Notes under the pieces: model-generated
Told to the model about the DNA's origin: nothing
Seen by the model: only the letters and a program-made list of their open reading frames with translations
Databases searched by the model: none
Part shown: positions 1 through 64,000 of the stretch, one piece after another
Layout of the letters: every line of letters begins with the position of its first letter
How positions within the stretch are numbered: position 1 is the stretch's first letter
Position numbers and translations under genes: made by a program
IMG/VR virus record: IMGVR_UViG_3300035152_000011
Source of the DNA: a virus
Direction: 5' to 3' (one strand)
DNA length: 64,000 nt

Positions 1-100
1 GCTGTGACGTGACCGCGATGCGTAAGGCGCAGCGAAACTTCGAGAAGCACTGCGTTCGCGAGCGCGTCTAGGAATTAGCCGAGGCCGCAAGAGACAGCTG

Positions 101-418
101 ATGGCAAAGAAAGAAGCTGCGGGCGTAAAGATCCGCAAGGCCAAGAACCCGGACATGGAGTTTCACGTCGAGTCCAAGTACGGAATGCGCTACGTCAAGG
201 CCGTGCACAAGCCGACGGGGCTGCCGATCTCAGCACCACCACACGCCTTGAGCGTCTCATCAGCGGCCGAGTGGATCTGTCTGATGAACACCGCGCTCGC
301 GCGGGTAGACTTCGATGACCGTGACAAAGCAATCACGGCGATCCAGGCAGTGAATGAGTGCTTCACGCGCAAGCCGAGCTGCCCGACAGCGCTTCGCAAG
401 TGTGTGAAGAAGTGGTGA
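101..418 (+). CDS. hypothetical protein
   Basis: Intact 105-aa ORF in the gene-dense + strand block; no recognisable motif. Confidence 0.4.
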   Translation: MAKKEAAGVKIRKAKNPDMEFHVESKYGMRYVKAVHKPTGLPISAPPHALSVSSAAEWICLMNTALARVDFDDRDKAITAIQAVNECFTRKPSCPTALRKCVKKW

Positions 419-476
419 GTCGGCGCGCCCGACGCTAGTTTGCCGATCTCAGCTACGATCATGATAGGCTGAGTGC

Positions 477-740
477 ATGAAACGTGCGCTGACCGCTATC
501 GTCGTCTGCGTTGCCTTCTCGGGCTGCCCCCTCTGGAATGTCGCAACGGAGAAGAAAGACAACTGCGAGCCGACCGCGACCCGCTGCAACGGCAACGTCG
601 CGGAGATTTGCGGTAGCGACAAGCGGTGGGACACGAACATGGACTGCTCGGAGGTGACTGGGCTCGATGATCAGCAGTCATTCGTTTGTTGTGAGACACC
701 GGACGGGCACACCTGCCTGCCGAGCTGCGAGGAGAAGTGA
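477..740 (+). CDS. putative small secreted cysteine-rich lipoprotein
   Basis: N-terminal hydrophobic segment with lipobox-like AFSGC; 10 Cys in 87 aa. Confidence 0.5.
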   Translation: MKRALTAIVVCVAFSGCPLWNVATEKKDNCEPTATRCNGNVAEICGSDKRWDTNMDCSEVTGLDDQQSFVCCETPDGHTCLPSCEEK

Positions 741-997
741 TGGCCAAGCTCACGAAAGCGCGCCGCGAGTACGTCGAGTTTCTCGACAACACATTGATCC
801 CGGATCTCAAAGAGAGCGGCTATGAGGCGACCGCTGAGGACTTCGAGGAGTGCAGTCGGCTGATTCGTGCAGGCAAAAAGGACGCTGGATTCGCTGACTG
901 GCTTAGTCGTACGTTGATCCCTGACCTGAAAGCGAGTGGTCGGATCTACACCGCACAGGACTTCCAGAGGTGCGTTCGATTCATCCGCAAGCGCTAG
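737..997 (+). CDS. hypothetical protein with internal tandem duplication
   Basis: Start overlaps the upstream stop (ATGA). Two about 25-aa repeats: LIPDLKESGYEATAEDFEECSRLIR and LIPDLKASGRIYTAQDFQRCVRFIR. Confidence 0.5.
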   Translation: MMAKLTKARREYVEFLDNTLIPDLKESGYEATAEDFEECSRLIRAGKKDAGFADWLSRTLIPDLKASGRIYTAQDFQRCVRFIRKR

Positions 998-1005
998 GAG
1001 CTGGC

Positions 1006-1452
1006 ATGCGTTGGAATACCAATCTGACTCCAGAGGAGCTTGGCGCTCACCTGCCAGCTTTCTACGGGCCTACACAGTCCCTGACGGTGTTTTCACCCAG
1101 CCTACCAAACATCCCCATGAACCCGAACCTGGATCATCGGGGTAACATGGTGGGACTCCAGTTCACACTCCCCAACGGTATTCGGGTCAGTATTTTGTGG
1201 GGCGACCCAGAGAGCTACAGTGGGGCGTACAGCAACATCGCACGAAGGGGATACCGTCTGCGCGATCCTGACGCAACGTTCGAGCTAGCAGCGTTCTGGC
1301 CAGATGGCGAGTTTGTGAAGCTCGCGCCCTACGATGATGTGGTCGGTTACATCGACCGTGATGAGATCCGTGACATCGTGTACTGCCTCGCAGCCCTTGA
1401 TCCGGCACGCGACCGCAACCTTCGGCCGCCAATCTGTGGGGAGCAGCAATAG
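1006..1452 (+). CDS. hypothetical protein
   Basis: ORF 970..1452 trimmed to the ATG preceded by AGGAG. Confidence 0.4.
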   Translation: MRWNTNLTPEELGAHLPAFYGPTQSLTVFSPSLPNIPMNPNLDHRGNMVGLQFTLPNGIRVSILWGDPESYSGAYSNIARRGYRLRDPDATFELAAFWPDGEFVKLAPYDDVVGYIDRDEIRDIVYCLAALDPARDRNLRPPICGEQQ

Positions 1453-1466
1453 CGAGAGGGACTACG

Positions 1467-1970
1467 ATGGCGACTACGAAGAAAGAGAAGGCGCAGAAGA
1501 TTGCTCCGTGGGCTGCCATCATCGTCGCTGTCCTTGGGACCGTGAACGCCTACATCGACAGTCGAGCTGCAAAGCGGAAAGCCGTCAACGAGGCCAATGA
1601 GGCCGAAGCCGATGCCAAAGAGTGGACCGAAGAGCGCGCACAGAAGGCCTGGGAGACGGTCCGCGAGAAGGTCAACGAGGGCGCCCGCGAGCGCACTGAC
1701 CTCTACTACCGGCTCCAGCTCGTCGAGCGTGATCTCGACGCAGCTATCGAGTTGATCAGCGCGCCGAAGCCTACAACGGGCACTGAGCGGCGTGATTACG
1801 AGGCTAAGCTACATGCGTTGAAGAACCGCGTAGCGGCCGGCGTCGGGAAACCGCCCAAGCCAACAAAGCCACGTCCAGCTCCGTTGAGCGCATGGGATGA
1901 CGTTCAACGCGAGGAGCGGTCAATACCACTTGAGATGATGGCAAAACCACCGTCAAGGGACGGCGAATGA
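1467..1970 (+). CDS. membrane-anchored coiled-coil/Pro-rich protein
   Basis: N-terminal TM helix (WAAIIVAVLGTV), charged coiled-coil region, Pro/Lys-rich tail. Confidence 0.5.
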   Translation: MATTKKEKAQKIAPWAAIIVAVLGTVNAYIDSRAAKRKAVNEANEAEADAKEWTEERAQKAWETVREKVNEGARERTDLYYRLQLVERDLDAAIELISAPKPTTGTERRDYEAKLHALKNRVAAGVGKPPKPTKPRPAPLSAWDDVQREERSIPLEMMAKPPSRDGE

Positions 1971-2143
1971 AGAAGCGTGCCACCGAGCTGACCATCACTG
2001 ATCGCGTCCGCGAGGGCTACTACCTCGCCGAGGTCGTCATGCTGCGACGGATGAACGGCAAGATATGGGTGTGCACGAAGGTCGGGCGCAGCCGTGACGC
2101 CTGCGCGAAAGTGTCACCGGACAAAACGTACGACGTGTTCTAG
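1969..2143 (+). CDS. small hypothetical protein (57 aa)
   Basis: ATG overlaps the upstream TGA (ATGA coupling); MKKRATELTITDRVREGYYLAEV...; not in the supplied track because under 60 aa. Confidence 0.35.
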
Positions 2144-2152
2144 GAGCTGACA

Positions 2153-2746
2153 ATGGCCGATCCGACCCCCGAGCTGGTACAGGAATTCTGGGACTTCATG
2201 AGCGGCCACTACCGCTCGAAGGTCATCAACCGCTCGAACGCGTGGGAGATGAAGGTCGTCGCGCGGTTCCTCAGCCTGATCAAGGCAATGGACGTGGACA
2301 CGTTCATGAAGGAGTACGCAACGACTCTCGGGTCGCGGATCTACATCCCGTTCGAGATCGGCGTACCACAGGAGCACTGGTCGCTCTGGGGGCAGATCAC
2401 GACCTGCGTCCACGAGCACCAGCACGTCTACCAGTACGATAAAGAGGGTCGGACGTTCATGTGGAAGTACCTGCTGCGCTCGTCCGGCCGGGCGCACTAC
2501 GAGGCCGACGCCTACCGATGCAACCTGGAGCTGCATTACTGGCGCTACGGCCGGATGCCGGATACGCATCGGCTTGCGGAGATGCTTCGCGCCTACAAAT
2601 GCAACGAGACGGACATCGCCGTGACCGAGAAGCAATTCAACCTCTCGGTGAAGACCGTCGAGCAGGGTGCGATCATCAATGAAGCCAGCCGCCGTGCCAT
2701 CAAGTGGTTGGAGCACCACGCCCCGGATCTCCGCGAGACAAGCTAG
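2153..2746 (+). CDS. hypothetical protein
   Basis: 197-aa ORF with a His-rich HEHQH segment; codon usage gene-like. Confidence 0.5.
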   Translation: MADPTPELVQEFWDFMSGHYRSKVINRSNAWEMKVVARFLSLIKAMDVDTFMKEYATTLGSRIYIPFEIGVPQEHWSLWGQITTCVHEHQHVYQYDKEGRTFMWKYLLRSSGRAHYEADAYRCNLELHYWRYGRMPDTHRLAEMLRAYKCNETDIAVTEKQFNLSVKTVEQGAIINEASRRAIKWLEHHAPDLRETS

Positions 2747-2799
2747 GTTCGTGGCCGTTCCGGCCCCCCTATAGTTCATAGGCGAGCTGTGATAGAGTT

Positions 2800-2815
2800 G
2801 ATCGCGTCTGCGATC
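2800..2815. promoter_or_regulatory. operator-like IR GATCGCGTCTGCGATC
   Basis: Member of the GATCG-N6-CGATC family; just downstream of TGATAGAGT and upstream of gene 2827. Confidence 0.5.
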
Positions 2816-2826
2816 AAGGATGACAG

Positions 2827-3537
2827 GTGGCTACGCAGCTCAAAAACATCATCGCGCACAGCAACGTCGCGGCGGGCGCGTTCTCGACGTTGCCACACCA
2901 GCTGAACCTAGATGGTCTGGGCCTGGTGCCGGATTCGGTCCAGCTCAGTAACGGCGAATTCGCATTCATCTCCGCTGACGACACGGAGATCACCGTTCGG
3001 AATAACGGTGTTGCCGTTGGAAGTTGCGACGTACTTGCTGAGCACTGGCACACCATGGAACGAACCTTCGGGCCGGAGAGCGTTACTGCGCTCACCCCGC
3101 AGCCGTTTGTTCCAGCTGGTACTAGCGGAGGCGCAGGTGGCGACACCGACCGGTATGCTCCACCCGAGAAGTGGTATCAAGCCAACGTGCCTGCTGCCCA
3201 AGCAAACGTGCCACTGAACGCGCTACTCAGTGTCAACTTCGATGACATCAAGATGATCCGCGATGGAAGCGTCGTAGGTCTTTCCACGAGGTTCAACGAA
3301 GCCGTCACCGATCCCAACGCAGGGTCGGCCGTCATCACAGTTACGATCAACGGCATTGCGGGGACCTTGGCTGTCTCACACAGCGCAGGTACCAATCCTA
3401 CTGGTGGTGAGGCGATACAAGCGGCCGGCGTCGATACCTTCGTCGCTGGCGATCTCATCGGAATCGAAATCACAACATTGGGCACGTTCGCTCCGACAAC
3501 AGCGGAGGTCGAAGCGTGGCTCGATTTTCAGTTCTAG
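2827..3537 (+). CDS. tail-fibre/receptor-binding-like protein, mosaic paralog 1
   Basis: GTG start. C-terminal about 120 aa paralogous to the C-terminus of ORF 3547..4167 (KW.Q.NV.A.Q.NV...SHS.GTNP.GG...GTFAPTT). Structural role is an inference. Confidence 0.5.
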   Translation: MATQLKNIIAHSNVAAGAFSTLPHQLNLDGLGLVPDSVQLSNGEFAFISADDTEITVRNNGVAVGSCDVLAEHWHTMERTFGPESVTALTPQPFVPAGTSGGAGGDTDRYAPPEKWYQANVPAAQANVPLNALLSVNFDDIKMIRDGSVVGLSTRFNEAVTDPNAGSAVITVTINGIAGTLAVSHSAGTNPTGGEAIQAAGVDTFVAGDLIGIEITTLGTFAPTTAEVEAWLDFQF

Positions 3538-3546
3538 GAGTAGCAG

Positions 3547-4167
3547 ATGAGCACAGCACGTAGAGGCGGCGTCAACAACATCATCCTTCTGAGCGGAAGC
3601 ACTGGCAATGACCCCGAGGTGCTTGCAGGCACCGCTGACCCCAGCGCGGCGTCCGGTGTTGCAGCGAAAGAGGGTTCGATCTACCTACGGTACGGAGCGG
3701 GCGCGGGGCAAATCTGGTTCAAGACGGCCGCAGCCGACACGGGTTGGACGCAGAGCGACCCGACTGTCGTCACGACCATCCGTGAGATCCCCAGCGAGAA
3801 GTGGGTCCAGAACAACGTCGCGGCCAGTCAGTCCAACGTCGATCTGAGTGCGCTCGTCTCGACGAGTTTCGACACCTTCAAGGCGATCCGAGACGGCAGC
3901 ATCGTGGGGCTCTCAACGGCGCTGACCGAGGCCATCACTGACGTGACCGCCGACAGTCTCATCGTCGCGGTCACAGTCAACGGCGCGACCGGCACGCTCC
4001 AGATCAGTCACAGTAGCGGTACAAACCCCTCGGGCGGTCAGGCAACGCAAGCGACAGGCATCGACACGTTCTCGGCTGGTGACGAGCTGGGCGTCGAGCT
4101 GACCACGCTCGGCACGTTCGCGCCGACGACAACGGATCTCGAAGCGGCAATCGAGCTTCAGTTCTAG
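3547..4167 (+). CDS. tail-fibre/receptor-binding-like protein, mosaic paralog 2
   Basis: N-terminal module (GNDPEVLAGTADPS...EGSIYL) shared with ORF 4193..5176; C-terminal module shared with ORF 2827..3537. Confidence 0.5.
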   Translation: MSTARRGGVNNIILLSGSTGNDPEVLAGTADPSAASGVAAKEGSIYLRYGAGAGQIWFKTAAADTGWTQSDPTVVTTIREIPSEKWVQNNVAASQSNVDLSALVSTSFDTFKAIRDGSIVGLSTALTEAITDVTADSLIVAVTVNGATGTLQISHSSGTNPSGGQATQATGIDTFSAGDELGVELTTLGTFAPTTTDLEAAIELQF

Positions 4168-4192
4168 TGCGATGATCGAGTAGAGTCGGCTC

Positions 4193-5176
4193 ATGGCTGA
4201 AGGCAGACGCGGCGGCGCAAACTCGTACAGGGTCATTTCAGGTGGCGGAAATGATCCGCTTGTGCTCGCAGGCACAGCCGATCCGTCGTCGGGTGGCGGT
4301 GTCGCTGCGCCCGAGGGCAGCATCTACCTGTTGAATTCGACTGGCGCGGGCAAGAACTACTTCAAAGCCGGTGCAGCGAACACAGCATGGACCGAAGTAC
4401 CGTCGCTTGGCACCGGGCCGCTCTCGGGTGTCGAGTCAAATCTGTGGGCACCCCCGTCGTCACCGAGCAGCGAAGACGACGAATTCACGTCGGACACGCT
4501 CTCGACTGGCTGGACGACACAAGGTGATACGTTCGACGATACGACGCCGCCTGCAATCGGAGCCAATTTCAACTCGGGCAACCTTCGGTACAGCTTCTCG
4601 CAGCGGAATTCATGGTTGCGGATGCAGGCCGTTGCGGATAGCACGTACAACTACATCTTCAAGCGATTCTCTGGTTTCGAGTCGGCACTGCCGGACGGAA
4701 CCTATTGGACGCGTTTGTCACAGCAAGTGTGGTCTTCGGACAGCAGTCTCTATCCTGGTGATTGTGCCCTCGCGCTCATAATGGGGTACAGCGCGACTGG
4801 AGCATCGATCAACACCAGCGTCGATGGAATCGAGTTTTCTTCAAACGCCATAACTAGCGTCAACGGAATCTACACGTCGGTTGTCCACAGGGTAGCGGGG
4901 ACGCCGACGAGTCAGGACTTGAACGATCTCAGCGGCTACATTCCGCATGCGTACCTGGCAATCATCAAGGATGGGGACTATTTTCTGATCTACGCGAAGC
5001 CCGAAGAAGGAGCTTGGGTTTTCGTGGACGCAACTTCTCACGGTGCTGGAGCCAATAACCTAAACGCTGTTGGCTTCTTCATCAGGAACACGTACTATCA
5101 GGCTGGCGGCGTCAAGGGCAACGGCATCGTCGAGGTCGATTTCTTCCGCTATCGATCTGATGGCCAACTTCCGTAG
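4193..5176 (+). CDS. tail-fibre/receptor-binding-like protein, mosaic paralog 3 with distinct distal domain
   Basis: Shares the N-terminal GNDPLVLAGTADPS...EGSIYL module with paralog 2; unique Ser/Thr/Gly/Asn-rich C-terminal domain. Confidence 0.5.
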   Translation: MAEGRRGGANSYRVISGGGNDPLVLAGTADPSSGGGVAAPEGSIYLLNSTGAGKNYFKAGAANTAWTEVPSLGTGPLSGVESNLWAPPSSPSSEDDEFTSDTLSTGWTTQGDTFDDTTPPAIGANFNSGNLRYSFSQRNSWLRMQAVADSTYNYIFKRFSGFESALPDGTYWTRLSQQVWSSDSSLYPGDCALALIMGYSATGASINTSVDGIEFSSNAITSVNGIYTSVVHRVAGTPTSQDLNDLSGYIPHAYLAIIKDGDYFLIYAKPEEGAWVFVDATSHGAGANNLNAVGFFIRNTYYQAGGVKGNGIVEVDFFRYRSDGQLP

Positions 5177-5196
5177 CGACGCCGGCTTTGTGACAA

Positions 5197-5580
5197 ATGG
5201 CGCGCTACGCTGGCATCTTTCTGGTCCGTGATGACGGCGCTATTCTGCTCGCTAGACGCTCTCAACACGTCTCGGAGCCAGGCTGGTGGTCGATCCCTGG
5301 TGGCGCGGCAAGACTCGGAGAGCGGCCCATAGCAGCCGCCTTGCGCGAGTTTGGTGAAGAGATGGGCAGCGTCCCACCACTCCAGCTCGTGAGCGCACAC
5401 CCGGTTCGGATTCCGAAGGGCGTATTCACAACCGTCCTGGCTACCATACCGACCAATGTCGGTACGAATTGGCAGCCGCGGCTCAATTGGGAGCACGACA
5501 ACTGGGGATGGTTCCACGTCGGGCAACTTCCCCGTCCACTGCATCCAGGCGTCAGCCTGTTCGTCCGCGGAGAGAACTAA
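5197..5580 (+). CDS. NUDIX hydrolase
   Basis: Nudix box GGAARLGERPIAAALREFGEEMG matches GX5EX7REUXEEXGU. Confidence 0.75.
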   Translation: MARYAGIFLVRDDGAILLARRSQHVSEPGWWSIPGGAARLGERPIAAALREFGEEMGSVPPLQLVSAHPVRIPKGVFTTVLATIPTNVGTNWQPRLNWEHDNWGWFHVGQLPRPLHPGVSLFVRGEN

Positions 5581-5612
5581 TGGCGCAGCGAAACGCGCTA
5601 CGAAGCCAGCTA

Positions 5613-5628
5613 GATCGTAGCTGCGATC
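5613..5628. promoter_or_regulatory. operator-like IR GATCGTAGCTGCGATC
   Basis: Followed by GGTAGACT, GGCAGC and ATG 5647. Confidence 0.5.
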
Positions 5629-5646
5629 CAGTGGTAGACTGGCAGC

Positions 5647-5856
5647 ATGCCTCGACGTCAACCGCGCTACAAAGACCCCTTCCAAGGCGTGAAGGCCGCT
5701 GAGCGTCTGGCCCGTGAGGGCAATTGTCCCGGCGCTGTCATGGTCTTCGGGAACCTTTCCCGCGACGCCGCGATGAATCACCCAGGATCGGATGAAGCAG
5801 CCAGTCAGGTCTTCGGTGATCTGATCCACTTCGGGTGCGTGCGCCGCATGCGCTAG
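5647..5856 (+). CDS. small hypothetical protein
   Basis: ATG immediately after GGTAGACTGGCAGC (leaderless-promoter motif) and operator IR 5613-5628. Confidence 0.4.
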   Translation: MPRRQPRYKDPFQGVKAAERLAREGNCPGAVMVFGNLSRDAAMNHPGSDEAASQVFGDLIHFGCVRRMR

Positions 5857-5864
5857 GAGGTCCC

Positions 5865-6308
5865 ATGCTTGTCCTCGGGTTCACAGATGAACAGCTCGAC
5901 GACCTCTATGACGCAGAGCGCTGGAGCGTCGATGAGCAGCAAGAGATCATCATCGACACGGCGCGGCCTGGTGGTTTCGACCGCATCTACGCTGCCTACC
6001 TTCGAGCGGGACGTACGCCGGACCGCGTACGCTACATGATCTACCTGGCCGACGGCGCGCGCCAGTATGACATGATCGAGGAAGCGCTTGCGATTCTCCG
6101 CCAGGCGACTCGCGGCGAGCTGGAAGAGATGCGGTACCGCGCCGAACCACCGCTACGCGAGCTAATCTCACAGGTCCAGAGAGAGAAATCTGGAGGCCGA
6201 CTCAAGCTAGCGGTCGGGCTCAGCTTCGTAGCCGCACTGGCCGGCGGCGTCTCCTACTGGTACTTCCGCAAGCCGAGGAGCAATGGCCTGCCGCCGGCCG
6301 CTTTCTAA
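5865..6308 (+). CDS. hypothetical protein with C-terminal TM anchor
   Basis: AGGAGG then ATG at 5865 (trimmed from 5835); C-terminal hydrophobic helix. Confidence 0.5.
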   Translation: MLVLGFTDEQLDDLYDAERWSVDEQQEIIIDTARPGGFDRIYAAYLRAGRTPDRVRYMIYLADGARQYDMIEEALAILRQATRGELEEMRYRAEPPLRELISQVQREKSGGRLKLAVGLSFVAALAGGVSYWYFRKPRSNGLPPAAF

Positions 6309-6474
6309 GCGAGGCCATCGGGCACCGCCTTCTACACGCAAGGAACGCCGTCGTGGAGCGTACCCTATCAAAAGGTCAACGGATTTTCCTCTGGGTAGGA
6401 GGCAGCATCGTTGGCCTATCCGTCCTTGCGATGATCAAGGCGATGATCGACGTGAGTCGTGAGTCGCAACACTA

Positions 6475-6490
6475 GATCGCGGATGCGATC
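6475..6490. promoter_or_regulatory. operator-like IR GATCGCGGATGCGATC
   Basis: Upstream of TAGGGT and gene 6547. Confidence 0.45.
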
Positions 6491-6546
6491 TTGCTTGCGC
6501 TTGTCACATCGGTTGTGTAGGGTCGGCGGCTCCCAGGGGGGAACCG

Positions 6547-6765
6547 ATGGAGACGATCTCAACCTATTGCGAATGTAGCTGCCACGACGGAGTCGATCAC
6601 GGACCTGACCATCAGTGCTTTCCGGTCTGCGCGCCGTGCGCTTTCTGTCGAATGCCCGTGCGGGTCATCTTCCTGAAAGAACATCAGGACCAGTGTCCGG
6701 CCCGATTCGCACTCTCGCCCGTCGAGCAGCGAGTCGTGTTGCGGCGTGCCGCCGCAGCTCTATAG
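6547..6765 (+). CDS. small Cys-rich protein
   Basis: GGGGGG RBS-like; 11 Cys/His in 72 aa; overlaps antisense ORF 6665..6886 (ambiguous). Confidence 0.35.
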   Translation: METISTYCECSCHDGVDHGPDHQCFPVCAPCAFCRMPVRVIFLKEHQDQCPARFALSPVEQRVVLRRAAAAL

Positions 6766-7193
6766 CGCTGGCGTCACCGTCGTCTATGACGAGGTTGGCG
6801 AGCGCCTCAAGGCTCTGATCTGAGAGTGTGTCGAGCAGTGTATCGAGCGTCGATTCCTCTGTCTTGACGTCCCCAACGTCAGCCATCCCCTACCCCCTTT
6901 GCTACTCAGCTCACCCGAAACCTCGTCTAAGCGTAGCGCGTCCCGCGAATGTGTCCAGCTCGCGTCCTACTTGCGGCACACTGGCCGCGTGCGCAGATGC
7001 GCAGCTTCAGCCTTCGCCGTGCTGAAGGCATCTTCCTTGTCGTCGGTGAAGTACCCACCGTCCTCCTTGCCGCCCACCGTTCGACCGTTGACGACCGACT
7101 GCACAACGAACTGATCCCACTCAGGGTCGCGATAGATGCCTACCGAGCACTTCGTGCCGACACGGATGGTGTGAATCTTTCTACGTGCCACCT

Positions 7194-8252
7194 CTATAGC
7201 TCCTCGCGCCGCGCACGACGCTGTTGATACCAGTTGTACCCAATCAATCCGAGTGCAGCCAGTACGGCCATGCCGCCGATACTTGCACCTGCAATCCGTG
7301 CTCGGCGGTAGCTCACCACGATAGGCTTCGGCGGGTACGGCTGCGGCGCCGGAATGTCCTCGGTCGTCGGTAGCCACGGGTCGGGGATCGCCGGAGGTAT
7401 CGGCGGCGGATCAGGCAGTCCGTACATGTGTGCCTTCACGGCCTGCGCTGCGTGGAAGATGTTGGTCTTCTCGGTCTTCGAGTACGGACCGGGAATCTCA
7501 TGCGGTGCCAGTAGGAACGGTGCTTTGCCAGTGATGCGTTCCATCGCGCCGATGATGTAGCTCCGCAACTGCACTGGCAGCCGTCGGTCAGTGATTTCCA
7601 ACAGTGCTACCAGCGCTGCCATAACACTGGCGGCCGACGGCATCTCGGAGTAGCCGGCCGGTGGGTTGCGCAGCGCCAATGTGAGTAGCCCCTCGATGGT
7701 GAAGCTGTTGTAGCGGTCGGGCTCGTTCGCGAACGGCCGCACGTCGTAGACCGGGATCTTGCCGGCCCAGTACGCAGCTCGCTCACGGACCTTATCGTTC
7801 GGGTCGTTCACGAGGGCCTGGTAGTACAGCATCCGGCTCGGGCCGATAACTTGCTCGACCTTCGAGTCGGTGACGTCAGCCTGCCACATCGCCAAGTAGT
7901 GCCCGAGCGCGTTTGTCAAGTCGAGGCGTGACTGCGCATTGCACAAATCGGGCAGATTGAGGCAGCCCTGATCTTCACAGAAGGCGACATCGCAGGCTGT
8001 GAACTTGTCGCCGGCCGGGATCTGCATCCCGAGCGGCCCGATGATCGTCTGTTCCGCGGTGCGGAGCTTACTGAGCTGTTCATAGTAGTGCGTGAGTGCA
8101 AGCGCGGCAGCACGCGCCTGCTGCACGTCCCACCGGTCGTAAGTGATCGTCGTCGGCACCTGCGCGTAGAGCTGGTCGGCGGCCGTCCTCACGTCCTGGA
8201 GTGGCGTGGGCTGGCTATCGGCCCCGAGCTGGGCATATCCGACCACAAGCAT
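7194..8252 (-). CDS. membrane-anchored protein with Pro-rich linker
   Basis: 352 aa; C-terminal TM (AGASIGGMAVLAALGLIGY) preceded by a PPIPPAIPDPWLP proline-rich segment. Confidence 0.55.
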   Translation of the reverse strand: MLVVGYAQLGADSQPTPLQDVRTAADQLYAQVPTTITYDRWDVQQARAAALALTHYYEQLSKLRTAEQTIIGPLGMQIPAGDKFTACDVAFCEDQGCLNLPDLCNAQSRLDLTNALGHYLAMWQADVTDSKVEQVIGPSRMLYYQALVNDPNDKVRERAAYWAGKIPVYDVRPFANEPDRYNSFTIEGLLTLALRNPPAGYSEMPSAASVMAALVALLEITDRRLPVQLRSYIIGAMERITGKAPFLLAPHEIPGPYSKTEKTNIFHAAQAVKAHMYGLPDPPPIPPAIPDPWLPTTEDIPAPQPYPPKPIVVSYRRARIAGASIGGMAVLAALGLIGYNWYQQRRARREEL

Positions 8253-8368
8253 GACCCTACTCTATCACGCTCTCAGCGGCTCCAGGACGGCCTCAGAACG
8301 GCTCCAGAACGACTACGGCCGAGGCGCCCCTCGGGTGCCCCGGCCGCAAATGCTCCTCTCAGGCGCTC

Positions 8369-9769
8369 TCAGCTCGCCTGAGCGTGCTTCTCGATGACCC
8401 GACAGCGGGTGAGCTGGGTCTGCTCCGTGCCCTTCCACTCGCCGTGCTCCTTGACCTTGCCGCGCAGCTCGTAGGTCGCGCCGACTTCCAGCCGCTTGCC
8501 GGTCGAGCGCCAGATGACGCAGTTGCCGTTGGCGTCCACGAAGCGATGGAAGTGGTACACGCCCCACTGGCTTTCGCCGTCGTAGATCCCCGTCACGGTG
8601 ACGACCACGTTGATCATGTCACCGACGGCGCCCAGATGAGCCGAGTTTGCGACCGACTTACGGGCGTTGCGCCGCTTGGCCTCGTAGGCCAGCCGACGCT
8701 CGTACCAGGGGATGACCGAGGCGGCAAGGCCAGCGGTGCTGCCCTTCACGGTGTCGGCCGCGCAGGCGACGCGCAGGTTGTGCTCGTAGTCGCTGCGGGT
8801 GTTGTCCTTGGTCAGCACGCGACGCACGCAAGCGAGCGCATCCTTGGCGAGTTTGGCATCGCGGTCCTCGATCTCCGCGATGAACTGCCGCGCGACCTGG
8901 TGCATCTTGGGCGACCAGGGGAACAGCAGCGACCAGGCCTCGTCGGCCGTCGCCAGTTCGCCCTCGTCGTCCCGCGCCTTCGAGCGCGACACCCAACCGT
9001 GCAGTCGGATCTGCGCAGCGACGAAGAGCAAGAAGTCTTCGATGGGACCTTCCAGCGGACCGCCGGAACCCCATCCCAGCTCGGGCTCTTCATCGCTGGC
9101 CGCGCTGCGGGCTTCGATAAGCAGCTCGGCAAGACGCGCGATCTGCTTCGGGTTGGCGCCGCCGCCGATGTATTTGCCGAGGCAGTTGCGGCCGACTTGA
9201 CGGGCCTCGCCGTTGTCGTGACGCACGACGAAGCTGTCCTTGCGGTAGCGACGCGTGTTGCAGTGCTCGCAATGCGGCTTGACGTCGCGGAAGCGGTCCA
9301 GCTCGCCCTCGGCGATCTGCGCGCCGGGAACCGTGCGAAGGATCGTGCCAGCTTCTTCATGCTGAAGCGTGGCGATGAATTCCCAGTCTGCCAGCTTCGC
9401 GGCCGGCCCGTCCACGCGGCAGAGGTAGTAGACGCGCGGCGCGCCGGGCTTCCAGCTCGAACCGGGGTAGTCGGTGTAGATGCAGTCACCGTTGCTGCGA
9501 TGGTGCGCCTTGTCGCAACCGCAGTAGAGGCAACGCGGCGGCCGCTCCTGGCGCGCGGTCGCCTCGATGGTGATTGGCGCGGCGTTGGCCAGCGGACCGA
9601 CCTTCGCGAGCCGCTTCTGCCGACGCTGGAGCTTCTTGATCCGGTCTTCAAGGTACGGCATGCGGGCCGCGGGAACGAGAAAGAGGTTCGTCTCGTCCTC
9701 GGGGACCTCGTAGTCAGCCGCGATGACGGGGAGCTGCGAGTAATCGGTGGGAGCGTCCTTGACCATCTT
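8369..9769 (-). CDS. Zn-finger / OB-fold-like hypothetical protein
   Basis: Trimmed to the ATG preceded by GGAAGGA; two Cys clusters (CLYCGC..C, CEHC..C); C-terminal beta-rich domain. Confidence 0.55.
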   Translation of the reverse strand, partial: KMVKDAPTDYSQLPVIAADYEVPEDETNLFLVPAARMPYLEDRIKKLQRRQKRLAKVGPLANAAPITIEATARQERPPRCLYCGCDKAHHRSNGDCIYTDYPGSSWKPGAPRVYYLCRVDGPAAKLADWEFIATLQHEEAGTILRTVPGAQIAEGELDRFRDVKPHCEHCNTRRYRKDSFVVRHDNGEARQVGRNCLGKYIGGGANPKQIARLAELLIEARSAASDEEPELGWGSGGPLEGPIEDFLLFVAAQIRLHGWVSRSKARDDEGELATADEAWSLLFPWSPKMHQVARQFIAEIEDRDAKLAKDALACVRRVLTKDNTRSDYEHNLRVACAADTVKGSTAGLAASVIPWYERRLAYEAKRRNARKSVANSAHLGAVGDMINVVVTVTGIYDGESQWGVYHFHRFVDANGNCVIWRSTGKRLEVGATYELRGKVKEHGEWKGTEQTQLTRCRVIEKHAQAS

Positions 9770-9881
9770 GGTTCCTTCCGTCCCCTCGGGGACCGCGTTC
9801 AGAAGTAAGACGCCTACGGGGGCGTCGGTATTCACAAGATCGCTGCTGGGATCGATTTTTTATTCAAATGATTTCAACAGT

Positions 9882-10355
9882 CTACAGCCCAGTGGGCGCG
9901 CCGTAGACAGCCAAGTGCTTGTTTTTGTAGGCCGCGATGCTGGTCACGTCACGGCCATCAGCGGCCCACCAGGGCAGCTCGAAGTCGAGTGCGCTAGCCT
10001 CGTCGGGAAACTCGACCTCCAGGACGAACAGGCCAGCCAGCTCGCCGAGGTACTCATCCACCTCAAAGGTGTGCAGCTCGGTCTTGATGAAGCGGCGGAG
10101 CTTGCGCACGCGCCGTCCCTCGGTTTGGTGCCAAAGCAGCTCGAAGACCCATCGCGGCACGACCGTGATCCATTCCCGCCTAGCAAGGTTGCCGTCGTCC
10201 TTGACGGTCACCGTGTAGTGGACGTCGCCTTCCTCACGGAGCCGCAACTCACCCGGCTCGGTGAAGACGTAGCCCTGGATGATCGTGACCGGCGTGATCG
10301 ACTGGATCTCAGTCGGCAGGCGCGGCAGGACAAACTTCCGCTCGATCTCCATCAC
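9882..10355 (-). CDS. CYTH-domain (triphosphate tunnel metalloenzyme) protein
   Basis: N-terminal EIERKFVL signature typical of CYTH/CyaB-like domains; about 157 aa. Confidence 0.65.
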   Translation of the reverse strand: MMEIERKFVLPRLPTEIQSITPVTIIQGYVFTEPGELRLREEGDVHYTVTVKDDGNLARREWITVVPRWVFELLWHQTEGRRVRKLRRFIKTELHTFEVDEYLGELAGLFVLEVEFPDEASALDFELPWWAADGRDVTSIAAYKNKHLAVYGAPTGL

Positions 10356-10983
10356 CCTCTTCTAGCACGTCCGGGTCGAGTGGTCGGCAGAGTTGGTAGG
10401 CAAATTCATATTGAGCTACATCCCACGCAGCCTCAAACGCCAAGCGCAGCTCTTCAGTAGGCTCGGTTACGTCTGCTAGCGCGTCATGGAAACGCCATTT
10501 GCAGGCGATGGCCGACACGTCGTCGTAGTCCGCGGCCGCAAGGTCGAGCGCCTGCGCGACAGCCTTCTCCAACATGATGTTCGGCACCGCACCACCACCC
10601 GTAGAATTCGCAGCCCACTTCTGGACGACGGTGCAGCCAAGACGCGCGATCTCACCAGCTGCGTGCCAACCTGGGTCTCTCAACCGGTACGCTGCGTGGT
10701 AGGCATCTTCACCGTAGCTGCGCGCGGCGTGATAGATCCACGCAACAGGATCGCTGCCATCGTAGTCGTCATGCGAGACTGCCCACTCGTGAATCGTGCC
10801 CTCGACGTAGCTCTCGACGAATTGGAGCGTGCACTCAACCTCAGAAGCAGCCGCAGCTTCGCTGGCGTTGAACCCCGACTTCACGGGCGGCGTTACGAAT
10901 CGTGCCAGCTCGACGCAGCACGCGGCTGCCTTCCGGCTGTCGTGCCACGGAATCGCGAACCAACGATTGACGTCATGCTCCAC
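10309..10983 (-). CDS. hypothetical protein
   Basis: Long ORF trimmed to a GTG just after the upstream stop; acidic protein. Confidence 0.35.
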   Translation of the reverse strand: MEHDVNRWFAIPWHDSRKAAACCVELARFVTPPVKSGFNASEAAAASEVECTLQFVESYVEGTIHEWAVSHDDYDGSDPVAWIYHAARSYGEDAYHAAYRLRDPGWHAAGEIARLGCTVVQKWAANSTGGGAVPNIMLEKAVAQALDLAAADYDDVSAIACKWRFHDALADVTEPTEELRLAFEAAWDVAQYEFAYQLCRPLDPDVLEEGDGDRAEVCPAAPAD

Positions 10984-11644
10984 TCTTCGCCACCACTGCC
11001 GCCGCCGCGTCCACGACGATCTGGAAAGCAACCGCGTGAGCGCCGACCCGCCAAGCCGCGGCCGCTGCAAGCCGCTCCTTCGGCGGGATGTTGACAACGT
11101 CGTCGGTGAGGGAAAGCCAGTCCCGAATCCGCCACCGTATTTCGAGGTCGGACACATCGTCTTCGTCGATTGTAACCCAAGCTCGGGCAGAGCCTAAATA
11201 TTCGATGCGGTTCGGGTCGTCGTAGCGCTGGCAACAAAGAACAACGGCTGCGCGCCGTACCAGCTCGTAGTAAGCAAACGACAATCCGACACGCCCTGTC
11301 AGGCTGCGCGGTGCGCCTGTAATTCGCCCCCAGTGCGCTTGAAACCGCCTACGGCCGCTCTTGGTCCAGACGCGCTTTGCGGCCCTTCGGGTCGCTATAG
11401 CGGCCCTGTAGTACCTCTTCGTTGTGGCGGGATCGGGGCTGCTTTGCCTGAGCGGGTCTTGCTCGTCGATACCTTTGTGGTAAAGCAGCTCGGCCAGCTC
11501 CGCCAAGTAGCCAGCAAGGTGGTTGGGATGGTTCCAGCGTTTGAGGGGGTTGCCAGGGTCCGCGCCGAAGATCGCCGCCAGCGTATTGTCCCCCTCAAAC
11601 GCTCCACGCAGCATCTGCTGCTGGTAGGTCGGCGCGTGGAGCAC
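10973..11644 (-). CDS. hypothetical protein
   Basis: 223-aa ORF in the minus-strand operon. Confidence 0.45.
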   Translation of the reverse strand: MLHAPTYQQQMLRGAFEGDNTLAAIFGADPGNPLKRWNHPNHLAGYLAELAELLYHKGIDEQDPLRQSSPDPATTKRYYRAAIATRRAAKRVWTKSGRRRFQAHWGRITGAPRSLTGRVGLSFAYYELVRRAAVVLCCQRYDDPNRIEYLGSARAWVTIDEDDVSDLEIRWRIRDWLSLTDDVVNIPPKERLAAAAAWRVGAHAVAFQIVVDAAAAVVAKSGA

Positions 11645-11646
11645 TG

Positions 11647-11952
11647 CTAGGACTGGCGTTGGCCGATAGTGGACGCGTCGTAACGCGGCTTCTCGGGCTC
11701 CTGTACTGCCTCTTCTTCCGTCTGCTCGACGGGCGTACCGTCCTTGTTGACAGCCCAGAAGCGTGGGCCCTTGTATTCGCCGCGCTCGATCTGCTGCGTG
11801 AACATGTCCAGCGGCCGTGCCCAGAGGTGGTCATGCTCGGCGTCTTTGTAGACGACGAGCTGCATGTGATGGGCCTCGGAGTGCTTGGCGACGCCAAGGA
11901 CTTCCACCTTGTTGCCCTTGAAGTGCTTGTATGGTCCGGGTTTGATGTCCAT
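11647..11952 (-). CDS. DUF1653-like protein
   Basis: PGPYKHFKGNKVEVLGVAKHSEAHHMQLVVYK resembles the DUF1653 signature; trimmed to the internal ATG. Confidence 0.55.
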   Translation of the reverse strand: MDIKPGPYKHFKGNKVEVLGVAKHSEAHHMQLVVYKDAEHDHLWARPLDMFTQQIERGEYKGPRFWAVNKDGTPVEQTEEEAVQEPEKPRYDASTIGQRQS

Positions 11953-11959
11953 TGTCTGC

Positions 11960-12127
11960 TCCTTATGTTCGGCTTCGATGCGCTTCTCGACAGCGCTCTT
12001 TTTCATCCGCTGACAGTGCGTCCCAGCGTTGTTGGATTCTTGCTTTCTCCGCCGAGGGCGTACAGGCGAAGCATTTGTCTCCGAGGATGATCGCCTGACG
12101 CTCGCCACACTTTACGCATTTCTTCAT
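11960..12127 (-). CDS. small Zn-ribbon protein (55 aa)
   Basis: MKKCVKCGERQ...CFAC; ATG overlaps the upstream TGA (ATGA); under 60 aa so absent from the track. Confidence 0.4.
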
Positions 12128-12537
12128 GAAGCGGTTGCTGCGTTGTCGCGCATCTGTTTCATAGCGGGGACGATTGCATCGGGCGACTGACCGGGCGCCA
12201 CGACGCAGATGAAATTCGGAAACTCGTTGATGTCGTCGATCTGACCTGCCGGGGTCGAGACGAGGTGCCGTACCATCTGTTCGGCGCGGCCGTCGGGGTG
12301 CTGGAGAAGCACCATTGCCAGCGCGATGATCGGGAACACGATCACACCGCCTTCATTGTCGGGGTCGTCATAGGCGGCGACCCATCCCGAAAACATCGGG
12401 ATGATGTTCTGGATGATGTACTGACCGGTCAGCACCGTCTGTTGCTGTGGCGGTGCGTCAGCCGACTGTTCAGCGGGCTGCTCGGCCGTATCAGAGGGCT
12501 TCTCTTCAGCGTCTTTGCCTAGATCGAACATGTCCAT
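12124..12537 (-). CDS. hypothetical protein
   Basis: 137-aa acidic N-terminus, hydrophobic core. Confidence 0.45.
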   Translation of the reverse strand: MDMFDLGKDAEEKPSDTAEQPAEQSADAPPQQQTVLTGQYIIQNIIPMFSGWVAAYDDPDNEGGVIVFPIIALAMVLLQHPDGRAEQMVRHLVSTPAGQIDDINEFPNFICVVAPGQSPDAIVPAMKQMRDNAATAS

Positions 12538-12542
12538 GAGGA

Positions 12543-12875
12543 CTATGTATCAGAAAGGTGTGACAATGTGCGGTATTCCACGGGCTGTCCGAGCGCTTCA
12601 GCGTGCTCGATGCCCTTCTGCATGCCTGGAGCGATGCCGCGGTCGGTGTAAACCACCGTCGCTTCTGCGGCCTGCCGCCAGGCAAACCCGGCTTCGATCC
12701 CGTGACGCCGCTCCGCCGGATCGTCATCATCGAGCACGCCTGGCTGGGTGTAGATCGCGTGTGAAGCAAACGGTGCCTCCCCGCGACTAAGACTGTCCCG
12801 AAGGGCGGCTCGCAAGTAGGTGAGGTTCTCTTCGACGTCGCCTGCGTAAGGGCTTTCGATGATCACGCGTCGCAT
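12543..12875 (-). CDS. hypothetical protein
   Basis: 110 aa; VIIESPYAG N-terminus. Confidence 0.45.
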   Translation of the reverse strand: MRRVIIESPYAGDVEENLTYLRAALRDSLSRGEAPFASHAIYTQPGVLDDDDPAERRHGIEAGFAWRQAAEATVVYTDRGIAPGMQKGIEHAEALGQPVEYRTLSHLSDT

Positions 12876-13465
12876 TAGGTCTGGTTCCTCCTATCCCGTT
12901 GTCGTTGTTTCGCGTCCTGAAGTCGTTTGTAGCTGCGCAGGTCACGCTTGTCGTAGACCAGTTTGATCCGCGCCCATCCGTCATGGCCGAGCAGCTCTGC
13001 TGCCTTCGGCGTGAGATCGGCTATACCACGCCAGCGTCCAATAGGGCAGTTTTCGGCCGGACAGAGATCCTTTCCTGGTCGGTCGTAAGCATGCCGCTTC
13101 ACGTACCAGAACTGCTTACCTGTCTCGGGGTGCCTAGACACCGCTCCCCACGGACCCGCGTCGATGACCACAGCCCGCACCGACTTTCCAGTTTCCATGT
13201 TCGTGAGGTGCACGACGGCACCACAATCCAAGTCGCGGTGCGCGATGCCAATGTCGTTCTCGGGATCGACTGGACGTTTGCGGCCGTGCTCGTCTCGCAG
13301 GCACCGTGTCGGACCGCTGCCGTACCGGTCACCCTCGTAGCCGAAGATGGTCGAGATGCCACGGCTCTCGCGTACGAATTTCGGGTCGTGCGGTCCGAGC
13401 TGAACCAGCTCAAGCGCCGCTGCCGGACCGCAGAATGTCGTGAAGAATGCAAGCCAAAATAGCAT
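12875..13465 (-). CDS. secreted RlpA-like double-psi beta-barrel protein (putative cell-wall binding/lytic)
   Basis: Signal peptide MLFWLAFFTTFCGPAAA. DPBB motif IAHRDLDCGAVVHLTNMETGKSVRAVVIDAGPW resembles RlpA/expansin AH..LPFGT.V.VTN..NG.SV.V.INDRGP. Confidence 0.55.
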   Translation of the reverse strand: MLFWLAFFTTFCGPAAALELVQLGPHDPKFVRESRGISTIFGYEGDRYGSGPTRCLRDEHGRKRPVDPENDIGIAHRDLDCGAVVHLTNMETGKSVRAVVIDAGPWGAVSRHPETGKQFWYVKRHAYDRPGKDLCPAENCPIGRWRGIADLTPKAAELLGHDGWARIKLVYDKRDLRSYKRLQDAKQRQRDRRNQT

Positions 13466-13568
13466 GGCGCCCCCTGAGACGGCGTGATCGCAGCCGCGAT
13501 CAAACGCGGAGTAGGTGAGTAGCAATACCGTTCTTTGGGCGCCTTTGTCTAGTCAGTAGTCAGATTGC

Positions 13569-14171
13569 TCACTTACTGGCTGCCCGCTTTGGCGTCTCGC
13601 CGATACGGCTGCTGCAATGCGGACAGTCTGTTATCAGCCCTAGCAGGGATCTAACTTCGTTCTCCAGGGTCCCGATTCGTGCCTCGGCTACTCGGAGCTT
13701 CGCCTGGAGCACACCCACCATCGACGTACTCTGGCCGGGGATGATCTCGTTGAGAACACGCACAAAGACAGTTCGCGAGACGACCGGCGCCGTAGCCGTG
13801 ACTTCACCTTCGATGCGGCGGAACACTTCGTCCCACGTCTGCTGATCGTCGGTGCGGTTGAGCATACGCAGCAACGGAGCGCGCCCGTAGCGTTCCATCT
13901 TGTCGCCGCCAAAGGCGTCGAGCACACGAAGTGTGTCAAGCACCGCTCCGGGATCGAGGTGTAGACGCTCCTTCACCACCTGCCTAAACGACATCTTGGA
14001 AATACGCAAATACAGAGCGTTGCTCGCAAAGCGTTTGCGATCCTTCCAGACAGAGCCGTCTCGGATTTCTTGGAGAAGCTCAGCTTGCGCGCGTTCAGCC
14101 TTCTGCGCGGTCCGCGCGAGCTTCTTCACACGCCGCTCTATCGTCTCCCACATCAGCGTTTTCTTCGACAT
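13569..14171 (-). CDS. hypothetical coiled-coil protein
   Basis: Charged helical N-terminus; start ambiguous; overlaps the 3-prime end of ORF 14095..14697. Confidence 0.4.
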   Translation of the reverse strand: MSKKTLMWETIERRVKKLARTAQKAERAQAELLQEIRDGSVWKDRKRFASNALYLRISKMSFRQVVKERLHLDPGAVLDTLRVLDAFGGDKMERYGRAPLLRMLNRTDDQQTWDEVFRRIEGEVTATAPVVSRTVFVRVLNEIIPGQSTSMVGVLQAKLRVAEARIGTLENEVRSLLGLITDCPHCSSRIGETPKRAASK

Positions 14172-14697
14172 CACGATTCCTCCGTTCCCATTGCTCAATG
14201 ATGAGACGCCGCAATAGGTGAAGCGTCTCTTCGTCTGTATGAATTGCCCGGTCGTGGCACTCCAATACCATCACGCAGTCGGTTAAAAAGTCGGTTACAG
14301 AAGTACGTCTCTGGGGTACGCGCACTGCGGGATTTATTGTCACCACATTCTTTCTTTTTGCGCGGCGTCGCTGCGCTGTCCAATTGATCACCGACGCCCT
14401 GTCAATTATCCGTTCACCGGTTTCCGTCCGTGAGCAGGCAATCTCACCGAGGTCACAAGCTCTTCGTATCGTATCGCAGGAACGCTTGCTCAGTTGTGCT
14501 GCTGCCGATACCGTCAAGGTGGGCGCCTCAAGCGACGTCTTCCAGGACATAAACGACTTACGCTCGATCTTTCGGTGGCCATTGGATTCGCGGGTGACTG
14601 TAAAGACGCCACGGTCGCAGGCCCGATGGATCGCCGCTCTTGACATACCAGCTATGCGTGCGGCCTCTGAGCAGCCTATGTAGTCTGACGGGCTCAA
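14095..14697 (-). CDS. tandem helix-turn-helix DNA-binding protein (Xis/MerR-like)
   Basis: Two HTH-like segments (CSEAARIAGMSRAAIHRACDRGVF; VSAAAQLSKRSCDTIRRACDLGEI). Confidence 0.5.
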   Translation of the reverse strand: MSPSDYIGCSEAARIAGMSRAAIHRACDRGVFTVTRESNGHRKIERKSFMSWKTSLEAPTLTVSAAAQLSKRSCDTIRRACDLGEIACSRTETGERIIDRASVINWTAQRRRAKRKNVVTINPAVRVPQRRTSVTDFLTDCVMVLECHDRAIHTDEETLHLLRRLIIEQWERRNRDVEENADVGDDRAACEEARADRAEG

Positions 14698-15281
14698 ACC
14701 GAACCTCCCATCAACTCACTGTAGTTGAACGCTGATCCGAGCGCGTCGTCGATGGTGATGTACGGCAGCGCCAAGCCAAGAAACGTCTGTGCGTAGATGA
14801 ACGCGTACTTGGGGACTTCCATCTGCCGTTCGACGAACCCGCGGCCGAGGTCGGTGATCCGGTAGAACCCGACGCGCGTTGAGCCGTCGGTACGCTCATC
14901 CGGCTTCGCGACGATGAGCTGCCAGTAACGGAGCTTCGACCAATCCCCGCCGTGCCACGCCGCTTGGACACTCGGCGACATCTTCTGTGCAGCTAGATGC
15001 TTCGGGACGTGCAGCCACTCATCGGGCCAGTTGCGCTGCCAGTAGTAACGGTAGATTTGAATCAGTGCGCACGCCATTGCGCTGGTGATGTGCCGCTTGT
15101 AGACCTTGGCGTACTGACCGCAGCAAGGACACCCTGCTGCCTGACTGGTCGGTGCCGTCCCACGTATGAATTCACGCGCGGTGGACAACGTCGGGAAGCG
15201 CTTGTCGAGCATCGGATCGCGTGTCGGGTCGAGGTCCGTGCCTTCCCAGTTCACACCAAGGTTGGTAATGCGTTGTCTCAT
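14694..15281 (-). CDS. hypothetical protein
   Basis: 195-aa ORF, Trp/Tyr-rich. Confidence 0.45.
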   Translation of the reverse strand: MRQRITNLGVNWEGTDLDPTRDPMLDKRFPTLSTAREFIRGTAPTSQAAGCPCCGQYAKVYKRHITSAMACALIQIYRYYWQRNWPDEWLHVPKHLAAQKMSPSVQAAWHGGDWSKLRYWQLIVAKPDERTDGSTRVGFYRITDLGRGFVERQMEVPKYAFIYAQTFLGLALPYITIDDALGSAFNYSELMGGSV

Positions 15282-15288
15282 AGCGACC

Positions 15289-15738
15289 TCATTTCGGACC
15301 GAGCTTCCTCTGTGGGACCGACACTACGACCTGGGGAGCTGCGCCGTCCGTCACGGTCACGCCTTCGTACGCCGTAACCGCCTTGTGTAGTCGATGACAG
15401 ACCAGGCATCGACGCTGCTGGCCGCCCGACCAGACTTTGCCAATGCCGAAACAGCCTGGGCACCGCTTCAGGAATTCCTTGGCGGCAACCGCAACGCGCT
15501 CATAGCTCGGCCGGAGGAGCTTCAGGACGTTTGGGTCAGACAGCTTAGCCATGCCGCGCGAGTCGTCTTTGTTGAGAAGATAAAGCGCTTTGGCGCTGTC
15601 TTCACAGACGAGGCAGAAGCACGGCTGGTAGTCGCCACTCTGACGTACCTTGCCGATCCCGTGACACGCGGGACAGCGTTCCATCTGCTCATTGAGCGCA
15701 GCAACAAGCTCGTCAGCGATCTCTCGTGTTAACGGCAT
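15289..15738 (-). CDS. duplicated CxxC zinc-finger protein
   Basis: Two repeats of CP.C.GIGKV...C.C.VC. Confidence 0.5.
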   Translation of the reverse strand: MPLTREIADELVAALNEQMERCPACHGIGKVRQSGDYQPCFCLVCEDSAKALYLLNKDDSRGMAKLSDPNVLKLLRPSYERVAVAAKEFLKRCPGCFGIGKVWSGGQQRRCLVCHRLHKAVTAYEGVTVTDGAAPQVVVSVPQRKLGPK

Positions 15739-15832
15739 TTCAATTGAAGGTCTGATTCAAAATCGCTCGTAACAGTTCCCAGGGCGCCGCTACGTGCTTT
15801 CGTCGGCTAATCCTACCAGACGACCATGACGA

Positions 15833-16033
15833 TCACGTCGTCTTTCGGCAAACCAGCTCGCCGAAGAGCGGGATCTCGTCAATCGTCAAGCCGTCGGCTG
15901 GCTTGCACCACACGCAGTCGCCCTCGTGCCGAACCACGATGAGCTGGCGCGGGATCTCCTGCTCGCCCCACTTCATTCCGGTCCAGGCGTTGCTGATCAC
16001 GTTGTCACCGGGCTTCATGTCTTTCAACGTCAT
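15833..16033 (-). CDS. small hypothetical protein
   Basis: 66-aa ORF abutting the downstream gene (ATGA overlap). Confidence 0.35.
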   Translation of the reverse strand: MTLKDMKPGDNVISNAWTGMKWGEQEIPRQLIVVRHEGDCVWCKPADGLTIDEIPLFGELVCRKTT

Positions 16034-16575
16034 GGTCCTACCTTGTCCAGTTCCGAGCTGGCCTCGACGACGAGCTTGCGTGCTTCTGCTACGGCCGCGC
16101 TACGGGTCTTCACGCCAGCAAGCAGCATCGCGGCCTTACTGATCTTGCCCTTGATGACGAATACTACCTGCTCGGCGTCCCCAGCTCGGCGCCGAGCAAT
16201 CTCCCCGTTGACAATCCCCTGCTTCTGCTTCATGAAGCCGAGCGCCTTGCGAGCGCGTTGCCACCAGTCGAAGTTGTCAACCATCTGGTGCGCGTCGTCC
16301 AGCTCGATGCTGTAGCGGCTAGCGATGGCCTCGGCGAAACGGTCAGCGTCGAAGGCGACGGCTGGTCCCAGCTCGCGAGCGAGGTCGCGCACGACCTGTA
16401 GCTCATAGCTCTCAGCTTCTATCTGCGATTGAAGCGCGACGGCCGCGCCCTGGATCTCCTCGTTGAGGCCTCGAAGCTCAGGCGTCTCCAGCGCCTTCAC
16501 CTTGCTGCCGAACGTGTGCGTCCGTTCTAGGTGCCACCAGGGACGGTCTTCGTGCTCCGGCTGTCTGTTCGGCAT
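16030..16575 (-). CDS. hypothetical protein
   Basis: 181-aa ORF; N-terminus overlaps the SLOG gene 3-prime end, true start uncertain. Confidence 0.4.
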   Translation of the reverse strand: MPNRQPEHEDRPWWHLERTHTFGSKVKALETPELRGLNEEIQGAAVALQSQIEAESYELQVVRDLARELGPAVAFDADRFAEAIASRYSIELDDAHQMVDNFDWWQRARKALGFMKQKQGIVNGEIARRRAGDAEQVVFVIKGKISKAAMLLAGVKTRSAAVAEARKLVVEASSELDKVGP

Positions 16576-17044
16576 GCTTCAGCTCTCTCGGGTTGATAAT
16601 TTCTACGTCCCGCCGCACTGTGTTGGCGAATAGGACTGTGTTTGCGGAGCCGCCCGGACTACCGTTCCAGACGGCAAGTAGGAGCGCGCAGTGATTGACC
16701 ACCCAGTGGTTGCGTGCGTCGAGCTTCCACCGGGCGTAGCCCGGGTCGGAGACGTAGACTACCTCATCGGCCTGGCCGAGAAGCTCGTAGTAGTGGCGCT
16801 GCGACTCGAAGGGCCATCGGCTCGCTTGGCCCTGAAAAGGGACTGCCGCGGTGAAAGGGATCTCCAGTTCGATGCACGCCTGCGCAAAGTATTGGTCCGC
16901 GCCGAGCGCCATGCCGGTGATCCCTCGCGTCGCCTTCACCCTGACGAGCACAGCCTTTACCGCAGCGATGATTGGACTGCGGAGGGGCTCGTCATACCCC
17001 CCATCGAGCTTATGCGGCCGGTGGCCGGTTACGCCTACAATCAT
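16478..17044 (-). CDS. SLOG-family YpsA-like (DUF1273) protein
   Basis: VTGHRPHKL, ITGMALGAD, PFQGQASRWP and RNHWVVNHCALLLAVWNGSPGGS follow the YpsA/DUF1273 architecture. Confidence 0.65.
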   Translation of the reverse strand: MIVGVTGHRPHKLDGGYDEPLRSPIIAAVKAVLVRVKATRGITGMALGADQYFAQACIELEIPFTAAVPFQGQASRWPFESQRHYYELLGQADEVVYVSDPGYARWKLDARNHWVVNHCALLLAVWNGSPGGSANTVLFANTVRRDVEIINPRELKHAEQTAGARRPSLVAPRTDAHVRQQGEGAGDA

Positions 17045-17142
17045 GGTTGGACACTAACAGATCGGGGTGACAAGACCGGGGCCAGTTCGGATGGCTGACT
17101 CGAACTAGGAAACGAGTCGGAGGACTGGCCCCGGTCTTGATA

Positions 17143-27051: not shown

Positions 27052-27306
27052 GTGACTGGGATCAAGACAGTCGCAGTATCGATTGAAGAGATCGAGGAAG
27101 GGATCGAAATCTGTCGGGACGAGTCGTGCCCGATCATCGAGGTCCATGCGGCACACCCTGTTGTCCCTTCGATGCGCGGGCGGGCGCCGAAGAGCTGTCC
27201 GTTGTGCTTTCGACCAATTCCCCCCGGCCAGGGCCCACGCTGTCTGGTCTGTGGATGGGACCGCCGCAATTCCGTCTACGTGAAGAAAGGGAAGTCGAAT
27301 GCGTGA
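27052..27306 (+). CDS. small Zn-binding protein
   Basis: IEICRDESCPIIEVHAAHP motif shared with ORF 28816..29418; CPLC...CLVC. Confidence 0.45.
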   Translation: MTGIKTVAVSIEEIEEGIEICRDESCPIIEVHAAHPVVPSMRGRAPKSCPLCFRPIPPGQGPRCLVCGWDRRNSVYVKKGKSNA

Positions 27307-28165
27307 AATCGATATGTCGGGTCCAGCTCCGCTGTCCAGGACGACGTGCTTGTCCTACGGCGCGATGCGATCTGGGAAGACCCGTTGGGCGGCGAGCTGG
27401 CCACGGCCGTTGTTCTTCTCCGAATCTACAGAGGGCGGGTGGACCACGATCCGCAACATGGATGCCAACGCGCTGTGGGAACCGGATCGGCGGCCGCGTG
27501 TATGGGCCATCGAGAAGATCGCCGACATGATGCAAGCCATCGGCGACGTCGAGCCGTTGATCAACGCAGGCGAGGTACAGACCATCGTCGTCGATTCGCT
27601 GACGTTCTACAACGACCTACTGCTCGACACGTTGACCAACGCCCAATCGTCGGGTGGGCGTATGCCGGACATGCGCCGCGTCTACGGCGCGCTTGGCATG
27701 AACCTTCGGTCGCTGCGCGTGCAGATACACAACCTGCCGGTCAACGTCGTCTGGGTCTGCCTGGAAAAGACGCCGGACGGCGACAACCCCGTCGGCGCGC
27801 CCATGATCAGCGGTCAGCAGGCAATGAAGTTTGCCGCAGGCACTGACTATATTCTCTACCACCGATCCTACCCTCTCCAGGACGGATCGCTTCAGTTCGA
27901 GATCCGAACCAAGCGCTGGGGTGCGTACCCCGCGGGCGGCCGCGATGAAGGTGCGCTGCCCGACCCGCTAGGCTTCTGGTCCACGACCGAAGAGGACCCG
28001 GACAACGAGGTCTTCTTCTCTGACTGTACCTACCGGACGTTCGCCGACTGCCTCGGCATCACGACACCACCGGTAGCACAGTCCCAACCCACTGGACGAC
28101 CGGTCGGCGCAGCTCGTGCGTCTACCGTTTCTCAACAACGAGGGAGCGCAGCTGCGTCCCGCTAA
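27299..28165 (+). CDS. Sak4-like recombination ATPase (AAA_24)
   Basis: Walker A YGAMRSGKT, Walker B IVVDSL; overlaps upstream gene by 8 nt. Confidence 0.7.
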   Translation: MREIDMSGPAPLSRTTCLSYGAMRSGKTRWAASWPRPLFFSESTEGGWTTIRNMDANALWEPDRRPRVWAIEKIADMMQAIGDVEPLINAGEVQTIVVDSLTFYNDLLLDTLTNAQSSGGRMPDMRRVYGALGMNLRSLRVQIHNLPVNVVWVCLEKTPDGDNPVGAPMISGQQAMKFAAGTDYILYHRSYPLQDGSLQFEIRTKRWGAYPAGGRDEGALPDPLGFWSTTEEDPDNEVFFSDCTYRTFADCLGITTPPVAQSQPTGRPVGAARASTVSQQRGSAAASR

Positions 28166-28181
28166 CCCATAGGAGCAAATC

Positions 28182-28727
28182 ATGCCGCAGAACGAACCGA
28201 ACCAGTTTGTCGATTTCATCGACATGCGCCTGAACGACCCCGAGCTGGAAGGCTGGGACGGGCGCTCCAGTCGTGTGGAGCCCGGCTTCTACGACTTCGA
28301 GGTCACCGACGCACAGATGGGCCAGTCGGGAAAGGGAAACCCTACCCTGGTGCTCACCTACCGTGTGATCTCGGACGGCGAGATGAGCGGCCGGACCATG
28401 CGTCAGAGCTACGCGATCCTGCCGGACAACGACGGTGCCCGCCGTCGCATGAAGAACCTGATCGACGCTCTCGGCGCCGAGAGGGACGCCGAAGGCCGCT
28501 TCTCTCCGGCTGGCCTCGTCGGCTTGCAGATGCACGCCGAGGTCATCACCAACACCTACGACGACATCGACCCGCGGTCGGGCCAGCCCGTGACCAAGGA
28601 GTCGAGCAAACTCGTGGGCGAGGAGGCTATCATGGCGCAGCAGCCGGTGCAGCCCGCCGTTCCGCAGGGCCGTCCGGTCGCACAGCGTCGCCCCGGCAAC
28701 AACCAGGGTCAGCCGGTACGCCGGTAG
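28182..28727 (+). CDS. DUF669-like phage SSB-type protein
   Basis: About 180 aa with Gly/Pro/Gln-rich C-terminus, immediately downstream of the AAA_24 ATPase (conserved synteny). Confidence 0.6.
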   Translation: MPQNEPNQFVDFIDMRLNDPELEGWDGRSSRVEPGFYDFEVTDAQMGQSGKGNPTLVLTYRVISDGEMSGRTMRQSYAILPDNDGARRRMKNLIDALGAERDAEGRFSPAGLVGLQMHAEVITNTYDDIDPRSGQPVTKESSKLVGEEAIMAQQPVQPAVPQGRPVAQRRPGNNQGQPVRR

Positions 28728-28815
28728 ACGCAAGGGTCAGCAGGACGAGGAGCGCGCTGTCATAACCGGCGGCGCGCTTCTCGTCTGACTGGATCAACTG
28801 GGCAGTAGGGAAACA

Positions 28816-29418
28816 GTGAGGGAACCAATGAGACGCATCAACTGGTCGAAGCAGCCGCTTGGCAAGGTGCCGGACCGCGTCCTCGCGGATCGTCTCGGCG
28901 TCAGCCGCCAGGCCGTCTGTCGCGCCCGGAAGCGGTATGCCAGCGTCATTGCAGCGCGCGCCCAGCACGCGGCGATGGCCAAGATGGACGAATTCTACGA
29001 CGGCGTTCGGATCTGCCGTGACGACCGCTGTCCCCGGGTCGAAGTGCACGCGGCACATCCTATCCATGAGGAGACCCCGGACCCGTTCTACGACGCGGCC
29101 TACCCGCATCGCCGTGAGCAGCACGGTGAGACGTTGCGCGACATCATCTACGCACACGTCCCGACCCGCTACTGCAAACCCTTCCAGGATCTCTACGCGG
29201 ACGTCATCGACGACTACGGCTACGTCAACACCCGTGCGGTGTATCGTGCGTTGAAGGTGCTTGTCGGCCGCGAACAGATCATCAACGTGTCCCCAGGCAA
29301 GGGCAAGCGTCTTCCAGGTGGCTACGTCCGCAGCGACAGTCCATTGCTGTCAGACTCTGAGGGCGTGGACTTCCTGCTGAGCACACTGGAGGATCAGCGT
29401 CCAACGAGCTGGATGTGA
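28816..29418 (+). CDS. HTH transcriptional regulator
   Basis: HTH LADRLGVSRQAVCRARKR; shares ICRDDRCPRVEVHAAHP motif with ORF 27052..27306. Confidence 0.5.
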   Translation: MREPMRRINWSKQPLGKVPDRVLADRLGVSRQAVCRARKRYASVIAARAQHAAMAKMDEFYDGVRICRDDRCPRVEVHAAHPIHEETPDPFYDAAYPHRREQHGETLRDIIYAHVPTRYCKPFQDLYADVIDDYGYVNTRAVYRALKVLVGREQIINVSPGKGKRLPGGYVRSDSPLLSDSEGVDFLLSTLEDQRPTSWM

Positions 29419-32400
29419 GGCTACGGCCGCAAGCGGGACAGGGGCCGGTTCTGCGCGCTGCGCCGGCCCCGATGATTCGAGGCACTGTAGATGGCGCGTT
29501 GTGCAAGGACTGCCCGTTTTCCAAGAACGGGCAGCCCAACCGCGCTGTTGCCGGTGAGGGCTCAGCACGCCCCGACTGGATCATCGTTGGTGAGGGACCC
29601 GGCCAGAACGAGGTCGCCCTCGGCCGGCCGTTCTGTTTAGTGCCTGAAACACCGGTATTGATGGCCGACTTAACGTGGAAGCCACTAGGAGATGTGCGCG
29701 TCGGTGATCGTGTACTGGGCATCGACGAGCACGCTCCTCCGGGTCGCGGAGCGAGTGGCCGCAGCGCCCGTAAATGGCACGTCGCTGAAGTCACGGCCAC
29801 GTTCCGACGACGCACAGAAGCCATTCGCGTAACCACTGACAAGGGCATCTTGGAAGGCAGCGGGGATCATCCCGTCTTGGTACGGCAAGGTGGACATTTC
29901 AAGTCCAGCACGGGCAGCGGCTGTTGGCTGAAGATGGGCCAGACCCAGGCTGGAGCTAATCGGTACTCACGCATCATGTTCGTCGGACGCCCCTGGACAC
30001 AACGTACTGACTACTGGGCCGCGTGGCTTGCAGGGTTTCTTGATGGTGAGGGCCACGTTCTAGGCTCGAAGTCGCGTAGCAAACGCAAGAAGGATTGCAA
30101 GGCTGGATTCTCGCAGAACGAGGGGCCAGTGAATGATCGCGCGTGTGCAGCAGTACGCGCGCTCGGCTTCGATTTGAATGCTAAGGAAGAGAGCCGTACT
30201 AATGGCATTGTGTGTTGTCGCTCAACCGTTCGAGGCAGTGTTGCGACGACGATGCGCTTCTTGGGTGAGATCCGCCCTGAACGGCTGATCGATAACTTCC
30301 AAACGACAATCGAGGACAAGTCAATTAGAGGTCTGTCCTCTGGACGTGTGCTCAACCGCGAACGTATTGGCGTTCGGGATTTGATCGACATCACAACCAC
30401 GACTGGGACATTCATTGCCAACGGTTTCGTGGTGCATAACTGCGGTGCGTCGGGCCAGCTCGTCAACAAAGCGCTTGACGCTATCGGCCAGGACCGACGT
30501 CGCCTGTTCGTGACCAACGCGACGCTGTGCCTGCCGACACCAGACGCCACCGACGGCGACAAGAACAAAGCGCGCAAGTGCTGCGAGCCCCGCTTCACTG
30601 CTGAGATGGCACAACGCCCCGAGATACCTGTGCTCGCGCTCGGCGCCGTCGCTACGCAGGCGATGCTCGGTCGTAACGTCTCCATTCAGGAGATGGCGGG
30701 GTCCTATCACCAGGTCAACACTGACGGCTCCGGTTTTCGTGCGGTGATTCCTACGATCCACCCTGCGGCGATCCTCCGCGGTGGTGCGGGCATTGGCGGG
30801 GCGCATTCACCTGACATCGCCTTCTGGAACCTGATGTACGACGCCGCGAAGGTCAAGTCCATCGCCGAGGGCAAGGACATCGTCTTTCGCGAAGACGACA
30901 TCGTCATCGAGTACACCGACCCGAAGCGAGCTGAGCAGCTCATGCGCGAGATGCTCAAGGAAGCTCGCCGTATGCGCATGGTCGCGTGCGATACCGAGAC
31001 CTACGTCGATGACGAGCAACGCCACTCCGCGTTGCAGCCCATCAACGCCAAGCTCAGTGCTATCGGCTTTGCCACGCCCAACTGGGGACTCTCGCTTGCA
31101 TGGAACGTCGTCACGCCAGCCTGCAAACGGCTTATGGCTGCGCTTATGGCCGATCCCGGTGTCCGGCTGGTCATGCACAACCGGATCTACGACCGCGGGG
31201 TACTCCGACGTCACGGCATGCCGGTCTACGGACCGTGCGACGACACGATGTTGAAGCACCACTGCGCGTTCCCGGGCCTCTCCCACAACTTGCAGCGGGT
31301 CGGCACTCAATACTTCGCGATCACGCCCTGGAAGTCGGAATTTCGTCAGGGCAAGGACACCATCGAGAACCTGTGTCGGTACAACGCCAAGGACACACTG
31401 GTCACGGCGCGTCTCGATGAGCCTCTCGACATCGCGATGGAGCGTACCAAGTCGCACCGGTGCTACGAGATCGACTTGCTCTGCGCCGAAGCGGCTGAGT
31501 GGATGTACGACGCGGGCATCCCAATTTCCCGTGAGGTGAACCAGAGCCTCTACGATCAGTTCTGGGAGAACATGCAGCGGTCACGCGCTGAGATCGAGGA
31601 GAAGGCCAACGATCCAGCTATGCGCGAGAAGCTCCTTGACCGTGTAGCGCTCGAACAGGCTAAACGTGTCCGTAAGGGTTCGCCCGCAAAGGTGGACCCT
31701 GAAGAGTTTGAGGTGCGCCAGCAGGTGCGCCTCGACGAGATCCGCATCCAGGCCGATAAGGGCGCCTGGAAATGGAATGTCAACTCGAAGGCGCACTTAG
31801 CCGGTTGGCTCAAGGTGCACGGCCTGAAGCCGCCGGTCACCAAAAAGGGCGCTGCCAGCGTCACGAACAAGTGGCTCAAGGACCAGGCTGACAAGCACCC
31901 AGCCATCAAAGCGCTCTACGAGTGGCGTCTAGGTAAGAAACAGGACGACACTCTCCGCGAGATCGTTGACGGTGACGCGGCCCGGCCAGAGATCCAAGAA
32001 GAGCTATGGGTTGCTATTGCCTTCGAGCAGGCCAAGACGATTCGCAAGCCGACGGGCAAGCCGCCCGACCCGGAGGACTTCGAGGAGCGTCAGAAGGTGC
32101 GGCTCAAGGAGCTGCTCGATGCGGCCGAGAAGGGTCAATGGGAGTGGAATGTCGGCTCGTCCGATCACATCGCAGCCTATCTCAAGGCTCGCGGCGTGCC
32201 CCTCTACTTCCAGACCGAGAAGGGCGCGACCTCGACGAAGAAGGAGATCCTGGAGAGCTTCGCGCACATCCCCGAAGTCCGCGCGCTGCTCGACTACCGC
32301 GAGAACCAGAAGATGTTCTCGACCTTCGTCTACTCGTTCTTCGACCGGTACGATGAAGACGGCAATATCGTCAAGTACGGGCACGCTGATCAGAACGACC

Positions 32401-33242
32401 GCCTGCATCCGCGCTGGAACGTCCATCGCATCACTGGCCGTTGGAGCGCTGAGGACCCGCAGAGTCAGAACTGGCCCAAGGCCGATAAGAAGAAAGGGCG
32501 GCCGAATCTGCGCTCACAGGTCGTCGCGCCCGACGGCCGCATCCTAGTCGGCTTTGACTTCGCGCAGCTCGAAGCACGCATCATCGCGTTGCTCTCAGGC
32601 GATCCATTCCTCTGCGACATCTTCACGTCGGGCAAGGACATCCACAGCGAGTTTGCGCGCATCGTCTGGCCCAACTTCGACGACCTGCCGTACGAGCGCC
32701 GAAAGGTGCTACGCGATACCGTGAAGCGGCCGGAGTACGGTGCATTCTACGGCGGGTCCATCGAAACGCTCTGGAAAAACGTCGTCAAGGACTACCCGGA
32801 CGTGAAGCAGGCCGACATCGCGCGCATGGTCACGCTGATGACCGCGCGTATGCCCGGCGTCACCATCTGGCACCAGCAACTTCTCCGCAACGTGGCCCGA
32901 CCTCCGCACGAGCTGCGCTCAGCGATCTACGGCCGGCGTCGCTGCTTCCCGCTTGGGAACGCTGACATGAATGACGTCTTCAACTTCCCGGTCCAGGCCA
33001 CAGGATCCGACATTATGGCCACCGGCCTGATCCGCTTGATGCCGCGGCTGCGTAACAACTACGTCAACGCGAACCCGATCATCCAGATTCACGACGCCAT
33101 CGTCTTCGAGTGCGACGAGGAAGACGGCGACCGCCTTATGGCCGATGTGAAGGAGTGCTTCGAGCAGACGCACACCCATAACGGCGTGACAGTCGATTTC
33201 CCCGTCGATCCCGCAAAGGGAAGGAGCTGGGCCGATGTCTGA
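29415..33242 (+). CDS. UDG (family 4)-DNA polymerase I (family A) fusion with intein
   Basis: UDG4 motif GEGPGQNEVALGRPF then intein then CGASGQLV and HPAAILRG. 3-prime-5-prime exo DEDDy (DTETY, HNRIYDRGVL, YNAKDT). Pol motifs A VGFDFAQLEARI, B RRKVLRDTVKRPEYGAFYG, C IQIHDAIVFE. Confidence 0.85.
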   Translation: MRLRPQAGQGPVLRAAPAPMIRGTVDGALCKDCPFSKNGQPNRAVAGEGSARPDWIIVGEGPGQNEVALGRPFCLVPETPVLMADLTWKPLGDVRVGDRVLGIDEHAPPGRGASGRSARKWHVAEVTATFRRRTEAIRVTTDKGILEGSGDHPVLVRQGGHFKSSTGSGCWLKMGQTQAGANRYSRIMFVGRPWTQRTDYWAAWLAGFLDGEGHVLGSKSRSKRKKDCKAGFSQNEGPVNDRACAAVRALGFDLNAKEESRTNGIVCCRSTVRGSVATTMRFLGEIRPERLIDNFQTTIEDKSIRGLSSGRVLNRERIGVRDLIDITTTTGTFIANGFVVHNCGASGQLVNKALDAIGQDRRRLFVTNATLCLPTPDATDGDKNKARKCCEPRFTAEMAQRPEIPVLALGAVATQAMLGRNVSIQEMAGSYHQVNTDGSGFRAVIPTIHPAAILRGGAGIGGAHSPDIAFWNLMYDAAKVKSIAEGKDIVFREDDIVIEYTDPKRAEQLMREMLKEARRMRMVACDTETYVDDEQRHSALQPINAKLSAIGFATPNWGLSLAWNVVTPACKRLMAALMADPGVRLVMHNRIYDRGVLRRHGMPVYGPCDDTMLKHHCAFPGLSHNLQRVGTQYFAITPWKSEFRQGKDTIENLCRYNAKDTLVTARLDEPLDIAMERTKSHRCYEIDLLCAEAAEWMYDAGIPISREVNQSLYDQFWENMQRSRAEIEEKANDPAMREKLLDRVALEQAKRVRKGSPAKVDPEEFEVRQQVRLDEIRIQADKGAWKWNVNSKAHLAGWLKVHGLKPPVTKKGAASVTNKWLKDQADKHPAIKALYEWRLGKKQDDTLREIVDGDAARPEIQEELWVAIAFEQAKTIRKPTGKPPDPEDFEERQKVRLKELLDAAEKGQWEWNVGSSDHIAAYLKARGVPLYFQTEKGATSTKKEILESFAHIPEVRALLDYRENQKMFSTFVYSFFDRYDEDGNIVKYGHADQNDRLHPRWNVHRITGRWSAEDPQSQNWPKADKKKGRPNLRSQVVAPDGRILVGFDFAQLEARIIALLSGDPFLCDIFTSGKDIHSEFARIVWPNFDDLPYERRKVLRDTVKRPEYGAFYGGSIETLWKNVVKDYPDVKQADIARMVTLMTARMPGVTIWHQQLLRNVARPPHELRSAIYGRRRCFPLGNADMNDVFNFPVQATGSDIMATGLIRLMPRLRNNYVNANPIIQIHDAIVFECDEEDGDRLMADVKECFEQTHTHNGVTVDFPVDPAKGRSWADV
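29634..30440 (+). mobile_element. intein (LAGLIDADG homing endonuclease type) in UDG domain
   Basis: Begins CLVPETPVLMADL (Hint N-terminus), contains WLAGFLDGEGHV, ends FVVHN followed by extein Cys. Confidence 0.75.
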
Positions 33243-33627
33243 TACGGATGCAGAGCTGGTCACCTTCGCGACTGCTGCTTCGGGGTACTACGCGATCTAC
33301 GTCCCCGACGCACCGCAAGCCCAAGACGCCCAGCCCGTGTTGCTGAATGTCGTTGGCTGGGCAACGCTTCGCGACTCCGAGGGCAACATGATCTCGGTCG
33401 CGTACGTGCCACAGCCGTACTCCGACCAGCTCGTCCGCGCAGACGCGATCCCTGGCTTCGTCAGCCTAATTGGACCCAATCCGCAGTCCGATCACAAGGC
33501 GGGCGCCACACGCATACTCGGCGAAGCGCAGGCGCATCGAAGTGCCCAGCTCGCCCGCGAAGCGAACCGTCGGCGCCGAGCCAAGTCACACCTGTCAGGT
33601 AAAAAGAGACTCAAGGTAGCGAAGTGA
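33235..33627 (+). CDS. hypothetical protein
   Basis: 130-aa ORF overlapping the polymerase stop by 8 nt. Confidence 0.45.
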   Translation: MSDTDAELVTFATAASGYYAIYVPDAPQAQDAQPVLLNVVGWATLRDSEGNMISVAYVPQPYSDQLVRADAIPGFVSLIGPNPQSDHKAGATRILGEAQAHRSAQLAREANRRRRAKSHLSGKKRLKVAK

Positions 33628-34265
33628 GTGCAGCGCCGTACATTGTCTTCGAGGGAATCGACGGCTGTGGCAAGACCACGGTCTCGATGGCAGTCGTGGC
33701 TGCGATCAGAAACCAGGGAGCAGCCGTCGCGCATCTGCGCCAGCCCGGCAGCGTTTCGCGGGCTGGTCAGCTCATCCATGAGGTCTTCTCCGGCCGTATT
33801 ACCTTCGAGTCGAAGGCGATGCTCTGGCTATTCGCGGCCGAGCTGGCCGACCTCGAACCCCGAATCGAGATGATGCGCGACAAAGGTGTGATCGTGGTCT
33901 CCGACCGTCATACCATGTACTCGGGGTTCGTTTATCAAGTGCCCATTCACGGTCGGCACGTCGTCGAAGCCGTGCTGCGAGAGATCGATCCCGCGCCGCC
34001 AACGCATACGTACTTGATCGACGTCCCGGCCGAAGTCGCCATGGCACGGCAAGCGCGTCGGGGGAAAAAGCGTAACGCGCTCTACGAGCCGGCTGACATA
34101 GAGCGTCTCGAACAGCTCGCAGTGCGCTACCGTAAGTTGCCTGAGTGGCTAGAGCCCCCGACCTTCTGGCCGCGCAACATCAAAATCCTCGACGGCCAGC
34201 GACCGATCCAGGAGAATGTTCAGTCCGTGCTCGACGACCTCGAACTGGGAGACGACTATGACTGA
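33624..34265 (+). CDS. tmk: thymidylate kinase
   Basis: P-loop FEGIDGCGKTT, DR(H/Y) motif VVSDRHTMYS; about 210 aa. Confidence 0.8.
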   Translation: MSAAPYIVFEGIDGCGKTTVSMAVVAAIRNQGAAVAHLRQPGSVSRAGQLIHEVFSGRITFESKAMLWLFAAELADLEPRIEMMRDKGVIVVSDRHTMYSGFVYQVPIHGRHVVEAVLREIDPAPPTHTYLIDVPAEVAMARQARRGKKRNALYEPADIERLEQLAVRYRKLPEWLEPPTFWPRNIKILDGQRPIQENVQSVLDDLELGDDYD

Positions 34266-34602
34266 ACCCACCCGCGACCCCGAGAAGTACGACTGCCAAC
34301 GCGACGTGAAGACGTCGCCGTCGTCTACCAGGACGACAACGCTCGAAGGTTACTACGCTACCGGCGACAACGAATGCTTCTGCTTCGACAAGTGCGACGG
34401 GCCGTTTGCTCACTACGAGAACCTACGGAGCCGCCCCGACTATCAAGAGTGGGTCGAGTGCAGCAGCGACCGCGATCCCGAATTCGACCCGGACGAGTGC
34501 CGCGTGTATCCCAACGACTTGATCCCCGAGGGCACAAACGGGAAGCACGGGACCTGGGTCATTACCGTCACGTTTACGCCGACCGAGGGGGAAAATGCCT
34601 GA
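34258..34602 (+). CDS. hypothetical protein
   Basis: ATG overlaps the tmk stop (ATGACTGA); Cys-containing small protein. Confidence 0.4.
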   Translation: MTEPTRDPEKYDCQRDVKTSPSSTRTTTLEGYYATGDNECFCFDKCDGPFAHYENLRSRPDYQEWVECSSDRDPEFDPDECRVYPNDLIPEGTNGKHGTWVITVTFTPTEGENA

Positions 34603-35119
34603 CATCTTCATCGACCTGGACCGGACAGGTTCCTGGTTCGTGTTCTACACGCCGTACAACCCGCTGTTCGTCTCCGAGCTGAAAGCTCGTGTGCCGTCAC
34701 CCAACCGGCGTTGGGTCCCGGAAGAGCGCGCCTGGTGCGTCTCACGGACGTACTGGGTGACGGCGCAGGATCTACTCCGCAAGCATTACCCCGAAGGCGA
34801 GTTTCAGATGGGACCGACGGCAGCAGCCGCCGACATTACGTTGGACCAGATCGACGACGAGGCGCAGGCCGACGTCCGCGATTACACCGTCCTCGGATTG
34901 CGGCCGGACGCACCCGACTGTGTAGTCCATGCTGCCTACCTTGCGCTCGAAGCGAGCTGGTCAAGCGTTGAACCGGCCATCCTCGTCAACGCAGGTTTCT
35001 ATTCTCTCGACCAGACCCGACGAGCCTACCGACGGGTCTGCGCAGCTCGGCAGATCCCGAGCGAGCCTCCACCTGACATGGCGTCGCTGATCGCAATGCG
35101 AGCCCACGATGCAAGCTGA
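34595..35119 (+). CDS. hypothetical protein
   Basis: 174-aa ORF overlapping upstream stop. Confidence 0.4.
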   Translation: MPDIFIDLDRTGSWFVFYTPYNPLFVSELKARVPSPNRRWVPEERAWCVSRTYWVTAQDLLRKHYPEGEFQMGPTAAAADITLDQIDDEAQADVRDYTVLGLRPDAPDCVVHAAYLALEASWSSVEPAILVNAGFYSLDQTRRAYRRVCAARQIPSEPPPDMASLIAMRAHDAS

Positions 35120-35209
35120 TCGAACGAAGACTGAGCTGTGGCTCTGGCACGATCTTGTTGATCGTGCCCGCCGCTGTGGTCAGCCGTCACGTTTGGAGCT
35201 GAGCACGCC

Positions 35210-37315
35210 TTGGCGCCCGAACTGGATGTTGGGATTGGCGCCAGCACTACTGCTCCTGTTCCTTGCCCTGCAATGGATTCTCTAATGGACTACATCGACA
35301 AGACCTTCTCGCTCGGCGGCTACCTTGCGCAGCACCACTCCGGCTACGAGGTGCGCGAGGGCCAAGTCGCGCTTGCACGGCAAGTCCACACCGCGATGAA
35401 GAAAGAACGGACGCTGCTCGCTGAGGCTCCGTGTGGGTCGGGCAAAGGATTCGCCTACGCGGTTCCAGCTATCGAGCAAGCGCAGAAGAAACGGCGCACG
35501 GTCATCGTCACGGCCAACATCGCATTGCAGGCCCAGCTCATCGAGAAAGACTTGCCGACGTTGGCCAAGGCGCTGCCCGTGCCGTTTCACGCAGCGCTGC
35601 TCAAAGGGCGCAACAACTTTCTGTGCAACCACAAGCTCTTCCAGATAGACACCATGCGCCGGGCGATGGGCGAGATGGCGTTTCGTAAGTCGTATGGGCT
35701 CTCTCGGACCCAAGAGGATCTACTTCTTGCGGTCCTTGCGTGGGCTGATACGACCCATACCGGTGATCGCGAAGAGCCGCAGTTTCCCGCCGACGCGGCC
35801 GGCTCCGATGGTATTTGGCATCTCGTCTCTGTTGGTCAGGATGACTGCATCGGTCGCGGTTGTGCAGCCGCCCGTGAGAGGACGTGCTGGGCCAACAACC
35901 ACCGCCGCGAGGCGTTGAAGGCCAATATCATTGTCACCAACTACCACTTGCTCTTCGCGCACTGCAAGCTCAACGCGCTGAACCCCACGAATGGCATCCT
36001 GCCGCGCTTCGAGAACTTGGTCATGGACGAAGCGCACGAGGCGGCACGCATCGCACGAGACTTCTTCGGCGCGCGCATCAGTTACCCACGGTTCAAACGG
36101 ATCGCCGAGATGATGAAGCACGAGCTGAAGCTCGACGGCAAGGCCATCACTGATACAGGTCGCTGGCTCATGCAGGCTGTGGGCGCCTGCGCCGAGACCA
36201 TCGAATACCGCGCGAAGGGTCGCCTCGACAAGGCCGACATCATCGACGTTGAGGATACCGTCAAGCTCCTCCGAGAGGCCGTGAACGCGGCGTCCAAAGT
36301 GGCCGACGAAATCTGCCCAAGTAGCGAATGCTACGCGGGGCTGAGCGACGAAGCCCAGGAGACGTACCACAAAGCGAGGATGGTGGAGCGCAACGCAGAA
36401 ATCCTTGCGCATGACGTCAATGAAGCGTTCCACACGCCGCACGAAGACAGGGTCTACTGGATTCAGATCGAGAAGAGACGTCCGATCCGTGTCGAAGCGC
36501 GGCACCTCGACGTGGCCGACGTGTTCCGCACGCGGGTACTTCCCCAAGCGCGTTCGGTTACGTTGACCTCGGCGACGCTCACCGCGATGGGTACCTTCGA
36601 TCTGGTGCGCAGCGAGTTGGGCATTGGGAAGGCGATGGAATTCGTAGCCGAGTCCCCATTCGATTTCCGCGCAAGCGCACGACTGGTCGTCGCCGACAAG
36701 AAGCGCCTCGCGCCGGCCAGCCAAAATCGCGAACAGTACAACCATGCGGTACTGCCCTTGTATAAGGAGATCCTCGACCTCTGGCCTGGCCGAACGCTCT
36801 GCCTCTTCACGGCGATCACCGACCTGGAGTGGATGCACGAGCGCCTCGACGGCTATGGCGGCCGCACGGTATACAAGCAAGGCGAGTTTTCGCGTCCGCT
36901 CCTCGCGCAGTACTTCCGCGACGACGCGGAGTCAGTGCTTATGGGCGTGGATAGCTTCTGGACCGGTGTTGATGTACCAGGGCCGAAGGCGATCATCATT
37001 CACAAGCTGCCGTTCCCGTACCAGGACGTCGTGCTCAGGGCTATCGCAGCGCGCATGTCCAAGGACGAGTGGTTCAAGGGCCGTTACTACCCGTGGATGA
37101 TCACCAAGCTCCGACAGGGTGTTGGCCGACTGCTGCGCCGAACAGGTGACTACGGACTCATCATCTGCATGGACCGACGCATCACCGACAAGTGGGCCTA
37201 CGCCGACGCTATTCGGCGCAGCCTGCCGTTCCAATCCTTCATCCGTACTGACGAGCTGTACAAGCTCAAGCCCTTCCTCCAGTCCAATGCTGATGACCAA
37301 GCCATCGCTGTCTGA
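35210..37315 (+). CDS. DinG/Rad3 (XPD)-family ATP-dependent helicase
   Basis: Walker A AEAPCGSGKGFAY, DEAH box VMDEAHEAA, about 700 aa with helicase C-terminal motifs. Confidence 0.8.
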   Translation: MAPELDVGIGASTTAPVPCPAMDSLMDYIDKTFSLGGYLAQHHSGYEVREGQVALARQVHTAMKKERTLLAEAPCGSGKGFAYAVPAIEQAQKKRRTVIVTANIALQAQLIEKDLPTLAKALPVPFHAALLKGRNNFLCNHKLFQIDTMRRAMGEMAFRKSYGLSRTQEDLLLAVLAWADTTHTGDREEPQFPADAAGSDGIWHLVSVGQDDCIGRGCAAARERTCWANNHRREALKANIIVTNYHLLFAHCKLNALNPTNGILPRFENLVMDEAHEAARIARDFFGARISYPRFKRIAEMMKHELKLDGKAITDTGRWLMQAVGACAETIEYRAKGRLDKADIIDVEDTVKLLREAVNAASKVADEICPSSECYAGLSDEAQETYHKARMVERNAEILAHDVNEAFHTPHEDRVYWIQIEKRRPIRVEARHLDVADVFRTRVLPQARSVTLTSATLTAMGTFDLVRSELGIGKAMEFVAESPFDFRASARLVVADKKRLAPASQNREQYNHAVLPLYKEILDLWPGRTLCLFTAITDLEWMHERLDGYGGRTVYKQGEFSRPLLAQYFRDDAESVLMGVDSFWTGVDVPGPKAIIIHKLPFPYQDVVLRAIAARMSKDEWFKGRYYPWMITKLRQGVGRLLRRTGDYGLIICMDRRITDKWAYADAIRRSLPFQSFIRTDELYKLKPFLQSNADDQAIAV

Positions 37316-38192
37316 GCTTCCCGAGCGCGCTCACGCGTCGCCCATCGTCAGGTGGGTCGGCGGGAAGCGCTGGCTCGTCCCCGTCGTGTCCAACATCGCC
37401 TACGACTATCTGAGCGATACAAGGGGACGCTACATCGAGCCGTTCCTCGGAGGCGGCGCGGTCGCGGCCGACCTGGGACTACCTGACATGCTCCTGGCCG
37501 ACCTCTGTGAACCGCTCATCAACGCCTTCCAGCAGGTTCGCCGCAGCCCAGACTCCGTGCTCTGGTCACTTAGGAACTACCGACGACGCGGCGTGGACGC
37601 AGACACCTACTACAAGATCCGGGCGGAGTGTCCTCGCGGGAAGGTCCAGCGCGCAGCTTGGTTTTTCTACATGAACGCGCTCTGCTTCAATGGCGTCTAC
37701 CGTGAAAACTCGAAGGGCGAGTACAACGTCCCCTACGGTGTTCGCAAACCAGGAAAGAAGCTCCCCGGCAAGACGCCGATGGTCAGCCATTCCTTCCTCA
37801 ACAAGAAGAGGCTCACGCCATTCGTCGATGCCGTCCGCGGCGCAGAGCTGACTGCGAGCGATTTCCGGCCGATCATCAAACGCGCTACCGACGGTGACTT
37901 CGTGTTCGTGGACTCACCTTACTTCGGGGTCTACTCGAACTACCTCAAGGAAGGCTTCGGCGTCGCGGACCACGTTGACCTTGCGCGTGAGCTACGCGCG
38001 GCCGCAGAGCGCGGCGCTGCTTTCATCGCAACCAACAACGACGTGCCCGAGGTGCGTCGTCTCTACCGTTGGGCGCATATCACACGTACGGGCGAGTTTC
38101 GACGCGTAAATCGTGACGCGAAAAAGCGTGGGAAAGTCGCCTGTCTGCTGATCGCGTCGGGCCGCGACCTCGTTGGTTCCGCCGCAATCTGA
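37287..38192 (+). CDS. Dam-like N6-adenine DNA methyltransferase (D12 class)
   Basis: IVRWVGGKRWL N-terminal motif, catalytic DSPYF (DPPY-type). Confidence 0.7.
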   Translation: MLMTKPSLSELPERAHASPIVRWVGGKRWLVPVVSNIAYDYLSDTRGRYIEPFLGGGAVAADLGLPDMLLADLCEPLINAFQQVRRSPDSVLWSLRNYRRRGVDADTYYKIRAECPRGKVQRAAWFFYMNALCFNGVYRENSKGEYNVPYGVRKPGKKLPGKTPMVSHSFLNKKRLTPFVDAVRGAELTASDFRPIIKRATDGDFVFVDSPYFGVYSNYLKEGFGVADHVDLARELRAAAERGAAFIATNNDVPEVRRLYRWAHITRTGEFRRVNRDAKKRGKVACLLIASGRDLVGSAAI

Positions 38193-38206
38193 TCGGATCT
38201 GCGATC
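38191..38206. promoter_or_regulatory. operator-like IR GATCGGATCTGCGATC
   Basis: Followed by TTGACG and ATG 38239. Confidence 0.45.
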
Positions 38207-38238
38207 AACCCCCTTGACGCGGCCCCAGGGCGCGTGAC

Positions 38239-38481
38239 ATGTTGGATCACGCAAACCCTAAGAAGGTCGCGAAGTTGGCGGAAAAGAAGAAACAAGGCCC
38301 CCTCGGGATGGAGTGCGTGAAGTGGCACTACCGTGATGGGAAGCCTTGGCGCTGCGCTCGCTTCCGGCCGCCAGAAAAGCCGACGCTCGGCACGACGAAG
38401 CCGAAGCGAAGGGCCAAGCCGAAGAAGGCAAAGCCTGCCGCCAAGCCAAGGACCACGGCCAAGCGGAAGCGCAACCCGTAG
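38239..38481 (+). CDS. lysine-rich basic DNA-binding-like protein
   Basis: 80 aa; C-terminal KPKRRAKPKKAKPAAKPRTTAKRKR. Confidence 0.45.
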   Translation: MLDHANPKKVAKLAEKKKQGPLGMECVKWHYRDGKPWRCARFRPPEKPTLGTTKPKRRAKPKKAKPAAKPRTTAKRKRNP

Positions 38482-38490
38482 GAGGAGATC

Positions 38491-38595
38491 ATGGCGAAGA
38501 AGAAAGCCAGAGCCAAGGGCCGTTGTTTGAAATGGAGCAAGGGTCGCACGAAGTGCCTCAAGCGCGCCAAGTCGCGCAAGCGTCGCCGGAAGTAG
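38491..38595 (+). CDS. very small basic protein (34 aa)
   Basis: MAKKKARAKGRCLKWSKGRTKCLKRAKSRKRRRK; GGAGG RBS. Confidence 0.3.
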   Translation: MAKKKARAKGRCLKWSKGRTKCLKRAKSRKRRRK

Positions 38596-38660
38596 CGCCG
38601 GCCCCCGCTCTCAAACCGTCAACCTAAACCCCAGGTGTCGAGCCTGGGACAACTTCCTGG

Positions 38661-38813
38661 GAGGGAAACATGGCACGCAAGAAGAAAGCCAAGAAGGCCC
38701 AGTGGAAGGTCGTCTCCAAGGCGGCCGGCACCAAGGGCAAGGGCAAGCTGAAGAAGGGCTGCAAGTACGGCCGAGGCCGCTACAAGGGCAAGATCCTCTG
38801 CATGAAGAAGTAG
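38661..38813 (+). CDS. small basic protein (50 aa)
   Basis: MARKKKAKKAQWKVVSKAAGTKGKGKLKKGCKYGRGRYKGKILCMKK; followed by terminator hairpin. Confidence 0.4.
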   Translation, partial: EGNMARKKKAKKAQWKVVSKAAGTKGKGKLKKGCKYGRGRYKGKILCMKK

Positions 38814-38837
38814 GGACAGCCTGCCCGAATGGGAGAC

Positions 38838-38866
38838 GGCGTGCGGGTTGCCGCACGCCGTTTTCT
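38838..38866 (+). terminator. rho-independent terminator
   Basis: GGCGTGCGG-GTTG-CCGCACGCC stem-loop followed by GTTTTCT. Confidence 0.6.
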
Positions 38867-38909
38867 ATGTCTGGGTGATCGTAGCCGCGATCCAGTGTAG
38901 TATCGACGC

Positions 38910-39275
38910 ATGGCCCGTGACCTGTGCAGGCGCCCCAGCCTACGCGACGTCCATTTCTTCAGTCAGCATGCCGGCTACGTGGAGGGCCGCAAGCTCGAAG
39001 GGTCACTTCAGCTCGCCCGTGCAGAATGCGCAGCCGATCAGATGGGTTGGACGACCGAGTGGATTCCTGACTACGAGCCTGACCTGTCGTGGATGACGCC
39101 AAAGGAGCAGCGCGAGCCCCATGAGGTCTTCTGCGCGTCCATGACAAGCCCGAACGGCGACCACCAGGCCTCGATCTGTGGCATCGTCGATCCCAGCTCG
39201 GCTGACCAACGCGTCATCGAGGCCTCGCTCGCGCTCGAAGCGCGTGCCTACCAACGACTTCAGAGGAAACGCTGA
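38910..39275 (+). CDS. hypothetical protein
   Basis: 121-aa ORF. Confidence 0.4.
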   Translation: MARDLCRRPSLRDVHFFSQHAGYVEGRKLEGSLQLARAECAADQMGWTTEWIPDYEPDLSWMTPKEQREPHEVFCASMTSPNGDHQASICGIVDPSSADQRVIEASLALEARAYQRLQRKR

Positions 39276-39691
39276 TGCGCAAGATCGGTTCAATTGGCGA
39301 CGTCAACCCCATCGAGTACGGTGGCGGGTACATCTTCAGCGATCCAGGTGCCGGCGGTCCGTGGGTCGAGTACTACTACGGGATGGAGCAGGAGCTTCCC
39401 GACGTCCAGGAAGACCCCGAGGACGTACCGAACCTTCCAGCTCTCCTCTACCGCGTTGATCTTCACAGGGACGCTCGTGAGTTTCTCAGTTGGTACAACT
39501 GGGTTGACTGGGATGCCGTCGCTGACTCCGTAGGCCAGGACGAGGATGCGTACCGGCCCTCTCGTTTGAAGACCGCGCGCGACCGTGCTCTCGCGGTCTC
39601 GGACGCCGCGGGCTACTACAGCTGGGCGCAGTTCGATCAGTACCCGCTCCAGCTCACGCTCGGCGAGCTGATGGCTCGGTGGGGCTACTAA
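39275..39691 (+). CDS. hypothetical protein
   Basis: 138-aa acidic ORF; ATGA-type overlap with upstream. Confidence 0.45.
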   Translation: MRKIGSIGDVNPIEYGGGYIFSDPGAGGPWVEYYYGMEQELPDVQEDPEDVPNLPALLYRVDLHRDAREFLSWYNWVDWDAVADSVGQDEDAYRPSRLKTARDRALAVSDAAGYYSWAQFDQYPLQLTLGELMARWGY

Positions 39692-39701
39692 GGAGAAGTC
39701 G

Positions 39702-40013
39702 ATGCTGACGCAGACGCACTGGAAAGAGTCTTTCGATTACCGGGCCTGGGACCCTACGCAGCACGCGCGGACCCACTACACCGGCCTGCCTGGTGGGTAC
39801 TCGACGTTCTATTACGACCAGATCCCGAACACGACGACGTTGGTCGGTCCGCAGCTGCCGCAGACCATGAATCCCAACGAGACGGTCAGCCTCGTGCCGC
39901 CGGTGTTCGGCCAGGCCGACACTGGCTACTCGGCCGGCCGTGTCGCGATCTACGCTGTCCTGGCGGCTGCGCTCGGGGCGGGGCTTGGGTACGCGGCCTC
40001 GCGGGTGCTCTGA
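39702..40013 (+). CDS. hypothetical protein with C-terminal TM
   Basis: AGGAG RBS; C-terminal hydrophobic helix. Confidence 0.45.
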   Translation: MLTQTHWKESFDYRAWDPTQHARTHYTGLPGGYSTFYYDQIPNTTTLVGPQLPQTMNPNETVSLVPPVFGQADTGYSAGRVAIYAVLAAALGAGLGYAASRVL

Positions 40014-40276
40014 TGCCCAGCGTATTCACACTCAGCGGCCCGGCTGAGCGAACGAAGCGTTGCGCGCTTCGGTGGAAGAAGACCAGCCGTGGATCGGCCA
40101 CTTCACCAGAGCGGTGGGAAGCTGTAGGACGCTCTCGCGGCCGTAAGGTCCACTTCACCATCGAGCGCTATGGCCGCGGTAACTACAGCGCCATGATGTC
40201 CGGCTACGCCCCAATCACCGCTTCCAGCCTGAAGGCGGCAAAGGCCTGGGCCTGTGGCCGTACCCGGGACCGGTAA
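40013..40276 (+). CDS. hypothetical protein (MPSVFTL N-terminus)
   Basis: Starts MPSVFTLSGP, same N-terminus as the next gene. Confidence 0.4.
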   Translation: MPSVFTLSGPAERTKRCALRWKKTSRGSATSPERWEAVGRSRGRKVHFTIERYGRGNYSAMMSGYAPITASSLKAAKAWACGRTRDR

Positions 40277-40728
40277 TGCCCAGCGTCTTTACCCTGGAAG
40301 GCCCGGATCTGGCCCTGCTGGGCTCCCAACTCGGCCCCTGTAGCTCCTACAGCGGATCGGGCCCTGCGGGACCCCTCTGCGTAGAGCCGCTCACAGGCGA
40401 TTCTGGGGCCACTCAGAGGTCGCTAAATTTGGCACTTGCCCTTGGGGCCGTCGCTGTCCTCGGTGCGGGCCTGGCCGTCGGGCTCGGGCTCAGCCGGAAG
40501 CGGCGCGACCTCGGCCGGATCAAGGGGCTATTCGAGCACCGGTTGACCCCCAAGCGGAAGGCCCAGGAGATGATCTTGAGCCAGCTCAACATGCTTGAAG
40601 AGGGCTACTGGGTCCAGGACGAAAAGGACGCCGGGATGACAGCGCGTGAGATCGATCAGGTCTCTACGCAGATCACACGGCAGCGCGACCGCGTAGCCAA
40701 GCTCTTCAAGTACGATCCCTGGAGCTAG
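40276..40728 (+). CDS. hypothetical membrane protein (MPSVFTL N-terminus)
   Basis: Starts MPSVFTLEGP; Ala/Gly/Leu-rich TM helix. Confidence 0.4.
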   Translation: MPSVFTLEGPDLALLGSQLGPCSSYSGSGPAGPLCVEPLTGDSGATQRSLNLALALGAVAVLGAGLAVGLGLSRKRRDLGRIKGLFEHRLTPKRKAQEMILSQLNMLEEGYWVQDEKDAGMTAREIDQVSTQITRQRDRVAKLFKYDPWS

Positions 40729-41207
40729 CCGGCTAGCGACCGAACGGGGCAGCTCTTGAGCTGGTATTCGGTGCAGTACCGACGCTCTCGACCGCGCTTC
40801 TGCCACCCGCGGCAAATGGCACGCCCTTTTGCGGCCTGCTTCTGCCAGAACGCCTCTGACTCAGGTGTGCGGCGGTAGTCTGAGCACAGCCTGAGTCCAT
40901 GGTCGCACGCGTGATTCGCGACCAGCTCGTAGAGCTTCGTAGCCACACCGCATCGGCGCGCGTAAGGGGCAACGCTGGCATCGACCACGTTGATCTTGCA
41001 TGGACCTTCGCGGCTGTACTCAGCACGAACCGAACCGACAACTACTGCGTCGTTGGCTTCACGCATGAAGGGCTGATTGCTCCACCGGTCTGCGGATAAC
41101 GCTGGATCAATCGCTTCCGCGACGATGCCGTGATCATCGTCGAAGACCTCGAACCGGAGCGCTGCGCAGCTTGCGATTCGCGGCGGGTGCGACGGCCGGC
41201 GCGGCAT
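40725..41207 (-). CDS. GNAT-like protein, distant sixth paralog of the 54262-56605 array
   Basis: RRCGVATKLYELVANHACDHGLRLCSD..RTPESEAFWQKQAAKGRAIC matches the array family consensus. Confidence 0.5.
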   Translation of the reverse strand: MPRRPSHPPRIASCAALRFEVFDDDHGIVAEAIDPALSADRWSNQPFMREANDAVVVGSVRAEYSREGPCKINVVDASVAPYARRCGVATKLYELVANHACDHGLRLCSDYRRTPESEAFWQKQAAKGRAICRGWQKRGRERRYCTEYQLKSCPVRSLAG

Positions 41208-41728
41208 TACGGTCCGGGGTAGAGGGCCGATGATGGTTCAGGCTTGCGTACCCAACCGACCGCAAATGCTGTGAGGGCGGCCAAAAAGCCCACGCTGACA
41301 GCGACGCCAATAGCGGCCTTGCGGCTATATAGCTTGGGGCCTGCCTCATCGGTAGCTTCCGGGACCATCTGTAAGCCGGTGATCAACCCTCGTAGAGACT
41401 CCAGAACGCTCTCCACGTTCCCCAGGTTCTTGAGCGCACCAGGGACGGGACCGCCTACCGCTGGGAAACCGCCTTCGGCAGCGAAGCTCGTCGCTTTGTC
41501 GAGCGCTTCCAGGTACGACGTGGAGATCCAGGCGATGCCGTCGGCCGAGGCGTAGCTGCTCTGCGCGGACCCCGGCTCTGAGTCCTCAATGACGAGAACA
41601 GGCGTCTTGCCAGGAATAGGTTTCAGGAAGCTCTCGAACTTGCGCGCCCATTCGAGTGCTTGTGCGGGTGTCGAGATCGCGTCAGCGACGCCGCCGCCGA
41701 GGCCGCAGGTGTAGTTCGCAGTGAGCAT
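41207..41728 (-). CDS. hypothetical protein with C-terminal TM
   Basis: 173 aa; C-terminal AIGVAVSVGFLAALTAFAVGW helix. Confidence 0.45.
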   Translation of the reverse strand: MLTANYTCGLGGGVADAISTPAQALEWARKFESFLKPIPGKTPVLVIEDSEPGSAQSSYASADGIAWISTSYLEALDKATSFAAEGGFPAVGGPVPGALKNLGNVESVLESLRGLITGLQMVPEATDEAGPKLYSRKAAIGVAVSVGFLAALTAFAVGWVRKPEPSSALYPGP

Positions 41729-42313
41729 CTAGCACTCCTTCGGAATCTTGCCAGTGAGCTGTTTGATGACTCTACACGCCTCGGCTCTCGTCATGGTGCC
41801 CATCATGCGAGCCATCTCGGGCGCCATCTTGAGCGTGCCCCGCGCGATGCGGAGCTGATGACGTTCGGGGACAGTGAGCTTGCGCCGACCAGGGCCGTGC
41901 AGCGCGTTGAAATATCGTGTTGCCTCTTCGAGATCCGTAGTCTCTAGCTCGGCATCGCCGCCGATGATGTTACGGCGTGTGCTCCGCGAATCGACGTTTC
42001 GGAGCACACGATACGTCAGACTCGAACCGCGGCCTTCACGTAGTAGGAGATCAACGCCTGTTTCGCGGCCGATGGGACCCCGAGCACGACTCTTGAGAAT
42101 CGACCGAGAAACCCGACCGGGGCCGCGGAGCGTGACGCCCGGGGGTGGATTGAATACGGGGCGCCAACACGGACCCTGGTGCTTCGGATCAGCGCAGTAG
42201 GCAGGGTTGAGCCGATCTGCCATCTTCTGCGCGGCCCGAAGCGTGTTGAAGCAGCCCTCGAATTCACGCCGACCACTACGGCCCGGGTACGCCAGCAACC
42301 AGTTGCATCGCAT
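41729..42313 (-). CDS. hypothetical protein
   Basis: ATG at 42313 sits 6 nt downstream of the GATAGACT -10-like element and operator IR (leaderless arrangement). Confidence 0.45.
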   Translation of the reverse strand: MRCNWLLAYPGRSGRREFEGCFNTLRAAQKMADRLNPAYCADPKHQGPCWRPVFNPPPGVTLRGPGRVSRSILKSRARGPIGRETGVDLLLREGRGSSLTYRVLRNVDSRSTRRNIIGGDAELETTDLEEATRYFNALHGPGRRKLTVPERHQLRIARGTLKMAPEMARMMGTMTRAEACRVIKQLTGKIPKEC

Positions 42314-42330
42314 GCAGCCAGTCTATCCTG

Positions 42331-42346
42331 GATCGCAGCTGCGATC
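42331..42346. promoter_or_regulatory. operator-like IR GATCGCAGCTGCGATC (perfect palindrome)
   Basis: Between the tRNA 3-prime end and the GATAGACT/ATG of minus-strand gene 41729..42313. Confidence 0.5.
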
Positions 42347-42356
42347 CACACGCAGG

Positions 42357-42429
42357 CCGATCCGGAGGGAATCGAACCCTCACCTACCAGATCCACAGTC
42401 TGGGTGCCCGGCCTTCGGGCCACGGATCG
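42357..42429 (-). tRNA. tRNA-His-like (anticodon GTG)
   Basis: Acceptor stem CGATCCG/CGGATCG (7/7). T-arm GAGGG-TTCGATT-CCCTC. Anticodon stem CCAGA/TCTGG with loop CTGTGGA. D-arm imperfect; no encoded CCA. Confidence 0.55.
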
Positions 42430-42464
42430 TCAGGATCGTCAGCATCGGCGCGTTGACGCCTGGG

Positions 42465-42992
42465 ATGACCATAGCGCGTGGCTATGACATTTCTTGGTCA
42501 GAAACAGGCGGCTACGCGTCTTGGTTCCGAGCAACGGAAAAGGATAGCGGACTCTCAGAACCGAACTGGCCATCGCGTTTCCTACTCATGGATACGGATT
42601 CCCCGCATAGCAAGCCCGACTGGTGGAAACAGGTCATTCGCGGACCGCGACCGGACGGCTTGGGTGTCTTCCCAGACTTCGTGGACGAAGGCTTCCCGGC
42701 CGCGACCGTATGGGGAGCAGCCTTTGATGTGATCCACTTCGAGTCACACGATGAGACGTGGGTCGATGTCCGTATCGCGGGCTGGACCGAGGATGGCTAC
42801 GAACGCGTCGATGTAGGCTACCTGACGCTGCACGACGGCCTGGCGAGTACGTGGTCGTTCTACTGGAACGGTGACCACGTACTCGACTCGTGGCCGTTCG
42901 TGCCGACCGCAGCCGAGAAGCTCGGCCGTAGTCTTCGTATCGCCAAGCTCCGGCTCAGCGAGCTTCTTGCGCGAGCGGCGGCCCGTCCTTGA
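42465..42992 (+). CDS. hypothetical protein
   Basis: ORF 42207..42992 trimmed to the first ATG downstream of the antisense tRNA. Confidence 0.4.
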   Translation: MTIARGYDISWSETGGYASWFRATEKDSGLSEPNWPSRFLLMDTDSPHSKPDWWKQVIRGPRPDGLGVFPDFVDEGFPAATVWGAAFDVIHFESHDETWVDVRIAGWTEDGYERVDVGYLTLHDGLASTWSFYWNGDHVLDSWPFVPTAAEKLGRSLRIAKLRLSELLARAAARP

Positions 42993-43374
42993 ACTGCTCC
43001 CAGCCGGGAAACTTGTGGATGACGACGTGCGGCGGGCGTCCCCAGCGGTAGTAGTATCCGAGCTGCTTCCCGCACTCGGTGCAGACGAGCTGCCACTCCG
43101 AGTGATACCGCGGTGCGAAGTCGCGGTAGTGCCACCAGCGACCCTTGTCGATCCAGGCCGGCTTGTGCGGCACGCCTTCCTTGCCACGACACCATCGACG
43201 GGTGTTCTTCTTGCGCGACTTGCGTGCCGGTGGCGGCAGCTCGTCTTGCAGCTCGCGCTTCTCCTGGACGGTCTTCGAGTCGAAGCAGTCCTTGGCGCGC
43301 TGATGCTTGTGCGGCTTGCACCAGAGGCAACCCGCTCGCTTGTTCTTCGGCTTTCTACGTTTGTGGTGGGCCAC
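42955..43374 (-). CDS. basic hypothetical protein
   Basis: N-terminal MAHHKRRKPKNKRAGCLWCKPHKHQ; Cys pairs. Confidence 0.45.
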   Translation of the reverse strand: MAHHKRRKPKNKRAGCLWCKPHKHQRAKDCFDSKTVQEKRELQDELPPPARKSRKKNTRRWCRGKEGVPHKPAWIDKGRWWHYRDFAPRYHSEWQLVCTECGKQLGYYYRWGRPPHVVIHKFPGWEQFKDGPPLAQEAR

Positions 43375-43442
43375 GATCTACACCTCCTAGAGTGTGGATC
43401 GTGGCCTTGATGTAGAGAGCCGAGAGGCGTGCGGTCAACATG

Positions 43443-43799
43443 CTAGGAGCGTACCACACCGGCGAGACATTCGCGCACGAGCGCGGGCAGGTCCATGTCC
43501 TTGAGGTTCCCCGAGTTGCCGTTGCCGTCTTTCGTCACGTAGAACCAGCCGGACTCGCTCGGGTCGGCCTCAAAGCTGAAGCCGAGCCGACGGTCCTCGA
43601 ACATCCACTCGATCAGGAACGCACCGTCGTCCTCGATGTAGCTCGCGTGGAGCGGCGGTAGCGTGTCGAGAAGCGCGGCCGCGGTCTGCTCAACCACGTT
43701 GACGAGCAGGCGGTAGGCATCATCGGCCCGAGCTGGATCATGCTTGCGCAGCTCAGCGAGTCCCTCACGCGCTTCCTTGAGCTGATCAGTCATCACCAA
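43443..43799 (-). CDS. hypothetical protein
   Basis: 118-aa acidic ORF. Confidence 0.45.
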   Translation of the reverse strand: MVMTDQLKEAREGLAELRKHDPARADDAYRLLVNVVEQTAAALLDTLPPLHASYIEDDGAFLIEWMFEDRRLGFSFEADPSESGWFYVTKDGNGNSGNLKDMDLPALVRECLAGVVRS

Positions 43800-44065
43800 T
43801 GCACGCGCGCGATGTGTTCACGCTCGTCGAATACCACGTCAGGATGTTGTTCCTTGAAGTGCTGCTCGGCACCTTTCCGGCGAGTTGGCCAGTCGCGCAG
43901 CAGCATATCCGAGGTCAACGTCTGACCGTGGGGTGGATGGCAGAGCTTGCAGACCCAACAAATGTCAGCGCCAGGCACTACTCCAAGGTAGCAGATCACT
44001 GTGACGTCCCGACGATGTGCTTGCAGATGTCGTGGATCTCCTCGTCGAGCGCGGGCTTCTCCCAC
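43793..44065 (-). CDS. hypothetical protein
   Basis: 90-aa ORF. Confidence 0.35.
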   Translation of the reverse strand: MGEARARRGDPRHLQAHRRDVTVICYLGVVPGADICWVCKLCHPPHGQTLTSDMLLRDWPTRRKGAEQHFKEQHPDVVFDEREHIARVHW

Positions 44066-44619
44066 GAGTACGGCTCGCGCCGACCCTTCTTCAACACCTG
44101 TTGCTGCGTCTCGGCGCGCTTCGCCTCACGGCGCAGGAACCTGCGCAGGAAGTCGGCCTGGTCGTCGAGTGTGTCGATGACCGAGCTGGCGAAGAGGTAT
44201 TCGGCCCACTTCCGCTCGCAGCCGGACCCGAGGCGCTTCTCGTAGTAGAGGAAGTCCTCCTTCTCGAAGCGGCCGTTCTGGCGCATCTCCTCGACCAGCT
44301 CCCAGATGCGTGGCTGGCGCCGGTCGTGCCAGGTCGTGCGCCAACCGCCGTGGTACTTCTGCCAGCTCCGGCAGTGGAGCTTGCCACGCGTGTGCGCGAT
44401 CATCATGCACAGCACCGTCGCGGCCAGCGGGTTGTCGGCCTGCTTCTTGACTTCCTCTCTCAGGCGCACGTAGTACGCCTTGCGCCATCCACGTTCTTCT
44501 CGCTCTGCGGCCATTGCTTGTTCCATTTCCATCCTCCTAGATGATCGGGTCGGGATCCTGGAAACCGCCCAGACACGGATCGTCGTCATCGTCTTCGCTA
44601 AACTTCGGAGCCATCGCAT
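43996..44619 (-). CDS. hypothetical protein
   Basis: 207-aa ORF, Arg/Glu-rich; start uncertain. Confidence 0.4.
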   Translation of the reverse strand: MRWLRSLAKTMTTIRVWAVSRIPTRSSRRMEMEQAMAAEREERGWRKAYYVRLREEVKKQADNPLAATVLCMMIAHTRGKLHCRSWQKYHGGWRTTWHDRRQPRIWELVEEMRQNGRFEKEDFLYYEKRLGSGCERKWAEYLFASSVIDTLDDQADFLRRFLRREAKRAETQQQVLKKGRREPYSWEKPALDEEIHDICKHIVGTSQ

Positions 44620-45018
44620 CGAGGTACTCCCTGGTGCGGTCGATTGCCTTCTGCGAGATGCCGTTCTTCTGCATCGCTTCCTCCCAACCTGGCTTCTCGC
44701 TCACAGCTGGGTAGTTGTCGGCCCAGTCACAACGCGCACCGATCCAGTAGCGGTCCGGGTCGGCGAAGACCTCGATGCCCATCGTCTCGATGTACGGCCG
44801 GGCCTCGCACGGGCTATCGCTACAGCATCCGCAGTTGAACCGGAAGTCCACCTGGTCGGCGCGGTTGTTGACGCTCTTCGAGCAGAAGCGCTTGTTTTTC
44901 CAGCGGTCGGTGCTGACCTTCAGGTCGGGAAACTCGGCCTGGAGCGCGTTGATAAGCTCGGCGTGTTTGGCAGCCTTGCTGGCCTTGTCCAACTCTCTCT
45001 TGACTGTCTCGTCCATTG
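44537..45018 (-). CDS. hypothetical protein
   Basis: Starts MDETVKRELDKA at 45018, 26 nt from the divergent + strand gene; upstream part of the 307-aa track ORF is read-through across a duplicated module. Confidence 0.45.
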
Positions 45019-45043
45019 ATCTCTCCTGTGATAGATTGGGGAC
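44981..45043 (+). promoter_or_regulatory. conserved promoter module copy 1 (TTGACT...TGATAGATT + 7 nt + ATG)
   Basis: About 63-bp segment repeated at 45395-45458 and partly at 45881-45907, each ending TGATAGATTGGGG[N]CATG. Confidence 0.5.
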
Positions 45044-45322
45044 ATGCTTGGAGACGCGTTTCTTACTATTCCCGTCCCGGAAGCGGAGCAGGCGGTAGGC
45101 TCGACGCTGCACGAATTCCTGCCTGCTGGTTCGGGATCGAAGACCGTGACCATGAGCTACCGGCCCGACGAGAGCGGCGGCACGGACATGACCAAACTGC
45201 TCATCTGGATGCGCAGTCCGTTGGAGAAGCCGTCCACCTACATCATCGGCGGTGGAGTCGTCGTGGCGCTGTTGGCCGGCGTGCTCATAGGCCGCGCAAC
45301 CAAACGATGCCAGAGCACCTAG
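45044..45322 (+). CDS. small membrane protein
   Basis: ATG 7 nt after TAGATT (leaderless); C-terminal TM IIGGGVVVALLAGVLIG. Confidence 0.45.
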   Translation: MLGDAFLTIPVPEAEQAVGSTLHEFLPAGSGSKTVTMSYRPDESGGTDMTKLLIWMRSPLEKPSTYIIGGGVVVALLAGVLIGRATKRCQST

Positions 45323-45394
45323 TGACCTACGAGCAGAAGTGGGCGCGTGAACGCCGCCGTCAGTCCCGATCTCTGCGCGCTTTCCGGCCTCGAC

Positions 45395-45458
45395 GGCCTT
45401 GTCCAACTCGTTTTTGACTGTCTCGTCCATTGATCTCTCCTGTGATAGATTGGGGGTC
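45395..45458 (+). promoter_or_regulatory. conserved promoter module copy 2
   Basis: Near-identical to 44981-45043. Confidence 0.5.
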
Positions 45459-45656
45459 ATGGCGAAGAAGAGTAAGAAGGCGTGCTACTGGGTCGGCCGA
45501 CGCGTCGAGCTGCATCCCGGGCTTGACCGTTGGATGATGGGTGACCGCTTCGGTGTGGTTACCAAGTGCGGCCGCGCGGGCAGCGTCTACGTCAAGCTCG
45601 ACAAGTCGGGCAAGACCATGCGCCTCCCCGAAGGCCGCTTCGAGGAGGTCTGGTAG
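45459..45656 (+). CDS. small hypothetical protein
   Basis: MAKKSKKACYWVGRR...; leaderless ATG after module copy 2. Confidence 0.45.
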   Translation: MAKKSKKACYWVGRRVELHPGLDRWMMGDRFGVVTKCGRAGSVYVKLDKSGKTMRLPEGRFEEVW

Positions 45657-45865
45657 TGACCTACGAGCAGAAGTGGACGCGTGAACGTCATCGGCAATCC
45701 CGCTGTGCCGAGTTGCAGAAGCAGCACGCGAAGAACGCAGCGCGGTGCGCGCGGCGCAAGCGTAAGGCTTGTGAAGTCTTGCGCGAAGTCGAACGTGAGG
45801 CAGTCGAGCTGTACTGCGGTTGGGTGAACCCGTCCCGAATTCCCAGACGACGCCTTCCCAGGTAG
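45656..45865 (+). CDS. small hypothetical protein (GTG start)
   Basis: VTYEQKWTRERHRQSRC...; a truncated copy of its 5-prime end (VTYEQKWARERRRQSR) occurs at 45320-45370. Confidence 0.3.
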   Translation: MTYEQKWTRERHRQSRCAELQKQHAKNAARCARRKRKACEVLREVEREAVELYCGWVNPSRIPRRRLPR

Positions 45866-45880
45866 TCATCGCAGCAGCTT

Positions 45881-45907
45881 TGATTGCTCCTGTGATAGAT
45901 TGGGTCC
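45881..45907 (+). promoter_or_regulatory. conserved promoter module copy 3 (partial)
   Basis: TGATTGCTCCTGTGATAGATTGGGTCC immediately before ATG 45908. Confidence 0.45.
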
Positions 45908-54796: not shown

Positions 54797-55246
54797 CTAT
54801 CGTTGTCTCCGGCCGCTGAGGTCGATCTTCCGTGGGCACGCTTCACGCATAGCGTACCGGCCGCATTCCCACTCACCGGACGGTCCCATCCCTTCCTCGG
54901 GTGGGCGCAGCCGCGTTGCAGGCTTGCCCGACACGCAGCTCGCGCGGCCTTTCTGGGCCTGCTTACGCCAGAAACTCTCAGACGCTTCGGTGCGCAAATG
55001 CCCCGAGGCGAGTCGAACGCGGTCTTCGCAGGCGAGCTGGAGCGCGCGTTCGTACATCTTGGTGCCGATACCGCAGCGACGGTGCTTCTTGACGATGACG
55101 TACTCGACGACGAGGAAGGGCTTGCCGTGGCGATCAGGCGCCAGTCCCATGAAGCCAGCCTCGTCGCCGTTCGTGAACGCCTTGATCTTGTAACCCTCTG
55201 TCGTCGGTTCGACCCGGAGCTTGACTGGACCGCAGCTTGGATTCAT
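54797..55246 (-). CDS. GNAT-like paralog 2
   Basis: HRRCGIGTKMYERALQLACEDRVRLASGHLRTEASESFWRKQ...REACPRKIDLSGRRQR. Confidence 0.5.
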   Translation of the reverse strand: MNPSCGPVKLRVEPTTEGYKIKAFTNGDEAGFMGLAPDRHGKPFLVVEYVIVKKHRRCGIGTKMYERALQLACEDRVRLASGHLRTEASESFWRKQAQKGRASCVSGKPATRLRPPEEGMGPSGEWECGRYAMREACPRKIDLSGRRQR

Positions 55247-55722
55247 CGTCGCCCCCGTCCGCTCAGGTCGATCTTGCGTGGACAGGCCTCGTGCATCGCG
55301 TATCTGTAGCAAGGCCAGTTCCCAACCGGTTTGAACATGAGGGGTGATTCACTGCTTAGCCGCGTTCCCGGTATTGCACGAGTCAGACAGTGCGCACGGC
55401 CTTTGCGCGTCTGCTTCCGCCAGAAGCCCTCCGATGCCTCAGTGCGCTTCGAGTCCGAAGCTAGAAGCGCGCGCTCAGCACAAGCGATGTTGTACAGATG
55501 CTCGTAGAGCCGGGTGCCAACACGACACCGTTTGATGTGCGCGCCCATTGCGCTCACGACAGCGAGCTTTTCGGGCCCGTAGTCGGTGATGAGCATGCCG
55601 GCGCCGCCCACCTTCTTGCCTTCCATGTAGGCGTCTACGTCGATCAGGACTGCATGGGGGCCGCTTTGGTAGCGGTCAGTCTTGAAGGAGATCGTCCCGC
55701 ACGTTATCGGTTTGGTCGCCAT
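55243..55722 (-). CDS. GNAT-like paralog 3
   Basis: KRCRVGTRLYEHLYNIACAERALLASDSKRTEASEGFWRKQ...HEACPRKIDLSGRGRR. Confidence 0.5.
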   Translation of the reverse strand: MATKPITCGTISFKTDRYQSGPHAVLIDVDAYMEGKKVGGAGMLITDYGPEKLAVVSAMGAHIKRCRVGTRLYEHLYNIACAERALLASDSKRTEASEGFWRKQTRKGRAHCLTRAIPGTRLSSESPLMFKPVGNWPCYRYAMHEACPRKIDLSGRGRR

Positions 55723-56129
55723 TCACTCAAGTCCATTTTGCGCGGACAGGCTTCGCGCATCACGTAGCGACGACACGGCCACTGCCCTTCGGGCAAGCGC
55801 CCTCCGACACCGCGGATGCACTTCGCGCGCTTCTTTTCGAGCTGTTTCTTCCAGAACCCCTCAGACATGTCAGACCGCAACTCGTCTGAGGCGATTCGGA
55901 GGCCCTGCTCGCAGGCGATCTTCATGGCGCGTTCGTAGAGCTTCGTCCCAATACCGCAGCGTCGGTACTCAGGCTTGACAGCGGCATCTGTGACAGCGAG
56001 TACGAAGTCGCCTTGCTCGTAGACCTCCGTGAGGTTCATTGCCCCAGCGGGATCTCCATTCATGTAGGCGCGGATGTACGTATCTTCGTCGTCCCCGAGT
56101 ACGCTGATCCTCAACTGGCCACACTTCAT
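55704..56129 (-). CDS. GNAT-like paralog 4
   Basis: YRRCGIGTKLYERAMKIACEQGLRIASDELRSDMSEGFWKKQ...REACPRKMDLSEWR. Confidence 0.5.
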   Translation of the reverse strand: MKCGQLRISVLGDDEDTYIRAYMNGDPAGAMNLTEVYEQGDFVLAVTDAAVKPEYRRCGIGTKLYERAMKIACEQGLRIASDELRSDMSEGFWKKQLEKKRAKCIRGVGGRLPEGQWPCRRYVMREACPRKMDLSEWRPNR

Positions 56130-56605
56130 CTGCGTCTCCGGCCGCTGAGATCCATCTTGCGAGGACAGGCCTCACGCATCACGTAGCGGTAGCAGGGCCA
56201 CTTCCCGACCGTCGTGAACCCGGTCGGGCTGTGGTGTAGTCGCCCCGCGGGAACGTCGCTCAGGTAACAGACTGCACGGCCCTTCTTGGCCTGCTTCGAC
56301 CAGAAGCCCTCTGACGCTTCGGTCCGCTGCGAATCCGATGCCAGTGGTAGTCTGTTCTCGCATGCTAGCGCGAGCGCCTTCTCGTAGAGCTTGGTACCTA
56401 TGCCACAGCGCCGATGCGCGATGACCTTCGCGTACTCGACTGCCATGATCGGCTCGCCATCGTCCAGCTCCGTCGTCGTCAAGTCCATCGCGCCGACGAA
56501 CTTGCCGTTCATGATGGCCGTCAGCTTGTAGTCGCGGCCGCCTTCGTACTCATCGTCGATGTAGTGCTGAATCGTGACCGTCCCGCATTTCGGGTACGTG
56601 GCCAC
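56126..56605 (-). CDS. GNAT-like paralog 5
   Basis: HRRCGIGTKLYEKALALACENRLPLASDSQRTEASEGFWSKQ...REACPRKMDLSGRRRR. Confidence 0.5.
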   Translation of the reverse strand: MATYPKCGTVTIQHYIDDEYEGGRDYKLTAIMNGKFVGAMDLTTTELDDGEPIMAVEYAKVIAHRRCGIGTKLYEKALALACENRLPLASDSQRTEASEGFWSKQAKKGRAVCYLSDVPAGRLHHSPTGFTTVGKWPCYRYVMREACPRKMDLSGRRRR

Positions 56606-56608
56606 GGC

Positions 56609-56800
56609 CTACCTGCTCCTATCCTCGATGATGCACTTGCTCACTGCCTTCATGTCCTTGGCGTTGTGGCAGACCAGGCGGCCGCCTTTGCGGACCACCC
56701 AGCTCCGGCCTTGCTTCTCGGCAGTGTACGTGCGGTGGCGCCAAAGTCCCTTGCGGACGCGACGGAATTTGAGGCGTTCGCTCATCGAGGCCTTTTGCAC
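56609..56800 (-). CDS. small hypothetical protein
   Basis: 63-aa basic ORF. Confidence 0.3.
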   Translation of the reverse strand: MQKASMSERLKFRRVRKGLWRHRTYTAEKQGRSWVVRKGGRLVCHNAKDMKAVSKCIIEDRSR

Positions 56801-57054
56801 ACTTGCTTTGCCGCTGCAATAGCAGCGCGTTTAGCGCCAGCCCGCGTTTCGGTACCGCCTCGCGCGAGAACAATGCCTTTGACAGGCTCGATGTCGGAGC
56901 GCGGAACGAGATCCCCGCGCCCAACACGCCATTCCCAACGCTTCCCACGCCATACCGCCGAAACAGGTCCGATGTAGAGGTCACAACCAGGGTCCCATGA
57001 CGCTTGGTAGCTGTTTCGCCGATGGGTTTCGTACCAAGTGAGTTTCTTTGCCAC
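56782..57054 (-). CDS. hypothetical protein
   Basis: 90-aa ORF. Confidence 0.35.
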   Translation of the reverse strand: MAKKLTWYETHRRNSYQASWDPGCDLYIGPVSAVWRGKRWEWRVGRGDLVPRSDIEPVKGIVLARGGTETRAGAKRAAIAAAKQVCKRPR

Positions 57055-57076
57055 TGTGGCTACCTTTCTCTAGCGC

Positions 57077-57448
57077 TCATGGTAGGGAATCGACCATCTC
57101 TTCTTCGCCGCCGTACTCGAAGAGTCGCGCGACACCGTAACCGGCAGCCAGGCGTAGCCATTCCTCTTCGGTGCGTGGTAGCCGTTGCCCGCGTACGCGT
57201 TGTGCCTCAGTCAGTTCATCCACATCGACCCAGGTCCGCGTTTGGAGGAAATGTTCTTCGGGACCGCCAATGTACTGGTACTCAGTGACGTCAAACCCCG
57301 AGCCTGACGTTTCGACCTCGGTAGCGTTCTCGCCTTCCCGCCCGCCGGGCCCATACCAAACCGCGTAGCCTGTGCCTTCGGAGTAGACATCAGGCCTGCG
57401 GAACGGTCGGCCATCCCATGATTGAACACTCATCTTGTTACCAGCCAC
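57077..57448 (-). CDS. hypothetical protein
   Basis: 123-aa Gly/Glu-rich ORF. Confidence 0.4.
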   Translation of the reverse strand: MAGNKMSVQSWDGRPFRRPDVYSEGTGYAVWYGPGGREGENATEVETSGSGFDVTEYQYIGGPEEHFLQTRTWVDVDELTEAQRVRGQRLPRTEEEWLRLAAGYGVARLFEYGGEEEMVDSLP

Positions 57449-58460
57449 GGCGTTGTAGCCGTCCAGGCGCTGCCGCTGGATTGCGGGCGCATTTGGCCTT
57501 CCTGATGAACTTGCGGGCGTGGAAGCATCGACCTTCCCAGGCCGCCTTGATGGCCTCGGTCAACGATTCTGTGCTGCCGCAGTAGAATGTGGCGTCCTTG
57601 CGGAGCTGCTGCGCGAGCGCGTCGGCCATGTCGTACTCGCGTGGACATCCAGGAGCTTGTGGATGACGATGCTGGAAGGCTTCGACCTGCTCCTCCCACG
57701 GAGAAAGCTCGTCCTCGGGAATGTCCTCCCAATCGTCGTAATCGTCTTCCCAGGCACCGACGGCGCTTCCCTTCCGACCGCGGACCGCCAGCGCGGTCGC
57801 CGCGCCAGCTCCGACTAGGAGTGTCGCCCCGCCGGCCCACCAGGCCCATCTGGGAATCTTGGATAGCCAGCTGATCTGGTAGTCCGCGGCCGGCGCGGCG
57901 CGTCCTTCCTCGATCTCTTCACCAGCTGCTTGCGCGGCCATCTTCTCCTGCAAGCACTTGATGGCCTGCTGGGTCGAGACGAGCAGTTCGTGCGGCCGTC
58001 CGACGTAATTGCGAGCCGGCTCAGTATCGATGAGATAGCTGATCGGGACGTCCTTGGCCAGCGCGTCCTCGAAGTAGGCAATGTCCGTGAAGATGTAGGG
58101 CGATGAACCGGAGCTGGCAACACCCTCCTTGCGCCCAGGAAGGATGTAGTGATTGTGGTTGTAGATGCAGCCGCCCTTACCGGCTGCCTCGATGATCGTG
58201 TTCCACCCGCCTGCGTGGACGAAGGCGACTGGGTACATGTAGCTCCATCCGTACCCCGACGATCCAGTCTCGTCATCCACGAGCACGTATTTGTAGCGTG
58301 TGAATGGCGCTGGTTTGCCGGAAGGATCGACCACCGGTTCCTTTAGCAGTCCCGTGAGGAACGACTCGAAGGCCTTGAGTGTGTCGATGTCGGCTTGGGT
58401 GACAACCGCGTTGGGATCAGTGAAGGCAAGGCCACAGCCACACGACGAGATAGTCAGCAT
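57438..58460 (-). CDS. hypothetical lipoprotein-like / membrane protein
   Basis: N-terminal MLTISSCGCG; internal TM WAWWAGGATLLVGAGAATALAV; acidic C-terminus. ATG 7 nt after GTAGCGT and operator IR. Confidence 0.5.
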   Translation of the reverse strand: MLTISSCGCGLAFTDPNAVVTQADIDTLKAFESFLTGLLKEPVVDPSGKPAPFTRYKYVLVDDETGSSGYGWSYMYPVAFVHAGGWNTIIEAAGKGGCIYNHNHYILPGRKEGVASSGSSPYIFTDIAYFEDALAKDVPISYLIDTEPARNYVGRPHELLVSTQQAIKCLQEKMAAQAAGEEIEEGRAAPAADYQISWLSKIPRWAWWAGGATLLVGAGAATALAVRGRKGSAVGAWEDDYDDWEDIPEDELSPWEEQVEAFQHRHPQAPGCPREYDMADALAQQLRKDATFYCGSTESLTEAIKAAWEGRCFHARKFIRKAKCARNPAAAPGRLQRRGW

Positions 58461-58479
58461 GGCTTCTACGCTACCATAG

Positions 58480-58495
58480 GATCGTAGATGCGATC
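58480..58495. promoter_or_regulatory. operator-like IR GATCGTAGATGCGATC
   Basis: Upstream (minus strand) of GTAGCGT and ATG 58460. Confidence 0.5.
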
Positions 58496-58496
58496 A

Positions 58497-58706
58497 CTAG
58501 GTTTGCATGAGCACAACGCTGGCTGCGGCGATCAACGCGCCCGTTCCCAGTGCTGCGACGAGCGGCTGCGCTCCAAGCCTCTGGGCTAAAAGGCCAACGC
58601 CTACCCCTGCGCCAAGGCTAACAAGCACAGCTGAAACTTCAGCTCGGCGGCGCTCTTCTGGCGTGATCCCAAAGTCGGTAGACAGTCCGCGCCGCCAATA
58701 CTGCAT
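58497..58706 (-). CDS. small membrane protein
   Basis: Trimmed to MQYWRRGL...; two TM helices (holin-like topology, function unproven). Confidence 0.4.
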   Translation of the reverse strand: MQYWRRGLSTDFGITPEERRRAEVSAVLVSLGAGVGVGLLAQRLGAQPLVAALGTGALIAAASVVLMQT

Positions 58707-58708
58707 GG

Positions 58709-59119
58709 CTACTCCGTCTGCGCTGCTTTGCGTTTGCGGACGAAGTAGATGGTCACGCCGATGCCCGCCGTGAGGATGATGCCGATGACAGCAGGCCAGA
58801 ACCACTTGCGCTGCGTGACGCCCTTCTTCTCGACGTCGGCTTTCTTCAGCGGACATCCGGTGGAGAGGATGAGCTGGCCGTTCGGCGCGATGACGAGGCC
58901 AAACGTCTGCTTGCCGCCGCCGACCTCTTCCTGCTCCAGCTTCGATTTGGCCGCAGCTTCCTCATCGTAGCTGTTGATGGCAATGAACAACTCGTTGTCC
59001 TTGACGACCTGTTGACGGACCTCGTACTTGCCGGTTCCCTGCGGCGGGATGCCCATCGTCGTGATGAAGTCTTGAATGACGTCAGTCGGACATTCGTTGT
59101 TGCCTGCGGTAGCTAGCAT
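58709..59119 (-). CDS. C-terminally membrane-anchored protein
   Basis: 136 aa; C-terminal WFWPAVIGIILTAGIGVTIYFV helix. Confidence 0.45.
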   Translation of the reverse strand: MLATAGNNECPTDVIQDFITTMGIPPQGTGKYEVRQQVVKDNELFIAINSYDEEAAAKSKLEQEEVGGGKQTFGLVIAPNGQLILSTGCPLKKADVEKKGVTQRKWFWPAVIGIILTAGIGVTIYFVRKRKAAQTE

Positions 59120-59128
59120 CGTCCTCTC

Positions 59129-59458
59129 CTATTCGGGCTTCTTCGGCGGCTCGCCCGTTTCGGGCAGCTCAGGCGCGGCTAGCGTTGGGGCCGGAGCTGG
59201 AGCCACGATTGGTTTGGGCTTCTTCGGCGCGCGGGGCACGCGAGTCTTCTGTCGAACGCCGTTGATGTAGCAGACGCCCGTGGTCTCACCGAGCGTCCCG
59301 AATCCACGTTGGCCCTTCTTGATACACACTTTGCGGCCGGTGCCTTCGGGCTTCGAGAGCATCCCGGCCATCTCCTCGACGATCTTCTTGGACCCCTTCG
59401 GAGTGGCAGTGACGCCTGTCTCGTAGACGCCCCAATACTGGTAGCTCTTCTTTGCCAT
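59129..59458 (-). CDS. hypothetical protein with Pro/Lys-rich tail
   Basis: ATG 6 nt after GATAGGGT and operator IR 59475-59490. Confidence 0.45.
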   Translation of the reverse strand: MAKKSYQYWGVYETGVTATPKGSKKIVEEMAGMLSKPEGTGRKVCIKKGQRGFGTLGETTGVCYINGVRQKTRVPRAPKKPKPIVAPAPAPTLAAPELPETGEPPKKPE

Positions 59459-59474
59459 GGCCCTACCCTATCAT

Positions 59475-59490
59475 GATCGTGCATGCGATC
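59475..59490. promoter_or_regulatory. operator-like IR GATCGTGCATGCGATC
   Basis: Upstream (minus strand) of GATAGGGT and ATG 59458. Confidence 0.5.
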
Positions 59491-59620
59491 AAAACAGGTC
59501 GTTGGGCGCGATCTGGGTGGAATCACAGCGGCAGACCAGCTCGCAGGAGCCTGGCGCCGGCTTGCGATCACTTTCGTAGGTCACGCAGTAGTAGCCACCA
59601 GGGCTGTAGGTGCTCGTTCA

Positions 59621-59980
59621 TCATGCAAGCTGCCCCCGGACCTGACCGATCATGAAATCTGCCAGGACGTTGGCGTAGAGGTCAGTGAACGTGTTTCTAC
59701 CAGCCGCGCTCTCTTCGATGAAGGCCTCGGCCTCGCGTTTGCCTTCCTCGGTCGCGGCCCAGCCGACCTCCATTCCAGCCGCGGTCTGCTGTGCGATAGC
59801 CTGGATCTTCTCGACGACCTCCGCTCTGGCCTTCTCGAACTTCGACAGGGCGTTGGCGGCAACGGCGGCGGCTTCCTGGATCTCGGGCGAGGCGCTGGCG
59901 AACATGGTCGTGCTCCAACAGCAGATGACTTGATTGGCGAATGCCGGCGGTGGCGGCTCCATGCCGTCTGTGTAGCACAC
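59621..59980 (-). CDS. hypothetical protein
   Basis: 119-aa Ala-rich helical ORF. Confidence 0.4.
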   Translation of the reverse strand: MCYTDGMEPPPPAFANQVICCWSTTMFASASPEIQEAAAVAANALSKFEKARAEVVEKIQAIAQQTAAGMEVGWAATEEGKREAEAFIEESAAGRNTFTDLYANVLADFMIGQVRGQLA

Positions 59981-59991
59981 AGGTCTGACAG

Positions 59992-60402
59992 TTAACGGAG
60001 CTTGCGCACCATGACGGGGTACAGCTCATCGAAGATGTACGTGAATCCGTGCCTCTCATAGAAACGGAGCAGATCGTCGAGGTGTCCATGCTCGGGCTGC
60101 GCGTGCAGATAGACTTCTCGAACGCCGAGGTCATGTAGCGCAGTCAAAGCGCGCGTCAACATCTCGCTCCCGATACCTCGCCCACGAGCTGGCTCGCTGA
60201 CTTCCATTCCCGAGATGTAGCCCACACGCTTTCGTGGTGGAAGATGGAGAGCTAACAACCGAAACCCTTGCTCGTTGAGGTAGTCGGCCACTTTGTTTCC
60301 CGTCCCGTACACTGCTGCGAGGTAGATGTCGTCCCATTCATCGTCGAATGCGTAGACCTCACCAGAGGTTGCCGACCAGGGCTCTACGTCAACGTCGATC
60401 AC
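59992..60402 (-). CDS. GNAT N-acetyltransferase
   Basis: Motif A RGRGIGSEML, motif B FYERHGF. Confidence 0.65.
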   Translation of the reverse strand: MIDVDVEPWSATSGEVYAFDDEWDDIYLAAVYGTGNKVADYLNEQGFRLLALHLPPRKRVGYISGMEVSEPARGRGIGSEMLTRALTALHDLGVREVYLHAQPEHGHLDDLLRFYERHGFTYIFDELYPVMVRKLR

Positions 60403-60459
60403 GCGCTCAGCATATCACACACGATCAACAACGCGAGAAGCCGCAAAGCGCGCCGCCAG

Positions 60460-60768
60460 CTAGCGCTTCTTACGTGGAATCACCACGAATACCCGCCCCT
60501 CGACGTTGCAGCCACCCCCGTACTTTCTTGGTGCCAGGTAGCCGAGTGTAACCTCGTAGTGGCTCGCGACGACCTCTCCCCGCTTCACCTCCTGGCCCTG
60601 ACTCTGCACGTTGCACGCAATCATGCCGTTCTTGCGCGCAATGGCCCGAGCGACCGCTCTTGCAGGGGTGTAATCGGCCTCACTCATGACTGCATATGCG
60701 GGGATCTTGAAGCGGCTACCGCCATGACGGACGTTGCCGTAGGTGTTGAAGCTGATGCGCTGTGCCAT
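60460..60768 (-). CDS. hypothetical protein
   Basis: 102-aa ORF. Confidence 0.4.
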   Translation of the reverse strand: MAQRISFNTYGNVRHGGSRFKIPAYAVMSEADYTPARAVARAIARKNGMIACNVQSQGQEVKRGEVVASHYEVTLGYLAPRKYGGGCNVEGRVFVVIPRKKR

Positions 60769-60780
60769 ACGGCTACTTTA

Positions 60781-63700
60781 TCAACAACGCGAGAAGCCGC
60801 AAAGCGCGCACTTGGCGCATCCCTCGCCGTAGTAGAGTGCGACCTGGTGGCAGTCAGGGCAGATGTCGCCGAAGCGGTGCTTGTGTCCGTTGCCGTTCGA
60901 CTTGCCGTTGCCGTTGCTGTGGCCGTTGGAGGGCTTCACAGCGACTGGCGGCGCCGTCACAGCCTTAGCAAGCGCCTCGACGGGGGTGATCGTCTTGGCC
61001 GCCTGGCGAGCTTCCAGGGACTCTGCAAGCGAACGGAGAGCCTTGGCGACGCCATCTGGCAGTGAGAGCACTCGATCCTGGCCGAAGCCAACCGAGTCGC
61101 CGCCGCCGATGCCCGACAGCTGGTCGGCGATGAGCTGAAGTCGCCGCTCAGGCTTGATGGGACTGTCCATGCGGAGGACCAGCGACCCGAGGCGGGCGAT
61201 GGCCTCGCAGTCAGCGCTCACGGCCGTTCCAGCTCGGGACACTGCGAGCCAGGTCTCGAACGGCCGGTCGTTGGTATCCAGGCCGACCTTGACGCTGAGC
61301 TTGCCGGTCGGCGTCTTCACCATCTGCCCGAGCAGGTCGTAGACACCCGTCGGGATCGGATGAAGCTCCGGCCGGGCGATGCTCGCGCCGATGGTCAGCG
61401 TTTGGCCCTCGCGGCTCTTGTCGCGGTAGACCGTGATGCCCTTGCACCCCTCGTCCCAGGCCATACGGTAGGCCTGCTCGACATCCTCGACGGTCGCGCC
61501 CTCGGGCAGGTTGATTGTGTTATGGGACACGATACCGTTTACAACGTACTCGTGTGCGGACTCGACTTCGATGTCAAACATCTCTACCAGACCGGCATCT
61601 TCTACCGCCCGCACTAAGTAGACCGGAGTATCTGTGGACCAGCCCATCGCATGAGCAACACGGTTCGTGCAGTAGTGTCGGCCTGTCTCTTGACGAAGGC
61701 TTCGGACAGCACCGTAGTGGGGATGATCGGTCGGCACATGCTGATCAAGAACGGCCCGGTCGAGCAATACTTTGTAGCTCGTGGATGCTGGTTGTGCATT
61801 CTTGTGCTTTTCGATGCACTGCACGATCTCCTGAGCAGCGTTGCTCAAGATGACGTAGTGAAAAACACCGCCCGGAGCGCCTTTGTGGCCCTGATACACG
61901 GAGGGGAGCCCAAAACTTCGTGCCAGTTCGGCGACGTGGTATGCGAGTGTTTCGGACATGCCGCCGTATACACAGAGCGCGCCGCGTACGAGATACCCGT
62001 CGAGTGTGACGCCGCGAAGGAATGCGCGTTTCTCATCCGCGCTACCTTGAAGAACTTGAATAGGAGCGCGCTTCTCGAACGCGCCCTTCCCGATCAGCGC
62101 CTCTACGTAACGGACCAGATTGCGGGATGTGAGGTAGACGCAACGAACGCCTGTTCGGCGATCTTCGACGGTACGCGGACTGACGTTGAAGACCTCATTT
62201 GTCAACGTGATGAAGCGCGCTTCGACCTCTTCGTCCTTGCAGCTCAGTCCGACTTGTCCTGTGGACTCGACTGTATGGCCATCAGCGCATAGCATTCCCA
62301 GCCATTCAGCCAGTGGCGGTGTCATCGCCTTGGGGGTAGCGATACGTGACGCGTTGGTATGCCACTCATCGGACCACTGGATTGTAGCATCACCGGGCCC
62401 GTGCGCTGCCATGAACCGTCCTAGCACTACGTCGCCGATCTTCAGATCCCGCATGAGCTTCCAGCCATCTGCTGTCTGCACTCGATGCGTAGCCTCGGCG
62501 CCAGTTAGTACGGCACCGTTGTCTAGTTTGATTCGTACTGCACGCCCGATACCGAGGCGGTAGTGCGACAGAATACGGTGACCGCCCGTCGTGACGCTCT
62601 GGTCCAGTTTTTGGAACGTGTCGTCCGCGGTCACGTCTGAGAACGACTCGACTGGGACAAGTCCCATTGACGTGGGAATCAACGTCCCCGCGGCAAGGCA
62701 CTTCGATACGGCGTCCTCGACGTGGCGCTGAAAAGCGGCCTGCATACGGATGTGGTACTCGGGGCTGATCTCGTTGGCGATGGCGAACACGCGCTGCCAA
62801 CGCGACGGTACGTCCGGGTCGTCCTTGACGGTGCCGTTCTCCTTCACGCGTTCGAGCAGCTCTTCACTGTAGAACCCCTCGCGCTTGGCGACCTCGATGA
62901 ACATCGGGTTGACGTCCACCATCTCCATGTCCGCTTGCTTGCGGGTCTGGACGATAGCGAACAGCGGCTCGATGCCACTGGAGCACCCGGCGATGATGGA
63001 GATGCTGCCAGTGGGTGCGATGACCGTGCAGGTCGCGTTGCGGCGATGCTTGCGGCCGTTGGTGAAGTGCTTGGATTTCTCGAAGAGCGGGAACGGTCCT
63101 CGGAGCGCAGCCAGCTCTTCACTGGCCTCGACGGCCTTGGTCGCAATGAACCGCTCGACCTCTTCGGCCAGGTCGAGAGCCTGCTGCGATCCGTAGGGGA
63201 TTCCCATCTTTACCAGCAGGTCAGCCCAGCCCATCACGCCCAGCCCGATTTTCCTACTCGCGCGGGTCTGCTCGTGAATCTGTGAAACCGGATATTGATT
63301 GACGTCGTGGACGTCATCGAGGAAGCGCACCGCATCCTGGATGACCTCTTCGAGCCGCTTGAAGTCGATCTTCGCCCCGACTGCGTCGTCGAGGTAGAAG
63401 TTGGCCAGGTTGATCGAGCCGAGGTCGCAGGCGTCGTACGGCCGGAGAGGGACCTCCCCACACGGATTGCACGCCTCGACCTCGCCCACGGCGCCCGCCA
63501 GCGGGTCCAGCTCGTTTACCCGGTCGAGGAAGAACAGTCCCGGTTCCCCTGACGCGTGTGCGTTCTTCACGACGTGGTTCCAGACGTCGCGCGCACGGAG
63601 CGTTCCAGTCACTTCCTTCGTGCGGGGATTGACCAGCTCGTACTCCGTATCCTCATCGACAGCCTTCATGAAGGCGTTGGTGACTCCGACGCTGATGTTG

Positions 63701-64000
63701 AAGTTGCACAGCTCGTTTGGGTCCCGCTTGCAGTCGATGAAGCTCAGGATGTCAGGGTGGTCGATGCGCAGGATACCCATGTTGGCCCCGCGGCGCACAC
63801 CGGATTGCTTCACACATTCAGTGACATGGTTGTAGGCCCGCATGAACGAGACGGGCCCGCTGGCGATCCCGGTCGTGGACTTTACGAAATCGCCAGCGGG
63901 CCGCAGCCGACTGAATGAAAAACCGGTGCCTCCACCGGTCTTGTGGATCATCGCCATGTCTCGCAACGTGGTGAAGATCCCTTCCATCGAGTCTTCGATG
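60781..64000 (-). CDS. nrdJ: class II (adenosylcobalamin-dependent) ribonucleotide reductase with intein; N-terminus beyond window
   Basis: GGGTGFSFSRLRP, AVSK/TINLP active-site region split by the intein, C-terminal CPDC...CAKC Zn ribbon; ORF still open at the window end. Confidence 0.85.
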   Translation of the reverse strand, partial: IEDSMEGIFTTLRDMAMIHKTGGGTGFSFSRLRPAGDFVKSTTGIASGPVSFMRAYNHVTECVKQSGVRRGANMGILRIDHPDILSFIDCKRDPNELCNFNISVGVTNAFMKAVDEDTEYELVNPRTKEVTGTLRARDVWNHVVKNAHASGEPGLFFLDRVNELDPLAGAVGEVEACNPCGEVPLRPYDACDLGSINLANFYLDDAVGAKIDFKRLEEVIQDAVRFLDDVHDVNQYPVSQIHEQTRASRKIGLGVMGWADLLVKMGIPYGSQQALDLAEEVERFIATKAVEASEELAALRGPFPLFEKSKHFTNGRKHRRNATCTVIAPTGSISIIAGCSSGIEPLFAIVQTRKQADMEMVDVNPMFIEVAKREGFYSEELLERVKENGTVKDDPDVPSRWQRVFAIANEISPEYHIRMQAAFQRHVEDAVSKCLAAGTLIPTSMGLVPVESFSDVTADDTFQKLDQSVTTGGHRILSHYRLGIGRAVRIKLDNGAVLTGAEATHRVQTADGWKLMRDLKIGDVVLGRFMAAHGPGDATIQWSDEWHTNASRIATPKAMTPPLAEWLGMLCADGHTVESTGQVGLSCKDEEVEARFITLTNEVFNVSPRTVEDRRTGVRCVYLTSRNLVRYVEALIGKGAFEKRAPIQVLQGSADEKRAFLRGVTLDGYLVRGALCVYGGMSETLAYHVAELARSFGLPSVYQGHKGAPGGVFHYVILSNAAQEIVQCIEKHKNAQPASTSYKVLLDRAVLDQHVPTDHPHYGAVRSLRQETGRHYCTNRVAHAMGWSTDTPVYLVRAVEDAGLVEMFDIEVESAHEYVVNGIVSHNTINLPEGATVEDVEQAYRMAWDEGCKGITVYRDKSREGQTLTIGASIARPELHPIPTGVYDLLGQMVKTPTGKLSVKVGLDTNDRPFETWLAVSRAGTAVSADCEAIARLGSLVLRMDSPIKPERRLQLIADQLSGIGGGDSVGFGQDRVLSLPDGVAKALRSLAESLEARQAAKTITPVEALAKAVTAPPVAVKPSNGHSNGNGKSNGNGHKHRFGDICPDCHQVALYYGEGCAKCALCGFSRC
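61519..62700 (-). mobile_element. intein with LAGLIDADG homing endonuclease in nrdJ
   Basis: Starts CLAAGTLIPT after ..AVSK, contains LAEWLGMLCADG and KRAFLRGVTLDG, ends VVNGIVSHN followed by extein TINLP. Confidence 0.75.

What the first reader, a model, noticed from the sequence alone, without database searches (positions are those of the whole stretch)
2800..59490. Recurrent palindromic operator GATCG-N6-CGATC at eight intergenic sites
The 16-bp inverted repeat occurs at 2800, 5613, 6475, 38191, 42331, 50379, 58480 and 59475. It is always intergenic and sits 2-45 nt upstream of a gene start, usually adjacent to a TAG(A/G)(C/G)T -10-like hexamer. About 0.1 chance occurrences of this 10-specified-base motif are expected in 64 kb on both strands. 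It looks like the binding site of a dimeric phage regulator, with candidates being the HTH proteins at 14095-14697 or 28816-29418. Each site has two GATC sequences and the element encodes a Dam-like methyltransferase, so binding could be methylation-sensitive.
Basis: seen in the sequence. Interest (0 to 1): 0.7.

Follow-up and report, generated by a model that had tools for sequence, protein, structure and literature searches.

The report
Promoter-linked palindromic operator in huge phages
A 16-base palindrome carrying two GATC sites sits on the core promoters of about ten operons in this uncultivated huge phage and its relatives, and most likely binds an unidentified dimeric regulator that switches a set of late-type genes.

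Summary
The motif is real. GATCG-N6-CGATC occurs 13 times in the window, not 8, against 0.24 expected by chance. Ten copies lie in the 10.5% of the DNA that is non-coding. Three copies are inside genes and look like coding by-products. A one-mismatch member sits at 445.

The consensus is GATCGC-N4-GCGATC, a 6-4-6 dyad. It is welded to host-type extended -10 promoters (TGnTAnnnT), most of which start leaderless mRNAs exactly 6 nt downstream.
- Six sites end 1-3 nt before the TG position, so the operator spans about -33 to -18.
- Two sites lie just upstream of a -35 hexamer.
- Two sites overlap the -10 or the transcription start.

The same composite architecture recurs about 35 times in roughly ten IMG/VR contigs of 65-221 kb. 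These belong to one clade of uncultivated huge phages that share a PolA-UDG fusion polymerase. It is close to absent from the rest of the 2.9 million viral contigs.

Best reading: an operator for a clade-conserved dimeric regulator, probably a repressor, controlling a late-like regulon.

The phage does encode a Dam orthologue, and its stop codon overlaps one site. Methylation sensitivity remains untested. This is a new member of a known kind.

The parts
445..460 (+). Degenerate operator copy GATCTCAGCTACGATC (1 mismatch). Class A: followed by a-TGATAGGCT-gagtgc-ATG(477).
462..479 (+). Extended -10 TGATAGGCT, a 6-nt gap, then ATG of a leaderless gene at 477-740 (lipoprotein-like, 87 aa).
2790..2798 (+). 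Extended -10 TGATAGAGT, ending 1 nt before the operator at 2800.
2800..2815 (+). Operator GATCGCGTCTGCGATC. Class C: it lies about -5 to +11 of the 2790 promoter and is followed by AAGGA-N6-GTG(2827). The gene is homologous to L180, whose product matches the collagen-like minor tail family. In orthologous promoters of L178 and L180 the operator lies upstream of the -10 instead.
5613..5628 (+). Operator GATCGTAGCTGCGATC. Class A: cag-TGGTAGACT-ggcagc-ATG(5647), leaderless.
6475..6490 (+). Operator GATCGCGGATGCGATC. Class B: 4 nt upstream of TTGCGC-N17-TAGGGT, which reads into a Cys-rich 72-aa ORF at 6547-6765. A TAGTGT hexamer also abuts it on the minus strand.
13486..13501 (-). Operator GATCGCAGCCGCGATC, 20 nt upstream of ATG 13465. 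The gene 12875-13465 encodes a protein with a hydrophobic, signal-peptide-like N-terminus and no family match. The promoter geometry is unclear.
12328..12343 (.). In-gene copy inside 12124-12537. Probably a coding by-product.
25071..25086 (.). In-gene copy in the SNF2 helicase, encoding I-A-x-A-I. It is kept only in close relatives and lost in L129-L153, so it is a coding by-product.
25748..25763 (.). In-gene copy near the 5' end of the PD-(D/E)XK nuclease gene, encoding I-D-D-T-I. A GATC-N8-GATC frame is retained in L121, L123, L125 and L127. Function uncertain.
37287..38192 (+). D12-class Dam-like N6-adenine methyltransferase. Its TGA stop (38190-38192) overlaps the first GATC of the operator at 38191.
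38191..38206 (+). Operator GATCGGATCTGCGATC. Class B: 7 nt upstream of TTGACG(38214)-N15-TGaCATGTT, the promoter of small basic protein genes (38275-38481 and 38670-38813). The orthologous site is present in L124, L125, L127 and L129. In L133-L141 it is paired with a second copy 30 bp downstream that overlaps the -10.
38877..38892 (+). Operator GATCGTAGCCGCGATC. Class A: cagtg-TAGTAT-cgacgc-ATG(38910), leaderless, heading the operon 38910-40728. The orthologue L129:17540 has the same layout.
42331..42346 (-). Perfect 16-bp palindrome GATCGCAGCTGCGATC. Class A on the minus strand: cagga-TAGACT-ggctgc-ATG(42313). It lies 8 nt from the 3' end of tRNA-His (42355-42429).
50355..50409 (+). Promoter TTGACA(50355)-N15-TGa-GATCGT. 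The -10 hexamer is the first 6 nt of the operator at 50379-50394 (GATCGTAGCTGCGATC, class C). It is followed by AAGGAGG and ATG(50407) of a 68-aa basic protein.
58480..58495 (-). Operator (plus strand GATCGTAGATGCGATC). Class A on the minus strand: cta-TGGTAGCGT-agaagcc-ATG(58460), heading gene 57438-58460, which encodes a membrane protein.
59475..59490 (-). Operator (plus strand GATCGTGCATGCGATC). Class A on the minus strand: a-TGATAGGGT-agggcc-ATG(59458), heading the basic-protein gene 59129-59458. The orthologue L160:3070 has the same layout and a conserved N-terminus, M(A/P)KKSYQYWG.
9838..9853 (.). Possible degenerate copy GATCGCTGCTGGGATC, intergenic. It resembles the second operator (GATCGCTCGTGGGATC) seen in relatives.
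27048..27063 (.). Possible degenerate copy GATCGTGACTGGGATC, between the nuclease gene and an 84-aa zinc-ribbon ORF. It is conserved in L123.

Best explanation
The motif is an operator. It is a 16-bp dyad with consensus GATCGC-N4-GCGATC (GATCGCAGCTGCGATC in this genome). A sequence-specific dimeric DNA-binding protein most likely binds it, with the half-site centres about 10 bp apart, one helical turn.

The operator sits on the core region of host-RNA-polymerase promoters of the extended -10 type (TGnTAnnnT, no -35 needed). Most of these promoters fire leaderless mRNAs, with the start codon exactly 6-7 nt after the hexamer.

Occupancy of about -33 to -18, or of the -10/+1 region, or of the segment abutting a -35 hexamer, should block polymerase. 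So the protein most likely acts as a repressor. It would hold a subset of at least ten operons silent until a defined stage of infection. Those operons encode tail-fibre-like proteins, small very basic Cys-pair proteins, and lipoprotein or membrane proteins.

Each half-site contains a GATC, and the phage carries its own Dam. Methylation state, and hence replication, may therefore modulate binding.

Shown here: the motif, its statistics, its geometry relative to promoters and start codons, its conservation across a phage clade, and the Dam gene.

Inferred only: protein binding, the sign of regulation, the timing, and the methylation effect. The regulator itself is unidentified. It may be encoded outside this 64-kb window or by the host.
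For: (1) There are 13 exact copies against 0.24 expected. Ten of 13 lie in the 10.5% non-coding DNA, P = 3.6e-8. GATC-to-GATC spacing shows a unique spike at 12 bp.

(2) Six copies share the layout motif-N4..6-TAnnnT-N6..7-ATG.

(3) TGnTAnnnT is the general promoter type of this phage. Sixteen of its 35 occurrences fall in intergenic DNA. Promoters of equal quality exist without the motif at 8259, 17051, 49562 and 60409. So the motif is a regulatory add-on, not a requirement for promoter recognition.

(4) The operator position relative to the -10 varies.
- It is upstream of the -10 at six sites.
- It overlaps the -10 or +1 at 2800 and 50379.
- It is upstream of a -35 at 6475 and 38191.
- The orthologous tail-fibre-like gene has the operator downstream of the -10 in the window but upstream of it in L178 and L180.
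- Relatives have two copies 30 bp apart bracketing the TTGACG promoter downstream of Dam.
This pattern is typical of repressor operators.

(5) The arms are invariant across 87 sites in related phages, with position 6 = C in 95%. The inner 4 nt are complementary in only 40-45% of sites. That points to sequence recognition of a 6-4-6 dyad rather than selection for a hairpin.

(6) The composite pattern GATCGC-N4-GCGATC-N1..3-TGnTAnnnT was scanned over 2.9 million IMG/VR contigs. It gave 45 stretches. About 35 matches fall in roughly ten contigs, which are the PolA-UDG relatives (9 in a 221-kb contig, 10 in a 196-kb contig). Most are followed by ATG or GTG 5-9 nt after the hexamer.

(7) A Dam orthologue is encoded next to a conserved operator pair.
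Against: No binding protein has been identified. Both HTH candidates fail the conservation test.

In relatives the dominant spacing between motif and the TG is very tight at 1-2 nt (although that sample was fetched with a 1-3 nt pattern). A fixed position is more typical of an activator box or promoter element than of a repressor site.

The functional class of the regulated genes rests on weak annotation: two PHROG tail-fibre hits plus sequence features.

Some sites are not conserved between relatives. The 58480 site has no counterpart in L160, and the 42331 orthologue in L124 lacks the motif.

The in-gene copies are slightly more frequent than expected, 3 against 0.82.
Confidence: 0.5

Rival explanations
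1. Activator box or promoter-specificity element. The dyad replaces the -35 element. It would be bound by a phage-encoded activator or sigma-appropriating factor that recruits host polymerase to one temporal (late) promoter class, as the MotA box does in T4 middle promoters.
For: The dominant spacing is tight, with the motif ending 1-3 nt before the TG of the extended -10 in the window and in about 35 promoters of relatives. No -35 hexamer is present at class A promoters. The genes driven look late-like.
Against: Motif-less extended -10 promoters of the same quality exist, so the core promoter should work without the dyad. A dimer centred at about -25 leaves no room for polymerase contacts. 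Copies that overlap the -10 or +1 (2800, 50379, and the second copy in relatives) cannot activate from there. The element is symmetric, whereas known sigma and MotA boxes are asymmetric.
Confidence: 0.25
2. Direct Dam or hemimethylation sensor with no dedicated sequence-specific regulator. Paired GATCs 12 bp apart in the core promoter would change polymerase affinity with methylation state, or would be sequestered by a SeqA-like protein after replication.
For: GATC...GATC is the most conserved part of orthologous sites, for example GATCACAGCTACGATC in L124 and L125. In some promoters the -10 hexamer itself is GATCGT or GATCTT, which would place the methylatable adenine at -11. The phage Dam gene is adjacent. 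A 12-bp spacing is one that SeqA accepts (own knowledge).
Against: Positions 5-6 and 11-12 (GC/GC) are as invariant as the GATC itself in 87 sites, which Dam or SeqA recognition does not require. The window has 463 GATCs, and only the 12-bp pairs with GC extensions are enriched. More distant relatives that still carry Dam lack the spike at 12 bp.
Confidence: 0.1
3. RNA-level element. The palindrome would fold as a hairpin in read-through transcripts and act as a 3' stabiliser, processing site or terminator between operons.
For: Hairpins of -8 to -13 kcal/mol are predicted, with z-scores of -2 to -3. Many sites follow the stop codon of an upstream co-directional gene.
Against: None of the sites scans as terminator-like, and there is no U-tract on either strand. 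The arms never vary and show no compensatory changes, which indicates sequence constraint rather than structural constraint. The position is locked to the -10 element rather than to the upstream stop codon.
Confidence: 0.05
4. Mobile or selfish palindromic repeat (REP or MITE-like, possibly linked to the IS605-type TnpB in the window), or a chance consequence of GATC-rich composition.
For: A TnpB gene is present at 47917-49152. GATC is about twofold over-represented overall: 463 copies were counted, against roughly 224 expected from base composition by my own estimate.
Against: Orthologous positions are conserved across relatives down to about 54% PolA identity. The element is only 16 bp, with no flanking repeat unit and no clustering. 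None of 100 shuffles reached 13 copies.
Confidence: 0.02

Closest known systems
Conserved inverted repeats (CIRs) bound by the repressor of Streptomyces phage phiC31 (own knowledge; not retrievable in the paper library)
   Same: A short, highly conserved inverted repeat is present in more than ten copies across an actinophage genome. Copies are mostly intergenic and lie at or near promoters. A phage repressor binds them to control lytic genes.
   Different: The phiC31 sequence, length (17 bp) and promoter type are different. phiC31 is a 41-kb temperate phage with an identified repressor gene. Here no repressor is identified, the genomes are huge (65-243 kb contigs), and every half-site carries a GATC.
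17-bp palindromic repeat 5'-TGTTCGGNNNCCGAACA of Cluster O mycobacteriophages (PMC4351075)
   Same: It has invariant arms with a variable centre. There are dozens of copies per genome (34 in Corndog). Copies are partly intergenic and partly at gene 5' ends, and the binding factor is unknown.
   Different: The Cluster O repeats are not reported as locked to the -10 element. The SigA-like promoters there were predicted separately. There is no GATC and no Dam link, and the sequence is unrelated.
KorB operators (OB) of IncP plasmid RK2, and stoperators of Cluster A mycobacteriophages (own knowledge)
   Same: One regulator acts through about 12-30 copies of a single site spread over a replicon, with several positional classes relative to promoters.
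   Different: KorB is a ParB-family protein that can act at a distance, and stoperators are asymmetric 13-mers that block elongation. Here the sites are symmetric and almost always inside the core promoter. No ParB-like protein or immunity repressor was seen among the roughly 60 window proteins scanned.
Dam-controlled regulatory sites: phage Mu mom (OxyR), pap (Lrp), agn43 (OxyR), the IS10 pIN promoter (own knowledge)
   Same: GATC sites lie inside a regulator's footprint or inside the -10 hexamer, so adenine methylation and protein binding compete. Mu mom is a late phage gene.
   Different: Those are single loci in enterobacteria that use host Dam. Here it would be a regulon of ten or more promoters per genome with a phage-encoded Dam, and methylation sensitivity is untested.
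T4 middle promoters (MotA box plus a sigma-70 -10 element) (own knowledge)
   Same: A conserved box lies at a fixed short distance upstream of a good -10 or extended -10 element and takes the place of a -35 element. It marks one temporal promoter class.
   Different: The MotA box is asymmetric, is centred at -30, and activates. This dyad is symmetric, is centred near -25, and also occurs over the -10 and +1.

Membership tests
Multi-copy phage operator regulon (phiC31 CIR / Cluster O palindrome type) | Many copies of one short dyad, far above chance | tested here: met
   13 copies against 0.24 expected. 87 strict copies in 249 kb of clade loci.
Multi-copy phage operator regulon (phiC31 CIR / Cluster O palindrome type) | Preferential location in intergenic DNA at promoters | tested here: met
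   10 of 13 copies in the 10.5% non-coding DNA, P = 3.6e-8. Copies abut or overlap TGnTAnnnT elements.
Multi-copy phage operator regulon (phiC31 CIR / Cluster O palindrome type) | Conservation of sites at orthologous promoters in related phages | tested here: met
Multi-copy phage operator regulon (phiC31 CIR / Cluster O palindrome type) | A cognate phage-encoded DNA-binding protein that binds the dyad | tested here: inconclusive
   Two HTH proteins exist in the window. One is an ORFan. The other was not detected in the distant relatives that carry the motif. Binding itself cannot be tested with these tools.
Dam-methylation-dependent regulatory site (Mu mom / pap / agn43 type) | GATC inside the regulatory site | tested here: met
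   Two GATCs per site by definition. In 50379 and in the second copy of relatives, GATC forms part of the -10 hexamer.
Dam-methylation-dependent regulatory site (Mu mom / pap / agn43 type) | A GATC-specific adenine methyltransferase is available | tested here: met
   MethyltransfD12, E = 5.6e-31. The best solved homologues are DpnM, EcoDam and T4 Dam. Specificity is inferred by homology only.
Dam-methylation-dependent regulatory site (Mu mom / pap / agn43 type) | Binding or promoter activity changes with methylation state | not testable with these tools
   This needs EMSA or reporter assays with and without Dam, or methylation calls from long reads.
Intrinsic (Rho-independent) terminator | GC-rich hairpin followed by a U-tract | tested here: not met
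   No motif site is among the terminator-like hits. The flanks lack T-runs on both strands.
MerR-type spacer operator | Dyad between a recognisable -35 and -10 separated by a 19-20 bp spacer | tested here: not met
   The dyad is centred near -25, but no conserved -35 hexamer precedes class A sites.
REP / MITE-like mobile palindromes | Repeat unit that varies in presence and position and is not tied to promoter geometry | tested here: not met
   There is a fixed register with the -10 and conserved orthologous sites. Some gain and loss of sites between relatives does occur.
T4 MotA-box-type activator promoter | Box at a fixed distance upstream of the -10, replacing the -35 | tested here: inconclusive
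   Met for class A sites. Classes B and C, and the orthologue swap at gene 2827, contradict a strict register.

The most novel reading that the evidence does not exclude
The dyad is the sensor of a Dam-gated, replication-coupled late-gene switch shared by a whole clade of uncultivated huge phages. A regulator, or polymerase itself, would read the methylation state of two GATCs 12 bp apart in dozens of leaderless extended -10 promoters per genome. Phage Dam activity and genome replication would then set the timing of virion and lysis gene expression. This would be a regulon-scale version of the Mu mom / OxyR-Dam logic, with a phage-encoded methylase.
Probability: 0.2. Interest if true: 0.7.

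Novelty: new member of a known kind. Interest (0 to 1): 0.45.

Why it matters
It gives a ready-made regulatory code for a clade of uncultivated huge phages with 65-243 kb contigs from soil and groundwater metagenomes. For these phages nothing is known about gene expression.

The code has three parts: an extended -10 promoter, a leaderless start, and an optional 16-bp operator. With it, promoters, true start codons and a co-regulated (probably late) gene set can be read directly from sequence. Clade members can also be recognised by a DNA signature alone.

The paired GATC sites plus a phage Dam make a methylation- or replication-coupled timing mechanism testable. Suitable tests are methylation calls from long-read metagenomes or simple reporter constructs.

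Tried and rejected
- Megablast of 8 kb against cultured phages gave no match. tblastn of the polymerase gave at most about 30% identity, so there is no cultured relative.
- An exact-protein lookup of the polymerase failed because of a start-codon or insertion difference.
- A viral-contig scan with the MVP-like protein found nothing usable.
- A viral-contig scan with the bare 14-base motif was saturated by single random hits. The composite motif plus -10 pattern worked instead.
- A repeat lookup of P0002 did not return the 150-kb contig. That contig was reached via IMG/VR.
- The genome-contig scan gave no host clue, only 2 marginal MAG hits.
- The classical two-hexamer promoter scan does not see these promoters, because they lack a -35.
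- The regulator hunt was negative. Pfam, PHROGs and PDB searches of about 60 window proteins found only the two HTH proteins. Neither is conserved together with the motif.
- I tested whether the SNF2 in-gene copy is under DNA-level constraint. It is not, because it is lost in more distant orthologues.
- I tested whether a GATC-N8-GATC frame with different inner bases persists in distant relatives. It does not.
- L202 (91% relative) ends before the intergenic sites, so it gave no footprint.

Full report
OBSERVATION

The pattern GATCG-N6-CGATC occurs 13 times in the window. It occurs at the eight listed coordinates and also at 12328, 13486, 25071, 25748 and 38877. Dinucleotide-preserving shuffles give a mean of 0.24 and a maximum of 2. 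With one mismatch allowed, six further sites appear. One of them, 445 (GATCTCAGCTACGATC), has the full promoter context of the exact sites.

The window holds 463 GATCs. Their start-to-start distances show a single spike at 12 bp: 20 pairs, 12 of them intergenic, against 0-9 at other distances.

I used a gene map built from GC3 and ORF criteria, checked against called genes of relatives. On that map, 10 of the 13 exact copies lie in the 10.5% of the window that is non-coding (binomial P = 3.6e-8). The three in-gene copies compare with 0.82 expected when synonymous codons are shuffled (P about 0.04).

The in-gene copy in the SNF2 helicase encodes I-A-x-A-I. It is retained only in close relatives and lost in more distant orthologues, so it is a coding by-product.

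But the list was incomplete, and 'always intergenic' is true only of the listed subset.

WHAT THE WINDOW IS

The window is part of a large phage genome with no cultured relative. It encodes:
- a PolA polymerase fused to a uracil-DNA glycosylase domain
- an intein-containing ribonucleotide reductase
- SNF2 and XPD-like helicases
- a PD-(D/E)XK nuclease
- a major-vault-protein-like protein
- a TnpB/Cas12f-like protein
- a tRNA-His

Polymerase homologues lie on metagenomic contigs of up to 243 kb from groundwater and soil, and gene order is conserved.

ANATOMY

The half-site consensus in the window is GATCGCAG, and 42331 is the perfect 16-bp palindrome. Across 87 sites in related phages the arms GATCGC and GCGATC are essentially invariant, with position 6 = C in 95%. 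The central 4 nt vary and are self-complementary in only 40-45% of sites. The element is therefore a 6-4-6 dyad.

The promoters of this phage are of the extended -10 type, TGnTAnnnT. Sixteen of the 35 occurrences fall in intergenic DNA. Many are followed after exactly 6-7 nt by ATG or GTG, which is the geometry of leaderless mRNAs. Conserved N-termini in orthologues confirm those start codons, for example M(A/P)KKSYQYWG in the window and in L160.

The dyad occurs in three registers.
- Class A (445, 5613, 38877, 42331, 58480, 59475): the dyad ends 1-3 nt before the TG position, so it spans about -33 to -18.
- Class B (6475, 38191): it lies 4-7 nt upstream of a -35 hexamer, TTGCGC or TTGACG.
- Class C (2800, 50379): it overlaps the -10 or +1. 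At 50379 the -10 hexamer GATCGT is the first six bases of the dyad, preceded by TGa and by TTGACA 18 nt upstream. At 2800 the dyad starts 1 nt after TGATAGAGT.

Site 13486 lies 20 nt upstream of a start codon, and I could not define a promoter for it.

Several extended -10 promoters of equal quality carry no dyad: 8259, 17051, 49562 and 60409. The dyad therefore marks a subset of promoters.

COMPARATIVE EVIDENCE

Relatives fetched through the polymerase, at 54-82% identity, carry the same dyad at orthologous promoters.
- The site just downstream of the Dam gene is conserved in L124, L125, L127 and L129.
- In L133-L141 that site is paired with a second copy 30 bp downstream. The two copies bracket TTGACG, and the second overlaps the extended -10 TGgGATC(T/G)T.
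- The promoter of the 'VPHVFTLEG' membrane-protein gene reads taa-c-GATCGCGCACGCGATC-rTGgTAGGCT in five relatives.
- L129:17540 mirrors window site 38877.

I scanned all IMG/VR contigs for the composite GATCGC-N4-GCGATC-N1..3-TGnTAnnnT. It returned 45 stretches. About 35 matches lie in roughly ten contigs, which are exactly the polymerase relatives. There are 9 in the 221-kb contig, 10 in the 196-kb contig, 5 in the 91-kb contig and 4 in the 150-kb contig. The remainder are single hits, about the number I would expect by chance (my own rough estimate). Most clade hits are followed by a start codon 5-9 nt after the hexamer.

More distant relatives, at 47% polymerase identity or less, lack the 12-bp GATC spike. 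The system therefore defines a subclade.

MECHANISM

Four arguments favour a DNA-binding protein that represses.
1. The arms are invariant in sequence and show no compensatory changes.
2. The core promoters resemble the dyad-less ones, so they should work without the dyad.
3. A dimer on -33 to -18, on the -10/+1 region, or in tandem or paired copies would occlude polymerase. Examples of tandem or paired copies are L161, L171 and the promoters downstream of Dam.
4. The orthologous tail-fibre-like gene has the dyad downstream of the -10 in the window (2800) but upstream of it in L178 and L180. An activator could not tolerate that.

Against this, the class A register is very tight in relatives (a biased sample). 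That keeps an activator-box model alive.

The dyad-driven genes fall into several groups.
- Homologues of collagen-like tail-fibre proteins, with PHROG E-values of 1e-7 to 3e-9.
- Five small, extremely basic Cys-pair proteins.
- A lipoprotein-like protein.
- Membrane proteins.
- A protein with a signal-peptide-like N-terminus, encoded at 12875-13465.

Replication genes have no intergenic dyad. I therefore infer, weakly, that this is a late-like regulon.

DAM

The gene at 37287-38192 is a D12-class methyltransferase. Its closest solved homologues are the GATC enzymes DpnM, E. coli Dam and T4 Dam. Its stop codon overlaps the dyad at 38191. The gene is syntenic in the relatives that carry the motif. 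Methylation-sensitive control is therefore plausible, but nothing here tests it.

REGULATOR

- The tandem HTH_17 protein is unique to this genome.
- The 28816-29418 protein was found only in close relatives.

Scans of about 60 window proteins revealed no other candidate. The binder is unknown. It may be encoded outside the window or by the host.

RIVALS

- A terminator or RNA hairpin is unlikely. There is no U-tract, none of the sites scans as a terminator, and the constraint is on sequence rather than structure. Hairpins of -8 to -13 kcal/mol can nevertheless form.
- A mobile REP-like repeat is unlikely, given the fixed register and the orthologous conservation.
- A pure Dam or SeqA-type sensor does not explain the invariant GC next to each GATC.

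COMPARISON AND VERDICT

Functionally, the closest known systems are:
- the multi-copy operator systems of actinophages: the phiC31 CIRs, and the Cluster O 17-bp palindrome (PMC4351075)
- global plasmid regulons such as KorB
- Dam-competing regulator sites such as Mu mom, for the GATC aspect

No paper in the library contains this motif.

I classify it as a new member of a known kind. It is a real, clade-conserved operator regulon in uncultivated huge phages, with an untested but attractive link to phage Dam methylation.

Noticed in passing
window 47190-47838 (array) and 47917-49152 (+): A CRISPR-like array of a 29-nt repeat, GGCGTCCCCACGCGGGTGTGGAGTGCTGG, lies directly upstream of a 411-aa TnpB/Cas12f-like ORF (OrfB_IS605 and Cas12f1-like_TNB domains). 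It has 7 perfect copies, 2 near-perfect copies and 3 degenerate ones. A relative (L125) encodes a 657-aa Cas12f1-like_TNB protein.
   Followed up: partly
window 38275-38481, 38670-38813, 50407-50613, 50620-50952, 59129-59458: A family of small (47-110 aa), extremely basic Lys/Arg-rich proteins with conserved Cys pairs, for example GRCLKWSKGRTKCLKRAK and RWCIRWRKTKPKTC. All sit in operons driven by the dyad, and they are conserved in relatives. They may be DNA-condensing or virion-internal proteins. None has a Pfam hit.
   Followed up: partly
window 29415-33242 (+), insertion 29634-30443: The PolA-UDG fusion polymerase carries an in-frame insertion of about 270 aa that is absent from the 93%-identical relative L123 and from L121, L124 and L125. 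The insertion has no Pfam domain, so it may be a degenerate intein or a mobile insertion. Other relatives carry LAGLIDADG or intein insertions at other places in the same gene.
   Followed up: partly
window 17143-19779 (-): An 878-aa protein with major vault protein shoulder and repeat domains (MVP_shoulder, E = 1e-28). It is also present in the close relative L202. This is unusual for a phage.
   Followed up: no
window 60781-63999 (-): A ribonucleotide reductase large subunit interrupted by an intein with a LAGLIDADG homing endonuclease domain. The ORF runs off the end of the window.
   Followed up: no
window 54262-56605 (-) and 40725-41207 (-): Five tandem paralogues, plus one distant copy, of a gene of about 160 aa. 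Two of the copies, scanned against Pfam, show GNAT acetyltransferase domains. Separately, three paralogues at 44537-46277 share a conserved upstream block, CCCCAATCTATCACAGGAGAGATCA-ATG.
   Followed up: no
window 49581-49589 and 52331-52339: A second small palindrome, GTGTCACAC, lies 5-10 nt upstream of two dyad-less extended -10 promoters (TGGTAGAAT on the minus strand at 49562, and TGATAACGT at 52345). With only two copies it is not significant on its own (15% of shuffles reach two), but it may be a second operator type.
   Followed up: partly
window-wide, e.g. 8259(-), 17051(-), 49562(-), 60409(-): General expression signature of the phage. Extended -10 promoters (TGnTAnnnT) are strongly enriched in intergenic DNA, with 16 of 35 there. 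Start codons lie exactly 6-7 nt downstream, which gives leaderless mRNAs. This suggests a host with abundant leaderless translation, such as Actinobacteria, but the host was not determined.
   Followed up: partly
window 27052-27306 (+) and 28816-29418 (+): An 84-aa zinc-ribbon ORF and the HTH protein share a paralogous segment, ICRD(E/D)xCP..EVHAAHP. The 84-aa ORF is conserved in ten related loci but was not called as a gene in L123.
   Followed up: no

Follow-up and report, generated by a model that had tools for sequence, protein, structure and literature searches.

A -10 element set directly against leaderless genes is documented in Actinobacteria and in Deinococcus-Thermus (PMC3160421, PMC4007540, PMC12340547). 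Leaderless genes are recognizable by the hexamer TANNNT some 12 bp ahead of the start (PMC3160421), and in Deinococcus a -10 motif 6-7 bp before ORFs acts as a promoter (PMC12340547). In the Thermus phage Lalka27a, 5' ends lie 6 nt downstream of TANNNT and leaderless transcripts predominate; a phage factor is thought to be needed at Thermus phage late promoters, which carry TAGGGT and a conserved C at -25 (bioRxiv 10.64898/2026.04.20.719267). The PafBC motif, tGTCgg(N10)tA(N3)T, lacks a -35 element; its upstream portion spans -23 to -28 (PMC8635444).

Here we analyse a 64,000 nt stretch (the window) that represents the replication and nucleotide-metabolism region of a phage-like genome of approximately 150 kb from soil metagenomes. 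About one-fifth of its genes begin immediately behind an extended -10-like element, and some of these sites carry conserved elements further upstream.

Results

Gene starts were taken mostly from independent JGI and Logan gene calls. In a first pass, TANNNT at a spacer of 6-7 nt was found at 17 of 98 starts, as against 19 of 3598 (0.53 %) non-start ATG/GTG codons (binomial P ~6e-21). The spacer histogram for 99 starts has 14 sites at 6 nt and four at 7 nt, with 0-2 at each other spacer from 0 to 39, giving 18 strict sites (the YpsA gene included); four more with an imperfect last hexamer base bring the candidate leaderless starts to 22. The preliminary description had spoken of at least eight genes, which is an underestimate, although all eight of the sites it cited are present in the sequence. 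The 22 sites are listed below.

445..479, plus strand: palindrome class; GATCTCAGCTACGATC at 445-460, TGATAGGCT at 462-470, 6-nt spacer, ATG 477; 87-aa gene 477-740, JGI start identical
4181..4195, plus strand: TAGAGT without TGn, 6 nt, ATG 4193; 327-aa gene
5613..5649, plus strand: palindrome class; GATCGTAGCTGCGATC at 5613-5628, TGGTAGACT at 5632-5640, GGCAGC, ATG 5647; 69-aa gene; the site of the preliminary description
8250..8267, minus strand: TGATAGAGT, AGGGTC, ATG 8252; 352-aa gene 7194-8252, 116-nt intergenic gap
12535..12565, minus strand: TGTCR class; TGTCACACC, TTTC, TGA, TACATA, GTCCTC, ATG 12537; 137-aa gene
17042..17072, minus strand: TGTCR class; TGTCACCCC, GATC, TGT, TAGTGT, CCAACC, ATG 17044; YpsA/SLOG-like gene 16478-17044
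23904..23934, plus strand: TGTCR class; TGTCAG, N7, TGG, TAGAGC, TTCACC, ATG 23932; SNF2 helicase
38877..38912, plus strand: palindrome class; palindrome at 38877-38892, TAGTAT at 38898-38903, ATG 38910; terminator-like hairpin with T-run at 38840-38870
42311..42346, minus strand: palindrome class; GATCGCAGCTGCGATC at 42331-42346, TAGACT at 42325-42320, ATG 42313; 194-aa gene; just downstream of tRNA-His (42355-42429)
45016..45046, plus strand: extended -10 only, cassette copy 1; TGATAGATT, GGGGAC, ATG 45044; diverges from a Shine-Dalgarno-led gene, 44537-45016
45430..45461, plus strand: cassette copy 2; TGATAGATT, GGGGGTC (7 nt), ATG 45459
45880..45910, plus strand: cassette copy 3; TGATAGATT, GGGTCC, ATG 45908
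46965..46979, minus strand: TAGACT, AGCGCC, GTG 46967; 66-aa gene with a weak Xre-like HTH match
49552..49612, both strands: divergent leaderless pair with GGTGTCACACC common to both; minus strand, TGGTAGAAT, 7 nt, ATG 49554; plus strand, TGTCR class, TGTCACACC-GAGC-TGG-TAGAAA, 6 nt, ATG 49610, RNase_T exonuclease
51835..51866, plus strand: TGTCR class; TGTCAG, N7, TGG, TAGATT, 7 nt, ATG 51864; hairpin directly upstream
53710..53727, plus strand: TGATAGACT, GGCAGC, ATG 53725; TGA is the stop of the upstream gene
58458..58495, minus strand: palindrome class; palindrome at 58480-58495, TGGTAGCGT, 7 nt, ATG 58460; 340-aa gene
59456..59490, minus strand: palindrome class; palindrome at 59475-59490, TGATAGGGT, 6 nt, ATG 59458
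59960..59990, minus strand: TGTCR class; TGTCAGACC, TGTG, TGC, TACACA, GACGGC, ATG 59962
60400..60417, minus strand: TGATATGCT, 6 nt, GTG 60402; GNAT acetyltransferase
60766..60783, minus strand: TGATAAAGT, 6 nt, ATG 60768; TGA is the ribonucleotide reductase stop

Most coordinates given previously hold: the first copy is GGTAGACTGGCAGCATG at 5633-5649, the minus-strand copy at 42313 has its ATG at 42313-42311, and the further minus-strand copies precede ATG 58460 (TAGCGT, 7 nt) and ATG 59458 (TAGGGT, 6 nt). The copy placed at 53705, TGATAGACTGGCAGCATG, actually lies at 53710-53727. The triplicate stands as to position (45029-45046, 45443-45461 and 45893-45910), but its spacer, written as GGGGNC, fits the first copy only, the second having GGGGGTC (7 nt) and the third GGGTCC.

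The consensus of the 22 sites is T(-15)G(-14)R T(-12)A(-11)G A N T(-7) N5 C(-1) A(+1)TG. T-12 and A-11 are invariant (22/22), followed by G-14 (20/22), T-15, G-10 and T-7 (18/22 each) and A-9 (16/22). TGn precedes the hexamer at 18-20 of the 22 sites, and TGNTA at a spacer of 6-7 nt is found at 19 genes. C occupies -1 in 20/22 sites as against 17/76 other genes (Fisher 6.7e-9), and A occupies +1 in 20/22; C at -1 with A at +1 is the initiation context favoured by RNA polymerase. TAGRST-N6-ATG was observed seven times against 0.64 expected from shuffles, and TAGRNT-N6-RTG 12 times against 2.7. The four hexamers that have no T at -7 (TACATA, TAGAGC, TAGAAA and TACACA) would alone be poor sigma-70-type -10 elements.

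The claim of a 6-7 nt spacing with no Shine-Dalgarno sequence is borne out by the histogram peak and by the absence of a usable Shine-Dalgarno at all 22 sites, the lone regex match (AGGA, at 42313) lying upstream of the hexamer; GGAG, GAGG or AGGA is present at the usual distance in 38 of the 98 first-pass genes. An E. coli-type scan (TTGACA-N16-18-TATAAT) of positions 1-20000 found one site where four were expected, so these are not two-hexamer promoters and that model was dropped; none of the 22 sites has an E. coli-type -35, and no column from -35 to -30 is conserved among them. A sigma-54 reading of TGGCAGCATGC was ruled out by eye, the GG-to-GC spacing being wrong.

Six leaderless sites carry a 16-bp palindrome, GATCGYRNNYRCGATC, which ends 4-6 nt 5' of the hexamer (about -33 to -18), so that its distance from the hexamer varies by 2 bp. 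GATC-N8-GATC occurs 20 times in the window (1.9 expected), and 15 of the 20 are intergenic although intergenic DNA is 10 % of the window (P = 1.6e-11). The palindrome is found also in leaders and other intergenic positions and recurs as an upstream element in related phage contigs. One copy lies inside the predicted leader of a gene with the same type of -10 element:

2790..2829, plus strand: TGATAGAGT at 2790-2798, GATC palindrome at 2800-2815, AAGGA, GTG 2827

At about 11 promoters, six of them leaderless, TGTCR lies exactly 10 nt 5' of the hexamer (-28 to -24). TGTCR-N8-TGN-TA was observed nine times against 0.42 expected, with an identical 10-nt distance in every case, and TGTCACACC-N4-TGN-TA seven times against 0.01; only six of the 11 hexamers end in T. 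The TGTCR signal is asymmetric and at a fixed distance from the -10 element, not palindromic. GGTGTSACACC was considered as a second palindromic operator and rejected, GTGTSACAC (one mismatch) being found 12 times where 17 were expected. Three further members of the class are as follows.

25548..25625, plus strand: TGTCR with leader; TGTCACACC, CAGG, TGG, TAAGTA, ~50-nt leader with GGGGGA, ATG 25623; PD-(D/E)XK nuclease; kept in relative L001
46993..47014, plus strand: TGTCR; TGTCACACC, CGTT, TGC, TAGTGT; points into the CRISPR-like array 47190-47838 and a TnpB-like gene
52332..52376, plus strand: TGTCR with leader; TGTCACACC, CGGC, TGA, TAACGT, 20 nt including GGAGG, ATG 52374

The CRISPR-like array lies upstream of the TnpB-like gene and has a 29-nt repeat, GGCGTCCCCACGCGGGTGTGGAGTGCTGG; its spacers matched only copies of the same phage. 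Rfam recognised the tRNA alone in the window, with no CRISPR-repeat family or other RNA.

At the 15 sites with a 6-nt spacer and a TAG or TAA hexamer, the hexamer places an in-frame stop four codons 5' of the ATG, so the ORF cannot extend upstream. JGI and Logan calls match 18 of the 22 starts (16 TANNNT-hexamer sites together with 12537 and 59962). Agreement at 49610 is partial, since the two covering calls differ, and 45908 is ambiguous, JGI favouring a downstream GTG at 45935 with a weak Shine-Dalgarno. Pfam domains begin at residues 4-5 in two products (RNase_T at residue 4, YpsA at residue 5; the YpsA match is 6.5e-10). The YpsA/SLOG-like gene (16478-17044) was found through the motif, having been missed by the automatic call, in which Prodigal took the opposite strand. 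Motif sites head gene blocks or lie within gaps of 25-270 nt, whereas Shine-Dalgarno genes mostly abut the preceding gene; terminator-like hairpins lie directly 5' of 38910 and 51864.

The leaderless geometry is kept in L001, at 70-78 % nucleotide identity. There the terminator, TAGTAT, 6-nt spacer and ATG seen at 38910 are retained though the first gene differs, and of the SNF2 promoter only CTGTCAG, TG.TAGAG and ATGG survive, both spacers having diverged; the SNF2 protein N-termini align from M1. TGTCR-class promoters are conserved in three related phages, the TGTCACACC-N4-TGN-TA motif recurs in L001 and in a relative with 52 % GC (L027), and the upstream elements are kept in relatives with 52-62 % GC.

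More distant searches gave little. Two 8-kb pieces compared by megablast with 50,697 phage records gave no matches, and tblastn with the primase-helicase found nothing in phages and only plasmid sequences at 23-26 % identity. No relatives emerged from viral-contig scans with the 488-aa, 352-aa, 340-aa and MVP-like proteins, and the scan with ribonucleotide reductase brought up only relatives of ~30 % identity. A metagenome scan with SNF2 was empty; one with the DNA polymerase alignment yielded a single useful relative, L027. TnpB matched genome contigs of Chloroflexia, cyanobacteria and archaea at no more than 33 % identity. The DNA polymerase, TnpB and ribonucleotide reductase (tblastn against phages) gave no taxonomic signal for the host, and a search with a 197-aa protein was uninformative in this respect. 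Among about 60 window products examined with Pfam there was no sigma factor, no WYL domain and no clearly recognised regulator, one weak Xre-like match being the sole HTH-type hit.

Discussion

From the motif with its spacing, enrichment and conservation, the lack of a Shine-Dalgarno sequence and the positions of the gene starts, we infer where transcription would begin and what would read these promoters. We consider it probable that a bacterial RNA polymerase of the housekeeping-sigma type recognizes the extended -10 element TGnTAGnnT without a canonical -35, that transcription starts on the start codon to give leaderless mRNAs, and that the promoters form three sub-classes. A hexamer 6 (sometimes 7) nt before the start, together with a C at -1, should make the A or G of ATG or GTG the first transcribed base; the mRNA would then have neither 5' leader nor Shine-Dalgarno, and the ribosome would load directly on the 5'-terminal start codon. 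Approximately 22 of the 99 genes in the window, mostly heads of gene blocks, have the layout predicted to work in this way. The leaderless reading in the preliminary description is consistent with all that can be computed, namely the spacing, the consensus, C-1/A+1, the position at block heads and behind terminators, and the conservation in L001.

In the palindrome class, a dimeric regulator, probably a repressor, most likely uses the 16-bp palindrome as its operator. In the TGTCR class, contact with an activator would replace the -35 contact, as with PafBC in Actinobacteria. The third class, with the extended -10 only, would include the promoter cassette in three tandem copies. The proposal of a dedicated promoter class is only partly upheld: there are at least two upstream elements (the GATC palindrome, and TGTCR at -28 to -24), but the core resembles an ordinary housekeeping-sigma extended -10.

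The motif might instead be a translational or punctuation signal, in which TGATAG supplies stops in two frames and genes are read by re-initiation, or by initiation independent of Shine-Dalgarno, on long polycistronic mRNAs that start far upstream. The TGA of the motif is indeed the stop of the preceding gene at 53710 and 60783, with a gap of 12 nt, and TAG is an in-frame stop at most sites with a 6-nt spacer; for 53725, 60768 and 4193, which lie only 12-25 nt behind the preceding gene, translational coupling or upstream read-through is a live alternative. As an account of the class we find this very unlikely, since stops do not explain the conservation of T-12/A-11 and T-7, the TG at -15/-14, C-1 or the rigid 6-7 nt spacing. 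Moreover, most sites lie in gaps of 55-270 nt, at strand switches or behind terminator-like hairpins, there is no same-strand upstream ORF to end at 42313, 45044, 46967, 49554, 49610 or 23932, and the TGTCR sites add an element at a fixed 10 nt that matches known promoter geometry. Nor do we give much credence to inflation of the class by duplication, with a few promoter-gene junctions copied and shared through common descent and not constraint, which seems extremely improbable. The three TGATAGATT sites do belong to a tandemly repeated cassette, whose first two copies are 86 % identical over 85 nt, and are not independent, 5635, 53713 and 42311 share TAGACTGGCWGCATGC, and 60402 and 60768 share an upstream 27-mer; outside these groups, however, flanks, spacers and downstream genes are unrelated, and about 17 independent sites remain after collapse as against ~0.5 expected. 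No paralogy links the downstream proteins, and orthologous promoters retain the geometry even where their spacers have fully diverged.

A further alternative accepts leaderless promoters but has them read by a phage polymerase or sigma-like factor, for which TGTCR...TGNTA, or the GATC palindrome with the TAG box, would be one contiguous recognition sequence. We judge this improbable: TGn with TAnnnT, 6 nt and a purine is the exact signature of a housekeeping sigma, the 2-bp variation between palindrome and hexamer argues against a rigid unit, and the 64-kb window showed no gene for an RNA polymerase or sigma factor, about 90 kb of the genome lying outside it. In its favour are a motif stricter than generic TANNNT (G-10 in 18/22, A-9 in 16/22), the tolerance of T-7 loss in the TGTCR class, the conservation of the upstream elements in the 52-62 % GC relatives and the factor thought to serve Thermus phage late promoters.

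As to the host, the layout favours lineages in which leaderless genes are abundant, namely Actinobacteria and Deinococcota, with Acidobacteria and Myxococcota less likely; leaderless translation was previously said to be typical of Actinobacteria and Deinococcus hosts, as is documented (PMC3160421, PMC4007540, PMC12340547). A leaderless layout in about one-fifth of the genes fixes start codons and recovers missed or mis-started genes, here the YpsA-like gene 16478-17044 and probably also the starts at 45908 and 49554. For a phage lineage that is uncultivated, the motif allows almost all promoters to be mapped, and temporal control can be tested through the two conserved upstream elements.

Compared with the described leaderless systems (Zheng 2011, PMC3160421; de Groot 2014, PMC4007540; Zhong 2025, PMC12340547), the window is alike in having TANNNT 6-7 nt before ATG or GTG without a Shine-Dalgarno. 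Its leaderless share of ~20 % of genes compares with averages of 19 % in Actinobacteria and 39 % in Deinococcus-Thermus, and in both groups, as here, leaderless genes coexist with GGAG-type Shine-Dalgarno genes. It differs from them in being phage-borne, in its stricter hexamer (TAGAnT, whereas the commonest D. radiodurans form is TACACT) and in the almost constant TGn extension and C at -1.

Among phages, Lalka27a (and phiYS40 as cited there) has some TGx promoters without a -35, as here (bioRxiv 10.64898/2026.04.20.719267). Its late class combines TAGGGT with C at -25, the position taken here by the C of TGTC in the TGTCR class; the only TAGGGT boxes in the window are that of ATG 59458 and one with a leader at 6518-6523, the TAG box being general. 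The upstream element here is TGTCACACC, against a single C in Lalka27a, and the GATC palindrome is undescribed there. Both phages have a TnpB-like gene beside a repeat array, 29-bp repeats resembling type I-E in Lalka27a; the array is upstream of the gene here and downstream in Lalka. No DNA relatedness was detected between them, and they come from soil and hot springs respectively. The TGTCR class also resembles the middle promoters of T4 (MotA box plus -10, or 'sigma appropriation'), in which a ~9-bp box at a fixed distance upstream replaces the -35. The TGTCR element differs in sequence from the MotA box, whose centre is near -30. T4 mRNAs have leaders, unlike the leaderless sites here, and no MotA or AsiA homologue was seen.

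The geometry of the TGTCR class equals that of the '-26 element' promoters of Actinobacteria, the PafBC/RecA-NDp hybrid promoters, which work by 'sigma adaptation' (PMC8635444, PMC6789036): GTC at -27 to -25, a 22-nt length and no -35 are common to both, the sites here being TGTCAC-N10-TAnnn(T) and those of PafBC tGTCgg-N10-tAnnnT. The genes served include those of DNA metabolism (an SNF2 helicase, a PD-(D/E)XK nuclease, a DnaQ-like exonuclease and a DprA/SLOG-like protein). The class departs from the PafBC consensus in having AC(ACC) after GTC instead of gg, in its conserved TGn and in the frequent absence of T-7. It is a tentative and rather doubtful proposal that these are 'sigma-adaptation' promoters wired to the host ssDNA-sensing activator PafBC, or to a phage analogue acting at -26. 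If so, and with the same reserve, the wired set might comprise the helicase, nuclease, exonuclease, DprA-like protein and TnpB-associated CRISPR-like array; replication intermediates might then switch on middle genes, many of them leaderless, in a large and probably virulent phage; and, as speculatively, the GATC palindrome might add another level of regulation, one that may respond to Dam-type methylation by the phage itself. Our literature search for PafBC with bacteriophage promoters found no phage case, so that a confirmed match would be the first found of a phage using PafBC activation. The leaderless extended -10 architecture itself is already known; here it divides into sub-classes with conserved upstream control elements.

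Enrichment of the box at gene starts

The preliminary description claimed leaderless promoters for at least eight genes, and all eight cited sites are present in the sequence, with small corrections. The site placed at 53705 lies at 53710-53727, and the triplicate sites exist, although the spacer GGGGNC does not fit their second and third members, which have GGGGGTC (7 nt) and GGGTCC. The site at 5633-5649 is GGTAGACTGGCAGCATG, and its ATG begins a 69-aa ORF. There are 7 instances of TAGRST-N6-ATG where dinucleotide shuffles predict 0.64, and no shuffle gave as many.

The gene list consisted mainly of independent gene calls on identical contigs from a JGI soil metagenome and a Logan assembly, with gaps closed by our own codon-usage caller. 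In a first pass, TANNNT stood 6-7 nt before 17 of 98 starts, compared with 19 of 3598 non-start ATG or GTG codons (binomial P ~6e-21). With the YpsA gene added (99 starts), the spacer between hexamer and start codon is 6 nt in 14 cases and 7 nt in four, while any other spacer from 0 to 39 nt occurs 0-2 times; this histogram is decisive for the reality of the motif. Shine-Dalgarno tetramers in the 99-start set peak at the same distance as TANNNT, in different genes. The cited sites, the enrichment and the sharp spacing together confirm the observation as a whole.

Consensus of the candidate sites

Sites are named here by the position of the start codon. Four of them (12537, 23932, 49610 and 59962) share TGnTA and its spacing with the others but have an imperfect last hexamer base; together with the TANNNT sites they make up the 22 candidates.

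Base counts in the hexamer-anchored alignment of the 22 candidates
-15, T, 18/22
-14, G, 20/22
-13, A or G, 20/22
-12, T, 22/22
-11, A, 22/22
-10, G, 18/22
-9, A, 16/22
-7, T, 18/22
-1, C, 20/22
+1, A 20/22, G 2/22

The C at -1 is found in 20/22 candidates as against 17/76 other genes (Fisher 6.7e-9). Since RNA polymerase favours initiation with a pyrimidine at -1 and a purine at +1, this context argues, separately from the hexamer, for transcription starting on the start codon. Between -36 and -16 the alignment has no column conserved in all sites, and a scan of the first 20 kb for E. coli-type TTGACA/TATAAT promoters gave one site against four expected, so that these appear to be extended -10 promoters without a -35 element.

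At 15 sites with a 6-nt spacer, the hexamer's TAG (or TAA) forms an in-frame stop four codons 5' of the ATG, and the reading frame therefore cannot start further upstream; the 12 bases between this stop and the ATG contain no Shine-Dalgarno sequence. The Pfam domains of the exonuclease (49610) and the YpsA/SLOG protein (17044) begin at residues 4 and 5, respectively. The YpsA/SLOG (DprA-like) gene (16478-17044, minus strand; 188 aa, Pfam 6.5e-10) is missing from the automatic annotation, where a call on the opposite strand (16691-17098) takes its place, and was recovered only because a leaderless promoter points at its ATG.

The genome and its relatives

Recognised genes of the window (GC content 60-63 %)
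17143-19779 (-), protein with a major-vault-protein shoulder domain
23932-25533, SNF2 helicase
25623-27026, PD-(D/E)XK nuclease
27299-28165, Sak4-like annealing protein
29472-33242, family A DNA polymerase with UDG domain
33624-34265, thymidylate kinase
35285-37315, DEAD-type helicase
37287-38192, Dam-type D12 methyltransferase (N6-adenine, Dam-family)
42355-42429, tRNA-His
47917-49152, TnpB-like protein
60781-63987 (-), class II ribonucleotide reductase, intein-split

In a megablast of two 8-kb pieces of the window, none of 50,697 phage records matched at the DNA level. L001 and L002, IMG/VR contigs of 147-150 kb, are syntenic with the window at 70-78 % nucleotide identity, and a more distant contig, L027 (52 % GC), is 66-72 % identical. 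An identical sequence is present in IMG metagenome 3300042731, listed by a preprint among the largest public soil metagenomes. From the size of the relatives and this soil copy, we infer that the window is part of a large uncultivated soil phage; the sequence searches run yielded no host identification.

Several genes deserve separate mention. The ribonucleotide reductase is of the B12-dependent class, and its intein carries a LAGLIDADG homing-endonuclease domain (residues ~475-823). The DNA polymerase gene (1256 aa; UDG, 3'-5' exonuclease and Pol A) contains ~820 nt (29633-30453) missing from the 1004-aa orthologue in L001. The 878-aa protein with major-vault-protein shoulder and repeat domains (Pfam 1e-28) is unusual in a phage genome. 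A series of tiny proteins, extremely rich in Lys and Arg (e.g. MARKKKAKKAQWK), at 38239-38813, kept in L001 at 17500-17880, may be DNA-condensing or histone-like. Five genes stand in a row at 54262-56605 (minus strand), each of ~140-175 aa and one a GNAT acetyltransferase. In four of them near-identical copies of GCCTGTCCnCGCAAGATnGAnCTnAGCGG, with a variant before 54786, lie just before the next start, which suggests tandem paralogues whose C-terminus is conserved.

Placement and conservation

The candidates occupy the positions expected of promoters. Every divergent strand switch has them (23932, 42313, 45044, 46967 and the back-to-back pair 49554/49610), and the gaps that contain them measure 55-270 nt; genes led by a Shine-Dalgarno sequence, by contrast, mostly adjoin or overlap the preceding gene. 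Terminator-like hairpins with T-runs precede candidates at 38840-38870 and upstream of 51864.

In the window, TAGTAT followed by 6 nt and ATG leads an extra gene, 38910. In L001, the DNA separating the methyltransferase region from the orthologue of gene 39275 has been replaced, and a terminator and then TAGTAT, 6 nt and ATG now stand directly before that orthologue; the geometry is thus kept whichever gene follows. Upstream of the SNF2 gene, window and L001 have in common only CTGTCAG, TG.TAGAG and ATGG, both spacers having fully diverged, and the proteins align from Met1. The nuclease promoter and leader are also kept in L001. Non-syntenic DNA of L001 contains more sites of this leaderless type, TGATACCGT and TGATACGCT, both with an ATG after 6 nt.

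The 27-mer GCGCTTTGCGGCTTCTCGCGTTGTTGA occurs on the minus strand at 60417-60443 and 60783-60809, at the ends of the ribonucleotide reductase gene and of the next gene (60460-60768), each copy with a leaderless promoter directly after it; this gene-end/promoter junction was evidently duplicated.

Classes of site

The leaderless sites fall into more than one class. At six (477, 5647, 38910, 42313, 58460 and 59458) the palindrome GATCGYRNNYRCGATC ends 4-6 nt before the hexamer. We count 13 GATCG-N6-CGATC (0.24 expected) and 20 GATC-N8-GATC (1.9 expected), 15 of the 20 being intergenic where intergenic DNA is 10 % of the window (P = 1.6e-11). Further copies lie within predicted leaders just before the Shine-Dalgarno sequence (2800, 50379 and 13486) and, at 38191, after the methyltransferase gene, a position conserved in L001 and L027. 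The element is symmetric, its distance to the hexamer varies by 2 bp, and some copies lie downstream of promoters; all this suggests a putative operator of a dimeric protein, with a repressor likelier than a piece of polymerase contact. Each promoter-associated palindrome has two GATC sites 12 bp apart, one per half-site; as the phage also has a gene for a Dam-family enzyme and GATC is in excess rather than avoided (463 against 328 expected), a methylation-sensitive switch is conceivable.

A second class carries TGTCR at a distance from the hexamer that is constant in all matches. TGTCACACC-N4-TGN-TA has seven matches with at most one mismatch (0.01 expected), and the looser TGTCR-N8-TGN-TA nine (0.42 expected). 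Leaderless members are 12537, 17044, 23932, 49610, 51864 and 59962; members with a leader are predicted to drive the nuclease gene (25623), gene 52374, tRNA-His and a transcript into the repeat array at 47190, and one probably also drives an ORF at 6547. TGTCATAGCCACGCGCTATGGT at 42468-42489 (minus strand), ~38 nt upstream of tRNA-His, may be a promoter of this class for that tRNA. The element recurs in L027 and in L001, the orthologous nuclease and SNF2 promoters among them. Its rigid spacing would fit a component of the initiation complex.

The remaining sites have the extended -10 alone. Three come from a cassette of 32-85 nt repeated in tandem, and so are not independent; its opposite strand bears a Shine-Dalgarno sequence and the first codons of a leftward gene. 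This divergent cassette stands in triplicate at 44957-45911, copy 2 retaining a remnant of the leftward gene (its first ~20 codons), and a 49-nt box recurs behind both the first and the second small rightward gene (45320-45368 and 45654-45702). The pattern suggests that genes were swapped here as cassettes, the flanks being conserved.

Alternative explanations

Box spacing, C-1 with purine +1, lack of Shine-Dalgarno sequences, placement and conservation are sequence evidence that supports the leaderless reading, and leaderless extended -10 promoters are probably what these sites represent. If TGATAG stop codons served as a signal for punctuation or re-initiation, the three tightly packed sites would be accounted for, but T-7, the TG at -15/-14, C-1, the sites at strand switches and the upstream elements would not, and we consider this reading very unlikely. 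Recognition by a phage-encoded polymerase or sigma factor is somewhat easier to entertain, the window covering only 64 of ~150 kb, yet the core is a textbook housekeeping-sigma extended -10 and such recognition is improbable. That duplication has inflated the class is extremely unlikely, as it takes away at most five sites.

Comparison with known systems

The architecture is already known and the mechanism is not new. Leaderless genes, on average 19 % of genes in Actinobacteria and 39 % in Deinococcus-Thermus, have a published signature, TANNNT ~12 bp 5' of the start (PMC3160421), and in D. radiodurans the motif, 6-7 bp before ORFs, acts as a promoter (PMC12340547). In Thermus phage Lalka27a, 5' ends lie 6 nt past TANNNT, most transcripts are leaderless and some promoters have TGx and no -35; its authors report the same features for phiYS40 (bioRxiv 10.64898/2026.04.20.719267). 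These precedents support the interpretation in the preliminary description.

A CRISPR-like array (47190-47838) lies directly 5' of the TnpB/Cas12f-like gene (411 aa, 47917-49152) and 3' of the TGTCR-class promoter 46993. It has 12 repeats of 29 nt (GGCGTCCCCACGCGGGTGTGGAGTGCTGG), nine near-perfect and three degenerate, with spacers of 16-35 nt; an Rfam search of the array gave no match, and the only matches of the spacers are copies of this phage itself. Array and gene resemble the phage-borne Cas12r systems of Thermus Lalka phages, with a TnpB-like gene and 29-bp repeats resembling type I-E repeats; those were proposed to be thermophile-specific (bioRxiv 10.64898/2026.04.20.719267), whereas the present pair comes from a soil phage.

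The TGTCR class, when written as TGTCAC-N10-TAnnnT, is like the PafBC motif tGTCgg(N10)tA(N3)T in length, spacing and GTC triplet. The upstream half of the PafBC motif, at -23 to -28 (the '-26 element'), takes the place of the -35, and PafBC slots in between the DNA and sigma region 4 (PMC8635444; PMC6789036). The C of the GTC triplet falls at -25, where Lalka27a late promoters, which are leaderless with a TAGGGT box, have a universally conserved C (bioRxiv 10.64898/2026.04.20.719267). The candidate factor may be PafBC of the host, some other protein of the host or one of the phage, and activation of the sigma-adaptation, DNA-damage-linked type is a rather doubtful proposition for this phage; our literature search found no description of the PafBC -26 geometry in a phage. 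Against this background, what is less expected is the tightly constrained box (TGRTAGAnT...C-ATG) and the presence of two conserved upstream elements, one of which coincides with the PafBC -26 geometry.

Follow-up and report, generated by a model that had tools for sequence, protein, structure and literature searches.

Small lysine-rich, cysteine-paired phage proteins that resemble DNA-condensing core proteins of giant eukaryotic viruses

Protein-mediated condensation of the genome is a textbook property of adenoviruses, baculoviruses, ascoviruses and chloroviruses; in tailed phages it is, to our knowledge, considered absent or marginal. The cysteines of mammalian protamine P1 cross-link after condensation. 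The ascovirus protein P64, which combines vs2C-ad motifs with Arg/Ser repeats, is the major virion protein and binds and condenses DNA; it is expressed early and yet located in the virion core (PMC6163548). The vs2C-ad motif also occurs fused to kinases and OTU peptidases, and its function is stated as unknown (PMC6163548). The PBCV-1 basic-adaptor proteins A278L and A282L (PF08789) were recovered with virion DNA (PMC3281028). Three kinds of small basic, DNA-binding internal protein are packaged by phage T4, each in about 300 copies (PMC9026906). Tailed-phage heads are densely packed, and evidence of basic proteins neutralising phage DNA is stated to be lacking (PMC3281028).

In this work we focused on the window, i.e. 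the whole stretch of viral DNA that was analysed (64 kb), for which an earlier note had described two clusters of small basic open reading frames (ORFs). All five frames were found on the + strand, namely P1 (38239-38481, 80 aa, net charge +22), P2 (38491-38595, 34 aa, +19) and P3 (38670-38813, +20) in the first cluster, and P4 (50407-50613, 68 aa, +25) and P5 (50620-50952, 110 aa, +26) in the second. P3 had been given as 50 aa and measures 47 aa when counted from its ATG. A combined Lys and Arg content (K+R) above 30% had been ascribed to all of them; it holds for P1 to P4 (33.8, 55.9, 42.6 and 39.7%, respectively), but not for P5 (27.3%). The two strings quoted at the time were located within P3 (MARKKKAKKAQWKV) and within the P1 tail (KPKRRAKPKKAKPAAKPRTTAKRKR). 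The isoelectric points range from 10.9 to 12.0, Lys (18-36%) is more abundant than Arg (6-24%), Ser is scarce, and each protein carries two or four conserved cysteines. The long ORFs of the window contain on average 4.7% K, 8.1% R and 1.6% C. As set out below, P1-P5 are similar to the proteins that condense DNA in the cores of giant eukaryotic viruses; for tailed phages such a role is not established.

P1-P5 are real conserved phage genes, organised as operon-head units. Among all ORFs of at least 25 aa in the six frames of the 64-kb window, P1-P4 alone combine at least 15% K with at least 28% K+R, and 30 shuffles of the window yielded zero ORFs of this type. A filter for at least 38% K+R and at least two Cys found no match in most unrelated control loci; two marginal matches were obtained in all, and one of these corresponds to the C-terminal portion of a longer gene call. 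Shine-Dalgarno-type GGAGG/GGGAGG sequences lie 5-9 nt upstream of P2 (GGAGG), P3, P4 and P5, and no such site was seen upstream of P1. Lys is encoded by AAG 72 times and by AAA 13 times, in agreement with the GC3 bias of the genome. Position and frame of the miniprotein genes are preserved in at least five related phage contigs. The miniprotein cassette occupies the same place, behind the helicase and Dam methylase genes, in L004, L011, L012 and L013, dam immediately precedes P1-P3 in every relative, and the order helicase, Dam, miniprotein is seen again in the distant phage L018. Genes of 33-48 aa in the cassettes of the relatives are also predicted by independent gene callers. Lack of conservation in relatives had been named in the earlier note as an argument against the proposal; the comparison, once run, showed that the cassette frames are kept and under purifying selection.

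An 83-aa ORF on the minus strand (38328-38579, GC3 0.81), and the general fact that antisense frames are always open in Lys-rich DNA, could be taken to mean that P1-P5 are chance frames of AAG-rich DNA or that the minus strand is the coding one. We give practically no credence to this. Not one substitution in the P2 core alters the protein read from the + frame, whereas in each of the minus frames the substitutions are non-synonymous, a pattern that rules out the antisense ORF as coding, and ribosome-binding sites, cysteines and reading frames are preserved across lineages, whereas shuffled sequence gives none, so that the chance or antisense origin is effectively refuted.

P1-P3 form an operon of their own, with an upstream palindrome and a conserved terminator. 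The 16-bp palindrome (GATCGGATCTGCGATC, 38191-38206) includes two GATC sites, lies 33 nt upstream of P1 and is probably a promoter or operator element heading the unit. About 15 sites of this palindrome occur in the window (28 strand matches versus 1.24 expected from shuffles), mostly just 5' of gene starts. With its second copy (GATCGTAGCCGCGATC, 38877-38892) the following unit begins; TGTAGTAT comes next and, 7 nt further on, an ATG. A palindrome (GATCGTAGCTGCGATC, 50379-50394) is likewise found 13 nt upstream of P4. The spacer between P2 and P3 (38596-38669, + strand), 90% identical to that of relatives, contains a hairpin CCCAGG...CCTGGG and, in addition, another CCTGGG, which overlaps the P3 ribosome-binding site. 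The unit is closed by an intrinsic terminator (38838-38866, + strand) with the sequence GGCGTGCGG-GTTG-CCGCACGCC followed by GTTTTCT. It was missed by the sigma-70 and terminator scanner, spotted by eye and confirmed by folding (region 38814-38875, -37.7 kcal/mol, z = -5.2), and its stem is retained with different sequences in L004 and L013.

Residues 1-47 of P1 constitute a conserved module, a helix followed by a Cys-bracketed beta-hairpin (CVKWHYRDGKPWRC), and residues 48-80 a disordered Lys/Pro/Ala tail with 42% K+R. The AlphaFold2 model predicts the helix at 7-17 and the hairpin at 25-43 (pLDDT 72-82), with the cysteine pair on the hairpin and the tail unstructured. Orthologues of P1 occur in all five of the five related lineages, among which the N-terminal module is near-invariant and the tail varies in sequence with constant composition and in-frame indels. 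P2 consists of a basic N-tail, a core (KGRCLKWSKGRTKCLKRAKS, C-x9-C) and a basic C-tail, with 56% K+R; the window, L011, L012 and L013 encode the same core, with nucleotide differences that are all synonymous in the + frame, and L004 has a diverged version of 36 aa with two Cys. P3 starts with the N-tail MARKKKAKK and ends with a Cys-bracketed loop (CKYGRGRYKGKILC). L011 and L012 retain it, apart from in-frame indels that affect the tail, and in L004 and L013 its position is held by P3b, an unrelated basic twin-CX3C peptide of 33-34 aa. This replacement parallels the T4 internal proteins, which are poorly conserved and, in relatives, swapped for unrelated basic ones.

P4 contains two Cys-bracketed hairpins, CKAKYKSGPKRGKC and CIRWRKTKPKTC. 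Homologues with 81-90% identity were found in two other metagenomes and none in the close relatives L001 and L016, so that P4 is dispensable. The cysteine spacings, C-x12-C in P1 and P3, C-x9-C in P2, and C-x12-C plus C-x10-C in P4, are conserved in the orthologues. P1, P2 and P4 have in common the motif C-[VLI]-[KR]-W-x6-9-C, which in the window is confined to them: the complete six-frame translation contains C[VLI][KR]W three times, once in each of these proteins and each time followed by a second Cys. The N-terminal half of P4 matches the N-terminus of P0023 (L034), a protein in which a P5 domain is joined to the hairpin; P4 and P5 are neighbours in the window and fused in L034. No significant homology was detected between P1-P3 and the flanks of P5-family proteins, the P4-P0023 match being the sole significant one. 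Sixteen further loci with P5 relatives had no hyperbasic two-Cys mini-ORFs nearby or one marginal case, which indicates that the pairing of miniproteins with P5 is specific to this clade. The Cys-hairpin miniprotein module is clade-specific and undescribed in the libraries searched.

P5, to judge from its confident AlphaFold2 model (pLDDT 82.6), is a folded domain and not a tail-like protein. A basic N-tail (residues 1-24, 38% K+R) precedes a four-Cys domain, probably stabilised by disulfides, with the signature GW..APK..R..L..CG.KAFLDPKNLKYPVMAK.GPC..NC.G..AA. We found 16 close homologues, and a profile search seeded with P5 gave at least 1015 clusters at E<=1e-3, 478 of them at E<=1e-10, with the family pattern GW..APK...CG.KCFL.P..LK[FY]PIC....C..DC.G..AA. 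For each of the positions W17, P22, F40, P43 and P49, 140-150 of the best 150 members have the conserved residue. Among these 150, the C1/C4 pair is discordant in none and the C2/C3 pair in five; the subfamily of the window's P5 lacks C2/C3. Since the cysteines are gained or lost in pairs, they point to disulfides formed in an oxidising place such as the virion. The best fold match of P5 was a Pithovirus protein, and a comparison of the P5 and P1 models with PDB folds returned only generic helical hairpins or nothing. The P5 domain is a large viral family that spans phages and giant viruses, has no Pfam model and is undescribed in the libraries searched.

A flanking segment with at least 40% K+R, including Arg/Ser repeats and SPKK-like repeats, was found in 68 of the 150 best P5-family members. 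Thirteen start with a vs2C-ad motif, confirmed as Pfam PF08793, the N-terminal extensions of P0037, P0082 and P0141 scoring 27, 25 and 22.6 bits against a gathering score of 22 bits. Two match the PBCV basic adaptor domain PF08789 (best E = 8.9e-6). One P5 domain forms part of a gene for prohead protease and scaffold that is flanked by portal and capsid genes, which places this domain inside a procapsid. Another fusion partner is an ADP-ribosyltransferase-like region, with a weak match (E = 0.0013).

These fusions would also agree with a role as adaptors rather than condensers, in which the Cys hairpins dock proteins and the basic tails recruit an enzyme such as Dam, a kinase or a protease to DNA. 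Docking is the role proposed for the giant-virus two-cysteine adaptors, vs2C-ad is found fused to kinases and OTU peptidases, both adaptor motifs occur within P5-family members, and P1-P3 directly follow dam in every relative. We nevertheless hold this to be improbable: most P5-family members stand alone or have basic tails as their sole addition, there is no partner to name, and P2 and P3 are charged almost throughout, which leaves little surface for specific docking.

The proteins had been likened to histone H1 or to protamine-like tails. What survives of this is a likeness in composition of the P1 tail, KPKRRAKPKKAKPAAKPR, to the Lys/Pro/Ala tails of H1, AlgP, the HupB C-terminus and chlamydial Hc1; against it, no model is matched, Lys dominates and P5 is folded. 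Unlike linker histone H1 and Hc1, P1-P5 have no winged-helix globular, HU or Hc1 domain. Protamines, baculovirus P6.9 and adenovirus Mu/VII are very short and extremely basic, as are the miniproteins of the window, but they are Arg-rich, show no homology to them and belong to eukaryotic nuclei or eukaryotic viruses; none of P1-P5 combines more than half Arg with a family-model match, the mark of protamines and P6.9. Searches with P1-P5 and the two variant peptides against Pfam (E<=1), PHROGs and NCBIfam (E<=10) gave nothing usable. Histone, protamine, nucleoid-protein and ribosomal-protein models matched none of P1-P5, and this includes HU, IHF, H-NS, Hc1 and the small basic ribosomal models (Pfam E<=1, NCBIfam E<=10). 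Two weak PDB sequence matches, of P2 to the Cx9C helix of the complex I subunit NDUFS5 (domain E = 0.19) and of P3 to a fucose lectin repeat, were judged to be due to chance with short, biased queries.

The likeness to P64 consists of virus-encoded small two-cysteine modules with strongly basic low-complexity tails and a pI near 12, and through the P5 relatives it extends to true PF08793 motifs and Arg/Ser repeat tails. In P64, however, which comes from a eukaryotic virus, 4 adaptor copies and 14 repeats are united in one polypeptide of 64 kDa; here, in a virus of prokaryotes, the corresponding elements are distributed among five proteins of 34-110 aa, which are Lys-rich and not Arg/Ser-rich. 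Unlike P64, P1-P5 are unlikely to be controlled by phosphorylation, because Ser is scarce. In vs2C-ad the two conserved cysteines are about 11-12 residues apart; the Cys pairs of P1-P4 also bracket short hairpins in a basic setting, a likeness of pattern only, which is no evidence of homology. P1-P5 do not match PF08793 or PF08789 (Pfam, E<=1), nor do they contain the vs2C-ad core [IV]-x-N-P-x-[ST]-G-R between the two cysteines, which 13 of the 150 best P5 relatives have. A278L and A282L are viral and basic too, and their PF08789 domain is the one found in 2 of the 150 best P5 relatives, but they are kinase fusions of 63-69 kDa and the window proteins lack this domain. The T4 internal proteins, too, are small and basic; at low salt they associate with DNA, and they are packaged alongside the genome and later ejected. 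They differ from P1-P5 in that they share no sequence similarity with them (no PHROG match), measure 8-20 kDa, lack conserved cysteine pairs and carry a capsid-targeting sequence that the prohead protease cleaves off; one of them, IPI, acts specifically against restriction.

We tentatively favour the view that P1-P5 are polycationic, cysteine-stapled miniproteins that bind and condense DNA through their charge and may be packaged. The architectures of the P5 family and the giant-virus analogues lend this putative function indirect support. In each of P1-P4, unstructured Lys/Arg tails accompany short Cys-bracketed hairpins (C-x9-12-C), of which there are one or two per protein. The tails may attach to the DNA backbone without sequence specificity and offset its charge, and the small Cys modules could provide a stable knob through which the proteins self-associate or dock on a partner. 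The miniproteins would wrap and compact the phage DNA and most likely enter the capsid alongside it, and an oxidising exterior would lock the cysteine pairs of the packaged proteins. They would then be functional counterparts, in a phage, of giant-virus core proteins such as ascovirus P64. Against condensation, comparison of P1-P4 with PF08793 and with P5-family flanks gave no significant match other than P4-P0023, and the prohead-protease fusion is one case among the best 150 P5 members. The replication-type surroundings of the genes, the absence of P4 from close relatives, the clade-restricted pairing and the dense packing of tailed-phage heads also count against it. By our estimate, full neutralisation of about 145 kb would take roughly 14,000 copies; this is implausible, and only partial neutralisation seems feasible.

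The genes of P1-P5 lie on the same strand as the replication and nucleotide-metabolism genes that surround them (helicase, Dam, exonuclease), and they head transcription units. This setting, with its order repeated in L018, and the lack of a secretion signal would suit effectors that are made with the replication genes and bind nucleic acid in the infected cell without being packaged. Compaction or silencing of the host nucleoid, organisation of replicating phage DNA and binding to RNA or ribosomes are possible roles, and small ribosomal proteins are similar to P1-P5 in size and charge. Such an intracellular function is conceivable, if rather doubtful. Nucleoid-protein and ribosomal-protein models are unmatched, the paired covariation of cysteines in the P5 family is hard to explain in a reducing cytoplasm, and the giant-virus affinities point to virion cores, as do the family members in which a prohead protease or protamine-like tails are fused to the P5 domain. 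The position of the genes does not discriminate between packaged and intracellular proteins, because P64 is expressed early and yet resides in the virion core. The distance to head genes is unusable as evidence as well, since no structural genes were identified in the window (PHROG and Pfam scans of 30 other window proteins).

Small, cationic and cysteine-paired proteins might also act in lysis, as attackers of the outer membrane resembling cationic antimicrobial peptides, either like disruptin of phage phiKT or as disulfide-stapled hairpins of the alpha-hairpinin type, and the twin-CX3C peptide of L004 and L013 shows what we take to be the alpha-hairpinin cysteine pattern. Disruptin is a known phage-encoded cationic lysis peptide and replaces spanins (bioRxiv 10.1101/515445). 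A function of this kind is very unlikely here. Large hydrophobic residues make up 12-21% of the proteins, the helical hydrophobic moment is 0.33-0.42 versus 0.89 for LL-37, and the longest uncharged run is 2-6 residues. P1-P4 have low amphipathicity and neither a signal peptide nor a membrane segment; the surroundings are of the replication type, and no lysis genes were recognised nearby by Pfam and PHROG scans.

The candidate phage DNA-condensing proteins of this locus form a conserved set that is compact and amenable to experiment. The stronger proposal, that this clade packages its genome with disulfide-stapled polycationic miniproteins as true phage protamines, built from the two-cysteine hairpin, the P5 domain and basic tails that also serve giant eukaryotic viruses for their nucleoprotein cores, is in our opinion unlikely. 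If true, it would overturn the view that small cations alone neutralise tailed-phage DNA, and it would imply a core-protein module common to phages and giant viruses. Similar components of other phage particles may have been overlooked, because gene callers and tryptic proteomics routinely fail to detect proteins as small as 34-47 aa; trypsin cuts P1-P5 into di- and tripeptides.

The phage that carries P1-P5 is large and uncultivated. No close phage record was found in GenBank, a search of the window with Rfam returned tRNA only, and the TnpB gene, used in the host search, had a best match of 33% identity.

All five of the tiny basic ORFs that the earlier note had described in two clusters (38239-38813 and 50407-50952) were found on the + strand, and the case for them proved firmer than it had been put there. 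The first cluster comprises P1 (38239-38481, 80 aa, K+R 33.8%, net charge +22), P2 (38491-38595, 34 aa, 55.9%, +19) and P3 (38670-38813, 42.6%, +20), the last being 47 aa long instead of the 50 aa first given; the other four lengths were correct. The second comprises P4 (50407-50613, 68 aa, 39.7%, +25) and P5 (50620-50952, 110 aa, 27.3%, +26). A K+R content above 30% had been claimed throughout, which holds for P1-P4 (33.8-55.9%), with P5 slightly under. The pI values range from 10.9 to 12.0, and the long ORFs of the window contain on average 4.7% Lys, 8.1% Arg and 1.6% Cys. Of all window ORFs with 25 aa or more, whatever the frame, only P1-P4 combined K ≥15% with K+R ≥28%, and no ORF of the shuffled window sequence did so. 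Lysine is encoded in the five ORFs by 72 AAG and 13 AAA codons, in agreement with the codon bias of the genome.

The P1-P2-P3 cassette lies directly 3' of helicase and Dam genes in four other lineages (L004/L003, L011, L012 and L013/L014); the window has a DinG-like helicase gene at 35210-37315 and a Dam methylase gene ending at 38192. Most small genes of the cassette were also called independently by the gene callers of the source pipelines. Frame conservation in relatives, proposed earlier as a check, was borne out by this cassette. The 20-residue core of P2, KGRCLKWSKGRTKCLKRAKS, is identical across four lineages. Several sites of its 60 nt vary, and none of these differences changes an amino acid in the + frame, while every one does in each of the three minus frames. 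The length changes of the basic tails are all in frame. GGAGG-type ribosome-binding sites precede P2-P5; P1 has none and is found in a conserved GTGACATG context. Judged from these sequence comparisons the five ORFs are genes, and a non-coding artefact is barely conceivable. An antisense ORF (38328-38579) was rejected as a gene, being a by-product of AAG-rich DNA.

Conserved cysteines are present in all five proteins and always in even number: P1, P2 and P3 have two each, P4 and P5 four. Those of P1-P4 enclose loops of 9-12 residues. The motif C-[VLI]-[KR]-W was found just three times when the window was translated in all six frames, once each in P1, P2 and the second P4 hairpin, and is followed each time by C-x-[KR] after 6-9 residues. 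Because it is confined to P1, P2 and P4, the two clusters, 12 kb apart, share one specific module. In the AlphaFold2 model of P1 the cysteine pair is located on a beta-hairpin (residues 25-43, pLDDT 72-82), with a helix before it and a disordered tail after it. That these proteins are membrane-active lysis peptides is very improbable, since the hydrophobic moment is low and a hydrophobic face is absent. The likeness to histone H1 or protamine tails that had been suggested is one of composition and does not extend to homology.

Nor does a tail-like nature apply to P5, which was modelled by AlphaFold2 as a short helix, a beta-hairpin and a helical hairpin (pLDDT 82.6); on this prediction it is a folded domain, different in kind from P1-P4. 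Sixteen close homologues, in which the core is strongly conserved, were found; neither a Pfam, PHROG or NCBIfam model nor a solved structure matched it. The closest fold among predicted viral structures was an uncharacterised Pithovirus protein (E = 5.9e-3, TM 0.66, 2.0 Å). An exhaustive profile search retrieved 1015 cluster representatives at E ≤ 1e-3 and 478 at E ≤ 1e-10, 80-400 aa in length, with the consensus GW..APK...R..L..CG.KCFL.P..LK[FY]PIC....C..DC.G..AA..RA.Q. Cysteines and flanks were counted in the 150 best members. C1 and C4 occur together in 143 and are jointly missing in 7, with no discordant case; for C2 and C3 the counts are 92 with both, 5 discordant and 53 with neither, the last group including the window subfamily. 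From this gain and loss in pairs we infer a disulfide signature, not a four-ligand metal site.

A 20-residue flank window with K+R of at least 40% was found in 68 of these 150 members, and of at least 60% in 14. Examples of such flanks are long Arg/Ser repeats (for instance RRSTRKSRR x7) and SPKK-like repeats (KKRSSPV and KSPAHKKKRV, each repeated), and SAP-like helices were noted in P0119 (a weak, sub-threshold Pfam match, E = 0.0061) and, by sequence reading alone, in P0142. Thirteen of the 150 begin with [IV]-x-N-P-x-[ST]-G-R-x-I..GG, which Pfam assigns to PF08793, the giant-virus 2-cysteine adaptor (vs2C-ad), and two match PF08789, the PBCV-specific basic adaptor domain. We consider a pure adaptor role unlikely. 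For P1, P2 and P3 neither PF08793 nor any flank of the P5 family gave a statistically significant match. In the family member P0106 the P5 domain stands between a prohead serine protease and an acidic scaffold-like tail, and the gene lies between the portal and major capsid genes; its P5 domain is therefore built into the procapsid interior. Another member, P0154 (378 aa), has a C-terminal P5 domain and a middle part weakly matching an ADP-ribosyltransferase toxin (E = 0.0013), reminiscent of the packaged T4 enzyme Alt; here the P5 domain may be a targeting module.

P0023, from locus L034, fuses a relative of the first P4 hairpin (42% identity over 45 residues; E = 8e-7 by pairwise BLASTP, 6e-6 by phmmer) to a P5 domain of the window subfamily, and thus ties the two neighbouring genes P4 and P5 together in function. 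On a distant phage contig (L018) a 32-aa gene, MAKKRVCKFGKVKRGKRKGQCLKNKRPRKKRK, follows the Dam gene about 600 nt 5' of a P5 homologue. P4 is not present in two close relatives, and 16 further loci with P5 relatives contain no hyperbasic two-Cys mini-ORF, or one marginal one; the miniproteins are therefore peculiar to this clade and do not always accompany the P5 domain.

The reading that we tentatively prefer is that P1-P5 together coat the phage genome, condense it in part and enter the capsid with it. The Lys/Arg tails would bind the phosphate backbone non-specifically and neutralise its charge, the Cys-bracketed hairpins and the P5 domain would act as small stable knobs for self-association or docking, and the Cys pairs would oxidise after the particle has left the cell. 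The main rival, which we hold to be somewhat less probable, is an intracellular role without packaging, through binding to the host nucleoid, to replicating phage DNA or to RNA and ribosomes; it agrees with the gene neighbourhood but is at odds with the disulfide-type covariation of the cysteines. Were the set packaged, full neutralisation of about 145 kb would require an estimated 14,000 copies, which does not seem credible; a few hundred to a thousand would be feasible, as in T4.

The nearest phage precedent is that of the three small basic internal proteins of T4, packaged at about 300 copies of each. They bind DNA at low salt, their conservation is poor, and relatives have other basic proteins in their place (PMC9026906). 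The ascovirus protein P64, with four vs2C-ad motifs and Arg/Ser repeats, is expressed early and then relocates to the virion core; it is abundant in the virion and binds, precipitates and condenses viral DNA (PMC6163548). Proteins with the basic adaptor domain were recovered together with virion DNA of the chlorovirus PBCV-1, and no evidence exists, according to the same source, that basic proteins contribute much to phage genome neutralisation (PMC3281028). P1-P5 have a design in common with all three systems, but their sequences place them in none of these families. What appears new here is the occurrence of virus-encoded basic nucleoprotein modules in a prokaryotic virus, split into miniproteins. 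The interpretation in the earlier note is supported in part, its idea of condensation or packaging having gained indirect, comparative support; the Cys conservation, the common hairpin module, the dedicated operon and the form-preserving turnover had escaped it.

This turnover is seen in the P1 tail, which diverges in sequence between relatives and retains its Lys/Pro/Ala-rich composition, and in P2 of L004, diverged with both cysteines kept. At the P3 site L004 (7362-7466) and L013 (4410-4511) carry instead an unrelated basic twin CX3C peptide of 33-34 aa, MARRRRPKVATCAKKCKGKKMRAFRACVRRCAKK, whose cysteine pattern is that of helical-hairpin peptides. Selection appears to act more on size, charge and Cys pairing than on sequence. 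The P3 core (38716-38775) and the P1 hairpin region (38325-38384) are up to 98% identical in nucleotides to L011 and L012, synonymous sites also being frozen, whereas the adjoining coding DNA is 68-88% identical, a pattern that points to a recent exchange or else to an overlapping RNA-level constraint.

The genes P1-P3 make up a transcription unit of their own. A 16-bp palindrome with the consensus GATCGCAGCTGCGATC and two Dam (GATC) sites lies upstream of P1 (38191-38206), and a strong intrinsic terminator (38838-38866, -37.7 kcal/mol, z = -5.2), its stem preserved in relatives by compensatory changes, lies downstream; after it a further palindrome copy (38877) opens the next unit, and another (50379-50394) precedes P4. 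About 15 copies of the palindrome occur in the window (28 strand matches, with 1.24 expected; starts at 445, 2800, 5613, 6475, 9838, 13486, 25071, 38191, 38877, 42331, 49315, 50379, 52434, 58480 and 59475), mostly just 5' of gene starts on both strands. The phage encodes its own Dam methylase, and the palindrome is a candidate methylation-sensitive promoter or operator element, genome-wide. The Dam methylase of L011 (1867-3954, 695 aa) has its methylase domain split by a faint LAGLIDADG match, that of the window being uninterrupted. GTGTAGTATCGACGC, conserved at 38895-38912 and in L011, L012 and L013, immediately 5' of the ATG of a 121-aa gene at 38910, looks like an extended -10 element positioned for a leaderless transcript. 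The P2-P3 spacer (38596-38669) is 90% conserved and contains the hairpin CCCAGG-tgtcgag-CCTGGG and, besides it, a second CCTGGG overlapping the P3 ribosome-binding site; these elements could be a switch masking that site.

The window, with about 62% G+C and dense coding, derives from a large double-stranded DNA virus of a prokaryote. A single 1275-aa protein (29415-33242) unites a UDG-superfamily domain, a 3'-5' exonuclease and a family A DNA polymerase, and a ribonucleotide reductase gene (60781-63987, - strand) bears an intein with a LAGLIDADG domain. Genes for an SNF2 helicase, a PD-(D/E)XK nuclease, a primase-like protein and an RNase T-like exonuclease (49610-50347) were also identified, together with one tRNA, tRNA-His; no structural genes were recognisable within the 64 kb. 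No close relatives were found among deposited phages; related contigs of 57-150 kb are present in IMG/VR, JGI, Logan and NCBI metagenomes. Adjoining the exonuclease gene is a full-length, Cas12f-like TnpB (IS605 OrfB, 47917-49152), found at the equivalent site in the relatives L015 and L016, with no evident TnpA; the nearest cellular homologues are just about 33% identical. An 878-aa protein (17143-19779, - strand) matches the shoulder domain of the Major Vault Protein (E = 1e-28) and a vault repeat (E = 3e-9), an unusual homologue for a prokaryotic virus.
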